A stretch of 63,447 nucleotides of DNA, filler included, from Reclinomonas americana ATCC 50394 (GCA_048213135.1; 6 parts of one record of this genome joined end to end with filler, not necessarily neighbours in it); one strand, 5' to 3'. Counted from the first letter of the whole stretch, positions 1 to 63,447 are shown. Numbers and translations: made by a program. Notes: generated by a model from the sequence alone, not told the origin.

Positions 1-122
1 CGCTCCACCACTTGTGGGTAGTAGTGTATGCCAAACGCCGAGAACGACGGTGGAGCGGGGGCTGGTGAGGAGGTGGCCGCGGCCAGGGCGGAGGCCTGGA
101 GATGGTTGGGAGGTCAGGCGTG

Positions 123-470
123 TGTGAGAGGGAAGGAGGGGGAGGGAGAAGGAGGGAGGGAGGGAGAGGGAGGAGGGGGAGAGGGAGAGGGAGAGGGAGA
201 GGGAGAGGGAGAAGGAGGGAGGGAGAGAGGGAGGGAAGAAGGGAGGGAGAAGGAGGGAGGGAGAAGGAGGTAGGGAGGGAAGAAGGGAGAGGGAGAGGGA
301 GGAAGAGGGAGAGGGAGGGAGAGGGAGAGGGAGGGAGAGGGAGAGGGAGGAAGAGGGAGGGGGAGGAAGTGGGAGAGGGAGGAAGAGGGAGGGAATGGGA
401 GGGAGAGTTGGGAGAAAGATAGGTGAGGGAGTGGCAGTGGGGACAGGAGCAAGTGCGAGACTGGGGAGAG
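123..470. repeat. Polypurine (GGA/GGAGAG)n low-complexity tract, followed by (CT)n at about 556-582
   Basis: Nearly pure G/A run visible directly; the G/E/R- and P/S/L-rich ORFs over it are repeat translations. Confidence 0.9.
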
Positions 471-1216
471 AGAATGAGAAAAGAAAAGATAAATTGAATA
501 GCAGGATCGCCGGTCCCTTCCCCTGCCCCCTCAACTCCGTCACTCCTCAACACATTCTCTCTCTCTCTCTCTCTCTCTCTCTNNNNNNNNNNNNNNNNNN
601 NNNNNNNNNNNNNNCAGAGATTGTCAGTTAATCTCTCTCTCTCTCTTGTGTGAGAGTGTGTGTGTGAGTGCAGGAGAGAGGGCGTGGGAAGGAGAGAGGG
701 TGTGTGAATGAGCAAAGGAGTGATTGGGTGAACAAGTGAGAATGAATGAGTGAGTGAGACAGTGCGTCTGTCTCTCTGTTTCTCTCTCTGTGTGTGTATG
801 TGTGTATCTGTGTGTACGTGCATGCGTGTGAGAGAGAGGTTATGGAGAGGTCGAGCGAATGAGAAACGATCGACTGTGTGTGAGAGTGACCATGATTGAG
901 TGAACGTGTGAGTGTCTGTGTGTGACCCAGTGCGTCTGCGTATATCAGAGTGTGTGTATGTGTGTGTCTCTCTCTCTTCAAAAGAGTGCTCTCTCTCACT
1001 CTCCCCACAAACGAGTGTTCTTTCTGACTGAGTGTCTGTTTGCGTTTGTGCTCAAGAGATGTGACACACGTGATGAGAGACTGACGAGAGTGCGCGTGTG
1101 TGTAAGCGTGTGAGCAGAGAGAGAGAGTTGGAGAGACGAGAAAAAAGTGTGAGTGGCACATGGCGCGCACAAACGAACGGTCGGTCGCCAGTTGTCAAGA
1201 GCACTCACACACACAC

Positions 1217-1406
1217 CAAACACGCTCATTGGTGACTGTTCCTCTCTTCTCTCTCTCACACACACAGACACACAGAGTGAGTGAGCAGTGTGTGTCACCT
1301 TGGTATCATCGAGAGGCAGACTGTCTTCCAGGTTCTCATTCTTGAGACCGAGAGTGCGTTGCAACGCTGAGAAACTCAGAAATTCGTGATCAGCGTCCGA
1401 GTGCAT
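1217..1406 (-). CDS. 5' exons of a hypothetical protein running left into microsatellite-rich sequence
   Basis: ATG at 1406, 36-codon exon MHSDADHEF...LDDTK ending at AAG|GTGACA (1298), then a 19-nt exon 1235-1217 flanked by CAG and GTGTGT; later exons could not be resolved. Confidence 0.35.
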
Positions 1407-1556
1407 GGCGACTGCCTTTCTTTGTAACACACACACACACACACACGCACGTGGGTGTGTGCGCACACACAGAGAGAGAAACACACACACGTGCACAAAC
1501 ACACGCGAAGAGAAACGATCGGTCGGTGGATCGGATGGACCGTCGATAGTGGAGAC

Positions 1557-1955
1557 ATGAAAGCGGTGCTGGCAAAGGTCAATTCCAACTGCGCGTACAA
1601 TGTCGGCACAAGGTAGTACGTGATGCGATACTTCTTGGTGCTTGTGCAGTTGCGGGATCAGAGCTGTGAATTTGACTTCGCGAATTCTGTGGCCGCGGGA
1701 TCGCAGCGGTACCCCGGTACCGCGGGGTACAACTGCAATTGGAAAGGCTGCTGCTGCCTCGTACTCGTGGAGCAATGCCCTGTCGCGGTGGTGGCGGTGC
1801 GCAGAATATAGATATCGGTCGAACGAATTTCCGGTCGCGATAAATTGCAGAGCTCCGACATCGATTTCTACCACGGCCAGCTGCTGCAACAGGCATTATC
1901 TTCAGGATGCAATTGGGCCCAGTCATCTGGTTGTTGCTTGTTAGCTGGAGAATGA
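1557..1955 (+). CDS. Putative small (about 78 aa) cysteine-rich protein, 3 exons
   Basis: Exons 1557-1577, 1650-1760, 1851-1955 join via GT-AG introns to MKAVLAK|LRDQSC...YNCNWKGCCCL|SSDIDF...GCNWAQSSGCCLLAGE*; an alternative frame is also open. Confidence 0.35.
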
Positions 1956-2012
1956 ATCGCGCACGCTGGCAAATGCGTTTCCACCTCCGATATCTCACTT
2001 GCCTCATCGCCT

Positions 2013-3233
2013 TCACTCCCCTCCCCCCCGGTCCTCGGCCTCCTGTGCCTCTGCCGCTCCAAACACCCTCTCCATCTCCTCCTCGAGCACGCGACGATCA
2101 AAAATCTCCGCGTCTCTGTTGTGCTGCACGCCATCGACGCCGACACAGAACAGCACTCGCTCCAGCTTGCCTTCGCGATCGACCTCCTCCAGGAAGTGCT
2201 TGGTGCACTCGAGAGCAATCCGCGTCGCCTCCACGATGGGGTAGCCGTAGAAACCGACGCTGAGCGCCGAGAACACCACCGAGTGCACGTCGGGCGTCTC
2301 CATGGCACGCGCAAAGCAGTTGGCGTACGTCTCCCGCAGGAGGCGCTCTTTTGGTCGGCCCTCTTCGTCCAGATACGGTGCCACGGCGTGGATTACGTAT
2401 CGGCACGGCAAGTGGCCAGCCGGCGTGATCACCGCACCGCCGTCGGCTGCATGTGTGGCAAAGTGAGCATGCAGCGCGAATCGATCACAGACGTGGGAAC
2501 AAGAGACGCACGACATCGTTCGCGGAACTCAATGTCGCCAAGAGTGTACTGCACCGCAGCGACGGAGATGAGAGGGCACAGCAATCGCGACGATCACCAC
2601 CGGCTCACACGCAAAGACGAACCACCAATTCTCCGGGCAGCTTGTGATTCTCGTCTTGCAGCACCTGTCCCGCCACCATGTGGATCATGCCATCGAAGCC
2701 GCCACCGCCCAGTCTGTGCATTCTCGCTCAGTGGCCGCGATCCGCACTTCCCCTTCTCTTCCCTTTTCTCGCTGCGCGCAACAACGCCTCATTGGCCGGA
2801 TTGACAACAGCATCGGCGTTGATCGCAAACAGATCGCCGGCAAACACGCCCACTCGCACCCGCGCGTTCCAGAGAGGCACCTCGCGCACCTCTCGCACCA
2901 CCACCACATACAGCGTCTCATCGCGTCGCACACGCTCATCGTCCTCATCGAGCGGCGCCGCCAAAATCAGACCACGCTGCATCGCTCGCTCGCTGTGATC
3001 GCGTCGCGACTGCACACACACACACACAAGTGAGAGAACAAGAGACACACACATGGAGAGCGAGCAGCGACGTGCACCAGTCGCAGCTCACAGCAGCCCG
3101 ACACCGATTGCATCAGTCGTCGACGGACGACGCCCACTTGCAGCTCCTCATCGTCGTCGTCCCACTCCACCAGTGGCGCACGCGTCAACAACGAGCCGTC
3201 CTCCTCAAAGCCCGTGACGTGCACAATGCGCAT
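2013..3233 (-). CDS. Macrodomain protein (MacroD/YmdB-like ADP-ribose hydrolase family), about 5 exons
   Basis: Spliced product has GDLFAINADAVVNPANEALLGGGGFDGMIH, GGAVITPAGHLPCRYVIHAVAP and SVVFSALSVGFYGYP motifs. Confidence 0.9.
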
Positions 3234-3472
3234 ACGTAAGTAGTTTCTCCGGCGATCGCTCGCGAGTAACACAAATTGTGAGTGTGTGAGCCGGAGAACA
3301 CGCGCAGCGACTCTCTCTCTCTCTCTCCCCTCCCCCCCCACACACACTTTTTCTGCGTGTGTGCCTCCACGCACACACGCACACGCACACACGCGCGCGC
3401 ACACAGTGAGTGTGCGGGTTTCGTTTTGTGTGTTTGTTTTCGACACTTCGGACGATGTTGCACAATCGGACG

Positions 3473-6400
3473 ATGAGAGATGATGAGGCGGAGGATGCCA
3501 AGAGCAGGNNNNNNNNNNNNNNNNNNNNNNNNNNNNNNNNNNNNNNNNNNNNNNNNNNNNNNNNNNNNNNNNNNNNNNNNNNNNNNNNNNNNNNNNNNNN
3601 NNNNNNNNNNNNNNNNNNNNNNNNNNNNNNNNNNNNNNNNNNNNNNNNNNNNNNNNNNNNNNNNNNNNNNNNNNNNNNNNNNNNNNNNNNNNNNNNNNNN
3701 NNNNNNNNNNNNNNNNNNNNNNNNNNNNNNNNNNNNNNNNNNNNNNNNNNNNNNNNNNNNNNNNNNNNNNNNNNNNNNNNNNNNNNNNNNNNNNNNNNNN
3801 NNNNNNNNNNNNNNNNNNNNNNNNNNNNNNNNNNNNNAGGAACCTGCGCTCCGAGTGGCGACTGGTGATGCTGCTGCTGCTGTGTGTGATGCATCGTCAT
3901 CATTGCAGTTCCGGGCAGGTGCTGTTGTTGTTGTTGTTGTTGAGATGCATTGACCCAGACAGTGGCGGCCGCCGGAACATGATGCGCTGCGGGGGTATAC
4001 ATGCCACTGCTGCTCGCAAATGGAGATGCAGATGGCACCTCTCCTCCTCCTCCTCCTCCGTGTGTGGGTGCAGCAGCAGCAGAGGCAGCAAGCGAAGATG
4101 CGGCGGCAGTGGTGGAGGAGGTGACACTGGCGTGGGAGGAAGACGCGGCGGAGCTTGAGGGCACGCGAGATGGTGGGACGAACGGCGACGCCATCATTGT
4201 GGATGACTCCATTGCTCCTCCTCCTCCTCCTCCCAGTGCTGCTGCTAGTGCGGGCGTCAATGCAGCCGANNNNNNNNNNNNNNNNNNNNNNNNNNNNNNN
4301 NNNNNNNNNNNNNNNNNNNNNNNNNNNNNNNNNNNNNNNNNNNNNNNNNNNNNNNNNNNNNNNNNNNNNNNNNNNNNNNNNNNNNNNNNNNNNNNNNNNN
4401 NNNNNNNNNNNNNNNNNNNNNNNNNNNNNNNNNNNNNNNNNNNNNNNNNNNNNNNNNNNNNNNNNNNNNNNNNNNNNNNNNNNNNNNNNNNNNNNNNNNN
4501 NNNNNNNNNNNNNNNNNNNNNNNNNNNNNNNNNNNNNNNNNNNNNNNNNNNNNNNNNNNNNNNNNNNNNNNNNNNNNNNNNNNNNNNNNNNNNNNNNNNN
4601 NNNNNNNNNNNNNNNNNNNNNNNNNNNNNNNNNNNNNNNNNNNNNNNNNNNNNNNNNNNNNNNNNNNNNNNNNNNNNNNNNNNNNNNNNNNNNNNNNNNN
4701 NNNNNNNNNNNNNNNNNNNNNNNNNNNNNNNNNNNNNNNNNNNNNNNNNNNNNNNNNNNNNNNNNNNNNNNNNNNNNNNNNNNNNNNNNNNNNNNNNNNN
4801 NNNNNNNNNNNNNNNNNNNNNNNNNNNNNNNNNNNNNNNNNNNNNNNNNNNNNNNNNNNNNNNNNNNNNNNNNNNNNNNNNNNNNNNNNNNNNNNNNNNN
4901 NNNNNNNNNNNNNNNNNNNNNNNNNNNNNNNNNNNNNNNNNNNNNNNNNNNNNNNNNNNNNNNNNNNNNNNNNNNNNNNNNNNNNNNNNNNNNNNNNNNN
5001 NNNNNNNNNNNNNNNNNNNNNNNNNNNNNNNNNNNNNNNNNNNNNNNNNNNNNNNNNNNNNNNNNNNNNNNNNNNNNNNNNNNNNNNNNNNNNNNNNNNN
5101 NNNNNNNNNNNNNNNNNNNNNNNNNNNNNNNNNNNNNNNNNNNNNNNNNNNNNNNNNNNNNNNNNNNNNNNNNNNNNNNNNNNNNNNNNNNNNNNNNNNN
5201 NNNNNNNNNNNNNNNNNNNNGTGGTGCGTTTATTGGCGCACACACACATGCATGCATGATTCGTTGCGCTGAAAAAATTCTCTCACTCATATCACGCTCT
5301 CTCTCTTCGCTCAGTCGCCGATCGATGCGGTGCATGCGAGCGGCGTGAGCCCTGTGACGTCAATGCCAACGAGTGTGGCTGTGTCGGCGGCGTCACCGGC
5401 GTCGTCATGGTCGTCACCGCAGCTTTCGAATCCGTCGATGATGATGATGCACACGCCGTTGATGCCGACTCCTCCGCCAGTGTCGCATTCGCCACCGCAT
5501 ATGCAGCATCAACCGCCGCCGCCGCCGCCTCCGCCTCCGCATTACTCATCGCCGCCGTCATCAACGGCTGCATTTGCGGTTCCGTTATCGTCGCCGCCGC
5601 CACCGCCTCCGCCACCCGCGGCGACTATGACTCCGGTTGCTGCTGCTGCTGCTGCTGCTGCGGTGACAACGCCGGCACCCACGGCGGCGACGTATTACAT
5701 GCCGATGGAAGGTACCAATCGCTTTCTTTGTACTCGTCACCGTGCGGTATCATCATGTGCTGATTGGGAGAGTGACGTGCGTGCTCGTATGTTCAGTGTT
5801 GGTGCCTGTAATGCCGCCAGAGGGAGGCATGGATGTTGCGTGCATGCTTCGCTGCGGTTCATGGCGTGGCACTGGTGGCGGTGGTGCTTACCGATTGCCT
5901 GCAGGGAAATGAGACAAGCGTTGGCGTGTTCAGTCCGGATGGCGGAACCATCACGTTCAACGCCAGAGACTTTCTCCGCAATGTCATGTTTGTGCAGCGA
6001 TCGGTGTGTCTGTTCTTCTCTACTACTATGGCTTCGTGAGTGCATCGCACTCATCGTTTCTTATCTGTGCAGGGGACACCGACGGCGGCCGGAGTTCCGA
6101 TGCAGGTGCAGGGCGCGTCCGCACCGCGTTTCGTGTTGATGCCTGTCGCTGGTCCACCAGCAGATATGGCGCAGCCACTGGCCGTGCCGCTTGTACCTGC
6201 GTCGGTTGCCGTGTCGACAGCCGCCACTCAGGCGTCGTCGCCTGCAGAATCGCCGTCGAGATCGACCAGGGATACGCCATCACCTGCGGCGGCAACGCGC
6301 AAGGTTCGCCACACTCGGCAGCGCTCCTCACCGGCGGCGAAGGGCACGATTGTGTTTGTGGAGTCGCCGTTGCAGCCGATGAAAAAGACGAAGCCATCAG

Positions 6401-7863
6401 CGCCGCCAACACCGCCAGCACCGAGCAACAAGTCCGCTGAGGCCGGTTCCCGACAGCCAGTCACCCTGAACAACAGCTCGGCGCGCTCTCACAGTCCCCC
6501 GCGCGAGAGCCCCTCTTCCTTGTCTTCGTCGTCTTCATCGCCGGCGTCGTCGGTGGCGCCGTCGCCACACAGCTATGCGCCACCGCAACCACCACCACCC
6601 CCACCGCCACCACCACCACCACCACCACCACCACCTCGTCCAGCGCCACCGGCCAGCGGCCCGTCGCCGTTCTCGTCGTCAATGATGCTCTCGCAACAGT
6701 CACCGGCTATGTCCCCAGCCATGTCACCGTTCGCGGGTCACGCGCAGCCGGCGCCACGGCAGAACACGGAACAACGCCCACCCGCCTCTGAGCTTCCATT
6801 GCCATCGCTGCCGCCGCGGTCGTCGGAATCGCCGCATGAGTCAGAGACAGGCGTGGCGGCTGGCGAGCAACACCAGGCGCCGTCTTCAACTCCGAGCTAC
6901 GATTCCACGAGCGGAGGCCATCGACCACAGGTCGTCTACTGCCTCGACAGGTTTCAGGGTCGCAGCTACACGGAGGGTAGGCGACAGCTGGTGACCGTTT
7001 CCACTGTCCCGTCACGAAGCGGCACCGGTGCCACCACCGTGCTGACGACCACGACAACAACCACCACCACCACAACAACAATGGAACCCAGTGCGTCGTC
7101 GATGCCTGCCACCATCACCACCACTACCACCGCGAACGCCGCCGCCGCCACCGCCGCCCAGCGGCCGATAGTCGCGGACAGACCACCTGTGCCCTTGCCA
7201 GTCAGATCACCTGTGTCTTTGCCGGCCAGGTCAATCGCCGCCGCGCTGCAAATGTCGGCGCGTGCACGCAGCGGCCACAATTCTCCGCCACCCGGGCCAT
7301 ACATCTCCGCCGCACCGGTGCCACTTCCAATACCGCTGCACCCTCCGCAGCCTGCGCCGCCAGAAATGTCGGTGACACCGGCGGAGCCGCCACCACAACT
7401 TCCTTGTCAGCAGCAGTCGGGGATGTCGTCGGCACTGGCTGTGCGCCGCATGTTCAGCGCCAGCCCTGAGCCATCACTGGAGGCAGCAGAGCTGAGCAGC
7501 CATCTGTCGATTCTGATGCCCGACGAGGAGGAGTTTTTGACCATGACCACATCCGAGTTGAACGGAGACGACGTGCCCGGCCTGCACGACGACTGGGGCT
7601 TTTGCCGATCGGAGAGCTGCAACTCATTGGACATCACCGCCAGTGCCACCGCCGGTGGAGGTGGTGGTGGTGGCGGTGGCGGCGGCGGCGGAGTCTCCAG
7701 TAGCGACATGCGTTCTGCACGACGCCTCTTCAAGCGAGGCGCCAGCAGCCTGGCCAGCAGCAGCAGCGACGAGAACATCGACGTCGACGCCGACGTCTTG
7801 CCCGTCGACCGCTCCGTCACTCCACCACCCTTCAAGCGAAGTCGGCTCGGACCAGACGACTGA
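3473..7863 (+). CDS. Large Pro/Ser/Thr/Ala-rich low-complexity hypothetical protein (gapped; contig 3838-4269 probably belongs to it in inverted orientation)
   Basis: Long + strand ORFs 5330-6139 and 6040-7863 with homopolymer runs; possible start MRDDEAEDAKSR at 3473; no domain recognised. Confidence 0.55.
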
Positions 7864-8151
7864 CCAGTCTTCTACCCTCCCTCCAAATATCCTTGTTCTG
7901 CAATCCCGTAATAGTAGCTCCAATCTCCCCCCCTTTGTTATTCTGCGTTGCGAATTCGAAAAAATGAACCACAATAATTACATCAACCGCAGCGGGCGTC
8001 GTTGAAGAAGAAGATGATGGGCATTGAGGACAAGTGCCGCACGGGCATGGAGACTGTCGGCAAGCGACTCACGTCGAGTGCGTCGGAAGTTGTCTTTGTC
8101 CCGGTATGCCAGTTTTCGTTTTTCCGTAATCGTGCGAGAAAAGACCTTTTC

Positions 8152-8614
8152 ATGCGCCATCCGCACTCAGTACTCGGTGGCCTCCTGGCCGCTGTTGGCG
8201 TGGCGCTTCTGTGTCTTGTGGTATACGCAGAGGCGTACCACAAGTACGTGAATCCCAATGTGGATCAACGCGGCCTGCCTCCGACGCACCCCTACTTTGC
8301 CTTGCATCCACTCACACCCAAGGAAGACCTGCTGGGCGACTCCAGCAGCACTGCCTCGCGTCATGCGTACCTCACTCGCCAGCTCCAGCGCGTGCGCGAG
8401 GCCTCTCGTCGCGATCGCAATGGTGCGTGTCAGTACGAGTGCGTCCCAACTCAACGCGTGCTCATTTTCACACACACACAGGTGATGTGCGCTCACTGCT
8501 GGTGTGCGAGGGCGCCACGGTGGTGCCTGCGTGCCCGCGCGACCTGATGATCTCAGTCAAGAAGGCCATTTCGCGGGCGGCCAAGCCCGGCGAGTGTCCC
8601 GTGGGCGTGACTGG
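8152..8614 (+). CDS. Secreted/membrane-anchored protein with SUEL-type lectin-like domain, 5' part
   Basis: Hydrophobic N-terminus VLGGLLAAVGVALLCLVVYAEA; after an intron LLVCEGATVVPACPRDLMISVKKA resembles a SUEL N-half; truncated by a gap. Confidence 0.55.
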
Positions 8615-8714
8615 NNNNNNNNNNNNNNNNNNNNNNNNNNNNNNNNNNNNNNNNNNNNTTAATTAATTAANNNNNNNNNNNNNNNNNNNNNNNNNNNNNN
8701 NNNNNNNNNNNNNN
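8615..8714. other. Artificial 100-nt scaffold linker (44 N + TTAATTAATTAA + 44 N); same 12-mer at 29728, 47877, 57459, 62174
   Basis: Identical six-frame-stop 12-mer embedded in N runs five times. Confidence 0.97.
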
Positions 8715-9054
8715 GAGCTGCTGTACTCGGCGGGTGCGATTGCCGATGCCGAGTTGCACTTTTCCATGTCTCTGGCGTTGCGCTCGGAGAACAATGCACG
8801 AGCGTTGTGGGGACTGGTGGCGGTGCGTGTTTCTTTTTTTTGTCATCTTCACATTGTCGTCCTCCTCTCACCGCTGCGCACAGTGTGACGACAATCCGCT
8901 CAAGCGACCACGGTCGGCCGATATGGTGGCCGCCTGTCGCGCCGCACGCGTCAAGCTTGCCGAGTTGTACCGTGCACAGGCGCCGGCCGCGATTGCCGCC
9001 GTGGTGGCGGACATTGACGGTGACGCAGCAGGTGCGAGAGATGATTCACGGTAG
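8715..9054 (+). CDS. EMC2: ER membrane complex subunit 2, C-terminal part
   Basis: ELLYSAGAIADAELHFSMSLALRSENNARALWGL matches the last EMC2 TPR; one intron, stop at 9054. Confidence 0.7.
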
Positions 9055-9188
9055 TTGCAGCATAGACGGGGTGAAAAGAGAGAGCCGAGTGCACAAACAA
9101 AATCTGCTTCGCTTTACAACACAACAGCCGTCGAGAGACGACTGCAGAAAAGATAGATGGAGAGAAGAGACGCGGAGCAGGCAGTGGC

Positions 9189-9622
9189 TCACTTGTTGTG
9201 GGGGGTGTGCGGCACGCACTCCCACTCGAGCTCGATCGCAAACCTAATGGTGCGATCGCACGGTCCTTTCTCGGGCCGACTGTTGTTGATCTTGCACTCG
9301 TTGAGACCGGCGCAGTTGGTGGTGAACGTCTGCAGCATGTTGACACTGTGCGCGCACGCGTTGTGTGAGCGCCACGGAAGGGGAGAGTGAGAGGGTGACA
9401 ACAAGAGAGGCGCCGCAACTCGCGACAGCCGAGAGGTTGCGTGTTGCGACCGACCGCGCTGGCATACTGGTCGCGGATCTCGTGGAACTTGATGGCGTTC
9501 TCGTACGGGCGCTCGGTGCGCTGACGCAGCCAAAAGTGCGACTTCTCGTCAAACTGATTGCGGAAGCGCTTAATGTCGACAAGCTGCGGCACAGCCGAGG
9601 TGCGTGGCATGGGTCGATCGAA
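9189..9622 (-). CDS. Probable 3' part of the SUEL-like protein, on an inverted contig
   Basis: Last exon VNMLQTFTTNCAGLNECKINNSRPEKGPCDRTIRFAIELEWEC...* matches the C-x-G-x3-C...PC...C pattern of the SUEL C-half. Confidence 0.55.
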
Positions 9623-10487
9623 NNNNNNNNNNNNNNNNNNNNNNNNNNNNNNNNNNNNNNNNNNNNNNNNNNNNNNNNNNNNNNNNNNNNNNNNNNNNNN
9701 NNNNNNNNNNNNNNNNNNNNNNNNNNNNNNNNNNNNNNNNNNNNNNNNNNNNNNNNNNNNNNNNNNNNNNNNNNNNNNNNNNNNNNNNNNNNNNNNNNNN
9801 NNNNNNNNNNNNNNNNNNNNNNNNNNNNNNNNNNNNNNNNNNNNNNNNNNNNNNNNNNNNNNNNNNNNNNNNNNNNNNNNNNNNNNNNNNNNNNNNNNNN
9901 NNNNNNNNNNNNNNNNNNNNNNNNNNNNNNNNNNNNNNNNNNNNNNNNNNNNNNNNNNNNNNNNNNNNNNNNNNNNNNNNNNNNNNNNNNNNNNNNNNNN
10001 NNNNNNNNNNNNNNNNNNNNNNNNNNNNNNNNNNNNNNNNNNNNNNNNNNNNNNNNNNNNNNNNNNNNNNNNNNNNNNNNNNNNNNNNNNNNNNNNNNNN
10101 NNNNNNNNNNNNNNNNNNNNNNNNNNNNNNNNNNNNNNNNNNNNNNNNNNNNNNNNNNNNNNNNNNNNNNNNNNNNNNNNNNNNNNNNNNNNNNNNNNNN
10201 NNNNNNNNNNNNNNNNNNNNNNNNNNNNNNNNNNNNNNNNNNNNNNNNNNNNNNNNNNNNNNNNNNNNNNNNNNNNNNNNNNNNNNNNNNNNNNNNNNNN
10301 NNNNNNNNNNNNNNNNNNNNNNNNNNNNNNNNNNNNNNNNNNNNNNNNNNNNNNNNNNNNNNNNNNNNNNNNNNNNNNNNNNNNNNNNNNNNNNNNNNNN
10401 NNNNNNNNNNNNNNNNNNNNNNNNNNNNNNNNNNNNNNNNNNNNNNNNNNNNNNNNNNNNNNNNNNNNNNNNNNNNNNNNNNNNNNN

Positions 10488-11095
10488 CCAGTGGATCCAC
10501 GACGAGACCCCGAGGCCACGATTGATGCCTCCATTTGTGTGCTCAAGGGATCACATGGACTCGGCGATCAAGGTAACACTCTCACTGACTGACACTGACA
10601 CTCGTTGTCAATGACGCGCTTATGTGGTGGTGGCGGTGTAGTGTGGGATGTGTATGAGCAGCTTGCACTGGCGCTGTTGGATGCGGGCGAGGCGGAGGCC
10701 GCGCAGCAGCTGTATGAGGTGCTGAAAGCGCAGTTTGGAGAGGGTGTGCGCGTGCTGCGGTTGCTGGGCATGCAGCGAGAGGTCATGGGCATGAGGGCAG
10801 GAGAGCAGGACTGTGTGGAGGAGGCGTTGACGGTGTACACGCAGTTGGCGGAGAAGCATTCCGGCGATCCTGTGAGTATCTGAGTCAGAGAGAGTTGATT
10901 GTCTGCTGGCTGGTGCTGATGCGCCTCTGCTGCTGCGTAGACGGGATACAAGCGCATGGTGGCGTGGCATCGATCGTTGGGCATGGAGGCGGCGGCAGTG
11001 GAGGGGTTGCGGGAGTACTTGGAGATGTTTCCTGCTGATGGAGAGGCGTGGGCGGAGCTCTCCGACATGTACGCGCGCCAGAATCGGTACGCCAG
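10488..11095 (+). CDS. EMC2: ER membrane complex subunit 2, middle part
   Basis: LGDQ|VWDVYEQLALALLD...FGEGVRVLRLLGM...KRMVA...LREYLEMFPADGEAWAELSDMY, typical EMC2/TTC35 motifs; two GT-AG introns. Confidence 0.85.
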
Positions 11096-11115
11096 NNNNN
11101 NNNNNNNNNNNNNNN

Positions 11116-11217
11116 CCCATCCGACAACCGATCCTTCTCGCCTGGTGCAGAGGCCACTGCGAAGCCTTGCACTGCTCGCAGAACCTTGCTGTTTGCGCGA
11201 GTGCGCGGCATTGTCAT
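11116..11217 (-). CDS. EMC2: Probable first exon of EMC2
   Basis: ATG at 11217, MTMPRTRANSKVLRAVQGFAV..., open into the gap; fits if the two upstream contigs are flipped. Confidence 0.45.
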
Positions 11218-11420
11218 GTCACACACACGCACACACAAGCGCTCACACACACACACGCGCGCGTGGAGTGACGCAACAGCGCAGTGGTCTTGTTCGGGCG
11301 TTGCCGGAACTCGGCCAACACGCGCGCATATGCGCCTGGTCCGCCGCTCATAAGTGTGTGTGATGAGAGACGAGTGGGACACGTGTGGTGGGACAGTTTG
11401 TGCTTTCCTATCATACCGTA

Positions 11421-13746
11421 ATGTGGAGCAAAGGCGACGTGGTGTCACTGTGTCGTGCACGTGAATGCGGTGTCCTGCAGCGTACATGCCGACATCGCAC
11501 GTTTGCGCATGCGATCACGCGTCAAGTTGCATTGCTTTGTTGTGCATGTGTTTTTCCGTGCACGATCGCCGATCGATGACTTGCATGTTCGCGCAGTTGC
11601 TCAGCAGCGATCAAGTGCGTACACTCAGCGTTGTGTGGGACACAACGCGTTTGGCACATCGCGCACTCCTCGGCTCTCGCAATCTGCATTTGATCGAACA
11701 CGTGCACTTGTCTGGCGCAGCTGCACCGTCGGCCGACGCCTTTTGCGATGTGCACTCACGGTATGTTCATATCGCCTCTATGTGTGTGGAATCGAGTGTG
11801 TTGATTCACTTGGGTGATGCTCAGCGATGGACATTTGCTGTTCCGACTTGGCCGATCGTTGCATCTGCGCGACTTGGTGTGCGTTCGTGGATGGGCCATG
11901 GTGTGTATCTCTCTCCCATTTCATCTCGTCTCCTCGTGCGTGCGGCAAGCAGCTCACTTTTCTCGATGGTGCAGCGTCACTTGTCGGTCAACTTGCTGGT
12001 CGGTCTCACCAAGGTACGACTCGCTGGTGGTTGTCCCTTCAGCCTCTGCCCGCAGCGACCATAACGCCTTTGACGTGGGAGCAGTACGGTACGCTGATTC
12101 TGTTCGATGCGGACTCGGGAGTGGTGCGTGGATCGCTGGATCTCGATCGGCATTCGCTGGCTCTCCGCACCAAGTCACGCTTTCGGTGCATCACGCATGT
12201 TGTTCTTGGTGGTTGTCGTGCTGCCTCACAAGTGCATGCATACGCAGCACGCTGGTGTGTGTCGACACATGCACGGTGGTGGTGCTCTCGGCGGCGCAGG
12301 CCGATCACAGCCGCATCGATGTCATTGTGGTGCAGGTCTGCATGTGTGTGTCTGTTGTTCCCACTGGAAACTCATCACTGTCGCGACCAGCTGGTGCCCG
12401 AGACGCGTGTGACTGCCAAGTTGGCCGTGCAAGTCAGCAAACAGGAAACGTTGGGCGTGGGGTTCAACTGCCTCACTGTGTATCGGCGTGCCAGCGGACC
12501 GGATGTCATGTCGGTGCTGTGTGATCAGCAGTCTCGTTTCTCTTCTCGCTTGTGTTGTCTGCCTCACTACGATCACACGACGGTGCAGTTTTATCCGCTG
12601 GCTCCACTGGTCTCTCAGGTCAGCCTCATTGTGTACTCACGTCACCGCTCCCCCCGACTGCCAACGTCCTCGCACGCATTAGTATCGCAACATGCATCGA
12701 GCAGACACGTGGTCCGCGTCAGTGTCGGCCGATCTGCCATTCATGGCGGTGGCACTGGATCCGTTCATGGCACTGATGAAACTCAATTCACACGAAGGTT
12801 TTGTGGATGCCGACATTGGCGTACCTCACCTCGTGTCGTGCCCGAGACACCGCTTCGAGTTTGCTGTGCACCTGATTGCGCCCGGCTTTCCCGAAGTCAC
12901 CACGCCTGCCGGTCATCGTGTGTCGTCTTCGTGCCGTTCACAGCAGTGCGAGGTTTGGTCGTCGCGTGGATATATATCTGAACGTGCTCGATCCCGTCGC
13001 TTGCCGACACATTGCGCGCAGTTCGGCTGCTGCGACGGCGGCAGTACATTCATGTTCACCGACACACACCGCGTGTCGCTGTATGAGTTGTGTGTGCAAC
13101 CGGTTCCCGTGTTGCGCCACCGATTCACGATCTGGGCGAGAGACATGAGCAAGGTGTCGTGGACGTGCCCGGAAGACGCCGACGCTGGCGGCAGTGGCCA
13201 GCCACCGCTGGAAGGCGTCGGCGCGACAGTGGTCACCACGCGGTCCGGTCGACAGGTGTGACTCTACGCGTGCGCAGACAGAGTAATGTGGCAAGGTGCT
13301 CATTGCGGCGAGTACCACGCACACACACGCACACAGTCACGCCGGCTGTTCGACTTGCGGCCGCTATTCGACACGGTGATTCTCGACACTGACTTCAACG
13401 AGGACACGGACGTGCTCACAGTGCTCACGAGCGACCTGACGCTGTCGCTGTGGTGGTATGCCTGCTCCACTTCTTACCTCATAGCACACACCTCACGCGC
13501 CTTCACAGCGCCCGGTCGGGTCGCCGCCTACATCACGTCAGCGTGTCTCCGCCGGATGCGGTAATGGCCTGCATGCTCAAGTACGACGACGACGCCGACG
13601 TGAACCATTTGTACGCGCAAGACAGTCACACCGTGGACCACGACGGACTGCATGTGCTGTGGATGTCGAGTTTCCGAAAACGAGGCAGCTACGAGAGCTG
13701 GGCGCTTTCACTGGGTCTCGTGGAGAGAGCAGAATTGCGGGATTGA
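11421..13746 (+). CDS. DCAF17-like protein (multi-exon)
   Basis: C-terminal VVTTRSGRQ|SRRLFDL...DTDFNEDTDVLTVL resembles the DCAF17 segment VTxSGRxVxxxFxL...DYEDELDLL; N-terminal VVSLCRARECG also fits; recognised from memory. Confidence 0.55.
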
Positions 13747-13747
13747 C

Positions 13748-15007
13748 TCACAAGCGGGCCCGGAGACGCACGCGCGCCGATTCGTCAAACGGTGCATCGC
13801 GCTCGGCCACCGCCTGCCGATACCCCACTTGTTGTGCGCGCTGCTGGAATGCGTAGCCCTCCTGCGTGTGTCTCGCAATGCCGTCAAACACCGTCGACAT
13901 GGTCTGCATGCTCTCCACACCCGACTGGAGCAACTGCTGGTTGCACACCAGCTTGTGCATGATCAGTTGATTGATTGGCACCTTGGCGATGCGCTGCACC
14001 AGCTCCTGTGACACAACTCGCGGGGATGAGCTGCGCACAATTCAGCCGCACAGTGGTGTGCCAGAACCTCAAACTTGGCGTCGAGTTCGCCGGCCGGATG
14101 CGACTCCAGGGCCAGACCCCACTCGGCCGCCTGCTTGCCCGAGATCAAGTCACTGCGATGGTGGCACTAGAGTCGGCGACTACCCTACACAGAGCGAAGG
14201 GCGAACTCACCCAGTGAAGAGCAGTCGTTTGGCTCGTTGCACCCCGATGCGCTCCATCCACATGGCAGTGGTCGGCACACCCCACACTCGTGCCGGACTG
14301 TATCCCATCTTGGCATCGTCAGCCACCACCAGCATGTCGCTACACAAGGCCAGATCCGTGCCGCCGGCCACGCAAAAGCCTGCACACGAGCAGTCAGTTG
14401 CAAGCAAGTACGACTTTTTTTCCTCCAAGAACAGGTTATGCCCCCCACCGTGGACCTGTGGAAAGGCACCGCTCAGTGCCCTCTCTCGTGCACAGATGGC
14501 GGAACAAGCAACCATCAAGAACCTTGCACAACACCGGCTTGTTGCAGCGGAACAAGGCCATGTACGAACGCACATTGCGCGACTGCATGCATGCATGCAA
14601 CTGATCAGATCACAACGAACGCCTCACTCGCTCTCTCCACACACACATGCGCCGACCATGAACTGATAGTCCTTCATCGGATCCCACACTGCATCGGGCT
14701 GGTGGTTGTCGCGCACAGTGGCCCAGTGTGTCGGGGCTCCCACGCGTTGTCCCTCATCGTCATCCATCGGCTTTGCATGCATGTCTTCTGCCAGTGCTTT
14801 CAGATCGTATCCTCCGCAAAAGCCGGCGCCCTCTCCCGACAACGCAATCACGTGCACTGCAGGGTCGAGATCGGCTTTCTCCACTGCACACTCGAGCTCA
14901 CGCGCCAGCTTGGTGGTGATCCCATTGCCGCGTTGTGGACGATTCAGGCGGATGCGCGCCACGTGACCATCCACAGAGTATAGGAGTGTGCGGAACTGCT
15001 CGCTCAT
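13748..15007 (-). CDS. Enoyl-CoA hydratase/crotonase family protein, bacterial (PRK08272-like) type, 6 exons
   Basis: ARIRLNRPQRGNGI, FCGGYDL, WDPMKDYQFM, KPVLCK|VH|GFCVAGGTDLALCSD, RVWGVPTTAMW, GVQRAKRLLFTGD, STVFDGIARHTQEG. Confidence 0.92.
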
Positions 15008-15062
15008 CACTCGGCGAGAGTGACAGTGTTTGCTCTCCGCCTTTCTTTATGATAAAGTACAA

Positions 15063-15963
15063 TCATCGGCGAGCACCGGGCAATGCACCCTCACGCGACA
15101 CCGACAAGTGTCTTGTTCGCTTCCACACGATAACGACACCGGTCTCATCTGTTGCCAGGCGCAGCGTGAGAAGTGGCCGAAGAACAAAACGCATACAACA
15201 TGGCACACACCGCACGATGCCAGCAGTGTTTCGTCGGGTGACCACGAGACGTCGAGCACGGTGGCTGCGTGCCCTTGCAGCACCGTGGTTGCTGTCTTCT
15301 TCGAGGACTCCAAGTCGAACACGTACACACCACCGTCTTCGCTGCCACTCACTGCACCCACGAGAAATGGTCAGCAGTGAGTTGTGTGCAAACAAAAGGC
15401 AATCCGACGCACCGAGACCAGCACCGCCTCCGCCAGTGCCGATACGCGGCGTGAATACGGCGTGAATGTTCTTGCGGCGATGCTTGATGGCGTAGCGTGT
15501 CGCTGGCGTGAGCGAGCCTTTCGGGCGGTCTTGCAGAATGGCAAACACTTGCACCGAGTCCACACATGCGCTGACCACCAGTGACGGCCGCCCGAGGGCC
15601 GATGGATCCCACAAACTGTAGTTCAAGCAGGTGATTGGTGAATCCGACGGCAGCACTTGCGTCACCGTGGTGGTGGTGTATTTGCCCTTGCCATCCCACT
15701 CGTACGAGGTGACACGACCCTGCCACACTCTTCAACACACAATAATAGTCTGCGTCGTAAAATCAAAGATCACCTTGTCGTCGCCCGCAAACAGCAGCAT
15801 GCCCTGTTGATCGAAGGCGAGAGCCGTCACTGAAGCGTGTGGTTTCAGTTGCGTCTCCTGCACTCGACGGCCACTGCTGAGGTTGACAAAATGCAGAGTG
15901 CCACTTGCAAAACCAATCTGCAGTCATCCATCCGACGTCAACGATAGGCAACCACAAACATTC

Positions 15964-16011
<48 letters not shown>

Positions 16012-17815
16012 ACTCTCTCTTGCTCCCTCTCATGCGCACCACCAAGAGATTCGAGTTGGACGGGTGGAAACGCACGGCCACGGACGGCGAATGGAGCGAC
16101 GGCAGCTGCTCGGCTTGCTCAAACAACACTCGCACACAGTCGCCGTTGGAAGGGTACCACACACGGACAGCACCATCCAGCGACGCCGTGGCCACGTATT
16201 CGTCGGCCTGCGACCAGTCCATGTCTGCAGGCAGCCAGCCTCCAAAAGTTAGCCGCCACACACACACACACAACTATTCTTGAAATCATGATGAACCACC
16301 ACACCGGTAATGGCCTTGGAGTGCGCCTGGATGCTTTGGAACTTGTCGGGCGGCTCCGACAAGTTCTTCAGCGTCAGCATACCACTGGCGCTCCCACACG
16401 CCAGCAGCGAGGAGTCGGTGCGCGCAAATCNNNNNNNNNNNNNNNNNNNNNNNNNNNNNNNNNNNNNNNNNNNNNNNNNNNNNNNNNNNNNNNNNNNNNN
16501 NNNNNNNNNNNNNNNNNNNNNNNNNNNNNNNNNNNNNNNNNNNNNNNNNNNNNNNNNNNNNNNNNNNNNNNNNNNNNNNNNNNNNNNNNNNNNNNNNNNN
16601 NNNNNNNNNNNNNNNNNNNNNNNNNNNNNNNNNNNNNNNNNNNNNNNNNNNNNNNNNNNNNNNNNNNNNNNNNNNNNNNNNNNNNNNNNNNNNNNNNNNN
16701 NNNNNNNNNNNNNNNNNNNNNNNNNNNNNNNNNNNNNNNNNNNNNNNNNNNNNNNNNNNNNNNNNNNNNNNNNNNNNNNNNNNNNNNNNNNNNNNNNGAA
16801 CCGTCGTCCCTGTTTGCGATTGCTCTGTCAGGCGTTGACGATGGATCGCGCGAACCACAACCGCGACGAACCAGCATGTGGCGCATCAAAGTCATAGATC
16901 TGGAAGATACCCTGAAAGGCGTACTGCTCGGTCGGCGGCGTGTCAGCATCGCCGAGGCCGCCCTCGCTATTGCTGTTATCCGAATCGCCCTCACTGCACG
17001 CCAACAAGATCAGCATCCACCGCGCACCTCCACGTACATGTACACGCCCGCCGCACGCAACGTTCCGTCAAAGCCACCAATGGACGACACACTAAAGTCG
17101 GTGAACGAGCTGAAGCTCTGCCAACAACAACCACAACAACAATCGCCGCTGTGTGTGTCAGGCGCGGTTTTTCACGCACCACGCAGCACACGAACACCAG
17201 CAAACCTCAGTGCGCTTGCGATCATAACTGATGCGCCTTCCCGAGCCACTGGCCCCACCACCCGCGGCCGCACTCTTCAGCTTCTGTGGCGACGAGTACG
17301 ACAGCTCCGCAGTGTTCTCGTGCAGTCCTCCTCCTCCTCCACCACTGCCCACTCGCCGATGCTGCTGTGAGAGCTCTAACAGAACGCGGATGATTCAGTG
17401 TGCAGTGACAAAGAGATAGACACTGTGAGAGCATCACACGCAACTGCGAAGTCGCTCATCGCGCTTCATCTTGGCAAACGCACACACTCGTGATCGCATC
17501 TCATAGTACGCCGAGGATCGACGCAACATCTGCCAGAGAGCGAGTAAGAGGGAAGGAATCACAGAATCGTGTGAGAAGAGTGTGCACGCATGTGTGTGTG
17601 TGCGTCGCCCTCTCTCTTTCTGTGTGTATGTGTGTCCACGCAACTCCCGATCGTTCCTTCTCACGCAGCATGACGAGGCGATCGGCCGCGTACTGATTGG
17701 TGCGACCAATAGAGGAGGCCAGATCGCGTTCCCAGAAGCGCGCCTCGGGCGAGTCCACACTCCACAGAGTGCCTCCTGTGGTGGACGAGGAGGAGGAAGG
17801 AGAGGCCGCTGCCAT
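15063..17815 (-). CDS. WDR13: WD repeat protein 13 homologue (internal gap)
   Basis: EQYAFQGIFQIYD, DWSQADEYVATASLDGAVRVW, VRFHPSNSNLLV, VSGSEDGGVYVFD, LQGHAATVLDVSWSPDETLLASC|DETGVVIVWKR. Confidence 0.8.
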
Positions 17816-18020
17816 GCGCGCTCTCTCTCGTGAATTGGCGATCAATTGTATCCCGAGTCGTATCATTGGTACAATAGAATTCGCATTTTCTTTATAACAA
17901 CAACAACAGCAGCAGCACAGCAGTACGTTGCCACGCGTGCATGTGTGTGTGTGCACCACCGAGTTAAAAAAACAACAAGAACAACTACAAAACATATTAT
18001 ACAGGCAACTAACTATGGTA

Positions 18021-21000
18021 TCATCTGGCAGCCGCACGCAAATCTTGCACCGTGGCGCGACGTCGGCCGCTGCTGCTGCCGCCGGTGCTGCTGCCGCCAC
18101 CGCCCGCGGTTGGTGTGAGATTGAACAGCGCGTTGGCGGCCTTGTTGTCTGCGCCTGCCGAGGCTGCGCTGGCCGAGGCGGGACGATCCAGCGAGTGCGA
18201 TCGTGAGGCGGCCATGGCGGTGACGGCGGCGGCGGCGAGTGTGGCCACGGGCTGTCGACTGCGGCTCTCTCGTTCCGCGGCGTTGGCCACCACAAAGACA
18301 TTGCCGCCGCTGGCAGAGGATGGCATGTGCAACGAGGCGCGTGGTGCGCTCTGTGGCCGCACCGGTCGCGCCTGCCCCGCCACCTCGACGACGGCCGAGC
18401 CAGACGGTGGAGTGGCGCCGACAGATGATGGTGCCGGTGGTGCAGCACCCGCCGATTGAACGCGTGTGGACGTGCTCGTCGTGTTCACATTCATGCGCCG
18501 GTGCAGTGCCGCCGCCGCAGCAGTCGCCGACGCAATGCGCGTGGGAACAGCCGACTCGGACACCGACATGCGTAGCCCGCCCGCTGCCATGGCTACGGAA
18601 CTCGACTGCGAGCCGACAGAGGACGAGCCGGCGGGGGAAATGTGCGTCTCCCGTGCGTTGGAGGCCAGCAGCGATAATACCGCCGGCGGCTTGGGGTTCT
18701 GCTGACCGAGTAATATTTGCTCCTGCTGTTGTGACAGCTGCGCGGCACACAATCACAGTTAGCATCAGCGACGGACACTCATAGAAAAATGGACTCTCTC
18801 TTGCTGACCTTCGACACCACCGGTCGCCTCTGCACCGGCACAGGTCGGTTGCCGGAGGCACCGGCGCTGGCCGGTCGGACAGCCGTCTGCACATCAAAGC
18901 GCGGGGGCGGAATAAATTGGCGCACCTCCACCGAGCGCGGCGCTCGCTCGGCGTCCTCTTCGCTGATCCCAGACTGCCGACTCGACCCGTGCACCTGATC
19001 CTGTTAGCGCGCACGCGCAAAACCCTTGTGAGTCACGACACGCTTAATGCAAAACACACATAAACACTCGTGACTCACCGAGGCAGGCGTGCCACCCGAG
19101 GCCGCGGCACCGACAATGCGTTGCTGATGCTGCAGACCGCTGGCGACGCGAGGCGTTTGACCCGCCGACAAAACAGGACGCACCATTGCATGCGCGCCGT
19201 CGGAATCGTTGCCCGCGGTCGGTCGACTTGTCAGCGGGCGGGAGATTGGGGGCGACAACCTACACACACGGGGGGAGTCAGACGCACAAAGAAGTCGCGT
19301 CATTCCACGTTGTAGGAACGCAACACTCGTGCGTCTCCCGCCGCCGCCGCTGCCGCCGCTGCTGCTACTGCCGCCTCGGCAATCACCGGAATGGAGCCAG
19401 CACTGCGGCTGCGGATCGGCTGACTCGGGCGCGAGGCGCGGGACTGGCGCTGATTGTCGGGCTGCGCTGCCGGTGACTGTCCAACACTGACCAAGCGAAC
19501 CTGTGACGAGGGAGTTGAGAAACACCTTCCCCCAGACACAGTAAAAACCGTCGAGGTGGACAAACCGAGTCCTCGGTCGAGGCAACCGTGGACGAGGAGA
19601 ACGTCTCGGTGGCGTGTCGTGACATGTCGTTCGGGAGGTGCGGTGCCAGTTCTGGTGGTATCAACGAGCACGCATCGCGCATGGCTACCAGAAGAGTCAA
19701 ACGCCGACGAAAATGAGAAAGAGGCCGGCGAGAAAAAGGAAAAAACACACACACACCTGGTCTCTTATCCGGCACCTTCTCCAGCAGTGTACCGAGGAAA
19801 GCACGGAATCGAGATGAGTAGTGATTGGATAGTGGCGCTGGTGATTTGTGTACAATGTTGCTGGCCAGATCGAAAACGTTGGTGCCCTACGCGAGTGACC
19901 CACGTCAGTTGCATGGCGAGAGAGAAATTCCATCTTCTCCCGCTAAACGCACCTCAAATGGCGGGTGCAATGCTGCCAGCTGGTACAGCAGGCAGCCGTA
20001 GCCCCACACATCGACCTTGTAGTCGTACGGTTTCTTGCGTACTTGCTCCGGAGCAAAGAAGGCCGGTGTGCCGGCTTGCGTGTGCAAAAATTCGTCCTCT
20101 CCCACAATACGAGACACGCCAAGGTCGCCAATCTGCCCATATCATCGTTGGATCGCACGCACACGTACAGAGGCACAGACATGTATGTTCCGCAAGTAGA
20201 CGCACCTTGACTCGCTTGTCGGCCGTGAGAAACACATTAAGACACTTGAGATCGCGATGGATAATGTGCTGGTCGTGCAAGTAGACCAGCGCCGACGCCA
20301 GCTCGCTGGCCAGCTTCCACAGTAATCTCTCGGAAAAATACGCGTGCTTCTTCTTGTGTCGTTTGTACAGGCGGTGCAAGTCGCCGCGCTCCGCGTACTG
20401 AGCAATCGCGACGCAAAATAAAACAAGCAGTCAGCGCGCATCCGGAGAAAGTAAATACGAGTGCACGTTTCCCTCACCTCCATGATAATGTACAGTGAGT
20501 CGTTGTCCATAAACGACGAGTAGTAGCGCACAATGTTCGGGTGATCGATGTCGCGCAGCAACAGAGCCTGCAGCGAGTCGGGGAATGAGAAAACAATGAG
20601 CAGCAGCCAGCGGACCTACAGCGACGAAACTTCCGAGAGGGCCTTCTGACGCCGAGTCGGCTTCATATTGCGAAGCACGATCTGCTTGGCCACGTAAATG
20701 CGCTTGTCGCGGCGTGAGCGGACCTTGTACACGGTCCCGTAGGTACCGCGCCCAATCTCACTCAGCATGTCGAAGTCGCCTGCACGAGAAACCATCAGCT
20801 TGTGTTTCTCCCCGATCTTCCCACAACCATCGACCCTCACCGAGACATGTGCCAACGTCTGTCGCCAACACCGGCCTTCGCTCCTGAAAGCGCGACGATG
20901 GCATCCCTGGCGCTGCTCCTGCTGCCGCCGCCACTGCTGACGATGCCGACGAGGGAACCACTCCGGATGGCGAAGCCGTCGACCGCGGTGGGTAGCTGGT

Positions 21001-21883
21001 CGGTGCCGCCGCCGCAGAAGGCGTCACATGAGCCGGCGCCACAGCCGCCCGCGGCGCAAACCCCACCGCCTCCTGCTCCCCTCGCCGCTCCCCGGTCACC
21101 ACCACCCGCTCCGGCGAACCGCGCGGCACACGCCTTCCACCACGCTCCGCCTCCCCATCACTGTCACTGGCACTGGCCGTGGCCACCACAGGCCGCACAC
21201 CCTGCCGCTGCTGTAACCTACTCACGTGCTCCCGCACCTCCGCTCTCTCCTCCTCCCCCTCATCATCATCATCATCATCATCGTCACCATCATCCTCGAC
21301 ATCCAACAGCTCATCATCAAAATCCATCGACGCCGCAGACAACTCACGCGCGCCAGCCTCCGACGCCGCCACGCCCTCCAGTGGACGATGCGCCGACGAC
21401 ACAGCCAACGACAAAGACGCAGCATTGCCTGACTTTCGCCGCTCCAACGCCGGTGCCGCCGACGACGGACGAATCAGAGACGATGACACAGCAGCCAAAG
21501 AAGGCGACTGCGCAGGCACGGGTGAATGCCGGTGAAAGTGGTGCGCGGCGGCTGCTGCGGCCGCGGCCGCCAACATCCCCGACGACTGTTGTTGTTGTTG
21601 TTGCGGTGTGGGCGACGGCGAGAGCAGTGGCGACGCAGCCGGAGCTGCACTCTGTGGTCTCACGCGCACTACGACACTGGTCGCATCGTCGTTGCCGGAA
21701 GACGATGCGTGATTCGGAGTGGTCAGCGGCACAAACGGCGTCGCTCCTATTCATTCATCACCATCAAAGTCACAAACAAACATATTTTTTAAAAAATGAG
21801 TAACAAGACGCACCACTTGCCACTGCAGTGGGCGCCGCAGATGAAGGCCGCCGCAGGCCGCTGGTGCGCAGCCTCGCGCTCAT
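18021..21883 (-). CDS. NIMA-related (NEK) Ser/Thr kinase with long low-complexity N- and C-terminal extensions
   Basis: IGRGTYGTVYKV, YVAKQI, SE|ALLLRDIDHPNIVRYY, HIIHRDLKCLNVFL, K|IGDLGVSR, GTPAFFAPE, YDYKVDVWGYG. Confidence 0.9.
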
Positions 21884-21960
21884 GCGCGTCGTTGTTTGTT
21901 TGTTGGCGATGACAAACGCATGCCGCGAGCCTCTGTCCACTGTCCACACTGTCCACAACA

Positions 21961-23188
21961 ATGCGCGCGCTCATCGTGTGCATCGTGCTTGTTGCGGCCA
22001 TGTCGCTCTCTGTCTGCGGCATTAAGCAGAGCAAGATCCACTATGTGCGCGTGTCTCCTTTCAGTGTGTGACTGTGTGTGTGATCTCACACTCACTCTCA
22101 CTTGTAGGTGGATTCGCTCGAGGCGCCGGGAAAAGGCTGGCGGAATTTTCTTGTGCGAGGTGCGTGTGTCTGCGTGTGTGTGTGTGTGTGCATGTGACTC
22201 ATGACTGTGAGAGCAGGCGACCAGCCGCGGAATGACGCTGTTCGTCTAATTCATTGCTCACGTTGCACGCCACACACTCGCTCACTGCTGTGCATGCGCA
22301 GGTGGACTTTGCCGATTGTGGCGGTAGAGTGCCTTATGCCGAGTTTCGTCTCTCTCTCTTTGTCTCGTGGCTTGCTGGCTTCTCATGCTGCGCTGTGCAG
22401 TTGCTTTGGGTGGGATGAGTTGAGGAACTTTACGGCGATTCAAGTGGCGAAGGAGTCGCCGTACAAGCTGCCTGAGGACTTTTTGTTGATCGATGTCAGT
22501 CTCATTGGCGACGAGGATCCGGTCGAGCCGATTGACTCGGCGATTGAGAAGGCGTTTTTTGATCAATACCCCGAGCGCGGGCAGTATGTGCACTGGGAGA
22601 CCAAGGGTGAAACGAGTTGCGCGAATCGAACCACACAGGCAGTGCGCCCCCTTCCTTTTGTTGCTGCCTGCTGATCGAGCACGCGCAGTCGACAACTGCC
22701 CGACGAGCAAGTTCACAGAGACGCAGATTGCGCAGCGCTCCGCCAATGTGTCGTGGATGCTCGACGATTTGGTGTCGCGAACAGCATCGCTGCGCACGTT
22801 GTTGCAGAGTGCAGCGGCCAAACCGCTGCTCATCTACGTGCACTGCGAGCACGGCATGGATCGCACCGGTGAAATGGCGGGCGCTTACGTGTTGCGCTAC
22901 CTGCAGCAGAGCTGGAGTGCGGTCTGCACCTACAATGATCATGGTGTGTCGCCGGAGAACACTGTCGTCCTTTCTTTATGGTTGCATCTTCTCACACTCC
23001 GCACTTCACGCAGTTGGCGTTCGACCCATGCAGCCGGCAAACAAGTGCGCCATGCAATGGTTTGCAACACACACTCACGCGCTGTTGCCTTGTCGTCGTG
23101 CTAAGTAAGCATGCTGCACAGGTTCTGCTACCACCTCGCCGATTCGTCACCATCGGTGGCACAACAGCTTCAGTGCGGGATGTCGTGA
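21961..23188 (+). CDS. Secreted PTP/DSP-superfamily phosphatase (apparent 1-nt frameshift in exon 2)
   Basis: Signal peptide MRALIVCIVLVAAMSLSVCG; NFLVRG|DQP; active site IYVHCEHGMDRTG; AATAAA shortly after the stop. Confidence 0.8.
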
Positions 23189-24590
23189 CGAGGTTCTGCA
23201 ATAAATGTAAGTGTGCGTCAGTGATGTCAGCGTGTAGCGTTCACCCACAGGGGGGGGGGCAGTCAGACTGACAATTGAGTCTCCTGCTTCTCCATCATCA
23301 CAAACTCTAGTCTTGATGGCAGCGTGTCTGTGTGTTATATTCTTGTCATTCCTCCTCCCCTTTGCCCTCCTACCCCTCGACTGCTTCCTCGTGACTCTGG
23401 TAGGAGGTCGAGGTTGACCAAGAGCACTTCTCGCAGCCTTTGGCGACAATTTGCGTGTTTGTGTAGACGCTTTTGTACTTGGCATCCGAAACTGAACAAC
23501 CACTTGTATTTTTTCTAGTATTGGCACGTATTGTTATCATCCACGAGGTACGTGGACATCATGTGTCGTCGTGTCATTGTGGTGAGCTGCCGCGTAACGC
23601 ATGCGTTTCTGGTTGTCTGACCTCGGTTTCGATTTTTCCGTTATTCTCAGATGATATCGAAATCCAGGCCTGNNNNNNNNNNNNNNNNNNNNNNNNNNNN
23701 NNNNNNNNNNNNNNNNNNNNNNNNNNNNNNNNNNNNNNNNNNNNNNNNNNNNNNNNNNNNNNNNNNNNNNNNNNNNNNNNNNNNNNNNNNNNNNNNNNNN
23801 NNNNNNNNNNNNNNNNNNNNNNNNNNNNNNNNNNNNNNNNNNNNNNNNNNNNNNNNNNNNNNNNNNNNNNNNNNNNNNNNNNNNNNNNNNNNNNNNNNNN
23901 NNNNNNNNNNNNNNNNNNNNNNNNNNNNNNNNNNNNNNNNNNNNNNNNNNNNNNNNNNNNNNNNNNNNNNNNNNNNNNNNNNNNNNNNNNNNNNNNNNNN
24001 NNNNNNNNNNNNNNNNNNNNNNNNNNNNNNNNNNNNNNNNNNNNNNNNNNNNNNNNNNNNNNNNNNNNNNNNNNNNNNNNNNNNNNNNNNNNNNNNNNNN
24101 NNNNNNNNNNNNNNNNNNNNNNNNNNNNNNNNNNNNNNNNNNNNNNNNNNNNNNNNNNNNNNNNNNNNNNCCCTCGTGCTCACAAGCGCGCACACGACCG
24201 GCACCGGCAAACGTATCACGAGCTTTCTGGTTTATATCGGCCCCACAGCGACGAAGAGAGAAACGACGAGAGGCAGAGAATGAGGATCGGACTCAAAAAC
24301 CGTTATTCGCCGATGTCCCAAACGAAAATTATCGTTACGTCCCAAGTCTCATATCATTTCTCGCTTCGTGCGGAGCGTCGGCAACTACCTCGTGGCCCGC
24401 GTCTCCTACAAGCAGGTGTGTGACTGTGCGGTTGTTGTCGTTAACACACACACACACACACATACACGTTGCCCTTTGGAGCTCACACCCTGCTGCGCTC
24501 TGCATTCCCCCCCTCCGCAGTTTTTTGTTTGTTTGTGTTGTTTAGTTGTTTGCTCTGTTTCGCACTCCGCCACCACCACCACCATCCATC

Positions 24591-27500
24591 ATGCAGCAAC
24601 AGCGCCGCTCGACGTCGGCGCTGACGTTGGTGCTTGCCGCCTTCGTCCTCATTGCAGTGGCCCACGCAGCCACTGCGCAACTCACAATCGACCCCATCAC
24701 CACGGTCACGGCACCGCAGGGCGGTCTCCTCACCTTCTCCGTCACTGTCAACAACCCCACGGCTGGACCCATCTCTGGCTCGGACTGGTCGCTCGACTTC
24801 AACCTCGGCGCAGCCTTCACCTCTCAGTCTGTGGTCTATGACACGGCTGTGTCGAGTGGCGCCTGCACCAGCAGCAGCTGCACTGGTTCCAACCTGGCAG
24901 CCGCCGCCTCGGTCACGTTCACTCTGCAGTGGGACCTGCTGCTCAACTCCCCGATTGGCGGCGGCACCTTGACGGTGACTGCACGCCAGCTGGCGCAGGC
25001 CGACGTGATTGCAACGACCGCTTTCACCGTTACCGACGCACCCAGTTTCGTTTCCGGACACACGCGATTTTTGCTGCATGTAACCGTTTGTCGTGTTTGT
25101 GGCTGACTGATCTTATTCGTTGTCTCTCTTCCTCCTCTCCTCGCACAGCCTACACGAGCAGCTATGTGCTCGTGCTGGCCGATTCGTGCTCTGCGACGCC
25201 GATTCCGATCACTGCGCAGACGCAAGCTGTGAACGGCTCCGCGCTGGCCAATGGCTCGACCCTCGGTCTGTTTACTAGCTTCAGTGCTGGCACCAGTGCC
25301 TGCTCGGGTGCGGCACCGGCCTCGGCCACGGCCGCGACGAGCGCCACCAATGGCACTGCCACGTCGCAGACGCTGACGATCAACAGCACTGGTCTTACCG
25401 ACAACTCGCTGTACTACCTGTGCATCCAAACTGATGCCGCGTCGGTGTTCTACAACACGGGCATTGTGGTGTCGACTGCCGGCGCATGCATTGGCACTGT
25501 CGAGCAGGAGGCGTCGAAGCCCACGCCTGCCAACCCATTCCAGGTTTGTGTTTTTCTGACTTTGTTCTTGTTTGTGTCGTTGCTTGGTGTGTTTGCTCAA
25601 AGAATGTTCTTCTTCTTCTTCTTCTTCCAGCTTGCTCTGGGCGGTTGCTTCAGCGGCACGCAGCAGTACGCCATCACTGGCGCCAACCTGACCAGCTCGT
25701 CGGGCAACACCAGAATCTACCGCGCCTTCACCGACGCGACCTGCACGACGGCCAACCAGGCGATTGGCATCACGGTCGCGGCGAGCTCGGCCACCGCTGC
25801 CACGGTGTCGTTCGACACTTCGGCGCAGACGAGCGCCGTCTCGAGCGCGCTGCAGATTTGCTACACGGCCAATGGCACTGATTGGGTCGCCACCGGCTCT
25901 TCGCTGTTGGTCGACGCTTCGTGCTTCACGTCGCCGCGCCCGCTGCTGGCCACCGACGGTGCCAGCCCGTGCAGCACGCTCTCTCCGGTGACCATTATCG
26001 CCGAAGGTTTCAACATGCCGCTCAACAAGCCCCTCTCGGTCGGCCTCTTCAGCGACCAGACCTGTGTGACGCCGTCGACTGTGATCGCCATCCCGAGCCA
26101 AGACAGCACTGTTTCCAGCGCCGGCTTCAATGGCGGCAACAGCTTCGAGTTTGCCGTGCGCTCGGCATCGGCTCCGCAGAGCGGCGGTCTCTACCTGTGC
26201 ACTCGCACTCCGAGCTCGCTGGTGTGGGCGTGGACTGGCATTGTGGCCCGCAACGACGGCACGTGCTTGTCCGACTTTGGTCTCGGTGGCTTCCTTGGCC
26301 CGGTCAGCGAGATTCAGCTGACTCCGGGCTGCCAGGGCTCGACGCCGGTGACGGTGACTGCGGCTGCTGGTGGCATCTACTCCGAGGCTGCGCCGTCGTC
26401 GTCGATTCAGTACACGGCCGCCACCACGCCCAACTGCTACGGCAGTGTCCCGCAGTCGGTCAACACGACGATCAGCATTGCCAAGGCCGGCGCTGGCACC
26501 AGCCAGTACTCGCTGCTCACCAGCGCGCTGACCCCGCCTGGCGTGTACTTCCTCTGCATGTCGAACGGTGGCAGCAACCCTGCTTGGACTGGTGCGACTA
26601 TGCGTGTGGCTGGCTCGTGCATCAACGCCAACAAGTCGATTCAGCGCGGCGTGTGCGGCATTGACTCTGACGATGTGCCCGACGCGTCGCTGCCGGAGAA
26701 CATTGAGCTCGGCTCTGGCCGTCGCAAGACCATTACGCTGGCTGGCACGCACTTTGACGACGCTGTCGGCTACCAGTACGCTGTGTTCAACGCTCAGGCC
26801 ACTGACGGCTCGTGCGCGACTACCACTACTGTGGCGCCGACCAGCAACGTTCCGGAGGTTTGTGCTTTCATCACTGTTTTTTGTTGCTTGCCATTTCTTT
26901 GCTGTGCGTACTCAACTGCAACGTCTCACCACAGCTCCTCCAACACACGGTGACTGTGAATGGTGCCACCTCGGCCATCCTCACGTGGGCGGATCGCGGC
27001 AGTGGCATTGCGCCTGGCACGTACCTCATTTGCTCGAACCCGCTGGACCAGACGGCGCCGGTTCGCTACCGCCCGACTGGTGCGACGCTGACGGTGGAGG
27101 CGCCGTGCGTGTGGTACCCGATTGTTGTGCCGCTGATTGCTGGCAAGGCTGGCCCTGGCCAGACTCTTGACGTGCGCGGTGGCTTCTACACTGGTGCCAA
27201 CCAGGCGTTTGCTGTTGCCTCGGACAAGAACTGCGCCAACCGCAATGCCAACATCACCGCCACTGTGACGCCGACCGCGACGCACGCGCTGATCTCGTTC
27301 GCCACGCTGACGCAGAGCACTGCGGCGAGCAACCAGTACCTGTGCCAGTCGCCCGACACCACTGTCGGTACTCCGGTGTGGAGCCCGGTGCTGAATGTCT
27401 CGATCAATATCTGTTGCGTTTCTTCTTCTTCCCTTTCCTCCTCCTCTCTGCGAGTGTGCGCTGACATTTGCATGTGGAAACCATTGCAGTGACCCCGCAA

Positions 27501-29283
27501 GTGTCGCCGACGTCGCTGCCGTCGGGCGTTGCCAATGCTGTGGTGACCATCTCGGGCGCGAATCTGTCTCTGCTCAGCCAGACGCCGTCCAACTTCCAGT
27601 TCTACATTGATTCTGGCGCTTGCGGCAACGGCCCGAACCCGCCGGTTTCTGGCAACATGGGTGTCCGCGCGGTCACTAGCGGCCTCGCCAATGCACTGTT
27701 CCTCCGTGTGGACACGCGCACCAACCCGGTGTCGTCGCTCAACCCGACGTGCTCGGATCTGCTGGCGACTGGCTCGTACAACCTGTGCGGTCGCTTCAAC
27801 CGCATCCAGGCGTACACGTCGCTTGCGACGATCACTGTGACTGGTGAGTGATGTGTTGTTTGTGACTGTTTTGCGAGAGATGGCAAGTTTGTGTGACCAC
27901 CTTTTTCTGTCCTCTCGTTTGCAGCCTCGACGCAGCCGGCTGCCACGCTCAGCTTCCCGAATGTGGCGACTGCTGGCGCGCCGTTCTCGCTGACTGTGCT
28001 TGGTGACTTCTTCACCGAGTGCACGCTGTTCTCGATTGCCAAGGTGGGCCTGGTGTGCGGCCCCGGCAATGCCAGCAGTGTGACGGTCGGTGCCACGGCC
28101 ATGTCGGAGTGCGACGAGTCGGGCTTCTGCGGCAAGGCTGTGATTCCCACCACCATTGCCACTGGCGGCTCGTACAAGGTGTGCTACCGCAAGGTCAACA
28201 CGTCGGTGTGGGCGGAGGTGCCGCGCGGCATTATCAGCGTTGGCTCTCGTTGCGTAATTACTCTTTTTTTGTTTTTGTGGTGACGACGATGATGCTCACA
28301 CTGTTCTTCTTCTTTGTTTTCGTGCAGACGTGCAAACGCTCTCGATCGACCACATGAGCGACGCTGCGGCGTGGCAGGCGGCCAACTTTGATGATGGCGT
28401 CGGCACTCGTGTGTTCACCACCACCACCACGTTCTCGGAGGAGTTTGCGCGCCGTCCGGCGATTCTGGTTGGCATGAACTCGTTCCTGTTGGCCAACAAC
28501 TCGGACGGTCGCCTGTACTGCTCTGCTGAGCGCTTCGACACGCGGTCGATCACCACTCGCTGCGTGACCTACAGCGACACTCAGATCACGTCGTTCAACA
28601 TCAGCATCCTGGCGCAGTTCACGCCGCGCGATCTGGCTCGCTCCAACACGGGTACTCTGCTGTACTCGTCGCAGGGCCGTGCCGACTGGTGGCGTGTGCC
28701 GTCTACTGGTGCCGGCACGCGCACTCAGACCAAGACGGAGCGCCACAGCCAGCTGCCGTCGCTGTACAACTCGCCGCCGGTGATTGCCCACGGTCTGCGC
28801 CACTTGTACACTGGCCGCGGCCGTGACGTGCGCTTCACTGCGACTCTGCCACTGGCCTCGATCACGACGGAGAAGTTCTCGCACGAGGCGAGCGCACTGC
28901 TCGATTCGCGCATTGCCCGTCTGGCCTACTCGTGGATGTCGTTCCCCACTGGTGTCAATGGCGGCTACCAGATGTTGGTGGGCGAGGGCACGCTGACTGG
29001 CGGCACCACGTCCATCACCTTCAGCAACGCCTTCAACGCGCCTCCGCAGGTGCTGACGTTCCTGCGAGGTGTGCAGGTCGACAGCTCCGACAATGCCACT
29101 CTGGCTGCCGACGGCACGTCGTCTGCATGGGGTGCGACTGTTGACGTGATTATTGCGTCGGTGGCACCCACTGGCTTCACTGCCGAGGGTGGTGCTCAGG
29201 ACAGCAACGGCGGCGGTATCTACAACAGCGGCAACCACCAGACTCAGGCGGACTTCTCGTGGGTGGCGTTTGGCACCGCGTAA
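24591..29283 (+). CDS. 1395-aa secreted Ser/Thr/Cys-rich protein: DUF11/Ig-like N-domain, about 8 beta-rich repeats, 3 C-terminal H-type-lectin-like domains
   Basis: Introns 25045-25148, 25544-25630, 26858-26934, 27413-27489, 27844-27924, 28249-28327 give a continuous 4188-nt CDS; signal peptide; recurrent (G)xYxLC motif; FSEEFARRPAIL / YNSPPVI / ITFSNAFNAPPQVL repeats. Confidence 0.85.
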
Positions 29284-29982
29284 TGATGTGGGCGGTGTGC
29301 ATGTGTTGTTTTCCGGCTCCGCATTGCAGAATGCGAGGACCAAGTTGTGGGAGGGAGGGAGTTTGTGTATGTTGTTTGCGTTTCTTTCTGTGTTTGCTGT
29401 TTCTGCTCGATTTTGTAGTCGGTGCGCGCCAGTCGAGCTGCTTGCTGGCTGACTGCCACCGTATGTAGTAGTGGTTTTGCTGTTGTTGTTGTTGTTGTCA
29501 TCATCATCAATGAAGAAGCGTGGACATCGCTTGTTCTACACCCCAACACAATCATGGCAGTTTTAAGATGATAGATGATAGATGATAGATAGAGGCACTA
29601 ACAAGTTTCTGCTGCGATTTGCATGGGTCGGTGAACGACTTGCACACTTCTAGAAGTGCAGCTTTGTGTTTGTGAACAAACCGNNNNNNNNNNNNNNNNN
29701 NNNNNNNNNNNNNNNNNNNNNNNNNNNTTAATTAATTAANNNNNNNNNNNNNNNNNNNNNNNNNNNNNNNNNNNNNNNNNNNNCAGTGCAGACAATCGAT
29801 TGGTTGCTGCATTCACGATGAGATCGATATCTCGACTAGAACTCACAAGCCAACAACTCGAGCACTATGATCGTATCAGCGACTTCCTCTCCCTGATTTG
29901 CGTGACGCAGCACACCGCCGATTTCACTTGTACACACTTCAAAACACAGACGAAAAAACAAACAGGCGAGGGTAGAGAGAGC

Positions 29983-32900
29983 TCACAAGCGCGGGCCGGC
30001 GGCACGAATCTCGTCCGAGGCGCGATCCTCGTACTTCTTGAAGTTCTCAATGAAGCGCACAGCCAGACGAGTGAGGGTGGCGTCGTACGCCGTCACGTCC
30101 CTCCACATCATCTGCGGCTGCAGGATCTCGTCGGGCACATTCGGGCAGTGCTTCGGCACGTGCAGACCAAAGATGGCGTTCTCCACCGTCTCCTGCTTGG
30201 CCAAGTCGCCCGAGTGAATCGCATCGACCATGGCGCGCGTGTACTTGAGTGAGCAACGGCGACCGACGCCGTACGAGCCTCCGACCCAGCCCGTGTTCAG
30301 CAACCACGCTTGGGCGCCGTATGTGACCAACTTTTGCGCCAACATCTCGGCGTACTTGGTCGGGTGCCACACCAAGAACGGCTCGCCAAAGCAAGCAGAG
30401 AACGTGGCCTCCGGCTCGGTGATGCCGACCTCAGTGCCAGCCACCTTGGCAGTGTATCCACTGATGAAGTGGTACATGGCCTGCGCCGTCGTCAGCTTCG
30501 ACACCGGCGGCAACACGCCGAAAGCGTCGCACGTGAGCAGAATGACGTTGTTCGGGTGCTGGCCAATGGCGGGGATCTTGCAGTTGGGGATGTGCTCCAG
30601 CGGGTACGCAGCACGCGTGTTCTCCGTGATGGAGATGTCGTGGTAGTCGACCAGGCGAGTGTGCTCGTCAAAGACCACATTCTGTGTGCGCGCAGATGAG
30701 GAACAGATACACTCCGCACACATGACGATGATGATGTGCGTGAGCGACAAACCTCCAACACGGCACCAAAGCGCAGCGCATCGAAAATCTCCGGCTCCTT
30801 CTCGTGCGTGAGGTCCACACACTTGGCGTAGCAGCCGCCTTCAATGTTGAAGATGCCACCGTCGGTCCACACGTGCTCATCGTCGCCAATGAGCTTGCGG
30901 TGCGGATCGGCACTCAGTGTGGTCTTGCCGGTGCCCGACAGACCAAAGAAGAGAGTGGTGGTGCCGTCGGGGCCTGCACGAGGGCGGTGATCGCAATGAG
31001 CGGGAAGAGAAAGTGAAAGCAACACAGCACAATTACAGACCTTCGTTGGCTGACGAGTGCAGCGGCAACACGTCCAACTTGGCCATGAGGTACATCATAA
31101 TCGTCAACACACCCTTCTTCATCTCGCCGGCGTACAGCGTGCCGAGAATGACCATCTCACGACGGCCGAGATGAATGGCCACAGATGTCGACGACGTCAT
31201 GCCCTTGGTGAAGCGGTTGGCGGGGAAGGCGCCGGCGTTGTAGATGATGTAGTCGGGCTCACCAAAGTCGGCCAGCTCCTCACGAGTCGGGCGGATCAGC
31301 ATGTCGTGCATGAACAGCGCGTGGTAGGCACGCTCGCAGACGACACGGATCTGGGCGATGGGGTGAGGAAGGAAAGGGGAGGAGCGGGAAAATAGAGGAT
31401 GCAACAAATATAGGGAACACACCTTGATGCGGTACACGGGATCCCACCCGGCGTAGCCGTCAAACACGTACAACTGGTCGCGCGTGTTGAGGTAATCAAT
31501 GGCGCGCTCGCGGTTACTGCAACAGCAAAGGTCAGGATGCATGCAGCACACCCTTGCAGATAAAAAAAGAAACGCAACATCAAAAACGACGCCTCGTCGA
31601 GCTTGATGTTGACGGGGCCCCACCACACGTCCTCCTTGGTCGACGGCTCCTCGACAATGCGCTTGTCCTTGGGCGAACGGCCAGTCTTCGCACCCGAACG
31701 GGTGATCAGAGCACCAGTGCTGGTCATGTAGGAGCCCTGCGAACAGCACGGGAGGGATGAGTATTGACAGAAGCAGAGCGGTTGCCTTTCTTCACGCACC
31801 TTTTCGCGCTGCAACGCCTGCTCGTAGAGCACAGGCACGGAGGCATTGCGGAAAATCTTTTGTGTGGTCAAACCGTATTCCTGGTCAAAGTCGGAGTGAG
31901 ATCTCGGAAACACACACACACAAAGAGCAGTACAGAGACATAAAAGACAAACCTCCACGTTGACGTGGTCCACGTCTGACCGGAAAGCATACACGTCAGC
32001 ACCAGCAGCAACAAGTGAAAGGAATCTCTCTCCTCGCAAGGCAGCAGACAGTGTGCGGGAAGGAGATGCACGGGGACAGAGGGTGGGGAGCAACTCACGA
32101 GGTGCGTGGCGCACAGGAGAGAGCAAGAGAGCGAGAGATGGTGCGACATCTCGAGACAACTGAACAAAAGTGAAGACGCAAACACGCAGTGACGGGAAAG
32201 AGGTGGGGAGAGAGGGAGGGAGGGAGAGGAGACGGGGGAACAGGCAAAAGCGGAGTGTGTCACGAGGTGCACTGATGGAGAAAGTAACGCGCGCGCAGCA
32301 GACACACACACGAGGGAATCTCTGCACAATTGCAGAGGCACACAAACCTCCGAGGTCGCGGTGGTGAGCCTGCACAGAGAAGCAAGCGGAAAAGTGAGTG
32401 ATTCTTTCACCTGGGAGGGANNNNNNNNNNNNNNNNNNNNNNNNNNNNNNNNNNNNNNNNNNNNNNNNNNNNNNNNNNNNNNNNNNNNNNNNNNNNNNNN
32501 NNNNNNNNNNNNNNNNNNNNNNNNNNNNNNNNNNNNNNNNNNNNNNNNNNNNNNNNNNNNNNNNNNNNNNNNNNNNNNNNNNNNNNNNNNNNNNNNNNNN
32601 NNNNNNNNNNNNNNNNNNNNNNNNNNNNNNNNNNNNNNNNNNNNNNNNNNNNNNNNNNNNNNNNNNNNNNNNNNNNNNNNNNNNNNNNNNNNNNNNNNNN
32701 NNNNNNNNNNNNNNNNNNNNNNNNNNNNNNNNNNNNNNNNNNNNNNNNNNNNNNNNNNNNNNNNNNNNNNNNNNNNNNNNNNNNNNNNNNNNNNNNNNNN
32801 NNNNNNNNNNNNNNNNNNNNNNNNNNNNNNNNNNNNNNNNNNNNNNNNNNNNNNNNNNNNNNNNNNNNNNNNNNNNNNNNNNNNNNNNNNNNNNNNNNNN

Positions 32901-33320
32901 NNNNNNNNNNNNNNNNNNNNNNNNNNNNNNNNNNNNNNNNNNNNNNNNNNNNNNNNNNNNNNNNNNNNNNNNNNNNNNNNNNNNNNNNNNNNNNNNNNNN
33001 NNNNNNNNNNNNNNNNNNNNNNNNNNNNNNNNNNNNNNNNNNNNNNNNNNNNNNNNNNNNNNNNNNNNNNNNNNNNNNNNNNNNNNNNNNNNNNNNNNNN
33101 NNNNNNNNNNNNNNNNNNNNNNNNNNNNNNNNNNNNNNNNNNNNNNNNNNNNNNNNNNNNNNNNNNNNNNNGGGAGAGAGGGGGGCGATTGCCCGCGCGC
33201 GAACACACACACACACACACAAAGACACGCAACTTGGAGCATGGCGGCGCCAGCAGTGTCGACGGGCGACGATGCCAGTACACCAGCCATAGACTGGCGG
33301 AATTGATCCTCAGCGGCCAT
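29983..33320 (-). CDS. PCK1: Phosphoenolpyruvate carboxykinase (ATP), 9 exons
   Basis: [81 protein letters not shown]; includes a 22-nt exon near 32349-32370. Confidence 0.97.
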
Positions 33321-34074
33321 AGTGTTGTTGTTGTTGTTTGTTTGAGCTTGTCAGCGCTCGGTGATGAGAGTTGAAAAGAAAAATGCGAAAAATGTGCGTT
33401 TTTCGCGCGCTTGGATTCCGGATGCGAATCTTTCTCCGCCTTTTTGACGACAATGGGCTTGGCGGCTCTGAAAGAGGGAAGAGGTGGTGCACCAGTGCAC
33501 CTCTCGTTTTTCTTCCCTGTTCGCGCTCTTGTGGCGTTGCTCAGCGCTGATGAAGTCGAGAAAGGAAATGATGCGCTGCGTTTGCAGCGCGCGCGCCCGA
33601 CTTCAACGGTTGCAGTTGCCTGCGCTGCAGCTCTGAGCAACAGCACTTGCGTAGCCATGGAGTTCGGAGCCACTTGGGCATGCTTGACCGCAGCGCTAGC
33701 CGTGACCAATTTGCAAAGGCTGTCGGATGCCCTGCGAGCACAGCGCTGCAGGACTGGCGAATCCACTGGCCTGCACACGCGCTGGCCTTGGTTCATGAAG
33801 ATCAAACACAGTGTCTCCGCCGTCAACTCCGGAAGTCATGGGCGATCCGGATCTGGGAAGTTGTCCATCTGCAACCTGGCTCGACAGGAATACATAACAG
33901 TACGCATCTACCCGTGCCATCTCGCTGGCTCCTCACGGTGAGCTGCAACAACCCTTGTTGTCTTCGGATGACGTCGAGCTGCAAATACCGGCTAATGGAT
34001 TGGCTGCCTCGAGCCAAGCAAGCAGTGTCCTTGTTCCCTCTGCTCTCGTGCCCCAATCAGGCTCTCGCCCGTGC

Positions 34075-34240
34075 ATTCGCTCTCCCTCGTCTGCATTTCG
34101 ACTGCAATTGCAGCGACGTCGAGATCAAGAAACGCTCACTCGAACTCCTTCTCCCTCTTCCCCATTTCGACTGCAATGCACGGGCTACAAGCCAGCACCA
34201 AGAAACGACAACTCGAACCCCTTCTCCCCTTTCTCCCCCT
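34075..34240. repeat. Degenerate tandem repeat, unit about 70 bp, about 2 copies
   Basis: CATTTCGACTGCAA, AAGAAACG and ACTCGAAC.CCTTCTCCC each recur at about 70-nt spacing. Confidence 0.6.
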
Positions 34241-34325
34241 CTCACTTTCACCACTCACTGCCGCACGCAACACAATCACAAAACACACAGCGGTCGAGTT
34301 TCAATCTGACCACACCCACACACAC

Positions 34326-34886
34326 TCAGTCATCTTCATCTTCATACTCATCCTCCTCCTCCTCCACCTCAGCATCCTTGTCAATCAGCAACCTCGCTGC
34401 AAGCACACCACCACCAGTGAGCCATCCACCCTGCTGCAAACACCACGACAACACACACTCACATGCATAGGCGCCAGGTACCACATCCGCTGCGCGCACA
34501 CACACACACGCACACAGAGTGAGACGCACACGCCAAGCAGCCGCTCCACTCTATGCGCGCAACTCTTCTTGAACCATCGCGCAATCCAACTGTCGCGCGG
34601 GTTGATGATACACAAGAACCTGCCACAAGCACCATCAGCAACAGACACACACTCACTCTCTCTCTCTCTTTCACACGCACCCTTCAAACAAGGTCGTGGT
34701 CTCTTGCCTGCCATCTGACGCCGGCCACGCACAGTTCTGGCACCCATCGGCCAGGAACTGCGACATGGTCTTGATCAGTCGACAGGTGAGACACGCGCGC
34801 AGCTGTCGCTGACTCGAGGGCATGGTCAGCGCCAGGAGACCAGCAGCTGCTGCTCCGTGCCCATGCGCCCCATCATCGAGATCCAT
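34326..34886 (-). CDS. SPT4: Transcription elongation factor SPT4, 4 exons, acidic tail
   Basis: LRACLTCRLIKT..QF..DGCQNC, TTTLFEG|FLCIINPRDSWIARW, VPGAYA. Confidence 0.93.
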
Positions 34887-35042
34887 GCTCACTGCACACA
34901 CACAACAACGAAAGAACGAAAGAAGGCTAGGACAGCGCAGAGGACAGCCACACACAACGAACGCAATCACAGTGTTGCGTGCGTGCCTTTGTCTGCTGCT
35001 CACTCACACGTTGTGCGCTGATTGGCGGCTGTGCTGCTGCAG

Positions 35043-37484
35043 ATGAAGGCCGACACCACTGATGGTGGTGATGATGAAGGGGGGCAGGTGATGGAGTGGC
35101 CTGTGCGCGCGCGAAAGCAGCTGCGGTGGCGACGCAGCAGGCGACGCCTCTCTGATGATGCCGACGATGATTATGATGATGATGCAGAGGAGACAGTGCA
35201 TGGTGTGGCGTGCAAGTCGCAGTGGGTCGACACGGAGGATGCAGATGAGCTGGTGGCGATGATGAGTGGCATGTTGCGAGTGGACGATGATGATGGCGAT
35301 GATGATGAGTTTATGGTCAGTGAGCTGGCAGAGGCGCCATCGCGGCACGTGGAGAGCGCGTTCATGTCGGCGGTCGAGTATGTGGGCTCGCCGGAGATGG
35401 ACTATGAGCAAATGGCGACGCTTGGCGGTCAGCAGGAGATGCAGATTGCCGACACGTCGTTGACGGAGCTGGATGTGCGGCGCGTGGGCATGCTGTGTCG
35501 GTCGTTGGGTCCGCCCACCTCGTGCCTCGCATCGTTGTCGCTGGTGCGGTGTACGCTGCCGGACGAGGCGGCGCCGGCGGTGGCGTTTGTGATGATGCAC
35601 TGCCCGCATGTGCGCCGTGTGGCCTTGCAAGGTGGCGACTCTTCTTCTTTCTTCTCCCTTCTCTTGACGATTCCTGCGCTCACTCGCGCGTCTCTCTCGC
35701 AGCGTGCACTGTTGGCGAACCGCTGCTCTCCGTTCTGTGCAGCGCTGTGGGTGTGCACCGGCACCTGCTGTCGCTGTCGATTCAATGTTGCGTTTCTGCT
35801 CGTTCGTGCGCCTCGTACGATGCTCACCGAGTGCCGCACAGACTGTGGCCTCGGCCAGTACCTGCACTGCGTGGCGTCACTGGCCGACTCGCTGGCAGAT
35901 CATCCATCGCTCGAGTGTCTGGCGCTGGACGGCAATGCACTCGAGGCGCGTCACATTCGCATGCTGACGCGACGCCTGTCGACAGCCACCGCCCTCTCTC
36001 GACTGAGTCTCAGCGGTTGCGTTTTTTTTTGTGCAAAGATGCCACCGTGTCCATCCACGCGCTCACTGTGCGAGGCGCGCCAGATAATCCACTGGGCGAT
36101 TCGGGCGTGCAGCATGTGATTGGCCTTCTGCGCACACCGTCGTGCGCGCTCTCGCAAGTGTCGCTGCAGAGTTGAGCGCTCGTCTTTTTTCACAGCATCT
36201 TCTGCCAGCCAGTCGATCTCACCCCATCGTGGCGCAGAGAGTCAGCTGAGCGATGTGTCTGCGTTGGCGCTGGTGCGTCTGCTGGACGATCCACGAGCGG
36301 CGACTCACTTGCGTCACCTGGATGTGGACGACAATGCGATTGGCGACGCCGCCAGTGCCGAGCTGGCCGAGGCTTCTGTCAACCGCAGTGCCACACTCGA
36401 GTCGTTGTGTGGTGTGCCCGTGGAGGCCGTTCGGCGCAACGCCGTCGCCACGTTTGATGATGGTTTGTGTGTGATGCGGTTGTGAAAGAAAATGCGAGCT
36501 GCTGATTTCTTTTGTTGCCGGGTGCAGTGTGCACGAGACCATTCCGCAGGAGACCACAATTCTACGCCCTCGTGGCGGCTCTGCATCGCAACTGGACGGT
36601 GGAGGAGTTTGTGTGGAATGGTACGCCGGCCGATTGTCATCAGCACGTGGTAGTGCAGCGGGGTTGAACCTGACAACTTTCATGCACACAGGTGGTGGTC
36701 TCAGCACGGTGGCCGTGCACACACTGTGCAGATTACTGCGCGCCAACGCACACCTCACGTCTCTATCGTTGCTCGGTGCGTAAGCGGTACACATGCGATG
36801 AAGAGCGCACGGGGTGGAAAATGACATTGTTGTGCGCACACAGGCGAGTGTCTCGACGCGCAGGGAATGGAGGTGCTCACCGACGTGTTTGTGGACAACT
36901 CGGCTCCCAATCTCGTCTCGCTCACCATCTCGTTGCCTGGTATGTCTGTGTATTGGTGTGCACGGGAAAGAATGAGTGCTGACGGTGCGTGCAGACTCGC
37001 CGCTGGTGAGCGAGAGTGCCGTCGATTTCGTTGCTGCCCTGGTCAACAATCACACTTTACGGCACCTGCGTATGCAGCGTTGCGTCGCCTCCGCCTCTCT
37101 TTCATCCTTGTGCTTGGTGGTTGACACATGTGGTTCGTCGCAGTGGCCATCACCGAGACCGTGTACCCGACGCTGCACGAGATGCTTGTCGGCAATCAGA
37201 CGCTGCTGACCGTCGACATTACCGACTCCTCCTCGTCGTCTTCACGGCGCGGTGCACGTCGCAGCGCACCAGTGGACGGCGGCAGTGGGCAGCAGTGGCA
37301 AGCCCGCTGCGACCACCTCCTCCAGTTCAACGCAGAGATTGCGGCGCTGCAATGCGGCCTCGCGCTCTCTGTGCGCCAACTCTTGCAATCGTGCGATCGT
37401 CGAGTGGCCTCCATCGCTCGCCTCAGCAGCGCCGCACTCGAAGTCTGCTTGCAGTACACGCGACTGGTGAGACAGTGGCAATGA
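35043..37484 (+). CDS. RNI-like leucine-rich repeat protein with acidic N-terminus
   Basis: LECLALDGNAL, LSRLSLS|DNPLGDSGV, LRHLDVDDNAIGD, NAHLTSLSL, NHTLRHL, NQTLLTVDI across GT-AG-joined exons. Confidence 0.8.
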
Positions 37485-38468
37485 AAAAACGGTGTGCGAT
37501 GTTTTTATGTAGACGAGGTTTACAGAAGCGATTACCTTTATCGTTGTTTTGCGTCTCTGAGCCAATAATAGCCCCACCTCTTTGTGTGTGTGTCTGTTGC
37601 TCTCTGTGTGATACCCTGCAGCTTGTCGAGACCTGCTCCATTCCTCGCCTCTGTGTGCCCTCTCCTCCCTCTTGTGTTTTTCGTGTGTGCGCGTGGTGAC
37701 ATTGCACACGCGTCACAGTTGTTGTCCGTTCCGCTCTCTCCTACACACACACTGGCATAGTGTGTGACGAAGAAAGCGTTTTTTTAATAACAGAGAGAAG
37801 ACACTGGTGTTCTTCTTCTCTTCTCTGTCTCTCCCCGCGGTGCGTCGTTAATTAAGTGCGACGCGCGTGCGTTTGTGTGCTCCTTCTCGCCGAGCAACAA
37901 GTGTTCTGTGAGTGAGTGTTCTGCTCTCTCTCTCTCTCTGCCTTTGTGCCACCTCCTCCTCGAAACCGCCGGCCCCCGTCATCCCTTGTATGTTCTTTGG
38001 TGAGTGACTGACACTGTGCGTGCGTGCATTGATGATGAATGATGANNNNNNNNNNNNNNNNNNNNNNNNNNNNNNNNNNNNNNNNNNNNNNNNNNNNNNN
38101 NNNNNNNNNNNNNNNNNNNNNNNNNNNNNNNNNNNNNNNNNNNNNNNNNNNNNNNNNNNNNNNNNNNNNNNNNNNNNNNNNNNNNNNNNNNNNNNNNNNN
38201 NNNNNNNNNNNNNNNNNNNNNNNNNNNNNNNNNNNNNNNNNNNNNNNNNNNNNNNNNNNNNNNNNNNNNNNNNNNNNNNNNNNNNNNNNNNNNNNNNNNN
38301 NNNNNNNNNNNNNNNNNNNNNNNNNNNNNNNNNNNNNNNNNNNNNNNNNNNNNNNNNNNNNNNNNNNNNNNNNNNNNNNNNNNNNNNNNNNNNNNNNNNN
38401 NNNNNNNNNNNNNNNNNNNNNNNNNNNNNNNNNNNNNNNNNNNNNNNNNNNNNNNNATGATTGACTGA

Positions 38469-38977
38469 ATGCATTGTGCAGAGTCTTCATCAAACACCGA
38501 AACCCATCTCGTGTCTGATGTCTCCGATTACTGCTCCGGTCTTCACGCCCAACGGTCGCACGCTGATGCCGCCGGACATTCCACTGGTGCTGGTCCTAGC
38601 CAGTACCACCAACACCACCAGCACAGCAGCGCTGTGAACACGGCCACCACCACGGTGGCTCTGGATCTTGCAAGCAGCGGTCCGCTGGACTCGCTGCTCA
38701 CCCGCCAGCGCTCGTGCTCATCGGCTGGCTCGCGCTCCTCGTCCTCGTCATCGTCTGCGTCGTCGTGCTGTTCGCAGTCGCGATCGCGCTCGTCGACGAT
38801 TGAGGAGCACGGCGACCGCAGTCGCAGTCACAGTCGTGATTCGTTCTGCAGCGACGGCAGCCGGTGCTGCGGAAGCCCGTCGCCGGCGGCCATGTCGTTG
38901 GCGGCCGCGGCTGCCGCGGCGGCTGTGGAGTTGTCGTGCGAGGAGGCGGCGGTGGCTGATGCGGCCGAGGTTGCCGC
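38469..38977 (+). CDS. Ser/Ala-rich hypothetical protein, upstream part
   Basis: Open frame across the whole contig, ending in Ala-rich sequence at the gap. Confidence 0.45.
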
Positions 38978-39897
38978 NNNNNNNNNNNNNNNNNNNNNNN
39001 NNNNNNNNNNNNNNNNNNNNNNNNNNNNNNNNNNNNNNNNNNNNNNNNNNNNNNNNNNNNNNNNNNNNNNNNNNNNNNNNNNNNNNNNNNNNNNNNNNNN
39101 NNNNNNNNNNNNNNNNNNNNNNNNNNNNNNNNNNNNNNNNNNNNNNNNNNNNNNNNNNNNNNNNNNNNNNNNNNNNNNNNNNNNNNNNNNNNNNNNNNNN
39201 NNNNNNNNNNNNNNNNNNNNNNNNNNNNNNNNNNNNNNNNNNNNNNNNNNNNNNNNNNNNNNNNNNNNNNNNNNNNNNNNNNNNNNNNNNNNNNNNNNNN
39301 NNNNNNNNNNNNNNNNNNNNNNNNNNNNNNNNNNNNNNNNNNNNNNNNNNNNNNNNNNNNNNNNNNNNNNNNNNNNNNNNNNNNNNNNNNNNNNNNNNNN
39401 NNNNNNNNNNNNNNNNNNNNNNNNNNNNNNNNNNNNNNNNNNNNNNNNNNNNNNNNNNNNNNNNNNNNNNNNNNNNNNNNNNNNNNNNNNNNNNNNNNNN
39501 NNNNNNNNNNNNNNNNNNNNNNNNNNNNNNNNNNNNNNNNNNNNNNNNNNNNNNNNNNNNNNNNNNNNNNNNNNNNNNNNNNNNNNNNNNNNNNNNNNNN
39601 NNNNNNNNNNNNNNNNNNNNNNNNNNNNNNNNNNNNNNNNNNNNNNNNNNNNNNNNNNNNNNNNNNNNNNNNNNNNNNNNNNNNNNNNNNNNNNNNNNNN
39701 NNNNNNNNNNNNNNNNNNNNNNNNNNNNNNNNNNNNNNNNNNNNNNNNNNNNNNNNNNNNNNNNNNNNNNNNNNNNNNNNNNNNNNNNNNNNNNNNNNNN
39801 NNNNNNNNNNNNNNNNNNNNNNNNNNNNNNNNNNNNNNNNNNNNNNNNNNNNNNNNNNNNNNNNNNNNNNNNNNNNNNNNNNNNNNNNNNNNNNNNN

Positions 39898-40724
39898 GCA
39901 TGCGCACGATTCGTGAGCACGACGAGAGTGAATGACGCTGTGCGACAGACGCAACCGTGAGCAGAATGTTATCGGGCTTGATATCGCGGTGCAGGAGGCG
40001 CAGTGGAGGCCTATGGATGTACGCCAAGCCACGCAGCACCTGCTTGGCCACAGCCGCCAACACAGGCTCAGGAACGCACTTGTTCGGGCACACCTGCGTC
40101 AAAGAGTCAGCAAGAGCATGAAAGAGCACGCGCTGTTGCTGCCTCGTGCTCAGACAAAGACCTCCATGAGTCGGCCGAGTGTGCCCACATTCATCCACTC
40201 CAGCACAAAGCCCACGTGATGCGCTCGCAGCACCCACCCTGCGCACGACATGACATTCGGATGCGCAGCTTGACTGCACGCCGACAATGCGTCGTGCTCT
40301 CGATCCACAGGCTCCAGATCGCTCTCACCAGGCATCTCCACTACATCACACTATGTGAAGCACACATGTGTGAGTGTGTGTGTGTGTTGACAACGAGAGA
40401 GAAAGAGTGATCACACCTGCACAAACTATATATGCGCAATCAGTCAGTGATGTCACGAGGGAAGACGAGGAGGAACACTTTTTGAGCGCGAACCTTGAGC
40501 ACGACTAGCTTCTGTGTGGCTCTCTCGCGGGCGAGAAAGACCTCTGAGAAGCGGCCGGTGCCGACGCGACGCAAAATGTCAAACGACTCTTCCTGTTGTG
40601 TGTGTCACAGTGTGACAGTGAGTGAGTGAGACAGAGGGAGGAGAGGAGGAGGGAGAGAGAGGGAAGAGAGTGGAACTTTGCGCTCAACCAGCGCCGGTGG
40701 TGGAGGCGCGATGGGTGAGTCCAT
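39898..40724 (-). CDS. MAP2K/STE7-like kinase, N-terminal half (subdomains I-VIb)
   Basis: FDILRRVGTGRFSEVFLA, VVLK, HPNVMSC, FVLEWMNVGTL, VPEPVLAAVAKQVLRGLAYIH, LLHRDIKPDNILL. Confidence 0.85.
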
Positions 40725-40992
40725 TCTCAGACGTTTTCTCACTGAGTGACGAAATGACGAACAAACGAGCGTGATCATGACAATGGGACTCATGCATTGT
40801 TGTTTGATCTCATGCGGCGGTTGGGGTTTATTACTCCCACCCTGCGCTTCTGTTAGCTTGCGTGAATTAACTCTCGTTAACACGCGAGAACAGAAGAGCA
40901 AGAACACGTAATAATCACACAATCGCAATGAACGAAAAACATGAGAGAAAAGAGAATCAACAGCAAAAAATAATGGTGGCAGCGGCGCGGCT

Positions 40993-41434
40993 TCACGAGC
41001 CGCGGCGACAACGCTGTGCGCCACTCTGACGGTGCACATCCACCCCAGCGGTCACGCCCTTCACGCGCGACGACACGTGGTAGGTGGCCGAGCGTAGGGC
41101 GCGACGCTGCACCTCGTGCTGCGCACGACGTGTGGCGCGAGCCACATCGCTGCGACGAGCGTCAATGCCGAAAGCCACATTGGCCGGCACGTTGCCGGGA
41201 GCCAGGCCAGCGAGCGCCACGTACAGACGCAGGACCCACGGATCGCTGCGCGCACGCAGCGGCGACGGCTGCCCTTCAGCCTCATCCGAGTCCGAATCCT
41301 CCGAGTCCGAGTCATCATCGTCCAGCAAACGTGCAAAGAACTTGACGTCGGTGATGGTGTCGAACTCGAGCGGCGCGGGCGGCGCCACATCGGCGCCCTG
41401 ATCGTGGCCAGTGCCGGCAGCGGCAGCAGCAGCA
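40993..41434 (-). CDS. Probable 3' part of the 38469-38977 hypothetical, on an inverted contig
   Basis: Frame begins with poly-Ala at the gap and reads EFDTITDVKFFARLLDD...YHVSSRVKGV... to a stop at 40993. Confidence 0.45.
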
Positions 41435-41454
41435 NNNNNNNNNNNNNNNNNNNN

Positions 41455-43209
41455 GCAGGTGGTGCCGGCTGTGGGAGTGCAGCCACTGGCGACTCCGGAG
41501 CAGCACCCGCCTGTCGATGTCTTCAACTCGCCCGTGGAGACACCGCCGGCGTCGCCGTCGGGTGAGCCGCGCTTTGTTGGTCGTCACCGAGTGTGCTTGA
41601 TTTAGGCACTCATGATCGTGAGGCAGATCTCGTCTGCAACGTGCGACTCTCCGATTTCAACTCGTCGCGCCTCAACGCCAAGAAGGTGCAGTACACGTTC
41701 ACCGGCACCGAGGTCTACATGTCGGTGAGATGCGCGTGGGAGCGAGAATGTTGACCCGAGCACGCAATAGCTGATTGTGATTTTCGCGGGTGGGAATTGC
41801 ACGTGCAGCCGGAGCGAGTTATCGGCTCTGGTCACTCCACGCCCTCCGATATCTGGAGCTTTGGTCTCACGCTGATGACGGCGGCGACGGGAGCCAATCC
41901 CATTTTGGCCGGCATGGACTGTTGCGCAGNNNNNNNNNNNNNNNNNNNNNNNNNNNNNNNNNNNNNNNNNNNNNNNNNNNNNNNNNNNNNNNNNNNNNNN
42001 NNNNNNNNNNNNNNNNNNNNNNNNNNNNNNNNNNNNNNNNNNNNNNNNNNNNNNNNNNNNNNNNNNNNNNNNNNNNNNNNNNNNNNNNNNNNNNNNNNNN
42101 NNNNNNNNNNNNNNNNNNNNNNNNNNNNNNNNNNNNNNNNNNNNNNNNNNNNNNNNNNNNNNNNNNNNNNNNNNNNNNNNNNNNNNNNNNNNNNNNNNNN
42201 NNNNNNNNNNNNNNNNNNNNNNNNNNNNNNNNNNNNNNNNNNNNNNNNNNNNNNNNNNNNNNNNNNNNNNNNNNNNNNNNNNNNNNNNNNNNNNNNNNNN
42301 NNNNNNNNNNNNNNNNNNNNNNNNNNNNNNNNNNNNNNNNNNNNNNNNNNNNNNNNNNNNNNNNNNNNNNNNNNNNNNNNNNNNNNNNNNNNNNNNNNNN
42401 NNNNNNNNNNNNNNNNNNNNNNNNNNNNNNNNNNNNNNNNNNNNNNNNNNNNNNNNNNNNNNNNNNNNNNNNNNNNNNNNNNNNNNNNNNNNNNNNNNNN
42501 NNNNNNNNNNNNNNNNNNNNNNNNNNNNNNNNNNNTGCGCGTTTGTCAACTCGCGCAGCCTCGCTTTTGCTGATGTGTGCACACAGCGCCGGATCATTTC
42601 GGCCTCATGAATCGCATCTGTACGTACCCGCTTCCTGAGCTGCCTAGCGGACACTCGGAGGCATTCCGCGAGTTTGTCAGCAGCTGGTGCGACACAGAAG
42701 TCACAATCCTTTTTTTGTGCTCCCGACGCGCTCATCCGTTGCTTTCGTGTTTCCAGTTTGAAGCGCGACCCAGAGCAGCGACCCACCGCCCAGCACCTGC
42801 TCACGTCGGCGTTTATCACCAGCGCACCGAGTGCCTCGTGGCTGGCCAAGTTGAGCACGGTGTTGACTTTCTCTCCTTCATCCCATCGCTTTCCTAATCC
42901 TTGTCTTTGGCGCACAGCTGGGTGGTTGAGCGTGGCCTCTACACACCCGACACTGATGCACCACCGGTGGTAGCGGCCTCGTTCCCCTTCACCAATCCCA
43001 CCGCGAATTTGTCGTCGTCATCGTCGTCCTCGTCCTCATCGTCGTCTTCCATGCCCTCGCCTGCGATCGTGCCGAGCAAGACGCACATGACTGCACCCTC
43101 TGCAACGGCAACGGCTGCTGCGGCAGCAGCAGCAGTAGCGGCGGCGGCGGCGGCAGCTTCCGCGACAGCAGGTGACACCAACGAGCGGCCGCCACCAACG
43201 GATCCATGA
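41455..43209 (+). CDS. MAP2K/STE7-like kinase, C-terminal half (subdomains VII-XI)
   Basis: VRLSDFNSSR, TFTGTEVYMS|PERV, SDIWSFGLTL, SEAFREFVSSC|LKRDPEQRPTAQHLL. Confidence 0.85.
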
Positions 43210-43326
43210 CGTTGAGCGGTGGCAGCGGTGGGGGGAGTGTGCAGTGATTGAGTTTTGTTTTGTGTTGTTACTTGTTATTATTATTATTATTGCAAACCAA
43301 ACAAAAAGAAACATGTCAATACCCTG

Positions 43327-44894
43327 TCACTGCCTCGCACCACCACGCCCACCTCCCCGCCACGGTCGCCGACCACCGCGGCCGCGATTACCACCACCAC
43401 CTCCACCACCACCTCCTCCTCCTCCCCGCCCTCGACCCTGACCACCACCACCACCACCACGATGCCCGTGCCATCCACCACGCGGCCGGTGTCGCGACGG
43501 ACCGCGCTCGATCGGAACACGGTCGGTCAGCATGCCTCGCTGGCGGAACAGCAGCGCAGACTGATCGGCCACCACCTGCAGCACCTGCATGCAGAACTCA
43601 AAATACTTGGCGACGGCCGGCGGCACTCGCGGGTCGTGCGTGCGCACACTGCACAATTCGTGCGCCTCGCGCAGGGCGCCCAACTCGGTCGTGCACTGCA
43701 GCACCGGCGCCGCGACGATGCGGAGTCGCCGATCGACGTCCAGGTCACTCAAGAAGCGCAGGCTGTGCGCAATCGCCAGAATGCCCTGCTCACGCACTCC
43801 CGTGGACGACAAGCGGAGCTCGCGAATCGGCGCACGTGAGTCCGCAATGCTCTCAGCGCCAGCGTCGCTGATCTTGTTGACTGGCGCACAAAAAATATAA
43901 GATGAGCGCTCATCACAGTGTGCACGCTCGCTGCGATGGACGCAACATGACAGCGACAGGTACCGCAGCTGCGCCAGGTTGCTCAGCAGCGCCAGACCCG
44001 CGTCAGAGATACGGTTCTCTGCACGGGTGACACATATGGTCGGCGACTGCTGCTTGGCAACGGTGAAGGCGAAGAGAAAAAACCAAAACGCACCGCTCGC
44101 CTGGATTCGCCGCAGCTGCGTGCAGTGCGTGCACAGGGCCAGCATACCTGCATTGCCGACGCCCGTCTCACTCACGTTGATGCTGGTGAGGTTGGGGCAC
44201 GCGCGGGCTATCGCCTCCACTCCATCATCGCCGATCGAGTTGTCTATATGCAAGAGGGTGAGACCGCGTCAGAAAGGAAAGCACACTATGCGCTCATCGC
44301 AACTCCACATGTCCAGCTCGCGCAGCCGCGGTCGCAGCACGGGTCCACGATCGTCGGCAAACAGTTGTCGCATGCCATCGCCAGTGAGCATGTTCACTGT
44401 GAACGATGATCGATCAGCAGCTGAGAGGGCGAAATGGATGCGAACAGAGCACACACCTGACAAGCGCAAGCTCTCCAGCGATGGCATGCACAGTGCCAGC
44501 GACTGCGCCGAGGCATCCGTCAGCTCGTTGCCTGCCACAGAGCGAGAAGAGGGTTCAAAAAAAGCTCCTTTTTTTGGTGCGCGACGACGTTGTGTGTGTG
44601 CGAACCGGTCAAATCCAACGATCGCAGCTCGTCACCGCAACGCTGCAGTGCCACTCCCACAATATGCCGCAGCTTGGCATCGCCCAGTCGATACAGGCGA
44701 AAATCCACCTGAGGCACATAATTAGCCTCGTTTTTTTTGGTGACATTATGTGTGTGGGAGAGCACCTTGCCACCGAGCGTCGCCACCATGTACTGCACGT
44801 ACGCCAGTGTGCGCTCATTCCGCTCCTCCTCCACCTCCTCCTCACCCACCACCTCCACCTCCTCCTCCACCCTTCGCTCCTCGATTGTTGTCAT
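43327..44894 (-). CDS. Leucine-rich repeat protein (RNI/AMN1-like) with Gly/Arg-rich (RGG) tail
   Basis: LRSLDLT|GNELTD, LESLRLS|VNMLT, NSIGDDGVEAIARACPNLTSINVS, NRISDAGL, NKISDAGA. Confidence 0.85.
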
Positions 44895-45126
44895 GTTTTG
44901 ATGTACGTCGCAGGTCCCGCTCGTCCTGTCTGTTGATTTTGCTGCATCGCGCGAGAGAGAGAAACGATGGCTTCTGTTGCCGCAGTGGAGCCCTCATCAC
45001 AGGCCACGCACCATCATCATCCACAGCAGCAGCAACAACGAAGTTGTGTGAGAAATTGCAGTCCATTCATTCGCGCGCGCGCAATCTCTCGTGGACTGTC
45101 ACTTGTGCAGTTGTGAAGTGAGTCTC

Positions 45127-46000
45127 ATGCTGATCATAACACGTGCGCCTCTCTCCTCTCCTCTTCTCTTCTCTCCCTGTGTGTCTTCATCACAGGATCA
45201 CGACGGCAATTAGGCCCACTGCTGACTGCGGCGATTGAGGGCCAGTTTGAGGAGGTGTCGCGCCTGTTGCACGCTGGCTACGATCCCAACGTACTGGATG
45301 GGTGTGTGTCTCACACACAAACCACCCTCTCTCTCTCTGTGCGTGTGCGTGTGCGGCTCACAGTTGTCAACGATCCATTGTGCTTGATAGATTTCGGCAG
45401 ACGGCGCTTTTTTATGCGGTGAAGCACAACCGCGCAGATGCGGCTGAGCTGTTGGTGCAATTCGGATGCAGTGTGCATCACGTGCAAGTGGATGGGGCGA
45501 TACCACTGCATGGATGCTGTTTCATGGGGCACACCGACTTGGTAAGCAAGCACAATCAATCTGTCGGCTCACGCGCAACTCACTCGCCACTTACACACCT
45601 CGTGGGGTACCAGGTGTGCTTGTTCGTGGACCGCTTCGGCGCCGATGTGGATGCACGGCGATTTGACGGTCAGTTGGCTGGTTCGTTGGTCGCTTGCGAT
45701 GGCGGCTACAAACTGACAACCGGTGCTGGTGATCACAGGCAAGACGCCGCTGCATCGTGCCGTGGAGGGCGGGCATGTGGACACGGCCAGAGCGCTGATT
45801 GAGCGAGGGGCACTGATTGGTGAGTGCGACAACAGCGGCCGCACTCCATGGGACGTGGCGTGTACGATGTATTCGGGAGGTATACACGCTCAATGTCTGC
45901 CTGCCCTGCGCGACTGCTTCTCACTTTGTTGCCACACGCAGTGACCCTACATCGGTTTCAGAGACTGCTGGTAGCACCGAGTGTGGAGCTTGAACGGTAG
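45127..46000 (+). CDS. Ankyrin repeat protein
   Basis: PLLTAAIEGQFEEV, QTALFYAVKHNRADAAELLV, IPLHGCCFMGHTDL, GKTPLHRAVEGGHVDTARALIERGA, GRTPWDVA. Confidence 0.88.
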
Positions 46001-46142
46001 CAAATCGTCTGCGAGAGCGCGGGCAACCCACTCTCGACGACCATGCGGTTTTGACAATGTCGGCATTGAAGCGTGTGTTGTGAGTGTGTGTGTGTGTATG
46101 TGTGCGCATGAGTGTGGTATGTATTAAGTCGGCAGGTGAGTC

Positions 46143-47832
46143 TCACTCGTCGCCATCACCACCGTCGTCCTCGTAATCATCATAGTCACCATCACCATCA
46201 CCATCACCATCATCACCACCAGCAGCAGCAGCAGTGTGGGGGAGCACGGGGTTCGAGCCACTGGCCGGTTCGGGGTGTGCGACCGGCCGTTGTTGCTGTT
46301 CCATGCTGCGGCGCCACAGGAGGGTGGTGTGCTCCAGCACAACGTACATTCCCTGCGTGATGAACGTGAGGAGGCGAGCCTCTTTGGCGTCGAGTGTGGG
46401 GTCCTCTGCCTCGGCATTCAGCAGCGTGAAGGCCTGCCGTGCCAGCACCATTTCCTGTGCCACGGGAGCTGCACGAGAGAACACGTGAGAAAAGTGCGAA
46501 GGCATCAAACGCAGGTGCAAGAGAAGCACACCTTCGCCGGTCACACGCCACGAATCAATGCTGCCGACCGTGCCCACCGCCAGGTGCACGCCAGACGGCT
46601 CCCACCCAATGGAATGCACTGCGTCCTGTAAGCGAGTCAGAAGCACCGCCCCTGTACCGCAAAGACACACGAGAGACGCACGACGCACATTCTTGGGCTC
46701 GATGAGGCCGAGAATAGAGCGCGAGTACGGATTCCAGATGGCCACCCGACCATCCGTCGATCCCGACGCCAAGCGAGTGGCATCCGGCGAAAACGCCAAG
46801 CACGTCACATCCCCCCGGTGGCCTGCACATCTCTGTTAATAAGCACGGCGCTGCCGATGACGGCAATCGATCTCTCTCACAAACCTCGCAGGGAGACCAC
46901 ACACTCGCCCGTGTCGACATTCCACAGACGCACCAGGCCATCGTCGCCTCCCGAGGCCAGGATGCCCGACACGTTGCAAAAGGAGAGCGCACGAATCGCT
47001 GCGGATGCATCGCGGCTGGCGCCGGCGGACGACGCTGTCCGTGGTGGTCGCAGCACAACAATGGGCGTCGTGTCGAAATCGGCAGGCAGACCGCCGGTGC
47101 CGTCGAGGGGTGGAATGCCGTGGATGAGAATGACGCCGCTGTCGCCGCCCGAGGCCAGCGTCATGCCAAACTCATCCACACACACCGCATTCACCGTCGG
47201 ATCCTCCTCGTTGGCGTGACCGTGGTACTGGAAGACTCGCGTCCACCGCCATTCACACACAGCGCCGAGGCCCCGTTCTTGAGTGCGCAACCACACCGCT
47301 AGTGAGCCGTCGGTGGCACCAGTGACCATCCGCAACAGGCCGCGGAAGCTGCTGGGCGCCACAAAGGTGAACGCCGACAACTCACGGCAGTCCTCGTGCA
47401 CAAACGAATGCAAATCGGCACTCCGTTGGAATCGCGGCAGCGTGCGATACATGGTGCGCGCATGCAGCGGCACGTGGTACATCTTGCGAAGAAAATAAGC
47501 ACGCGTGATACGACAGCGGATGTGCCACACACGCACACACACACACACCTCGAGTGCAGCCTCGGGCCACTCGGTGATCCACGCAATGCACATGGAATCC
47601 GGCGAGAACGCCAAACAAGTCGGCTCCCCCACCGTCTTGATCACCGACCCGACCTCCACTTCCTCCGCACGACCACGCAAGTGCGGAATGCGAACTCGCT
47701 GATGGTGGTGCTGCTGCTGCTGCGTGAGATCTTCCGTCTGCGTCACTCGCACACGCTTGTCGGAGGAGCACGATGCCTGCAAGCAAAACACGCCATCAGC
47801 AAACAACGCGCAGTCGTCTGTGATCGCGACAC
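46143..47832 (-). CDS. WD40 repeat protein, 5' end lost in a gap
   Basis: TCLAFSPD, MVTGATDGSLAVW, LASGGDSGVILIH, ILASGGDDGLVRLWNV, LASGSTDGRVAIWN; acidic tail. Confidence 0.85.
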
Positions 47833-47932
47833 NNNNNNNNNNNNNNNNNNNNNNNNNNNNNNNNNNNNNNNNNNNNTTAATTAATTAANNNNNNNNNNNN
47901 NNNNNNNNNNNNNNNNNNNNNNNNNNNNNNNN

Positions 47933-50900
47933 AAGTAATGCATGACTACTGCCTCTGCACACAAACCACTACTCTCTTGGCAAAGTCGGCCAGCTTGTCG
48001 AAATAGGCGTACGGGAGAACGTTGAGGATGTCGTGGGCCGACGCTTCGGTGAGCGACTGCGCTCGGATCCGCACGGTAACTGCGCGATGTGAGCATATGA
48101 GATGAAGTGAAGTAGCAGGCCACACACACACACAGCGACAAGTCACTCAACATGGCGGTGGTCCATCGGCCTCGGGCTGCGGTGTGAACAGCTCCACACC
48201 CACAGGTGGCGAATGCATCACGGCCATGTCTGCAGCCTGCATGCGCACAAAGCGACAGCATCAACACTCGTGTCCTGGGCAGGGCAAGCGAGGCACACAT
48301 ACGCAACAGTCAACATCCTGACGTCCACAATCACGAGATCAAACGACGGCTTGTGCTGCTTGATGCGTGGAATCTGTGTGCACGCAGAAGCGTGCAGTGA
48401 GCTCCCTGGTGTGTCGAGAAGAGAGCAGCCTTTGCTCCCGCTTCTCTCTCACATACACACACACACGCACCACTGCAACATCGATACGGCAGGCGGCGGT
48501 GACTGATGGTGGCATGTTTCCGACTTGCTGTCCGGCATAGTGAGCCACCAGACCAGCCATACTCAGCAGCATTTTTTTGTCGACATGACTGGGCAGCGAC
48601 GGGCCCTCATCATCCGGATCCAGCACATGGCCACCGATGTTCATGGGTGTGCCCAGCAGCAACAGATGCTCGTGCCGCTGTGTCACGACTCGAACACGAT
48701 TCTCCAGCACGTAGCACGTGAATGTCTGCGTCGCAACAAGCGGTAAGCTCCCGATCGCCTCCACACCGAGGATACACGCATGCAGACCTTGTCCACCGAC
48801 ACGTCGGGGTCGTACGCCGTCAGTGTCAATATCACTGGCACAATAGTATTTTTCTGCGCACAAAGAAAGGGTCAAATACGCAACACAACCAGGCAGCTTG
48901 CAGAACCGAAGAGAGGCAACACCGCACCACTTCGCTCTCAGTTGAGTTCTGCTGCGACACGCTTCCACTGCCGGCCGACGAGGACGACGCGCGGCCGCCC
49001 TTGCGCTTCTCCACCTTCTGCTTCTTCTTGCCCGCCGCAGCTGCGGTGTTGCCTGCGGCCTTTCCCTTTCCACGAGGACCCGCTCGCTCCTTCTTCCGGC
49101 GCTCACGGTCGGTCAAAAAGTACGACTCGTCAAACTCGTCGCCATCTTCACCACCGGCCCCACTCGCACCGCCCGCGCCAGCGCCATCGTCGTCGTCATC
49201 GTCGTCCTCCTCTCCAGTGTCGTCCTTGTCCACATCGCTGCCACTCTCGTCGCGCTTACCACCCGCCGGCGGCGTGGCTGCGTTGACCAGCGCAACAACA
49301 TCGTCGGCCGACATTTGCTGAGCGGCCTGCGTGCTCACCCGCTCGACCACAGCCTCCAGGTGTGCCAAGGTCGCCGGCGAGTGCGCAAGAGCGCCAAGAA
49401 TCTGATCTCCATCGCGCAACGCAGCCGCTCGATGCGCCAACATGGTTGCCACTCGCACCCTCTCCTCTGCCTCGTCGCTCTCTGTCGACCACGTAATCTC
49501 CACGACTTTCAAGAGCGGCTCGTCGTACGCAAACGCGCAGCCATCGGCGATGCTGCAGCAGCAATTGATAAGAGACTGACTGCGAACGAGAGCACACAGN
49601 NNNNNNNNNNNNNNNNNNNNNNNNNNNNNNNNNNNNNNNNNNNNNNNNNNNNNNNNNNNNNNNNNNNNNNNNNNNNNNNNNNNNNNNNNNNNNNNNNNNN
49701 NNNNNNNNNNNNNNNNNNNNNNNNNNNNNNNNNNNNNNNNNNNNNNNNNNNNNNNNNNNNNNNNNNNNNNNNNNNNNNNNNNNNNNNNNNNNNNNNNNNN
49801 NNNNNNNNNNNNNNNNNNNNNNNNNNNNNNNNNNNNNNNNNNNNNNNNNNNNNNNNNNNNNNNNNNNNNNNNNNNNNNNNNNNNNNNNNNNNNNNNNNNN
49901 NNNNNNNNNNNNNNNNNNNNNNNNNNNNNNNNNNNNNNNNNNNNNNNNNNNNNNNNNNNNNNNNNNNNNNNNNNNNNNNNNNNNNNNNNNNNNNNNNNNN
50001 NNNNNNNNNNNNNNNNNNNNNNNNNNNNNNNNNNNNNNNNNNNNNNNNNNNNNNNNNNNNNNNNNNNNNNNNNNNNNNNNNNNNNNNNNNNNNNNNNNNN
50101 NNNNNNNNNNNNNNNNNNNNNNNNNNNNNNNNNNNNNNNNNNNNNNNNNNNNNNNNNNNNNNNNNNNNNNNNNNNNNNNNNNNNNNNNNNNNNNNNNNNN
50201 AGTTGCAGTCGACTCGGCATTGCTGTCGCACGAGGAGCGCGACAAGTGGATCGACGTGAAGTCGTGCAGTGTGGAGCTCAAGCTCCGACAGGCGCAGTTG
50301 CGTGGACGTGAAGAGACGCGCGTGTGTGTGTGCGTCGTGGCTGATGTGCACATCTCTCCACGTGTCTGCCCTTCCGCGCGCGCAGAGCACTGCTGCAGTA
50401 TGCGCGCAAGGTGCATGAGCTGCGTGACGGGAGTGGAGTCGGCAAGCGGTATCCGCGTGCGAGCTCAGAGAACAACACGCTGAAGCTGGTGTGCATTGAG
50501 TGATTGCGCTGCTGTGGTGTCATTGTCGGTTTTTTTTTGCGCTCAACAGCAGCGCGCAGTTGGCCGAGTCGCTCGGGAAGCAGGTGCGATCGATTGACGC
50601 CGATGAGCATGGCGTTGTGGTGCATCTCGACGGGCACAGGTACCTCTCCTNNNNNNNNNNNNNNNNNNNNNNNNNNNNNNNNNNNNNNNNNNNNNNNNNN
50701 NNNNNNNNNNNNNNNNNNNNNNNNNNNNNNNNNNNNNNNNNNNNNNNNNNNNNNNNNNNNNNNNNNNNNNNNNNNNNNNNNNNNNNNNNNNNNNNNNNNN
50801 NNNNNNNNNNNNNNNNNNNNNNNNNNNNNNNNNNNNNNNNNNNNNNNNNNNNNNNNNNNNNNNNNNNNNNNNNNNNNNNNNNNNNNNNNNNNNNNNNNNN

Positions 50901-51477
50901 NNNNNNNNNNNNNNNNNNNNNNNNNNNNNNNNNNNNNNNNNNNNNNNNNNNNNNNNNNNNNNNNNNNNNNNNNNNNNNNNNNNNNNNNNNNNNNNNNNNN
51001 NNNNNNNNNNNNNNNNNNNNNNNNNNNNNNNNNNNNNNNNNNNNNNNNNNNNNNNNNNNNNNNNNNNNNNNNNNNNNNNNNNNNNNNNNNNNNNNNNNNN
51101 NNNNNNNNNNNNNNNNNNNNNNNNNNNNNNNNNNNNNNNNNNNNNNNNNNNNNNNNNNNNNNNNNNNNNNNNNNNNNNNNNNNNNNNNNNNNNNNNNNNN
51201 NNNNNNNNNNNNNNNNNNNNNNNNNNNNNNNNNNNNNNNNNNNNNNNNNNNNNNNNNNNNNNNNNNNNNNNNNNNNNNNNNNNNNNNNNNNNNNNNNNNN
51301 NNNNNNNNNNNNNNNNNNNNNNNNNNNNNNNNNNNNNNNNNNNNNNNNNNNNNNNNNNNNNNNNNNNNNNNNNNNNNNNNNNNNNNNNNNNNNNNNNNNN
51401 NNNNNNNNNNNNGCAGACGAACCACTGGCACTTCCCGCTGCGGAAGCTGCTGCTGCTCGTCGAGTCGCCGATGCCAT
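47933..51477 (-). CDS. Hypothetical multi-exon protein with acidic and basic (NLS-like) tracts; internal contig 50201-50650 appears inverted
   Basis: ATG at 51477; frame-consistent exons 49599 to 47933; contig 50201-50650 has coding exons and GT-AG introns on the + strand. Confidence 0.55.
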
Positions 51478-51582
51478 GGCAAACTTCTACGCTTCTCACA
51501 CACACACGCACACACACTACGTAGTGATTGAGACAACGCGCGGACACCGACTGTGCAGGACATTGTGATTGCGCCAAACAAC

Positions 51583-52294
51583 ATGGGCAAGGATGACGAG
51601 GCGACTCAGCTGCCGCTCGCTCGCGTGCGCAAGGTGTGCAGCGCCGACCGACACGTGCGCCCACCTGTTCGCTCACTGCATCATATGTGTGTGTGTGTGT
51701 GCAGGTGATGAGGACAGACCCCAACATCAGCGCCGTGTCACAGGTGTGCTTGTTGTTGTCGTGCTTGTCGCTCGCCTGTGTGCTGATGTGTATCGCTTGT
51801 GCGTCTGTAGGACGGAGCTGTGCTGATGGCCAGAGCCACTGTTGAGTGCATGATGAAATCATGGGAAACCCCCCTCACTTGCACTCGCTCACTGTCATCT
51901 GTGCCACAGGAGCTGTTCCTGCAACAGCTGCTCACTGACTCACTCGAACACACACACGCCGATCGACGCAAGGTCGTGCAGTACAAGGACGTTGGTGCGT
52001 GCACTCGTCTGTCACTTGTCTGTGGTGCCGCTCTCTCTTTCTCTCTCTCTCTCCCTTCTCTCTCTCGTTCCTCCCGCGTGTAGCCACAAGTCAGCGCGTC
52101 CCTGCACTTACATGCGAGCACAGCAAATGCCGTCAAGAGGGAAGAAAAGTACTACTTCCTCTCCGGTTCGTGTGCTTTCTACTCTGTTTTCCTGCTGTGC
52201 GTCGGCTCACACTCGGCGTCTTGTCTGTGCAGACATGGTGCCACAAAAGATCAGCAAACGTGACCTTGACGAAATGTCCAAGGGCATCAAATGA
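51583..52294 (+). CDS. H2A-like histone-fold protein, POLE4/CHRAC1 (Dpb3-like) family, 6 exons
   Basis: TQLPLARVRK|VMRTDPNISAVSQ|DGAVLMARAT|ELFLQQL...RKVVQYKDV...YYFLS|DMVPQK. Confidence 0.88.
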
Positions 52295-52497
52295 GGAGCA
52301 GGCTGCGACGACAACAACTTGTGGGGAAAGTGAACAGCAACAGCATGCGTACGCAAGAAGCACTGCCGCGGCGGCGACGTCTTGTATATTACAGAGTATG
52401 TTACACACACACAGGGGGGGTGGGGGAGAAAGAGGGAGACGTCGCCGCGGGGGCGTGCTTGTTCTGTAGGGTTGTCGCAGCTCTGCGATGCAGCAGC

Positions 52498-52882
52498 TTA
52501 TTCGAAGGGGCACATGGCCCACGACATCTCCTCGGCCAGTGGGGTGCGAGGATGATTCTGTGCAGTTGCGAGTGAGTTGCGAGACAGGAAGAATACCACG
52601 AGGCAACACGGGTGAGGGAATCTTTCGCACCTGGTCCGAGATGACAATGGTCTGTGCGGTGGAGACAGCGAGGACACAGATGACGAGAGGAGCGATCAGA
52701 ATGGAGATGGTGACATGAGTGCACGCACACACACACACACACGTGCTATGCAAGCGCACCGTGCTCACGAGCGATCCGGGCGCCTCGACCATGTCGACGA
52801 ACCGGCGGCCGTAGCGCGTCTCCTCCATCATGCGCGTCTCGCGCATCACAAAGTTGTCGTCGTTGATATCTTTCTTGTCCAT
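52498..52882 (-). CDS. Small (about 67 aa) hypothetical protein, 3 exons
   Basis: MDKKDINDDNFVMRETRMMEETRYGRRFVDMVEAPGSLVST|TIVISDQ|NHPRTPLAEEMSWAMCPFE* via two clean GT-AG introns. Confidence 0.6.
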
Positions 52883-52998
52883 GTTGGCGGGGTGAGGTTG
52901 GCGTACGGCACGAGAACAAAAAAACAGTGGAGGAAAAACCAGGAAGAATCTGGGTGCGCCACCCCGACCCCTGCTTGCACGGCAACTATTATGGGATC

Positions 52999-55900
52999 AT
53001 GAAGTCGCTCTACGGGGTTGTCGTGTGACAACGCTCATGCACCCAGCCCCGATCCAATGTGCATGCGCGGTCTCTCTTCGCACTGCCGCCACTTTCGAGC
53101 ACCACCGATCTTTGTGTAACCGAGCCGTCTACAGTAAAACTGTCCGTTTCCTCCCCTCTCTCATGTTTCCAGCGCTGGTGCCTCCCTCTCTTCCGCCACC
53201 AGGCGGTGGCGGTGGAGGTGGAGTGACAGCAGGCGAGTCGCAGTTGTCTCCTTCACGTCTCCCTCAGTCCTCACATTCATCCATCACCGCAGTGCACTCG
53301 CACTCACACTCGACCACCCGAGTGCGCACGGCCGACGACGTTGCTGCGGCAGTGATGCACGGCAGCGATGAGCACGTCGGTGACCTGTCTCCTGGTCTGT
53401 ACGGCTGGGACGATCCGGTGTCGGCCAACTCGTCGCCGTCGCGGAGTCGGGCGTCGCAACCAGCCAGCGCACGGACAACCTCTCCTGCGCCTGGCTCCGT
53501 GCGGTCATCGTCACCCAGCAAACCAGTGAGTCGTGGCTCATCCAGTGCCGCAGCGGCGGCCACCGGAGGGCCGGCATCGTCCGCTGATTTCGCCGCCATG
53601 TGGATCTCACATGCGGTCAATGCACCGCCTGTCGGCAGTCGACAATCGCACCACAGCGGCACTGTTTCGCCGTCGACAGCGGCGCACTCGGCGTCTCCGC
53701 AGAGGCAGCAACAGGGCACTGGCACCTCCTCGCCACTGCTACTGCTGGAGCCGGCGGAGAGGGGCAGGACTCTTGTTTCACAGTCGTTCGACTCGTCGAT
53801 CCTGCCGGTGGCGACAGCCGGCGCCACTCGGCGTTCACCGACCGTCATGTCCATGCGTCGATCGCCACCGCCTCCAGCGTCCTTTCTCAGCGGTACCGCG
53901 GGTCCGACTGCGACGGCTGCGTTGCAGCAACAGCAGCAGCAAGCGGGAGCTTCCAAGCGGCGCCAGTTATCGTCACATCCACAACAACAGACCGAGTTGC
54001 GAGACGCTGCAGAGCAACGTGCGTCGCCGTTGCTCGGTCGCGACTCGCACGACGTGATGCGCTCGTTGAACAAGAAGCGACCAGTACCGGCACTGTCGTC
54101 GTCGTCGTCGCCGTCGTTGGTGCCCGCAGGTTGGTCGTCCTCTGTTTTGCACACCCATGTTTATGCATTGCTGATCGCTGTCGCACAGGATCGCCTGACG
54201 CCACCAGAGACGCCAGCACGAAACCTCCCACGCGAGTGATTGACAAGCTGTTGCAACACGAGACCGACAACATCTCGCGGCTGGCTGGCGGCGATCGTGA
54301 GACCAACCGCCGAGCCAAATCCCGATCGCCGTCGCCGACTCCCCTCGCCCCGCTGGCACACACCGCCGACCTCGGGGCCACTACTGCACCACAGCAGACG
54401 GCGACCGGTGCGCTCACCGGTGCCAGTCGCATGGAGTCCATCAAGAGCAGCGTCATCTCCAAGACACCCATGCCGCCACCCAGCACCGTCATCAGTCGGA
54501 GACCAAGTGTGAGCATTGCGTCGCTGATAACTGGCGGCTCCGCGTTGCCGGACCATTCAGCTTCGCCGCCGTCGTCGCCGCCGCTGCACCACAGCCGTTC
54601 TCGGGGCGAGTCAAGTCCCACCGGCGACAGTCCCACCGGCCTTCGTCACAAATCACGATCGTTGCGTCGCGCTCATGGAACACACACGATAGTTGTCGCA
54701 CTGAGCATGCTCGCATGCGCGCAGACCACAAATTGTGCGAGTGCCCGGTTTCGATACATTCAGCTTCCGAAACCGCTTGCTGCGCAGCGAGTTTCCACAG
54801 CACCTGGAGCACGTGCTCATCGAGGGCGAGATCGTCGCTGAACAGCAACCAAGGTTTGTGAGTGGGACCGGCGCGCGATATCAGTAATACTGAAAAATTA
54901 ACATTTGCGCAGCAACTCGCCTGCCTCTCGTCACAGTCGACTGGAAGCCGTGCGGGAAGTACTTCGTGAGTACGATTGTGTTTTTGTAGGTAGGCATCCT
55001 TTTCACGAATGCGTTTGTATTGATCTCGGTTTCGTCAGGGATTTTCATGGATCGATTCGCTTCGTACGAACCTGTATTCATGCAAGTCATGAACGTGTAC
55101 GAATCGTACGTAGACGAATGCATCGAGTTGCGTTCGCTGGGGTGCTCACCACCCTTGAGCCCTCTTTCTTGCCAACACATTTGCCTTCTTGTGTTGTCGC
55201 ACCAACAGAAAGCAGCGTGAGCATGGCAGCTCAGACGAGTCCGATCAGACCGTCGAGTCGTTGCCGCTTTCATCGCCGAACGGGCGTGCCACTATTGACG
55301 TGAGCAACAGCGGAGCCCATGCACAAAAGGCCGTTGTGTCGCGTACAAAGTCGTCCACAGCACTACCGCGTGCGCAGCCGCCGCCAGTGGACGAGGAAAT
55401 TGTGTCGGCGTTGCAGCAGCAGATCGAGGAACTGGAGCAGCGGAGTTGCGCCGATAGAAAAAGTCTCTCTTGCAAACTCTCTTCTCATCCTCGCATNNNN
55501 NNNNNNNNNNNNNNNNNNNNNNNNNNNNNNNNNNNNNNNNNNNNNNACCCCCCGGCAGGGACTGCACTGAACATTGAGGTGGCCGAGAAGCAACGCCAAC
55601 TCGAGGCCCTAGAGCAAGAAGTCAGCCAGACGCGACGACAGGCCGCCAGCGAATTGATGAAAACCGACGAGGGCCGTGTGGAGCAGCTGTCAGCAGAAGT
55701 CACATTTTGGCAGGCCAAGGCCCGTGCTGTGGAGCGAGACGTCACCGAGCGCGCCGTGGCCAAGATTCGCGAGGCCCGAGACGAGTTTCGCGACATGTAT
55801 CAACAAAAGGTACACCGATTTCGATATTGCGAACTTGTCGCACGTGTGCCAACGCGCATATTTCACTGTCGCAGGTGGAGAAGACTCGGCGACTGGAGCG

Positions 55901-56892
55901 AGCGGTCGAGGTGTTGCGCGCACGCAACTTGCTCCTTGTACAGGAGCTGCAACGCGCGTCGGACGAGCTGCTTCAGTTCCGCGAGACAAGTCGGGGCAAG
56001 GCGCCCGACTGGCGTGGCCTCGCTGTGAAACCGGCCATGCCGCACAACTTCCTCACCTTGGCCTACATGCACGAAGCACAGGCAGCCATCGAGCTGTACG
56101 AGGCAATGCCGGAGCCGCCTGGTGCGCACGAACACTTTGCAATTGCGGTGACCGGCGACCATGAAGCCGCGACCGCAGCTGCTGGTTCTGCCGATGAGCA
56201 ACCGCCACACACGCCACCGCCACCGCCGCCATTGACAGTAACGGGAGCCGCAGCTGCGGAAGAGAGTACGCAACCGCCAGCAACCGATCCACCGCTTCCC
56301 GTGGAAGACTGGAGCCTCGAGAGCAAGTTCGATCACAAGTCGGGTGCTCTCGACCACGCGCTCGGCGACGGGTTTGTAAGCGACGGTATTCTGCTGGAGA
56401 CGGCGAATGCGCTCGAGTTGCGTTCACCACCATTTGTGTGTGTGTGTGTGTGTGTGCTGTGCTCCCCGTACTGAGGCGTTCCCGCAGAATGGCCAAGTCG
56501 GTGGCCATGCATCCGTTGGAGGACGTCAAGAGTCCGTCGCTGACCGAGCTGCGCAAGAGCCGACGCTACGTCGCTCGCGAGGAGACGGAGAATGTCGACG
56601 CTGCACTGATCACGGGACAGAGCGCCGAACTGGGCATGCTGCAGGATGCCATGGAGCGTGAGGAGCACATGCAAGAGCGGTTGTTGGCAGACCGTCAAGC
56701 TCGCCGCTCCTNNNNNNNNNNNNNNNNNNNNCGCCCGTCGTCGTGCACTCCATCGAGGCTGAGGCCAGTCGGCACCAACGACGCGCTTCACGTCTCCTCG
56801 AGCTCGACGACATGCTGCACCTCACACAGCAGCCTGCAGCCACATCGCCTCACTCGCACCGCTCACAGCTCTCTCACTCTGCCGCTGAATGA
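52999..56892 (+). CDS. Coiled-coil protein with TSNAXIP1 N-terminal-like domain after a long Ser/Pro-rich region
   Basis: RLEAVREVL|GIFMDRFASYEPVFMQVMNVYESYV resembles the TSNAXIP1_N consensus; heptad-rich downstream exons; start uncertain. Confidence 0.6.
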
Positions 56893-56922
56893 AACAGGGG
56901 GATGGCACTCTTCACTCACTCT

Positions 56923-57262
56923 TCACACACTGCTCTTGTTGCTGGACCCGCTACTTGCGTCGCCCTGTGGCGACCCGTCGGGTGCATACTTGTGCGGGTG
57001 CGGATCCGGAAACTCCGAGTGCACCTGCTCCTCCGACAGCGGCTTTGCCTTCTCTACCTTCTTATTCGACGACGACGACGACCACGTGCTCCACACGTAC
57101 ACCACACCCGCTGCGCATCAAGCGAAGAACAAGATAACTGTTGAGCCACAATGTGAATGATTCTCTCGCTGCCTCACTCTTCTCATCCACGTTACCTGCA
57201 CCGCCCCACAACGCAATCTCGCGGCCCCATCGCTGCACAAAGGAGCCAAGGTGAGAAGACAT
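56923..57262 (-). CDS. Small single-TM protein, possibly complex III subunit QCR10/UQCR11-like
   Basis: MSSHLGSFVQRWGREIALWGGA|AGVVYVWSTW... after one GT-AG intron; W-x6-WG-x-(A/G)-rich helix pattern. Confidence 0.4.
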
Positions 57263-57514
57263 CCGTCGCAAGCGCGCGCGTGCGCGGGAGATTGTATCGC
57301 TGCGTATCGTCCTTCACGCGTCCCGCGCGCGCGCACACACACGCAAACGAAGGAACGACGAGAAGAGAGAGAGGAGAGGCACACGTGCGCACGGTGTACG
57401 CACGAGTCGCAAAANNNNNNNNNNNNNNNNNNNNNNNNNNNNNNNNNNNNNNNNNNNNTTAATTAATTAANNNNNNNNNNNNNNNNNNNNNNNNNNNNNN
57501 NNNNNNNNNNNNNN

Positions 57515-60500
57515 CGCCAGTGGCAGGGCCTGGGACGATCACGTCCGCGAAGACAGCAACCAGCTCGGCACGAGCCCGTGTCCGCAGGAATGCAACAGCA
57601 GCCGCTCCACTGGCATGTGTCCTCCCCGACGCATCCGCAGCGGTCGAGCGGCCCCGGGAGTCACCGCTGTCATTGTCGTCGGCATTGTCGTCGCCAATGT
57701 CGGTCGATTCACCCGGTGGGGGTGCGCCGTCACCGTCGTCACCGTCCACCGCAGCATCGGCGTCCGGGCGAGCGCGAAGGAGACACACAGCGGCGGCGGC
57801 CAAGGCGGCGGCGGAAGCCAGTGCTGCGATGGCGAAAGCCGTGGTGAATGCGGGAGTTGCGCCTGCGCACCCGCAAGCCAAGCGCGGAAAGCGCGTTAGT
57901 TCTGCTGCTGCTGCTGCTGCTTCTGCTACCACCGCTACGACGCGCAGCAAGCGAGGAGACTNNNNNNNNNNNNNNNNNNNNNNNNNNNNNNNNNNNNNNN
58001 NNNNNNNNNNNNNNNNNNNNNNNNNNNNNNNNNNNNNNNNNNNNNNNNNNNNNNNNNNNNNNNNNNNNNNNNNNNNNNNNNNNNNNNNNNNNNNNNNNNN
58101 NNNNNNNNNNNNNNNNNNNNNNNNNNNNNNNNNNNNNNNNNNNNNNNNNNNNNNNNNNNNNNNNNNNNNNNNNNNNNNNNNNNNNNNNNNNNNNNNNNNN
58201 NNNNNNNNNNNNNNNNNNNNNNNNNNNNNNNNNNNNNNNNNNNNNNNNNNNNNNNNNNNNNNNNNNNNNNNNNNNNNNNNNNNNNNNNNNNNNNNNNNNN
58301 NNNNNNNNNNNNNNNNNNNNNNNNNNNNNNNNNNNNNNNNNNNNNNNNNNNNNNNNNNNNNNNNNNNNNNNNNNNNNNNNNNNNNNNNNNNNNNNNNNNN
58401 NNNNNNNNNNNNNNNNNNNNNNNNNNNNNNNNNNNNNNNNNNNNNNNNNNNNNNNNNNNNNNNNNNNNNNNNNNNNNNNNNNNNNNNNNNNNNNNNNNNN
58501 NNNNNNNNNNNNNNNNNNNNNNNNNNNNNNNNNNNNNNNNNNNNNNNNNNNNNNNNNNNNNNNNNNNNNNNNNNNNNNNNNNNNNNNNNNNNNNNNNNNN
58601 NNNNNNNNNNNNNNNNNNNNNNNCGGCGGCAGTGCCGAAGGGAGTGGCCACACCGACCATCAACCTTCCACCACCGGTGCCGTTGCCTATCGTACAACCC
58701 GCCAGTTCGGGTCCTCGATCGCCCGCCGGTTCCGCCGGCAGTGGTACGATGGTGCAACTGGTGTCGACGGGGCTGGAGGGCGACTTTGGGCTCCGGTTGT
58801 CGCCGCCGTCTGCACCGACAGGCGCTCCAGCTGGCTTGAGTGGTCGGTCATCTGCTTCTCTGTCGCCATCGGTGTCTTCGCCGCCGGGGCATCAGTCCAT
58901 GGTACTTGCGTCTCCTGTCCCGCTGCCGCCACAGCTCGCGTCGTTGACGCCTGTGGGTGAGCGTGTTCACGTGACGGCGACTGCGCTGCCGACGACGGTC
59001 ATGCGCCCGCCGCCAGTTCTACCTGGACCGTCGTACATTGCTCATCAACCGAATTCGACTCTGGCGCCCACCTCTCGTCGTATGACGGCTGATAGTGGCT
59101 ACCCGCTTCCAGTTCTCGGTGCACAGTTTAATATGGCGGTGATTGGTGGTGCTGGCGTAGGAGGCTCCATGGGACACCCGTTCGCGGCTGTGGCAGGTGG
59201 CGGCCTGCCGTCCCTTGGAGAGGGATTTCATGTTCCTCCGCCATCATCGACGCCAATGTACTCCTTGGTGCCATCTACCACCACGCAGACGACGATGGCG
59301 CCAGCTTCTGGCCCGCAGGCCGGCTGGTTGACGGGGAGCCGGTTGCAGTGGCAGTCGCCGACCGCCGTGAACTTGCCACAGCCGGAGACTAATGCGTTTT
59401 CCTGGCGTTGCGTGATGGATGGCAAAAGAGACGAACGAGTGTGATACACGAGATGGACTCACTTGTGCATGCTGTGTATAGCAGCGAATCCGATGCGCTT
59501 GCCGTTTCCTCCATCCGCCGGTCCAGCGCCGCCGACATCGGATATTTATCGGCAGGGTCTGAGTTGCGTGAGAGGCGGGTGAATGTTCTGCCGCTTATGG
59601 TTGCATTTCTGCTGACTCCTATTTTTTTTTTTGCTCTCTGCCAGGTCCGTCTCCAGACGACGAGAAGCGATCCGAGGAGTGCGCACAGCCGCACGACAGC
59701 CATGAGCATGGTCCCGATCGGCATATCGGTGTGTTTGTGGTGCACGTTTTCTTGTTGATTGGTTGTATGAGACTGAATGCTGGCGTAGATATGGATGCCG
59801 ATGACCTTGTAGCGGCGCTGTACGACGCGTATGTGCCGTCGGCCGACGACGTGCACCCACCAACTCAAGGATCCGGGCCGTCGTCTGACGAGTTCGTCGC
59901 ACCGCTGTCGCCAATGCCGGAGGTGGACGAGCTCTCTTCACCTCCATCTCCGTCGTTGCCACCGTCCGCACCTGTAGCGGACGCGCGACTCCAGATGCAG
60001 GAGCAATTGGTGACGTTGTCCGGCGGCGGTGGCGACGTGGAGATGAGCATGCCAGTCGTCGCCGTTGGCGGTGAGGGACACTCGGCGTCGGCATCGTCGA
60101 GAGCAACACCTGTCGACGACGCTGTCGGCGCCAAACCACGCGGAGGCAAGCATGGTAAGTGTGCTGGCGGCTGGCGAACTCGCAGGCTTCATCTCACCGA
60201 CTCTTGTTCGCGCAGCAGGTTCCGTTGCACCACATTTCACGTTGCCGTCGGCCGACCGAGTTCTGGAAGGTGCGACTTGCTGTCCGTCTGTATTCTCCAC
60301 CCCATTACTCAGTGGCGATGATGATGATGATGCGTAGAATACACGAGCCATGGAGGGGCTCCGCTGCCGGACAGTGCTGGTACGCGTGCGATTGACCACA
60401 GTGTGGAAGAAGAGGTAGAAGAAGTGTCAGTGGTGCTCATGTGTCTTGCAGAATGGGATGCCGATGCCCGCAAGGCAAAGTCCTCGGCTTCACGACGTGC

Positions 60501-60615
60501 AAATGCAGGTGAGAAGTCGTACACCCGGCGGTCGGGAAGGACGCTCGCTGTGATGGCAGCGTCGCGATCAGCGGCCGCCAATGTCGGTGTGCCTGCCGAT
60601 GTCAGTGAAACGACA

Positions 60616-60646
<31 letters not shown>

Positions 60647-61803
60647 CGACAACGACAGCGGCAACGGCAGCGGAGAGCGCACTGCATCGCGCCTCGCAGT
60701 CGACTCCCGAGTCCATCTCCTCTGCGATGGACATGGACAGCAGTGCGCCGCCGGTCACGCAGTCACCGTCGGGCTCCTCGGGCATGTTGACGTCGTCGCC
60801 GGAACGATCGCCTGCCTCCGACGCTCCTGCCGCACGAGCGCGCAATCGTGCCCGCCGGCGTCGGAGGGGAATGCTGCGGCTCAAGGTCGCACGGTCGGTG
60901 CAGCAGTTGGAAGTGCTCTCCACGGTGGACGACGAAGACTCGGAGGGTGAGCTGGAGTGGCGCGAGACGCTGAGGTTACCGGCCGCCGCAGTGGTGGTGC
61001 AGGCGGCGCGCAAGCCGATGGTGACGAAATCCACCACCACCAGCACCGCCAAGAAGCGATCCCGTGCATCCGCGGACGACTCTAGTTCGGCTCCGGCACG
61101 GAAGCGCAGCAAAGCGCGTCCATCCAAGGCAGCTGCGAAGTCGTCGTTCACGTTGGTCAACATCTCTGGCGATCCACCGGCGGCGGGTGCCACGCGAGCG
61201 CCTTCGCACACGCGAAAACTTCCTACGCCGCCGCCGCCTCCACCTCCACCTCCACCTCCTCCACCACCTCCGCCCCCATCGGTGTCATCCTCCACACCGC
61301 CGCCACCGCCACTGCCGGCACTTCCCGCAGGTGCAACGGCGTCGTCGTCGTCGGCGTCGCAAGGCTCAGCAGCACCAGCTGTTGTGCGGCGGAAGGTGAT
61401 TCACTACACCAAGCCACGCCACCAGGTCATCTTCATCATGGCGAGCGACGGATTCTGGAGCTACATTCACGACGATAGCACGCGCTACCGATTCGTACTG
61501 GTGCGTCTCTTCTCTCTCACTTGCCGTGCCTTTCGTGCGCAGTAAGCTAACAAGTCTATGTCACAGCAAGAGGAGCACGACTGGGTGGGCGAGCAGTTGC
61601 GCAAGCTGCTGCTGTCGGCGTGGACCGAATGCCGCAAGGGCGAGGAGGAAGGCGTGGAAGTTCGACCATACTGGGAGGACTTTGCAGAGAAGGCCGCCAC
61701 GTTCTTTGCACATCGTGAAGCCTACGCCCCCGACCGTGGTCGCTACGACGACTTTGCGATGTTTGTTGGCGTGATTGATCTGGGAAGGGTGGAGGAGCGG
61801 TGA
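57515..61803 (+). CDS. Large low-complexity protein ending in PP2C/PPM-like C-terminal motifs; 5' end in a gap
   Basis: VIFIMASDGFWSYI and RYDDFAMFVGVI; last intron 61501-61566 with GCTAAC branch point; AATAAA overlapping the stop. Confidence 0.6.
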
Positions 61804-62053
61804 ATAAAGAAGAGAGTGTCTGTCCCATCAACTTGTGTCAATGGCCTCGGCGCGCAGATCGCGGCATGCAAATGCCGCGAGTGATGCTGTGCGTCTGGCG
61901 CGCTCATTAGGCGGCGAGGATACGCTGCTCACCGCCATGGGAGATGCCTCGGCGGCTGCACCACCCGCACACGCAATCGCCGCAGACTCCCGCCAGTTGT
62001 CTCGCTCACGTGGTGCGCATGCGGATGGTGTGTACGAATAGAATGCACGTCCG

Positions 62054-62089
<36 letters not shown>

Positions 62090-62726
62090 TGGCTTTAAAG
62101 AACTCCCTGACTCTCTCTCTCTCTCTCTCNNNNNNNNNNNNNNNNNNNNNNNNNNNNNNNNNNNNNNNNNNNNTTAATTAATTAANNNNNNNNNNNNNNN
62201 NNNNNNNNNNNNNNNNNNNNNNNNNNNNNAATTCAATCATTCATCGTTCATTGACGTGCGGTGACGAAGATTCTCAAGCAAGGGAGGGGGGAAAGCTATG
62301 TCAAAAAAACAAGGAGGAGTAGTACGCGGACCAAGATATACATACATGCGAGAACGGGGGGGTGGGTTGGATGGAGAAACTCTAACGGGGTGGCGGAAAC
62401 AAGAGCAAGACATGACAACAACAACAGGAGAGGGAGGAGCGCGCGGCGCTGGGAAAATCAATACCCGCAGCCGACATACACAACAGCTGGGGAGGGACGG
62501 CGCGCAGGAGAATTCAGGCTCAGATGCACATGCACGCACGCACACACAGCAAAGACACTTACAGGGCAGGTGGCGCGCGGCACAGACGCACACAGGATTT
62601 TTTCACCAAAGTACAGGAAAAATTATTCACAGGAGACACACCAAAGGGGGGAAAAGATTACGGAGTGGAAGCAGAGGGAAAGGAGAGCAGCGGCTCCTCT
62701 CCAACCAGCGGTAGCAGGCACGGAAA

Positions 62727-63447
62727 TTACGTGTCGTACACGCTGACGGCGTTGGACCTGTTCACCAGAAGATGGAGTGAGTCGACAGGAAATGTGGAGA
62801 GAGAGAGAGAGTGCACGCAAGCGTACCGCTGGAAGAATCGGAACGACGGAGTGATAATGGACAGGAATCCATCGACCGTCTGGTCGCTCAACAGCACAGC
62901 CAGCCGCAACTGAGTGCCACGCAGAAAGGAAAAAAGTGAGCATATAACTGGGAACAGGAAAAAACATGGCCACACGCACCTGCGGGCAGCGCGCACGCTT
63001 CCGCTTGCCGAGCTTGAACTTGACAAGCAGAGAGATCTGCCCCTGCTGCGTCGCAGCATCGAGCTCCACCAACTCGGCCTCGTTGGCAATTACTGGTTCG
63101 TCCTCAGCTGATTGAAAAAACCAAGTGAGTCACCTCACATTGGTATTGTCGGGTGAAGATTTGGCGACGAAACTGCTGAGCAGCGGATCAGCAGGGTTGG
63201 TGAGTACCTGCGCCTCCAGGATCGGCTCTGGTGCACTGCATTAACACCGTATGTTCAGCTTTTTTCAGACAGAAACGGGAGTTGCGCACAATGACAGCTT
63301 CCGCAACATCCACTCCAGCGGCTTCAGTGCCAGTGCCAGCGACTGCACGACGAGCCCACGGTTCGGCATCACCAATCTACACACAGCGCAATCGGATGAG
63401 AAAAACGACACAAATTCCTTTTCAGGAAATCAGTGCGAAAAATAGGC
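62727..63447 (-). CDS. 3' exons of a hypothetical protein entering from the right edge
   Basis: ...EDEPVIANEAELVELD...KFKLGKRKRARCPQ|LRLAVLLSD...FQR|SNAVSVYDT* with GT-AG introns. Confidence 0.5.

Follow-up and report, generated by a model that had tools for sequence, protein, structure and literature searches.

A second kind of GT-AG donor in Reclinomonas americana with splice-site signals offset by one nucleotide

The window analysed here, one 63-kb stretch of a draft assembly of Reclinomonas americana in which six pieces are joined (8.3 kb of it N), carries genes for PEPCK, SPT4, a NEK-like kinase, a hydratase, and macro-domain, H-lectin/TIG, phosphatase-like and LRR proteins. The setting is GC-rich and intron-dense, with introns mostly of 58-115 nt. 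Its ordinary donors, taken here as GT donors with G at +5 (G5), follow the consensus (A)G/GT(G/T)NGT, in which the last exonic base is usually G. Beside this ordinary GTGNGT form we confirm a second kind of donor, with the consensus (A/T)/GTTGCGT and less often GTTTCGT or GTTGAG, which carries T+3, G+6 and T+7 and hardly ever G at -1. We call donors T3G6 if they have T+3 and G+6 without G+5, a definition taken over from the claim of the original prediction. The consensus is loose overall, since real donors outside both classes occur as well (e.g. GTTCTTG at 14522).

We inferred each junction from homology at the protein level, from repeats or from coding potential. For the last we used a donor-agnostic gene finder, our own script trained on the window, which works from GT/GC and AG, codon usage, the content of introns from their ninth nucleotide on and an acceptor matrix, and is blind to donor sequence beyond the GT; in this agnostic run it reproduced 6/6 homology-defined PEPCK introns and 4 consensus hydratase introns. 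A two-class run, in which T3G6 and G+5 donors were both modelled, gave a second set of gene models (Table 1).

Table 1. Donors of the second class and one ordinary intron for comparison (/ separates exon from intron; positions are those of the window)
Feature	Coordinates	Strand	Exon end/donor	Length (nt)	Phase	Basis
PEPCK intron 3	31517..31578	-	gat/GTTGCGT	62	2	homology; agnostic finder chose it too
NEK-like kinase intron	20568..20630	-	gaa/GTTTCGT	63	0	homology; agnostic finder chose it
LRR gene intron	44244..44303	-	gga/GTTGCGA	60	1	repeat structure; agnostic finder chose it
LRR gene intron	43881..43946	-	cat/GTTGCGT	66	1	repeat structure; agnostic finder chose it
LRR gene, paralogous ordinary intron for comparison	44019..44093	-	gcg/GTGCGT	75	1	read by eye
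Macro-domain gene intron	2714..2782	-	gtt/GTTGCGC	69	2	two-class model's choice
SPT4 intron 2	34490..34563	-	aga/GTTGCGC	74	1	frames read by eye only
Intron	17530..17644	-	gga/GTTGCGT	115	0	agnostic and two-class finders (coding potential)
Phosphatase-like gene intron	22343..22400	+	cga/GTTTCGT	58		agnostic and two-class finders
Phosphatase-like gene intron	22616..22688	+	cga/GTTGCGC	73		agnostic and two-class finders
H-lectin/TIG gene intron	25045..25148	+	cca/GTTTCGT	104		agnostic and two-class finders
H-lectin/TIG gene intron	27413..27489	+	tct/GTTGCGT	77		agnostic and two-class finders
H-lectin/TIG gene intron	28249..28327	+	ctc/GTTGCGT	79		agnostic and two-class finders
Second LRR gene intron	36016..36083	+	gcg/GTTGCGT			donor from two-class model
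Second LRR gene intron	36171..36237	+	aga/GTTGAGC	67		agnostic and two-class finders
Intron	48080..48151	-	cat/GTTGAGT	72		agnostic and two-class finders
Extra donor, absent from original prediction	56417..56487	+	cga/GTTGCGT	71		agnostic and two-class finders
Extra donor, absent from original prediction	63236..63307	-	gat/GTTGCGG	72		both finders, weak gene model (score 23)
Extra donor, absent from original prediction	63108..63173	-	gca/GTTTCGT	66		both finders, weak gene model
Claimed donor	39949..39955	-	acg/GTTGCGT			right after kinase motif HRDIKPDNILLT; intron enters N gap
Claimed donor	33227..33233	-	caa/GTTGCGT			intron enters N gap
Claimed donor	17438..17444	-	gca/GTTGCGT			both finders favoured GTGTGA at 17439, 5 nt downstream
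Claimed donor	48301..48307	-	act/GTTGCGT			finders favoured 48322
Claimed donor	35787..35793	+	aat/GTTGCGT			finders read through; read-through peptide looks non-coding
Claimed donor	37079..37085	+	agc/GTTGCGT			outside all gene models
Claimed donor	42850..42856	+	caa/GTTGAGC			outside all gene models
Claimed donor	54661..54667	+	atc/GTTGCGT			not among recovered donors
Claimed donor	59407..59413	+	ggc/GTTGCGT			by eye, open frame possible across 75-nt intron; outside gene models
Claimed donor	59563..59569	+	tga/GTTGCGT			by eye, open frame possible; read-through meets stop

The original prediction placed the motif GTT(G/T)(C/A)G at 25 coordinates, and we found it at all of them, in forms that partly overlap in naming across the 25 sites (17 GTTGCGT, 3 GTTGCGC, 1 GTTGCGA, 3 GTTTCGT, 2 GTTGAGC and 1 GTTGAGT); our recount of the last exonic base (A 12, T 7, C 4, G 2) also agrees with it. 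The motif exceeds the frequency expected from composition, as GTTGCGT occurs 30 times on the two strands of the window against 15.2 +/- 3.6 expected, a count reached in 0/100 dinucleotide shuffles, and only T is enriched at +3, the counts of GT(A/C/G/T)GCGT being 3, 10, 15 and 30, respectively. Among the donors predicted T3G6 makes up 19/80, compared with 70/1909 of the unused GTs of the same genes (odds ratio 8.2, Fisher 4e-10). Moreover, the Viterbi score of the whole window was 1093 when only G+5 donors were allowed and 1387 when every GT was permitted, and permitting T3G6 gained +177, most of the coding score lost under the G+5-only setting, while G+6 with A, C or G at +3 gained little (+1, +30 and +28). 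The agnostic finder chose 12 of the 25 claimed donors exactly and the two-class run 14; besides the 14 recovered, 2 run into N gaps and the other 9, the SPT4 donor at 34563 among them, were not recovered. The original figure of 7 such introns among the 26 of five genes is in line with our recount, in which the T3G6 share was 1/6 in PEPCK, 3-4 of 6-8 in the lectin gene, 1/4 in the macro-domain gene, 0-1 of 5 in the hydratase gene and, as read by eye, 1/3 in SPT4. With its enrichment over unused GTs, its contribution to coding score and the exact junctions described below, the second donor class is thus real, abundant and discrete, and it accounts for roughly 20-30% of introns, or about a quarter.

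Several of these cuts are fixed by conserved protein sequence or by repeats, as the original prediction had held for PEPCK and the NEK-like kinase. The PEPCK donor at 31578 lies in a spliced alignment that is gapless to 6/6 homologues, and forbidding it cost 15-18 score units; the coding sequence is gapless around the junction and runs for about 1.6 kb without frameshifts, which indicates that indel errors are infrequent. At the NEK-like donor (20630) the upstream exon corresponds to residues 7-55 of NEK2 (2w5a_A) and residues 3-30 of the downstream exon to 58-87, so that the numbering is contiguous. In the LRR gene the introns starting at 44303 and 43946 have the same repeat position and phase (LxLxx/NxIxDxG) as three G+5 introns of that gene, one of which (44019..44093) restores LRRIQAS-E-NRISDAG by eye when spliced, and was missed by the finder because it is in frame and stop-free. 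In the second LRR gene the repeat period, again by eye, places the acceptor of the intron at 36016 at a CCAG at +68, restoring LSLS-D-NPLGDSG, where the model used an AG at +59. For the macro-domain gene the agnostic finder preferred a GT 3 nt upstream of 2782; the exon downstream of this intron aligns to MACROD1 residues 88-111, and the motif spacing N-x-x-L-L-GGGG presumably favours 2782 over its neighbour. Exon 1 of the SPT4 gene matches SPT4 chains, and exons 2-3 are, we assume, a fit to the same family. The H-lectin/TIG gene, with three T3G6 introns in its models, has the highest coding score of the window (392).

We found that the two classes differ on the exon side of the cut by an offset of one base. 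The last exonic base is A in 10/19 T3G6 donors and in 0/33 ordinary ones (6e-6), and in 13/70 unused T3G6 sites (0.006), while G stands there in 1/19 compared with 26/33 (2e-7); against the unused T3G6 sites (10/70) this depletion of G has no significance (p = 0.44). The counterpart of the A at -1 in T3G6 is the A at -2 that 17/33 ordinary donors carry, and positions +3/+4/+6/+7 of T3G6 mirror ordinary +2/+3/+5/+6. The flanking preferences are therefore displaced by one, with -1 behaving like the ordinary -2 and +1 like the ordinary -1, and a last exonic base that is rich in A and poor in G, where ordinary donors have G, agrees with a +1-shifted register and speaks against a simple bulge. Within the intron, G is found at +4 in 12/19, C at +5 in 16/19 and T at +7 in 11/19. 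The C at +5 is more frequent than that at ordinary +4 (10/33; 4e-4), and T occurs at +5 in 1/19 compared with 32/70 unused sites, a composition that makes the motif narrower than a plain one-base shift predicts; in part this may be because G+4 followed by T+5 would create a competing GT.

The two kinds of intron are otherwise alike. Their median length is 71 nt in both, CTSAY lies 8-50 nt before the 3' end in 15/19 T3G6 and 18/32 G5 introns compared with 67/428 exon windows, CAG acceptors are common to both, and both are found inside the same genes and in 6/6 of the joined pieces. T3G6 introns have the marks of U2-type GT-AG introns, namely GT and AG ends, a frame or homology that is restored on splicing, and branch and acceptor signals shared with the ordinary class.

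Pairing with U1 gave a divided picture. When the +1 register is forced, the consensus pairs at 7/11 positions with the U1 5' end, compared with 5 in the canonical register, on the human U1 sequence as printed in the portion of PMC4856993 drawn on here, from which that of the host may differ. In RNAduplex calculations with the canonical U1 5' end, the 19 T3G6 donors had a duplex energy of -1.8 kcal/mol and thus no advantage over the unused T3G6 sites (70 sites at -1.5, p = 0.37) or over unused GTs in general (-2.7), and the shifted register (C4:+6, A7:+3) was the optimal fold in only about 5/32 sites; for ordinary donors the U1 duplex energies were -5.9 versus -3.4 (2e-8). By energy, then, the shifted duplex is neither favoured nor able to tell real from unused sites. 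Of the +1-shifted reading offered in the original prediction, the exon-side offset and the A bias at -1 hold, and a favourable duplex with canonical U1 is not supported.

Taken together we lean, with modest assurance, towards one machinery that serves two discrete kinds of GT-AG donor and reads the second in a +1-shifted register. The second motif can be read as the ordinary 8-mer (A-G-G-T-G-N-G-T) in which a T has replaced the third base, the sole GU then lying one base upstream, such that both the downstream (G-N-G-T) and the exon-side signals would be read in the +1 register relative to the cut. U1, and later U6, would read the second class in this shifted register, and catalysis would then call for the looping out of a single U (+2 or +3). 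The two kinds occur side by side in the same genes, also at paralogous positions, and have length, CTSAY and CAG in common, which suggests that the same U2-type machinery would remove them.

Two other ways of reading the donor have to be weighed against the shifted register. The class may instead be defined by a dedicated reader that recognises GUUGCGU directly in a parallel mode, such as a U1 snRNA paralogue with an altered 5' end, at position 8 or at another base, a changed U6 or a protein factor. The tightness of the heptamer at +4, +5 and +7 speaks for such a factor, as does the finding that T3G6 donors are predicted to pair with the canonical U1 5' end no better than unused GTs; moreover, when the U1 11-mer was varied at single bases, C8->A was the only one of 24 variants to give T3G6 donors a clear advantage over unused GTs (-3.4 vs -1.9 kcal/mol), and it also weakens the pairing of ordinary donors (-2.7). 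We nevertheless regard it as unlikely, considering that branch motif, acceptors and intron length are alike in both classes, that the classes alternate at paralogous positions of one gene, which points to shared downstream machinery, and that a shift in the register of ordinary U1 would itself produce the offset on the exon side; an Rfam search of the window returned 0 families. Alternatively, U1 could pair canonically at -2 to +2, leave one U (+2 or +3) out as a bulge or asymmetric loop, and resume at G+6/U+7. The extra base is always a T beside the T of the GT, where a bulge can migrate, and the sections of PMC4856993 used here describe human sites with +2/+3 bulge and with +3/+4 asymmetric-loop registers. 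Such a geometry leaves -1 facing U1 C9 and would call for the G that is depleted there in favour of A, the canonical exon-side pairing with a looped-out U was not found, and RNAduplex, which permits bulges, does not favour this register, all of which makes it quite unlikely.

It is also conceivable that the class reflects mis-called donors, a TG/CG-rich composition, homopolymer errors turning GT into GTT, or a mixture of two organisms. The window is indeed a draft assembly of joined pieces, the models left 9 of the 25 sites unconfirmed, and GTTGCG is found 12 times inside predicted sense exons. Against this stand the 8-fold enrichment over unused GTs of the same genes, the exact junctions in PEPCK, NEK and LRR genes, the gapless and frameshift-free PEPCK coding sequence, the presence of both classes within individual genes and in each of the six pieces, and the difference at -1, which is beyond the reach of an error inside the intron, and we judge an artefact very improbable. 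Similarly, four claimed introns share the start GTTGCGTTT(C/T)T, as might be expected of introners, a transposon-derived intron family whose element end happened to be GTTGCGT. An all-against-all comparison of 50 intron bodies, trimmed of 10 nt at the start and 5 nt at the end, found as the longest shared stretch 17 nt of a TG repeat, and the matching pairs (15 T3G6-T3G6, 48 mixed and 27 G5-G5) show no clustering of T3G6. The introns are unrelated in sequence, which contradicts such a family within the window and leaves it hardly credible.

The +1-shifted register that we favour has counterparts elsewhere. Roca and Krainer are said to have reported in 2009 that some human 5' splice sites are read by U1 in this way. 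Similar to those sites, the donors described here are GT-AG, lack G+5, have their pairing run one base downstream of the usual place and are cut at the GU, and in both the last exonic base would lie opposite U1 U10, which favours A; however, the human sites are rare and individual, whereas here about a quarter of donors are concerned. In the passages of Tan et al. (2016; PMC4856993) consulted, the +1-shifted register of human sites is cited as ref. 10, all validated noncanonical human registers together amount to 3119 of 201,541 sites (1.5%), and the human example ACA/GUCAAGUAUA pairs continuously from +3 onward. Unlike that example, our consensus has C+5 and a poor predicted stability with canonical U1. 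Human bulge registers were reportedly treated by Roca et al. in 2012. The same passages of PMC4856993 give 68 (+2/+3), 51 (+3) and 349 (+3/+4 loop) predicted human sites. As in these registers, the second class has one extra nucleotide, usually U, separating the GU from the G opposite U1 C4, but the human registers keep the exon side canonical, whereas here the G at -1 is lost. U12-type introns, which make up well under 1% of introns, have donors of the form /RTATCCTT, read by U11 in place of U1, and the branch site TCCTTAAC. They resemble the present case in that a second discrete donor consensus is found in the same genes as the major one, and the analogy would be apt if a dedicated snRNA exists here. 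In contrast to them, the present class has GTT(G/T)(C/A)G donors, typically GTTGCGT, has the same CTSAY branch motif as ordinary introns and makes up about 25%; on donor and branch motif we rejected an assignment to the U12 type.

Across the species studied to date, the cut and the conserved G+5 lie at a nearly fixed distance, and exceptions are curiosities. A genome in which about one donor in four has this distance lengthened by one base would be a natural experiment on how U1, U6 and U5 share the work of finding the splice site and fixing the cut, and would also inform on the bulging that the catalytic core can bear and on whether the 5' ends of snRNAs can co-evolve with populations of splice sites. 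For annotation, gene finders with a single donor matrix would mis-call about a quarter of the introns in this genome. Should a dedicated reader turn out to be true, it would add a third way of recognising spliceosomal donors to the U1/U2-type and U11/U12-type.

The original prediction that 25 listed donors carry a motif shifted by one base was borne out at the level of the motif itself, in that GTT(G/T)(C/A)G is present at all 25 coordinates and a recount of the last exonic base returned the claimed bias (A 12, T 7, C 4, G 2). The motif is also commoner than composition predicts, with GTTGCGT occurring 30 times on both strands compared with 15.2 +/- 3.6 in shuffled sequence, a count reached by 0 of 100 shuffles, and the ordinary GTGCGT occurring 94 times with 78 +/- 8 expected. 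In fact the enrichment at +3 is confined to T, the counts in the window of GTAGCGT, GTCGCGT, GTGGCGT and GTTGCGT being 3, 10, 15 and 30. We refer below to donors with T at +3, G at +6 and no G at +5 as T3G6, and to those with G at +5 as ordinary or G5.

The window is eukaryotic. Its 63,447 bases include 8,305 N, and its non-N part is about 59% G+C. Its five spacers and other N runs imply that it consists of at least six separate pieces of a draft assembly, across whose joins genes cannot be traced. Pfam matches on stop-free ORFs comprised PEPCK_ATP, Macro, ECH, Pkinase, Spt4, H_lectin, TIG and LRR_6 together with WD40 and Ank pieces, and the matching ORFs are interrupted by short gaps. An Rfam scan at gathering thresholds returned no family, and hence no snRNA gene lies within the window. 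The best relative of its PEPCK is 75% identical; among the genome contigs searched there were no relatives with genomic DNA, and PEPCK matches on metagenome contigs (at most 69% identical) are continuous over 231 residues and so offer no intron for comparison. Likewise, a search of proteins 712-2030 residues long turned up no homologue of the lectin gene's large exon.

Features of the window, with positions of donor G for single sites (slash, exon-intron boundary)
Feature	Position	Strand	Remarks
PEPCK gene	31973-29986	minus	six introns of 62-72 nt
PEPCK T3G6 donor	31578	minus	GTTGCGT, third donor
NEK-like kinase T3G6 donor	20630
LRR gene	43287-44894	minus	five introns, all phase 1
LRR T3G6 donors	44303, 43946	minus	GTTGCG
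LRR intron with ordinary donor	44019-44093	minus	75 nt, in-frame, stop-free, GTGCGT
SPT4 gene	34683-34823	minus
SPT4 donor	34563
Macro donor	2782		neighbouring alternative at 2785
Hydratase micro-exon	14449-14455	minus	7 nt, GTCCACG, between 67-nt and 69-nt introns
Hydratase donor of neither class	14522	minus	aag/GTTCTTG
Kinase likely donor of neither class	~40160	minus	gag/GTCTTTG, read by eye
WD40-repeat and hydratase genes	13748-16380	minus	fused in one finder model; true boundary probably near 15050
Claimed donors adjoining N gaps	33233, 39955
Claimed donor with rival	17444		GTGTGA 5 nt downstream
Claimed donor with rival	48307		rival site 15 nt upstream
Further T3G6 candidates	56417, 55445, 55127, 63307, 63173		two-class run
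TG/CA and CT/GA microsatellites	e.g. 33233, 48151, 17644	minus	frequent within introns and at gap edges
Five identical spacers	8615-8714, 29684-29783, 47833-47932, 57415-57514, 62130-62229		N44-TTAATTAATTAA-N44, stop codons in all six frames

Genes were predicted with a single-strand Viterbi finder whose score combines codon usage, an acceptor matrix, intron content (excluding the first 8 nt) and a constant cost per intron; it is blind to the donor beyond GT/GC and was trained iteratively on the window itself. As validation, it recovered each of the six introns of PEPCK as well as the four in the hydratase gene on which 9-10 of 10 homologues agree, the 7-nt micro-exon included. The 80 donors predicted by this agnostic run comprised 37 with G at +5, 19 T3G6, 6 with G at +6 and another base at +3, and 18 with neither, while the 1909 sense-strand GTs that these genes leave unused comprised 611, 70, 369 and 859, respectively. 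T3G6 is thus the most enriched of the four classes, its share being 24% among predicted donors and 3.7% among GTs left unused (odds ratio 8.2, Fisher 4e-10). Moreover, the whole-window Viterbi score rose from 1093 with G+5 donors only to 1271 when T3G6 was added, compared with 1094, 1123 and 1122 when A3/G6, C3/G6 or G3/G6 was added instead, and 1387 when all GTs were allowed. Exact agreement with the 25 claimed donors was reached at 12 sites in the agnostic run and at 14 in a two-class run allowing G5 and T3G6 donors, which assigned T3G6 donors to 23 of 75 introns and proposed five beyond those originally listed; 9 of the claimed sites were neither recovered nor at an N gap.

Individual junctions were examined with our own protein-to-DNA spliced aligner, which knows GT/GC and AG alone. 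The PEPCK introns appear in alignments to all six homologues, with donors in the order GTTTGT, GTGCGT, GTTGCGT, GTGTGT, GTCTGT and GTTTGT; across the T3G6 site the product is gapless over 22 residues, as in the homologues, and barring this donor costs 15-18 score units and adds one residue. In the NEK-like kinase the exon upstream of the T3G6 donor corresponds to NEK2 residues 7-55 and residues 3-30 of the downstream exon to 58-87, so that the numbering is contiguous across the junction. The five introns of the LRR gene all fall at one point of the repeat (LxLxx/NxIxDxG), three with G+5 donors (GTTCGC, GTGTGT, GTGCGT) and two with T3G6 donors. The finder read through one intron of this gene with the ordinary donor GTGCGT, which was recognised from the LRR repeat pattern alone, and coding-potential methods will miss in-frame, stop-free introns of this kind. 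The SPT4 and macro donors are both compatible with their reading frames, the deciding comparison in each case being with what we take to be the family sequence, and the macro donor is preferred to its neighbour on a motif spacing that we likewise assume; PDB searches with the upstream macro exon gave no usable match, and Pfam coordinates are too coarse to place one against the other. The sole SPT4 relative found, a 98-residue gene call (P0121), matches exon 1 and continues as unrelated sequence from where the window's exon 1 ends, which suggests an overlooked intron at the same position in that relative. The hydratase micro-exon encodes V-H-G of the conserved KVHGFCVAGGTD, and its first and second introns are backed by 10/10 and 9/10 homologues. 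Two donors fit neither class, that of the hydratase with support from 10/10 alignments and the likely one in the kinase gene, and they imply a generally loose donor consensus in this organism.

Base preferences of donors chosen in both runs (33 G5, 19 T3G6)
Position	G5	T3G6
-2	A 17
-1	G 26, A 0	A 10, T 6, C 2, G 1
+3	G 19	T 19 by definition
+4	T 13, C 10, A 8	G 12
+5	G 33 by definition	C 16
+6	T 17	G 19 by definition
+7	no clear preference	T 11

The two classes differ at -1 in both G (2e-7) and A (6e-6). The excess of A there, as originally claimed, also holds against unused T3G6 sites (13/70; 0.006), from which the donors do not differ significantly in G (0.44). When the T3G6 profile is slid by one base it matches the ordinary one (-1A/-2A, +1G/-1G, +3T/+2T, +4G/+3G, +6G/+5G and +7T/+6T), and the consensus 8-mers AG/GTGNGT and A/GTTGCGT differ at one position. 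Phase 0 is rarer in T3G6 introns (4/19 vs 18/33; 0.02).

This exon-side offset is what would be predicted if U1 reads T3G6 donors in a register displaced one base downstream relative to the cut. We prefer this +1 shifted register to pairing through a +2/+3 bulge or a +3/+4 asymmetric loop because the offset fits it, whereas both of the latter would keep G favoured at -1 and leave the offset unexplained. Pairing was predicted with RNAduplex, bulges allowed, taking as the canonical U1 5' end the 11-mer from PMC4856993, which may not be the organism's own. Ordinary donors were predicted to pair at -5.9 kcal/mol, compared with -3.4 for unused G5 sites (2e-8), and T3G6 donors at -1.8, a value that does not improve on the -1.5 of unused T3G6 sites or the -2.7 of unused GTs as a whole. 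The shifted register was the optimal fold at about 5 of 32 sites, and when forced it gave the T3G6 consensus 7 of 11 pairs with U1, interrupted by two mismatches. The proposed use of a shifted register is therefore partly supported: the one-base offset on the exon side stands, but the poor predicted pairing to canonical U1 is a real weakness. Because this pairing is weak and +5 is biased toward C, a dedicated or variant reader is a live rival. T occurs at +5 in 1 of 19 T3G6 donors, despite being the commonest ordinary +4 base, a scarcity that is partly expected because G+4/T+5 makes a competing GT 3 nt downstream. Of 24 versions of the U1 11-mer with one base changed, C8 to A alone is predicted in silico to favour T3G6 donors (-3.4 vs -1.9). 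On any reading, one base lying between the GU and the G/U pairing with U6 ACAGA would have to loop out at the catalytic stage, a step we infer from established spliceosome structure.

T3G6 and G5 introns have the same median length (71 nt), and 15/19 and 18/32 of them, respectively, carry CTSAY at 8-50 nt from the 3' end, compared with 67/428 exon windows, which points to one splicing machinery for both classes. U12-type introns were rejected, the donors being GTT(G/T)(C/A)G and the branch motif common to ordinary introns. A family of introners was ruled out by comparing 50 intron bodies all against all: the longest stretch in common was a TG repeat of 17 nt, and the T3G6 introns formed no cluster. 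The two classes are found together within genes and in every one of the joined pieces, which excludes a mixture of genomes, and homopolymer sequencing error is unlikely given that the PEPCK exons carry no frameshift and that the classes differ at exon base -1.

The original reports of noncanonical U1 registers are said to be those of Roca and Krainer in 2009 and Roca et al. in 2012. Shifted, bulge and asymmetric-loop registers are described in human sites by Tan et al. 2016 (PMC4856993), whose table counts +2/+3 bulges at 68 sites, +3 at 51 and the +3/+4 loop at 349, with all validated noncanonical registers amounting to 3119 of 201,541 sites (1.5%), and a 2026 tunicate paper (PMC13326754), in the part concerned, mentions the shifted register as a mere possibility. 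The literature searched contained no description of GUUGCG-type donors, or of the shifted register as a main mode in any organism. T3G6 donors are confirmed as a real class, though not at each of the 25 sites, and, as estimated from junctions predicted from the DNA of one gapped 63-kb window, would serve about 20-30% of introns.
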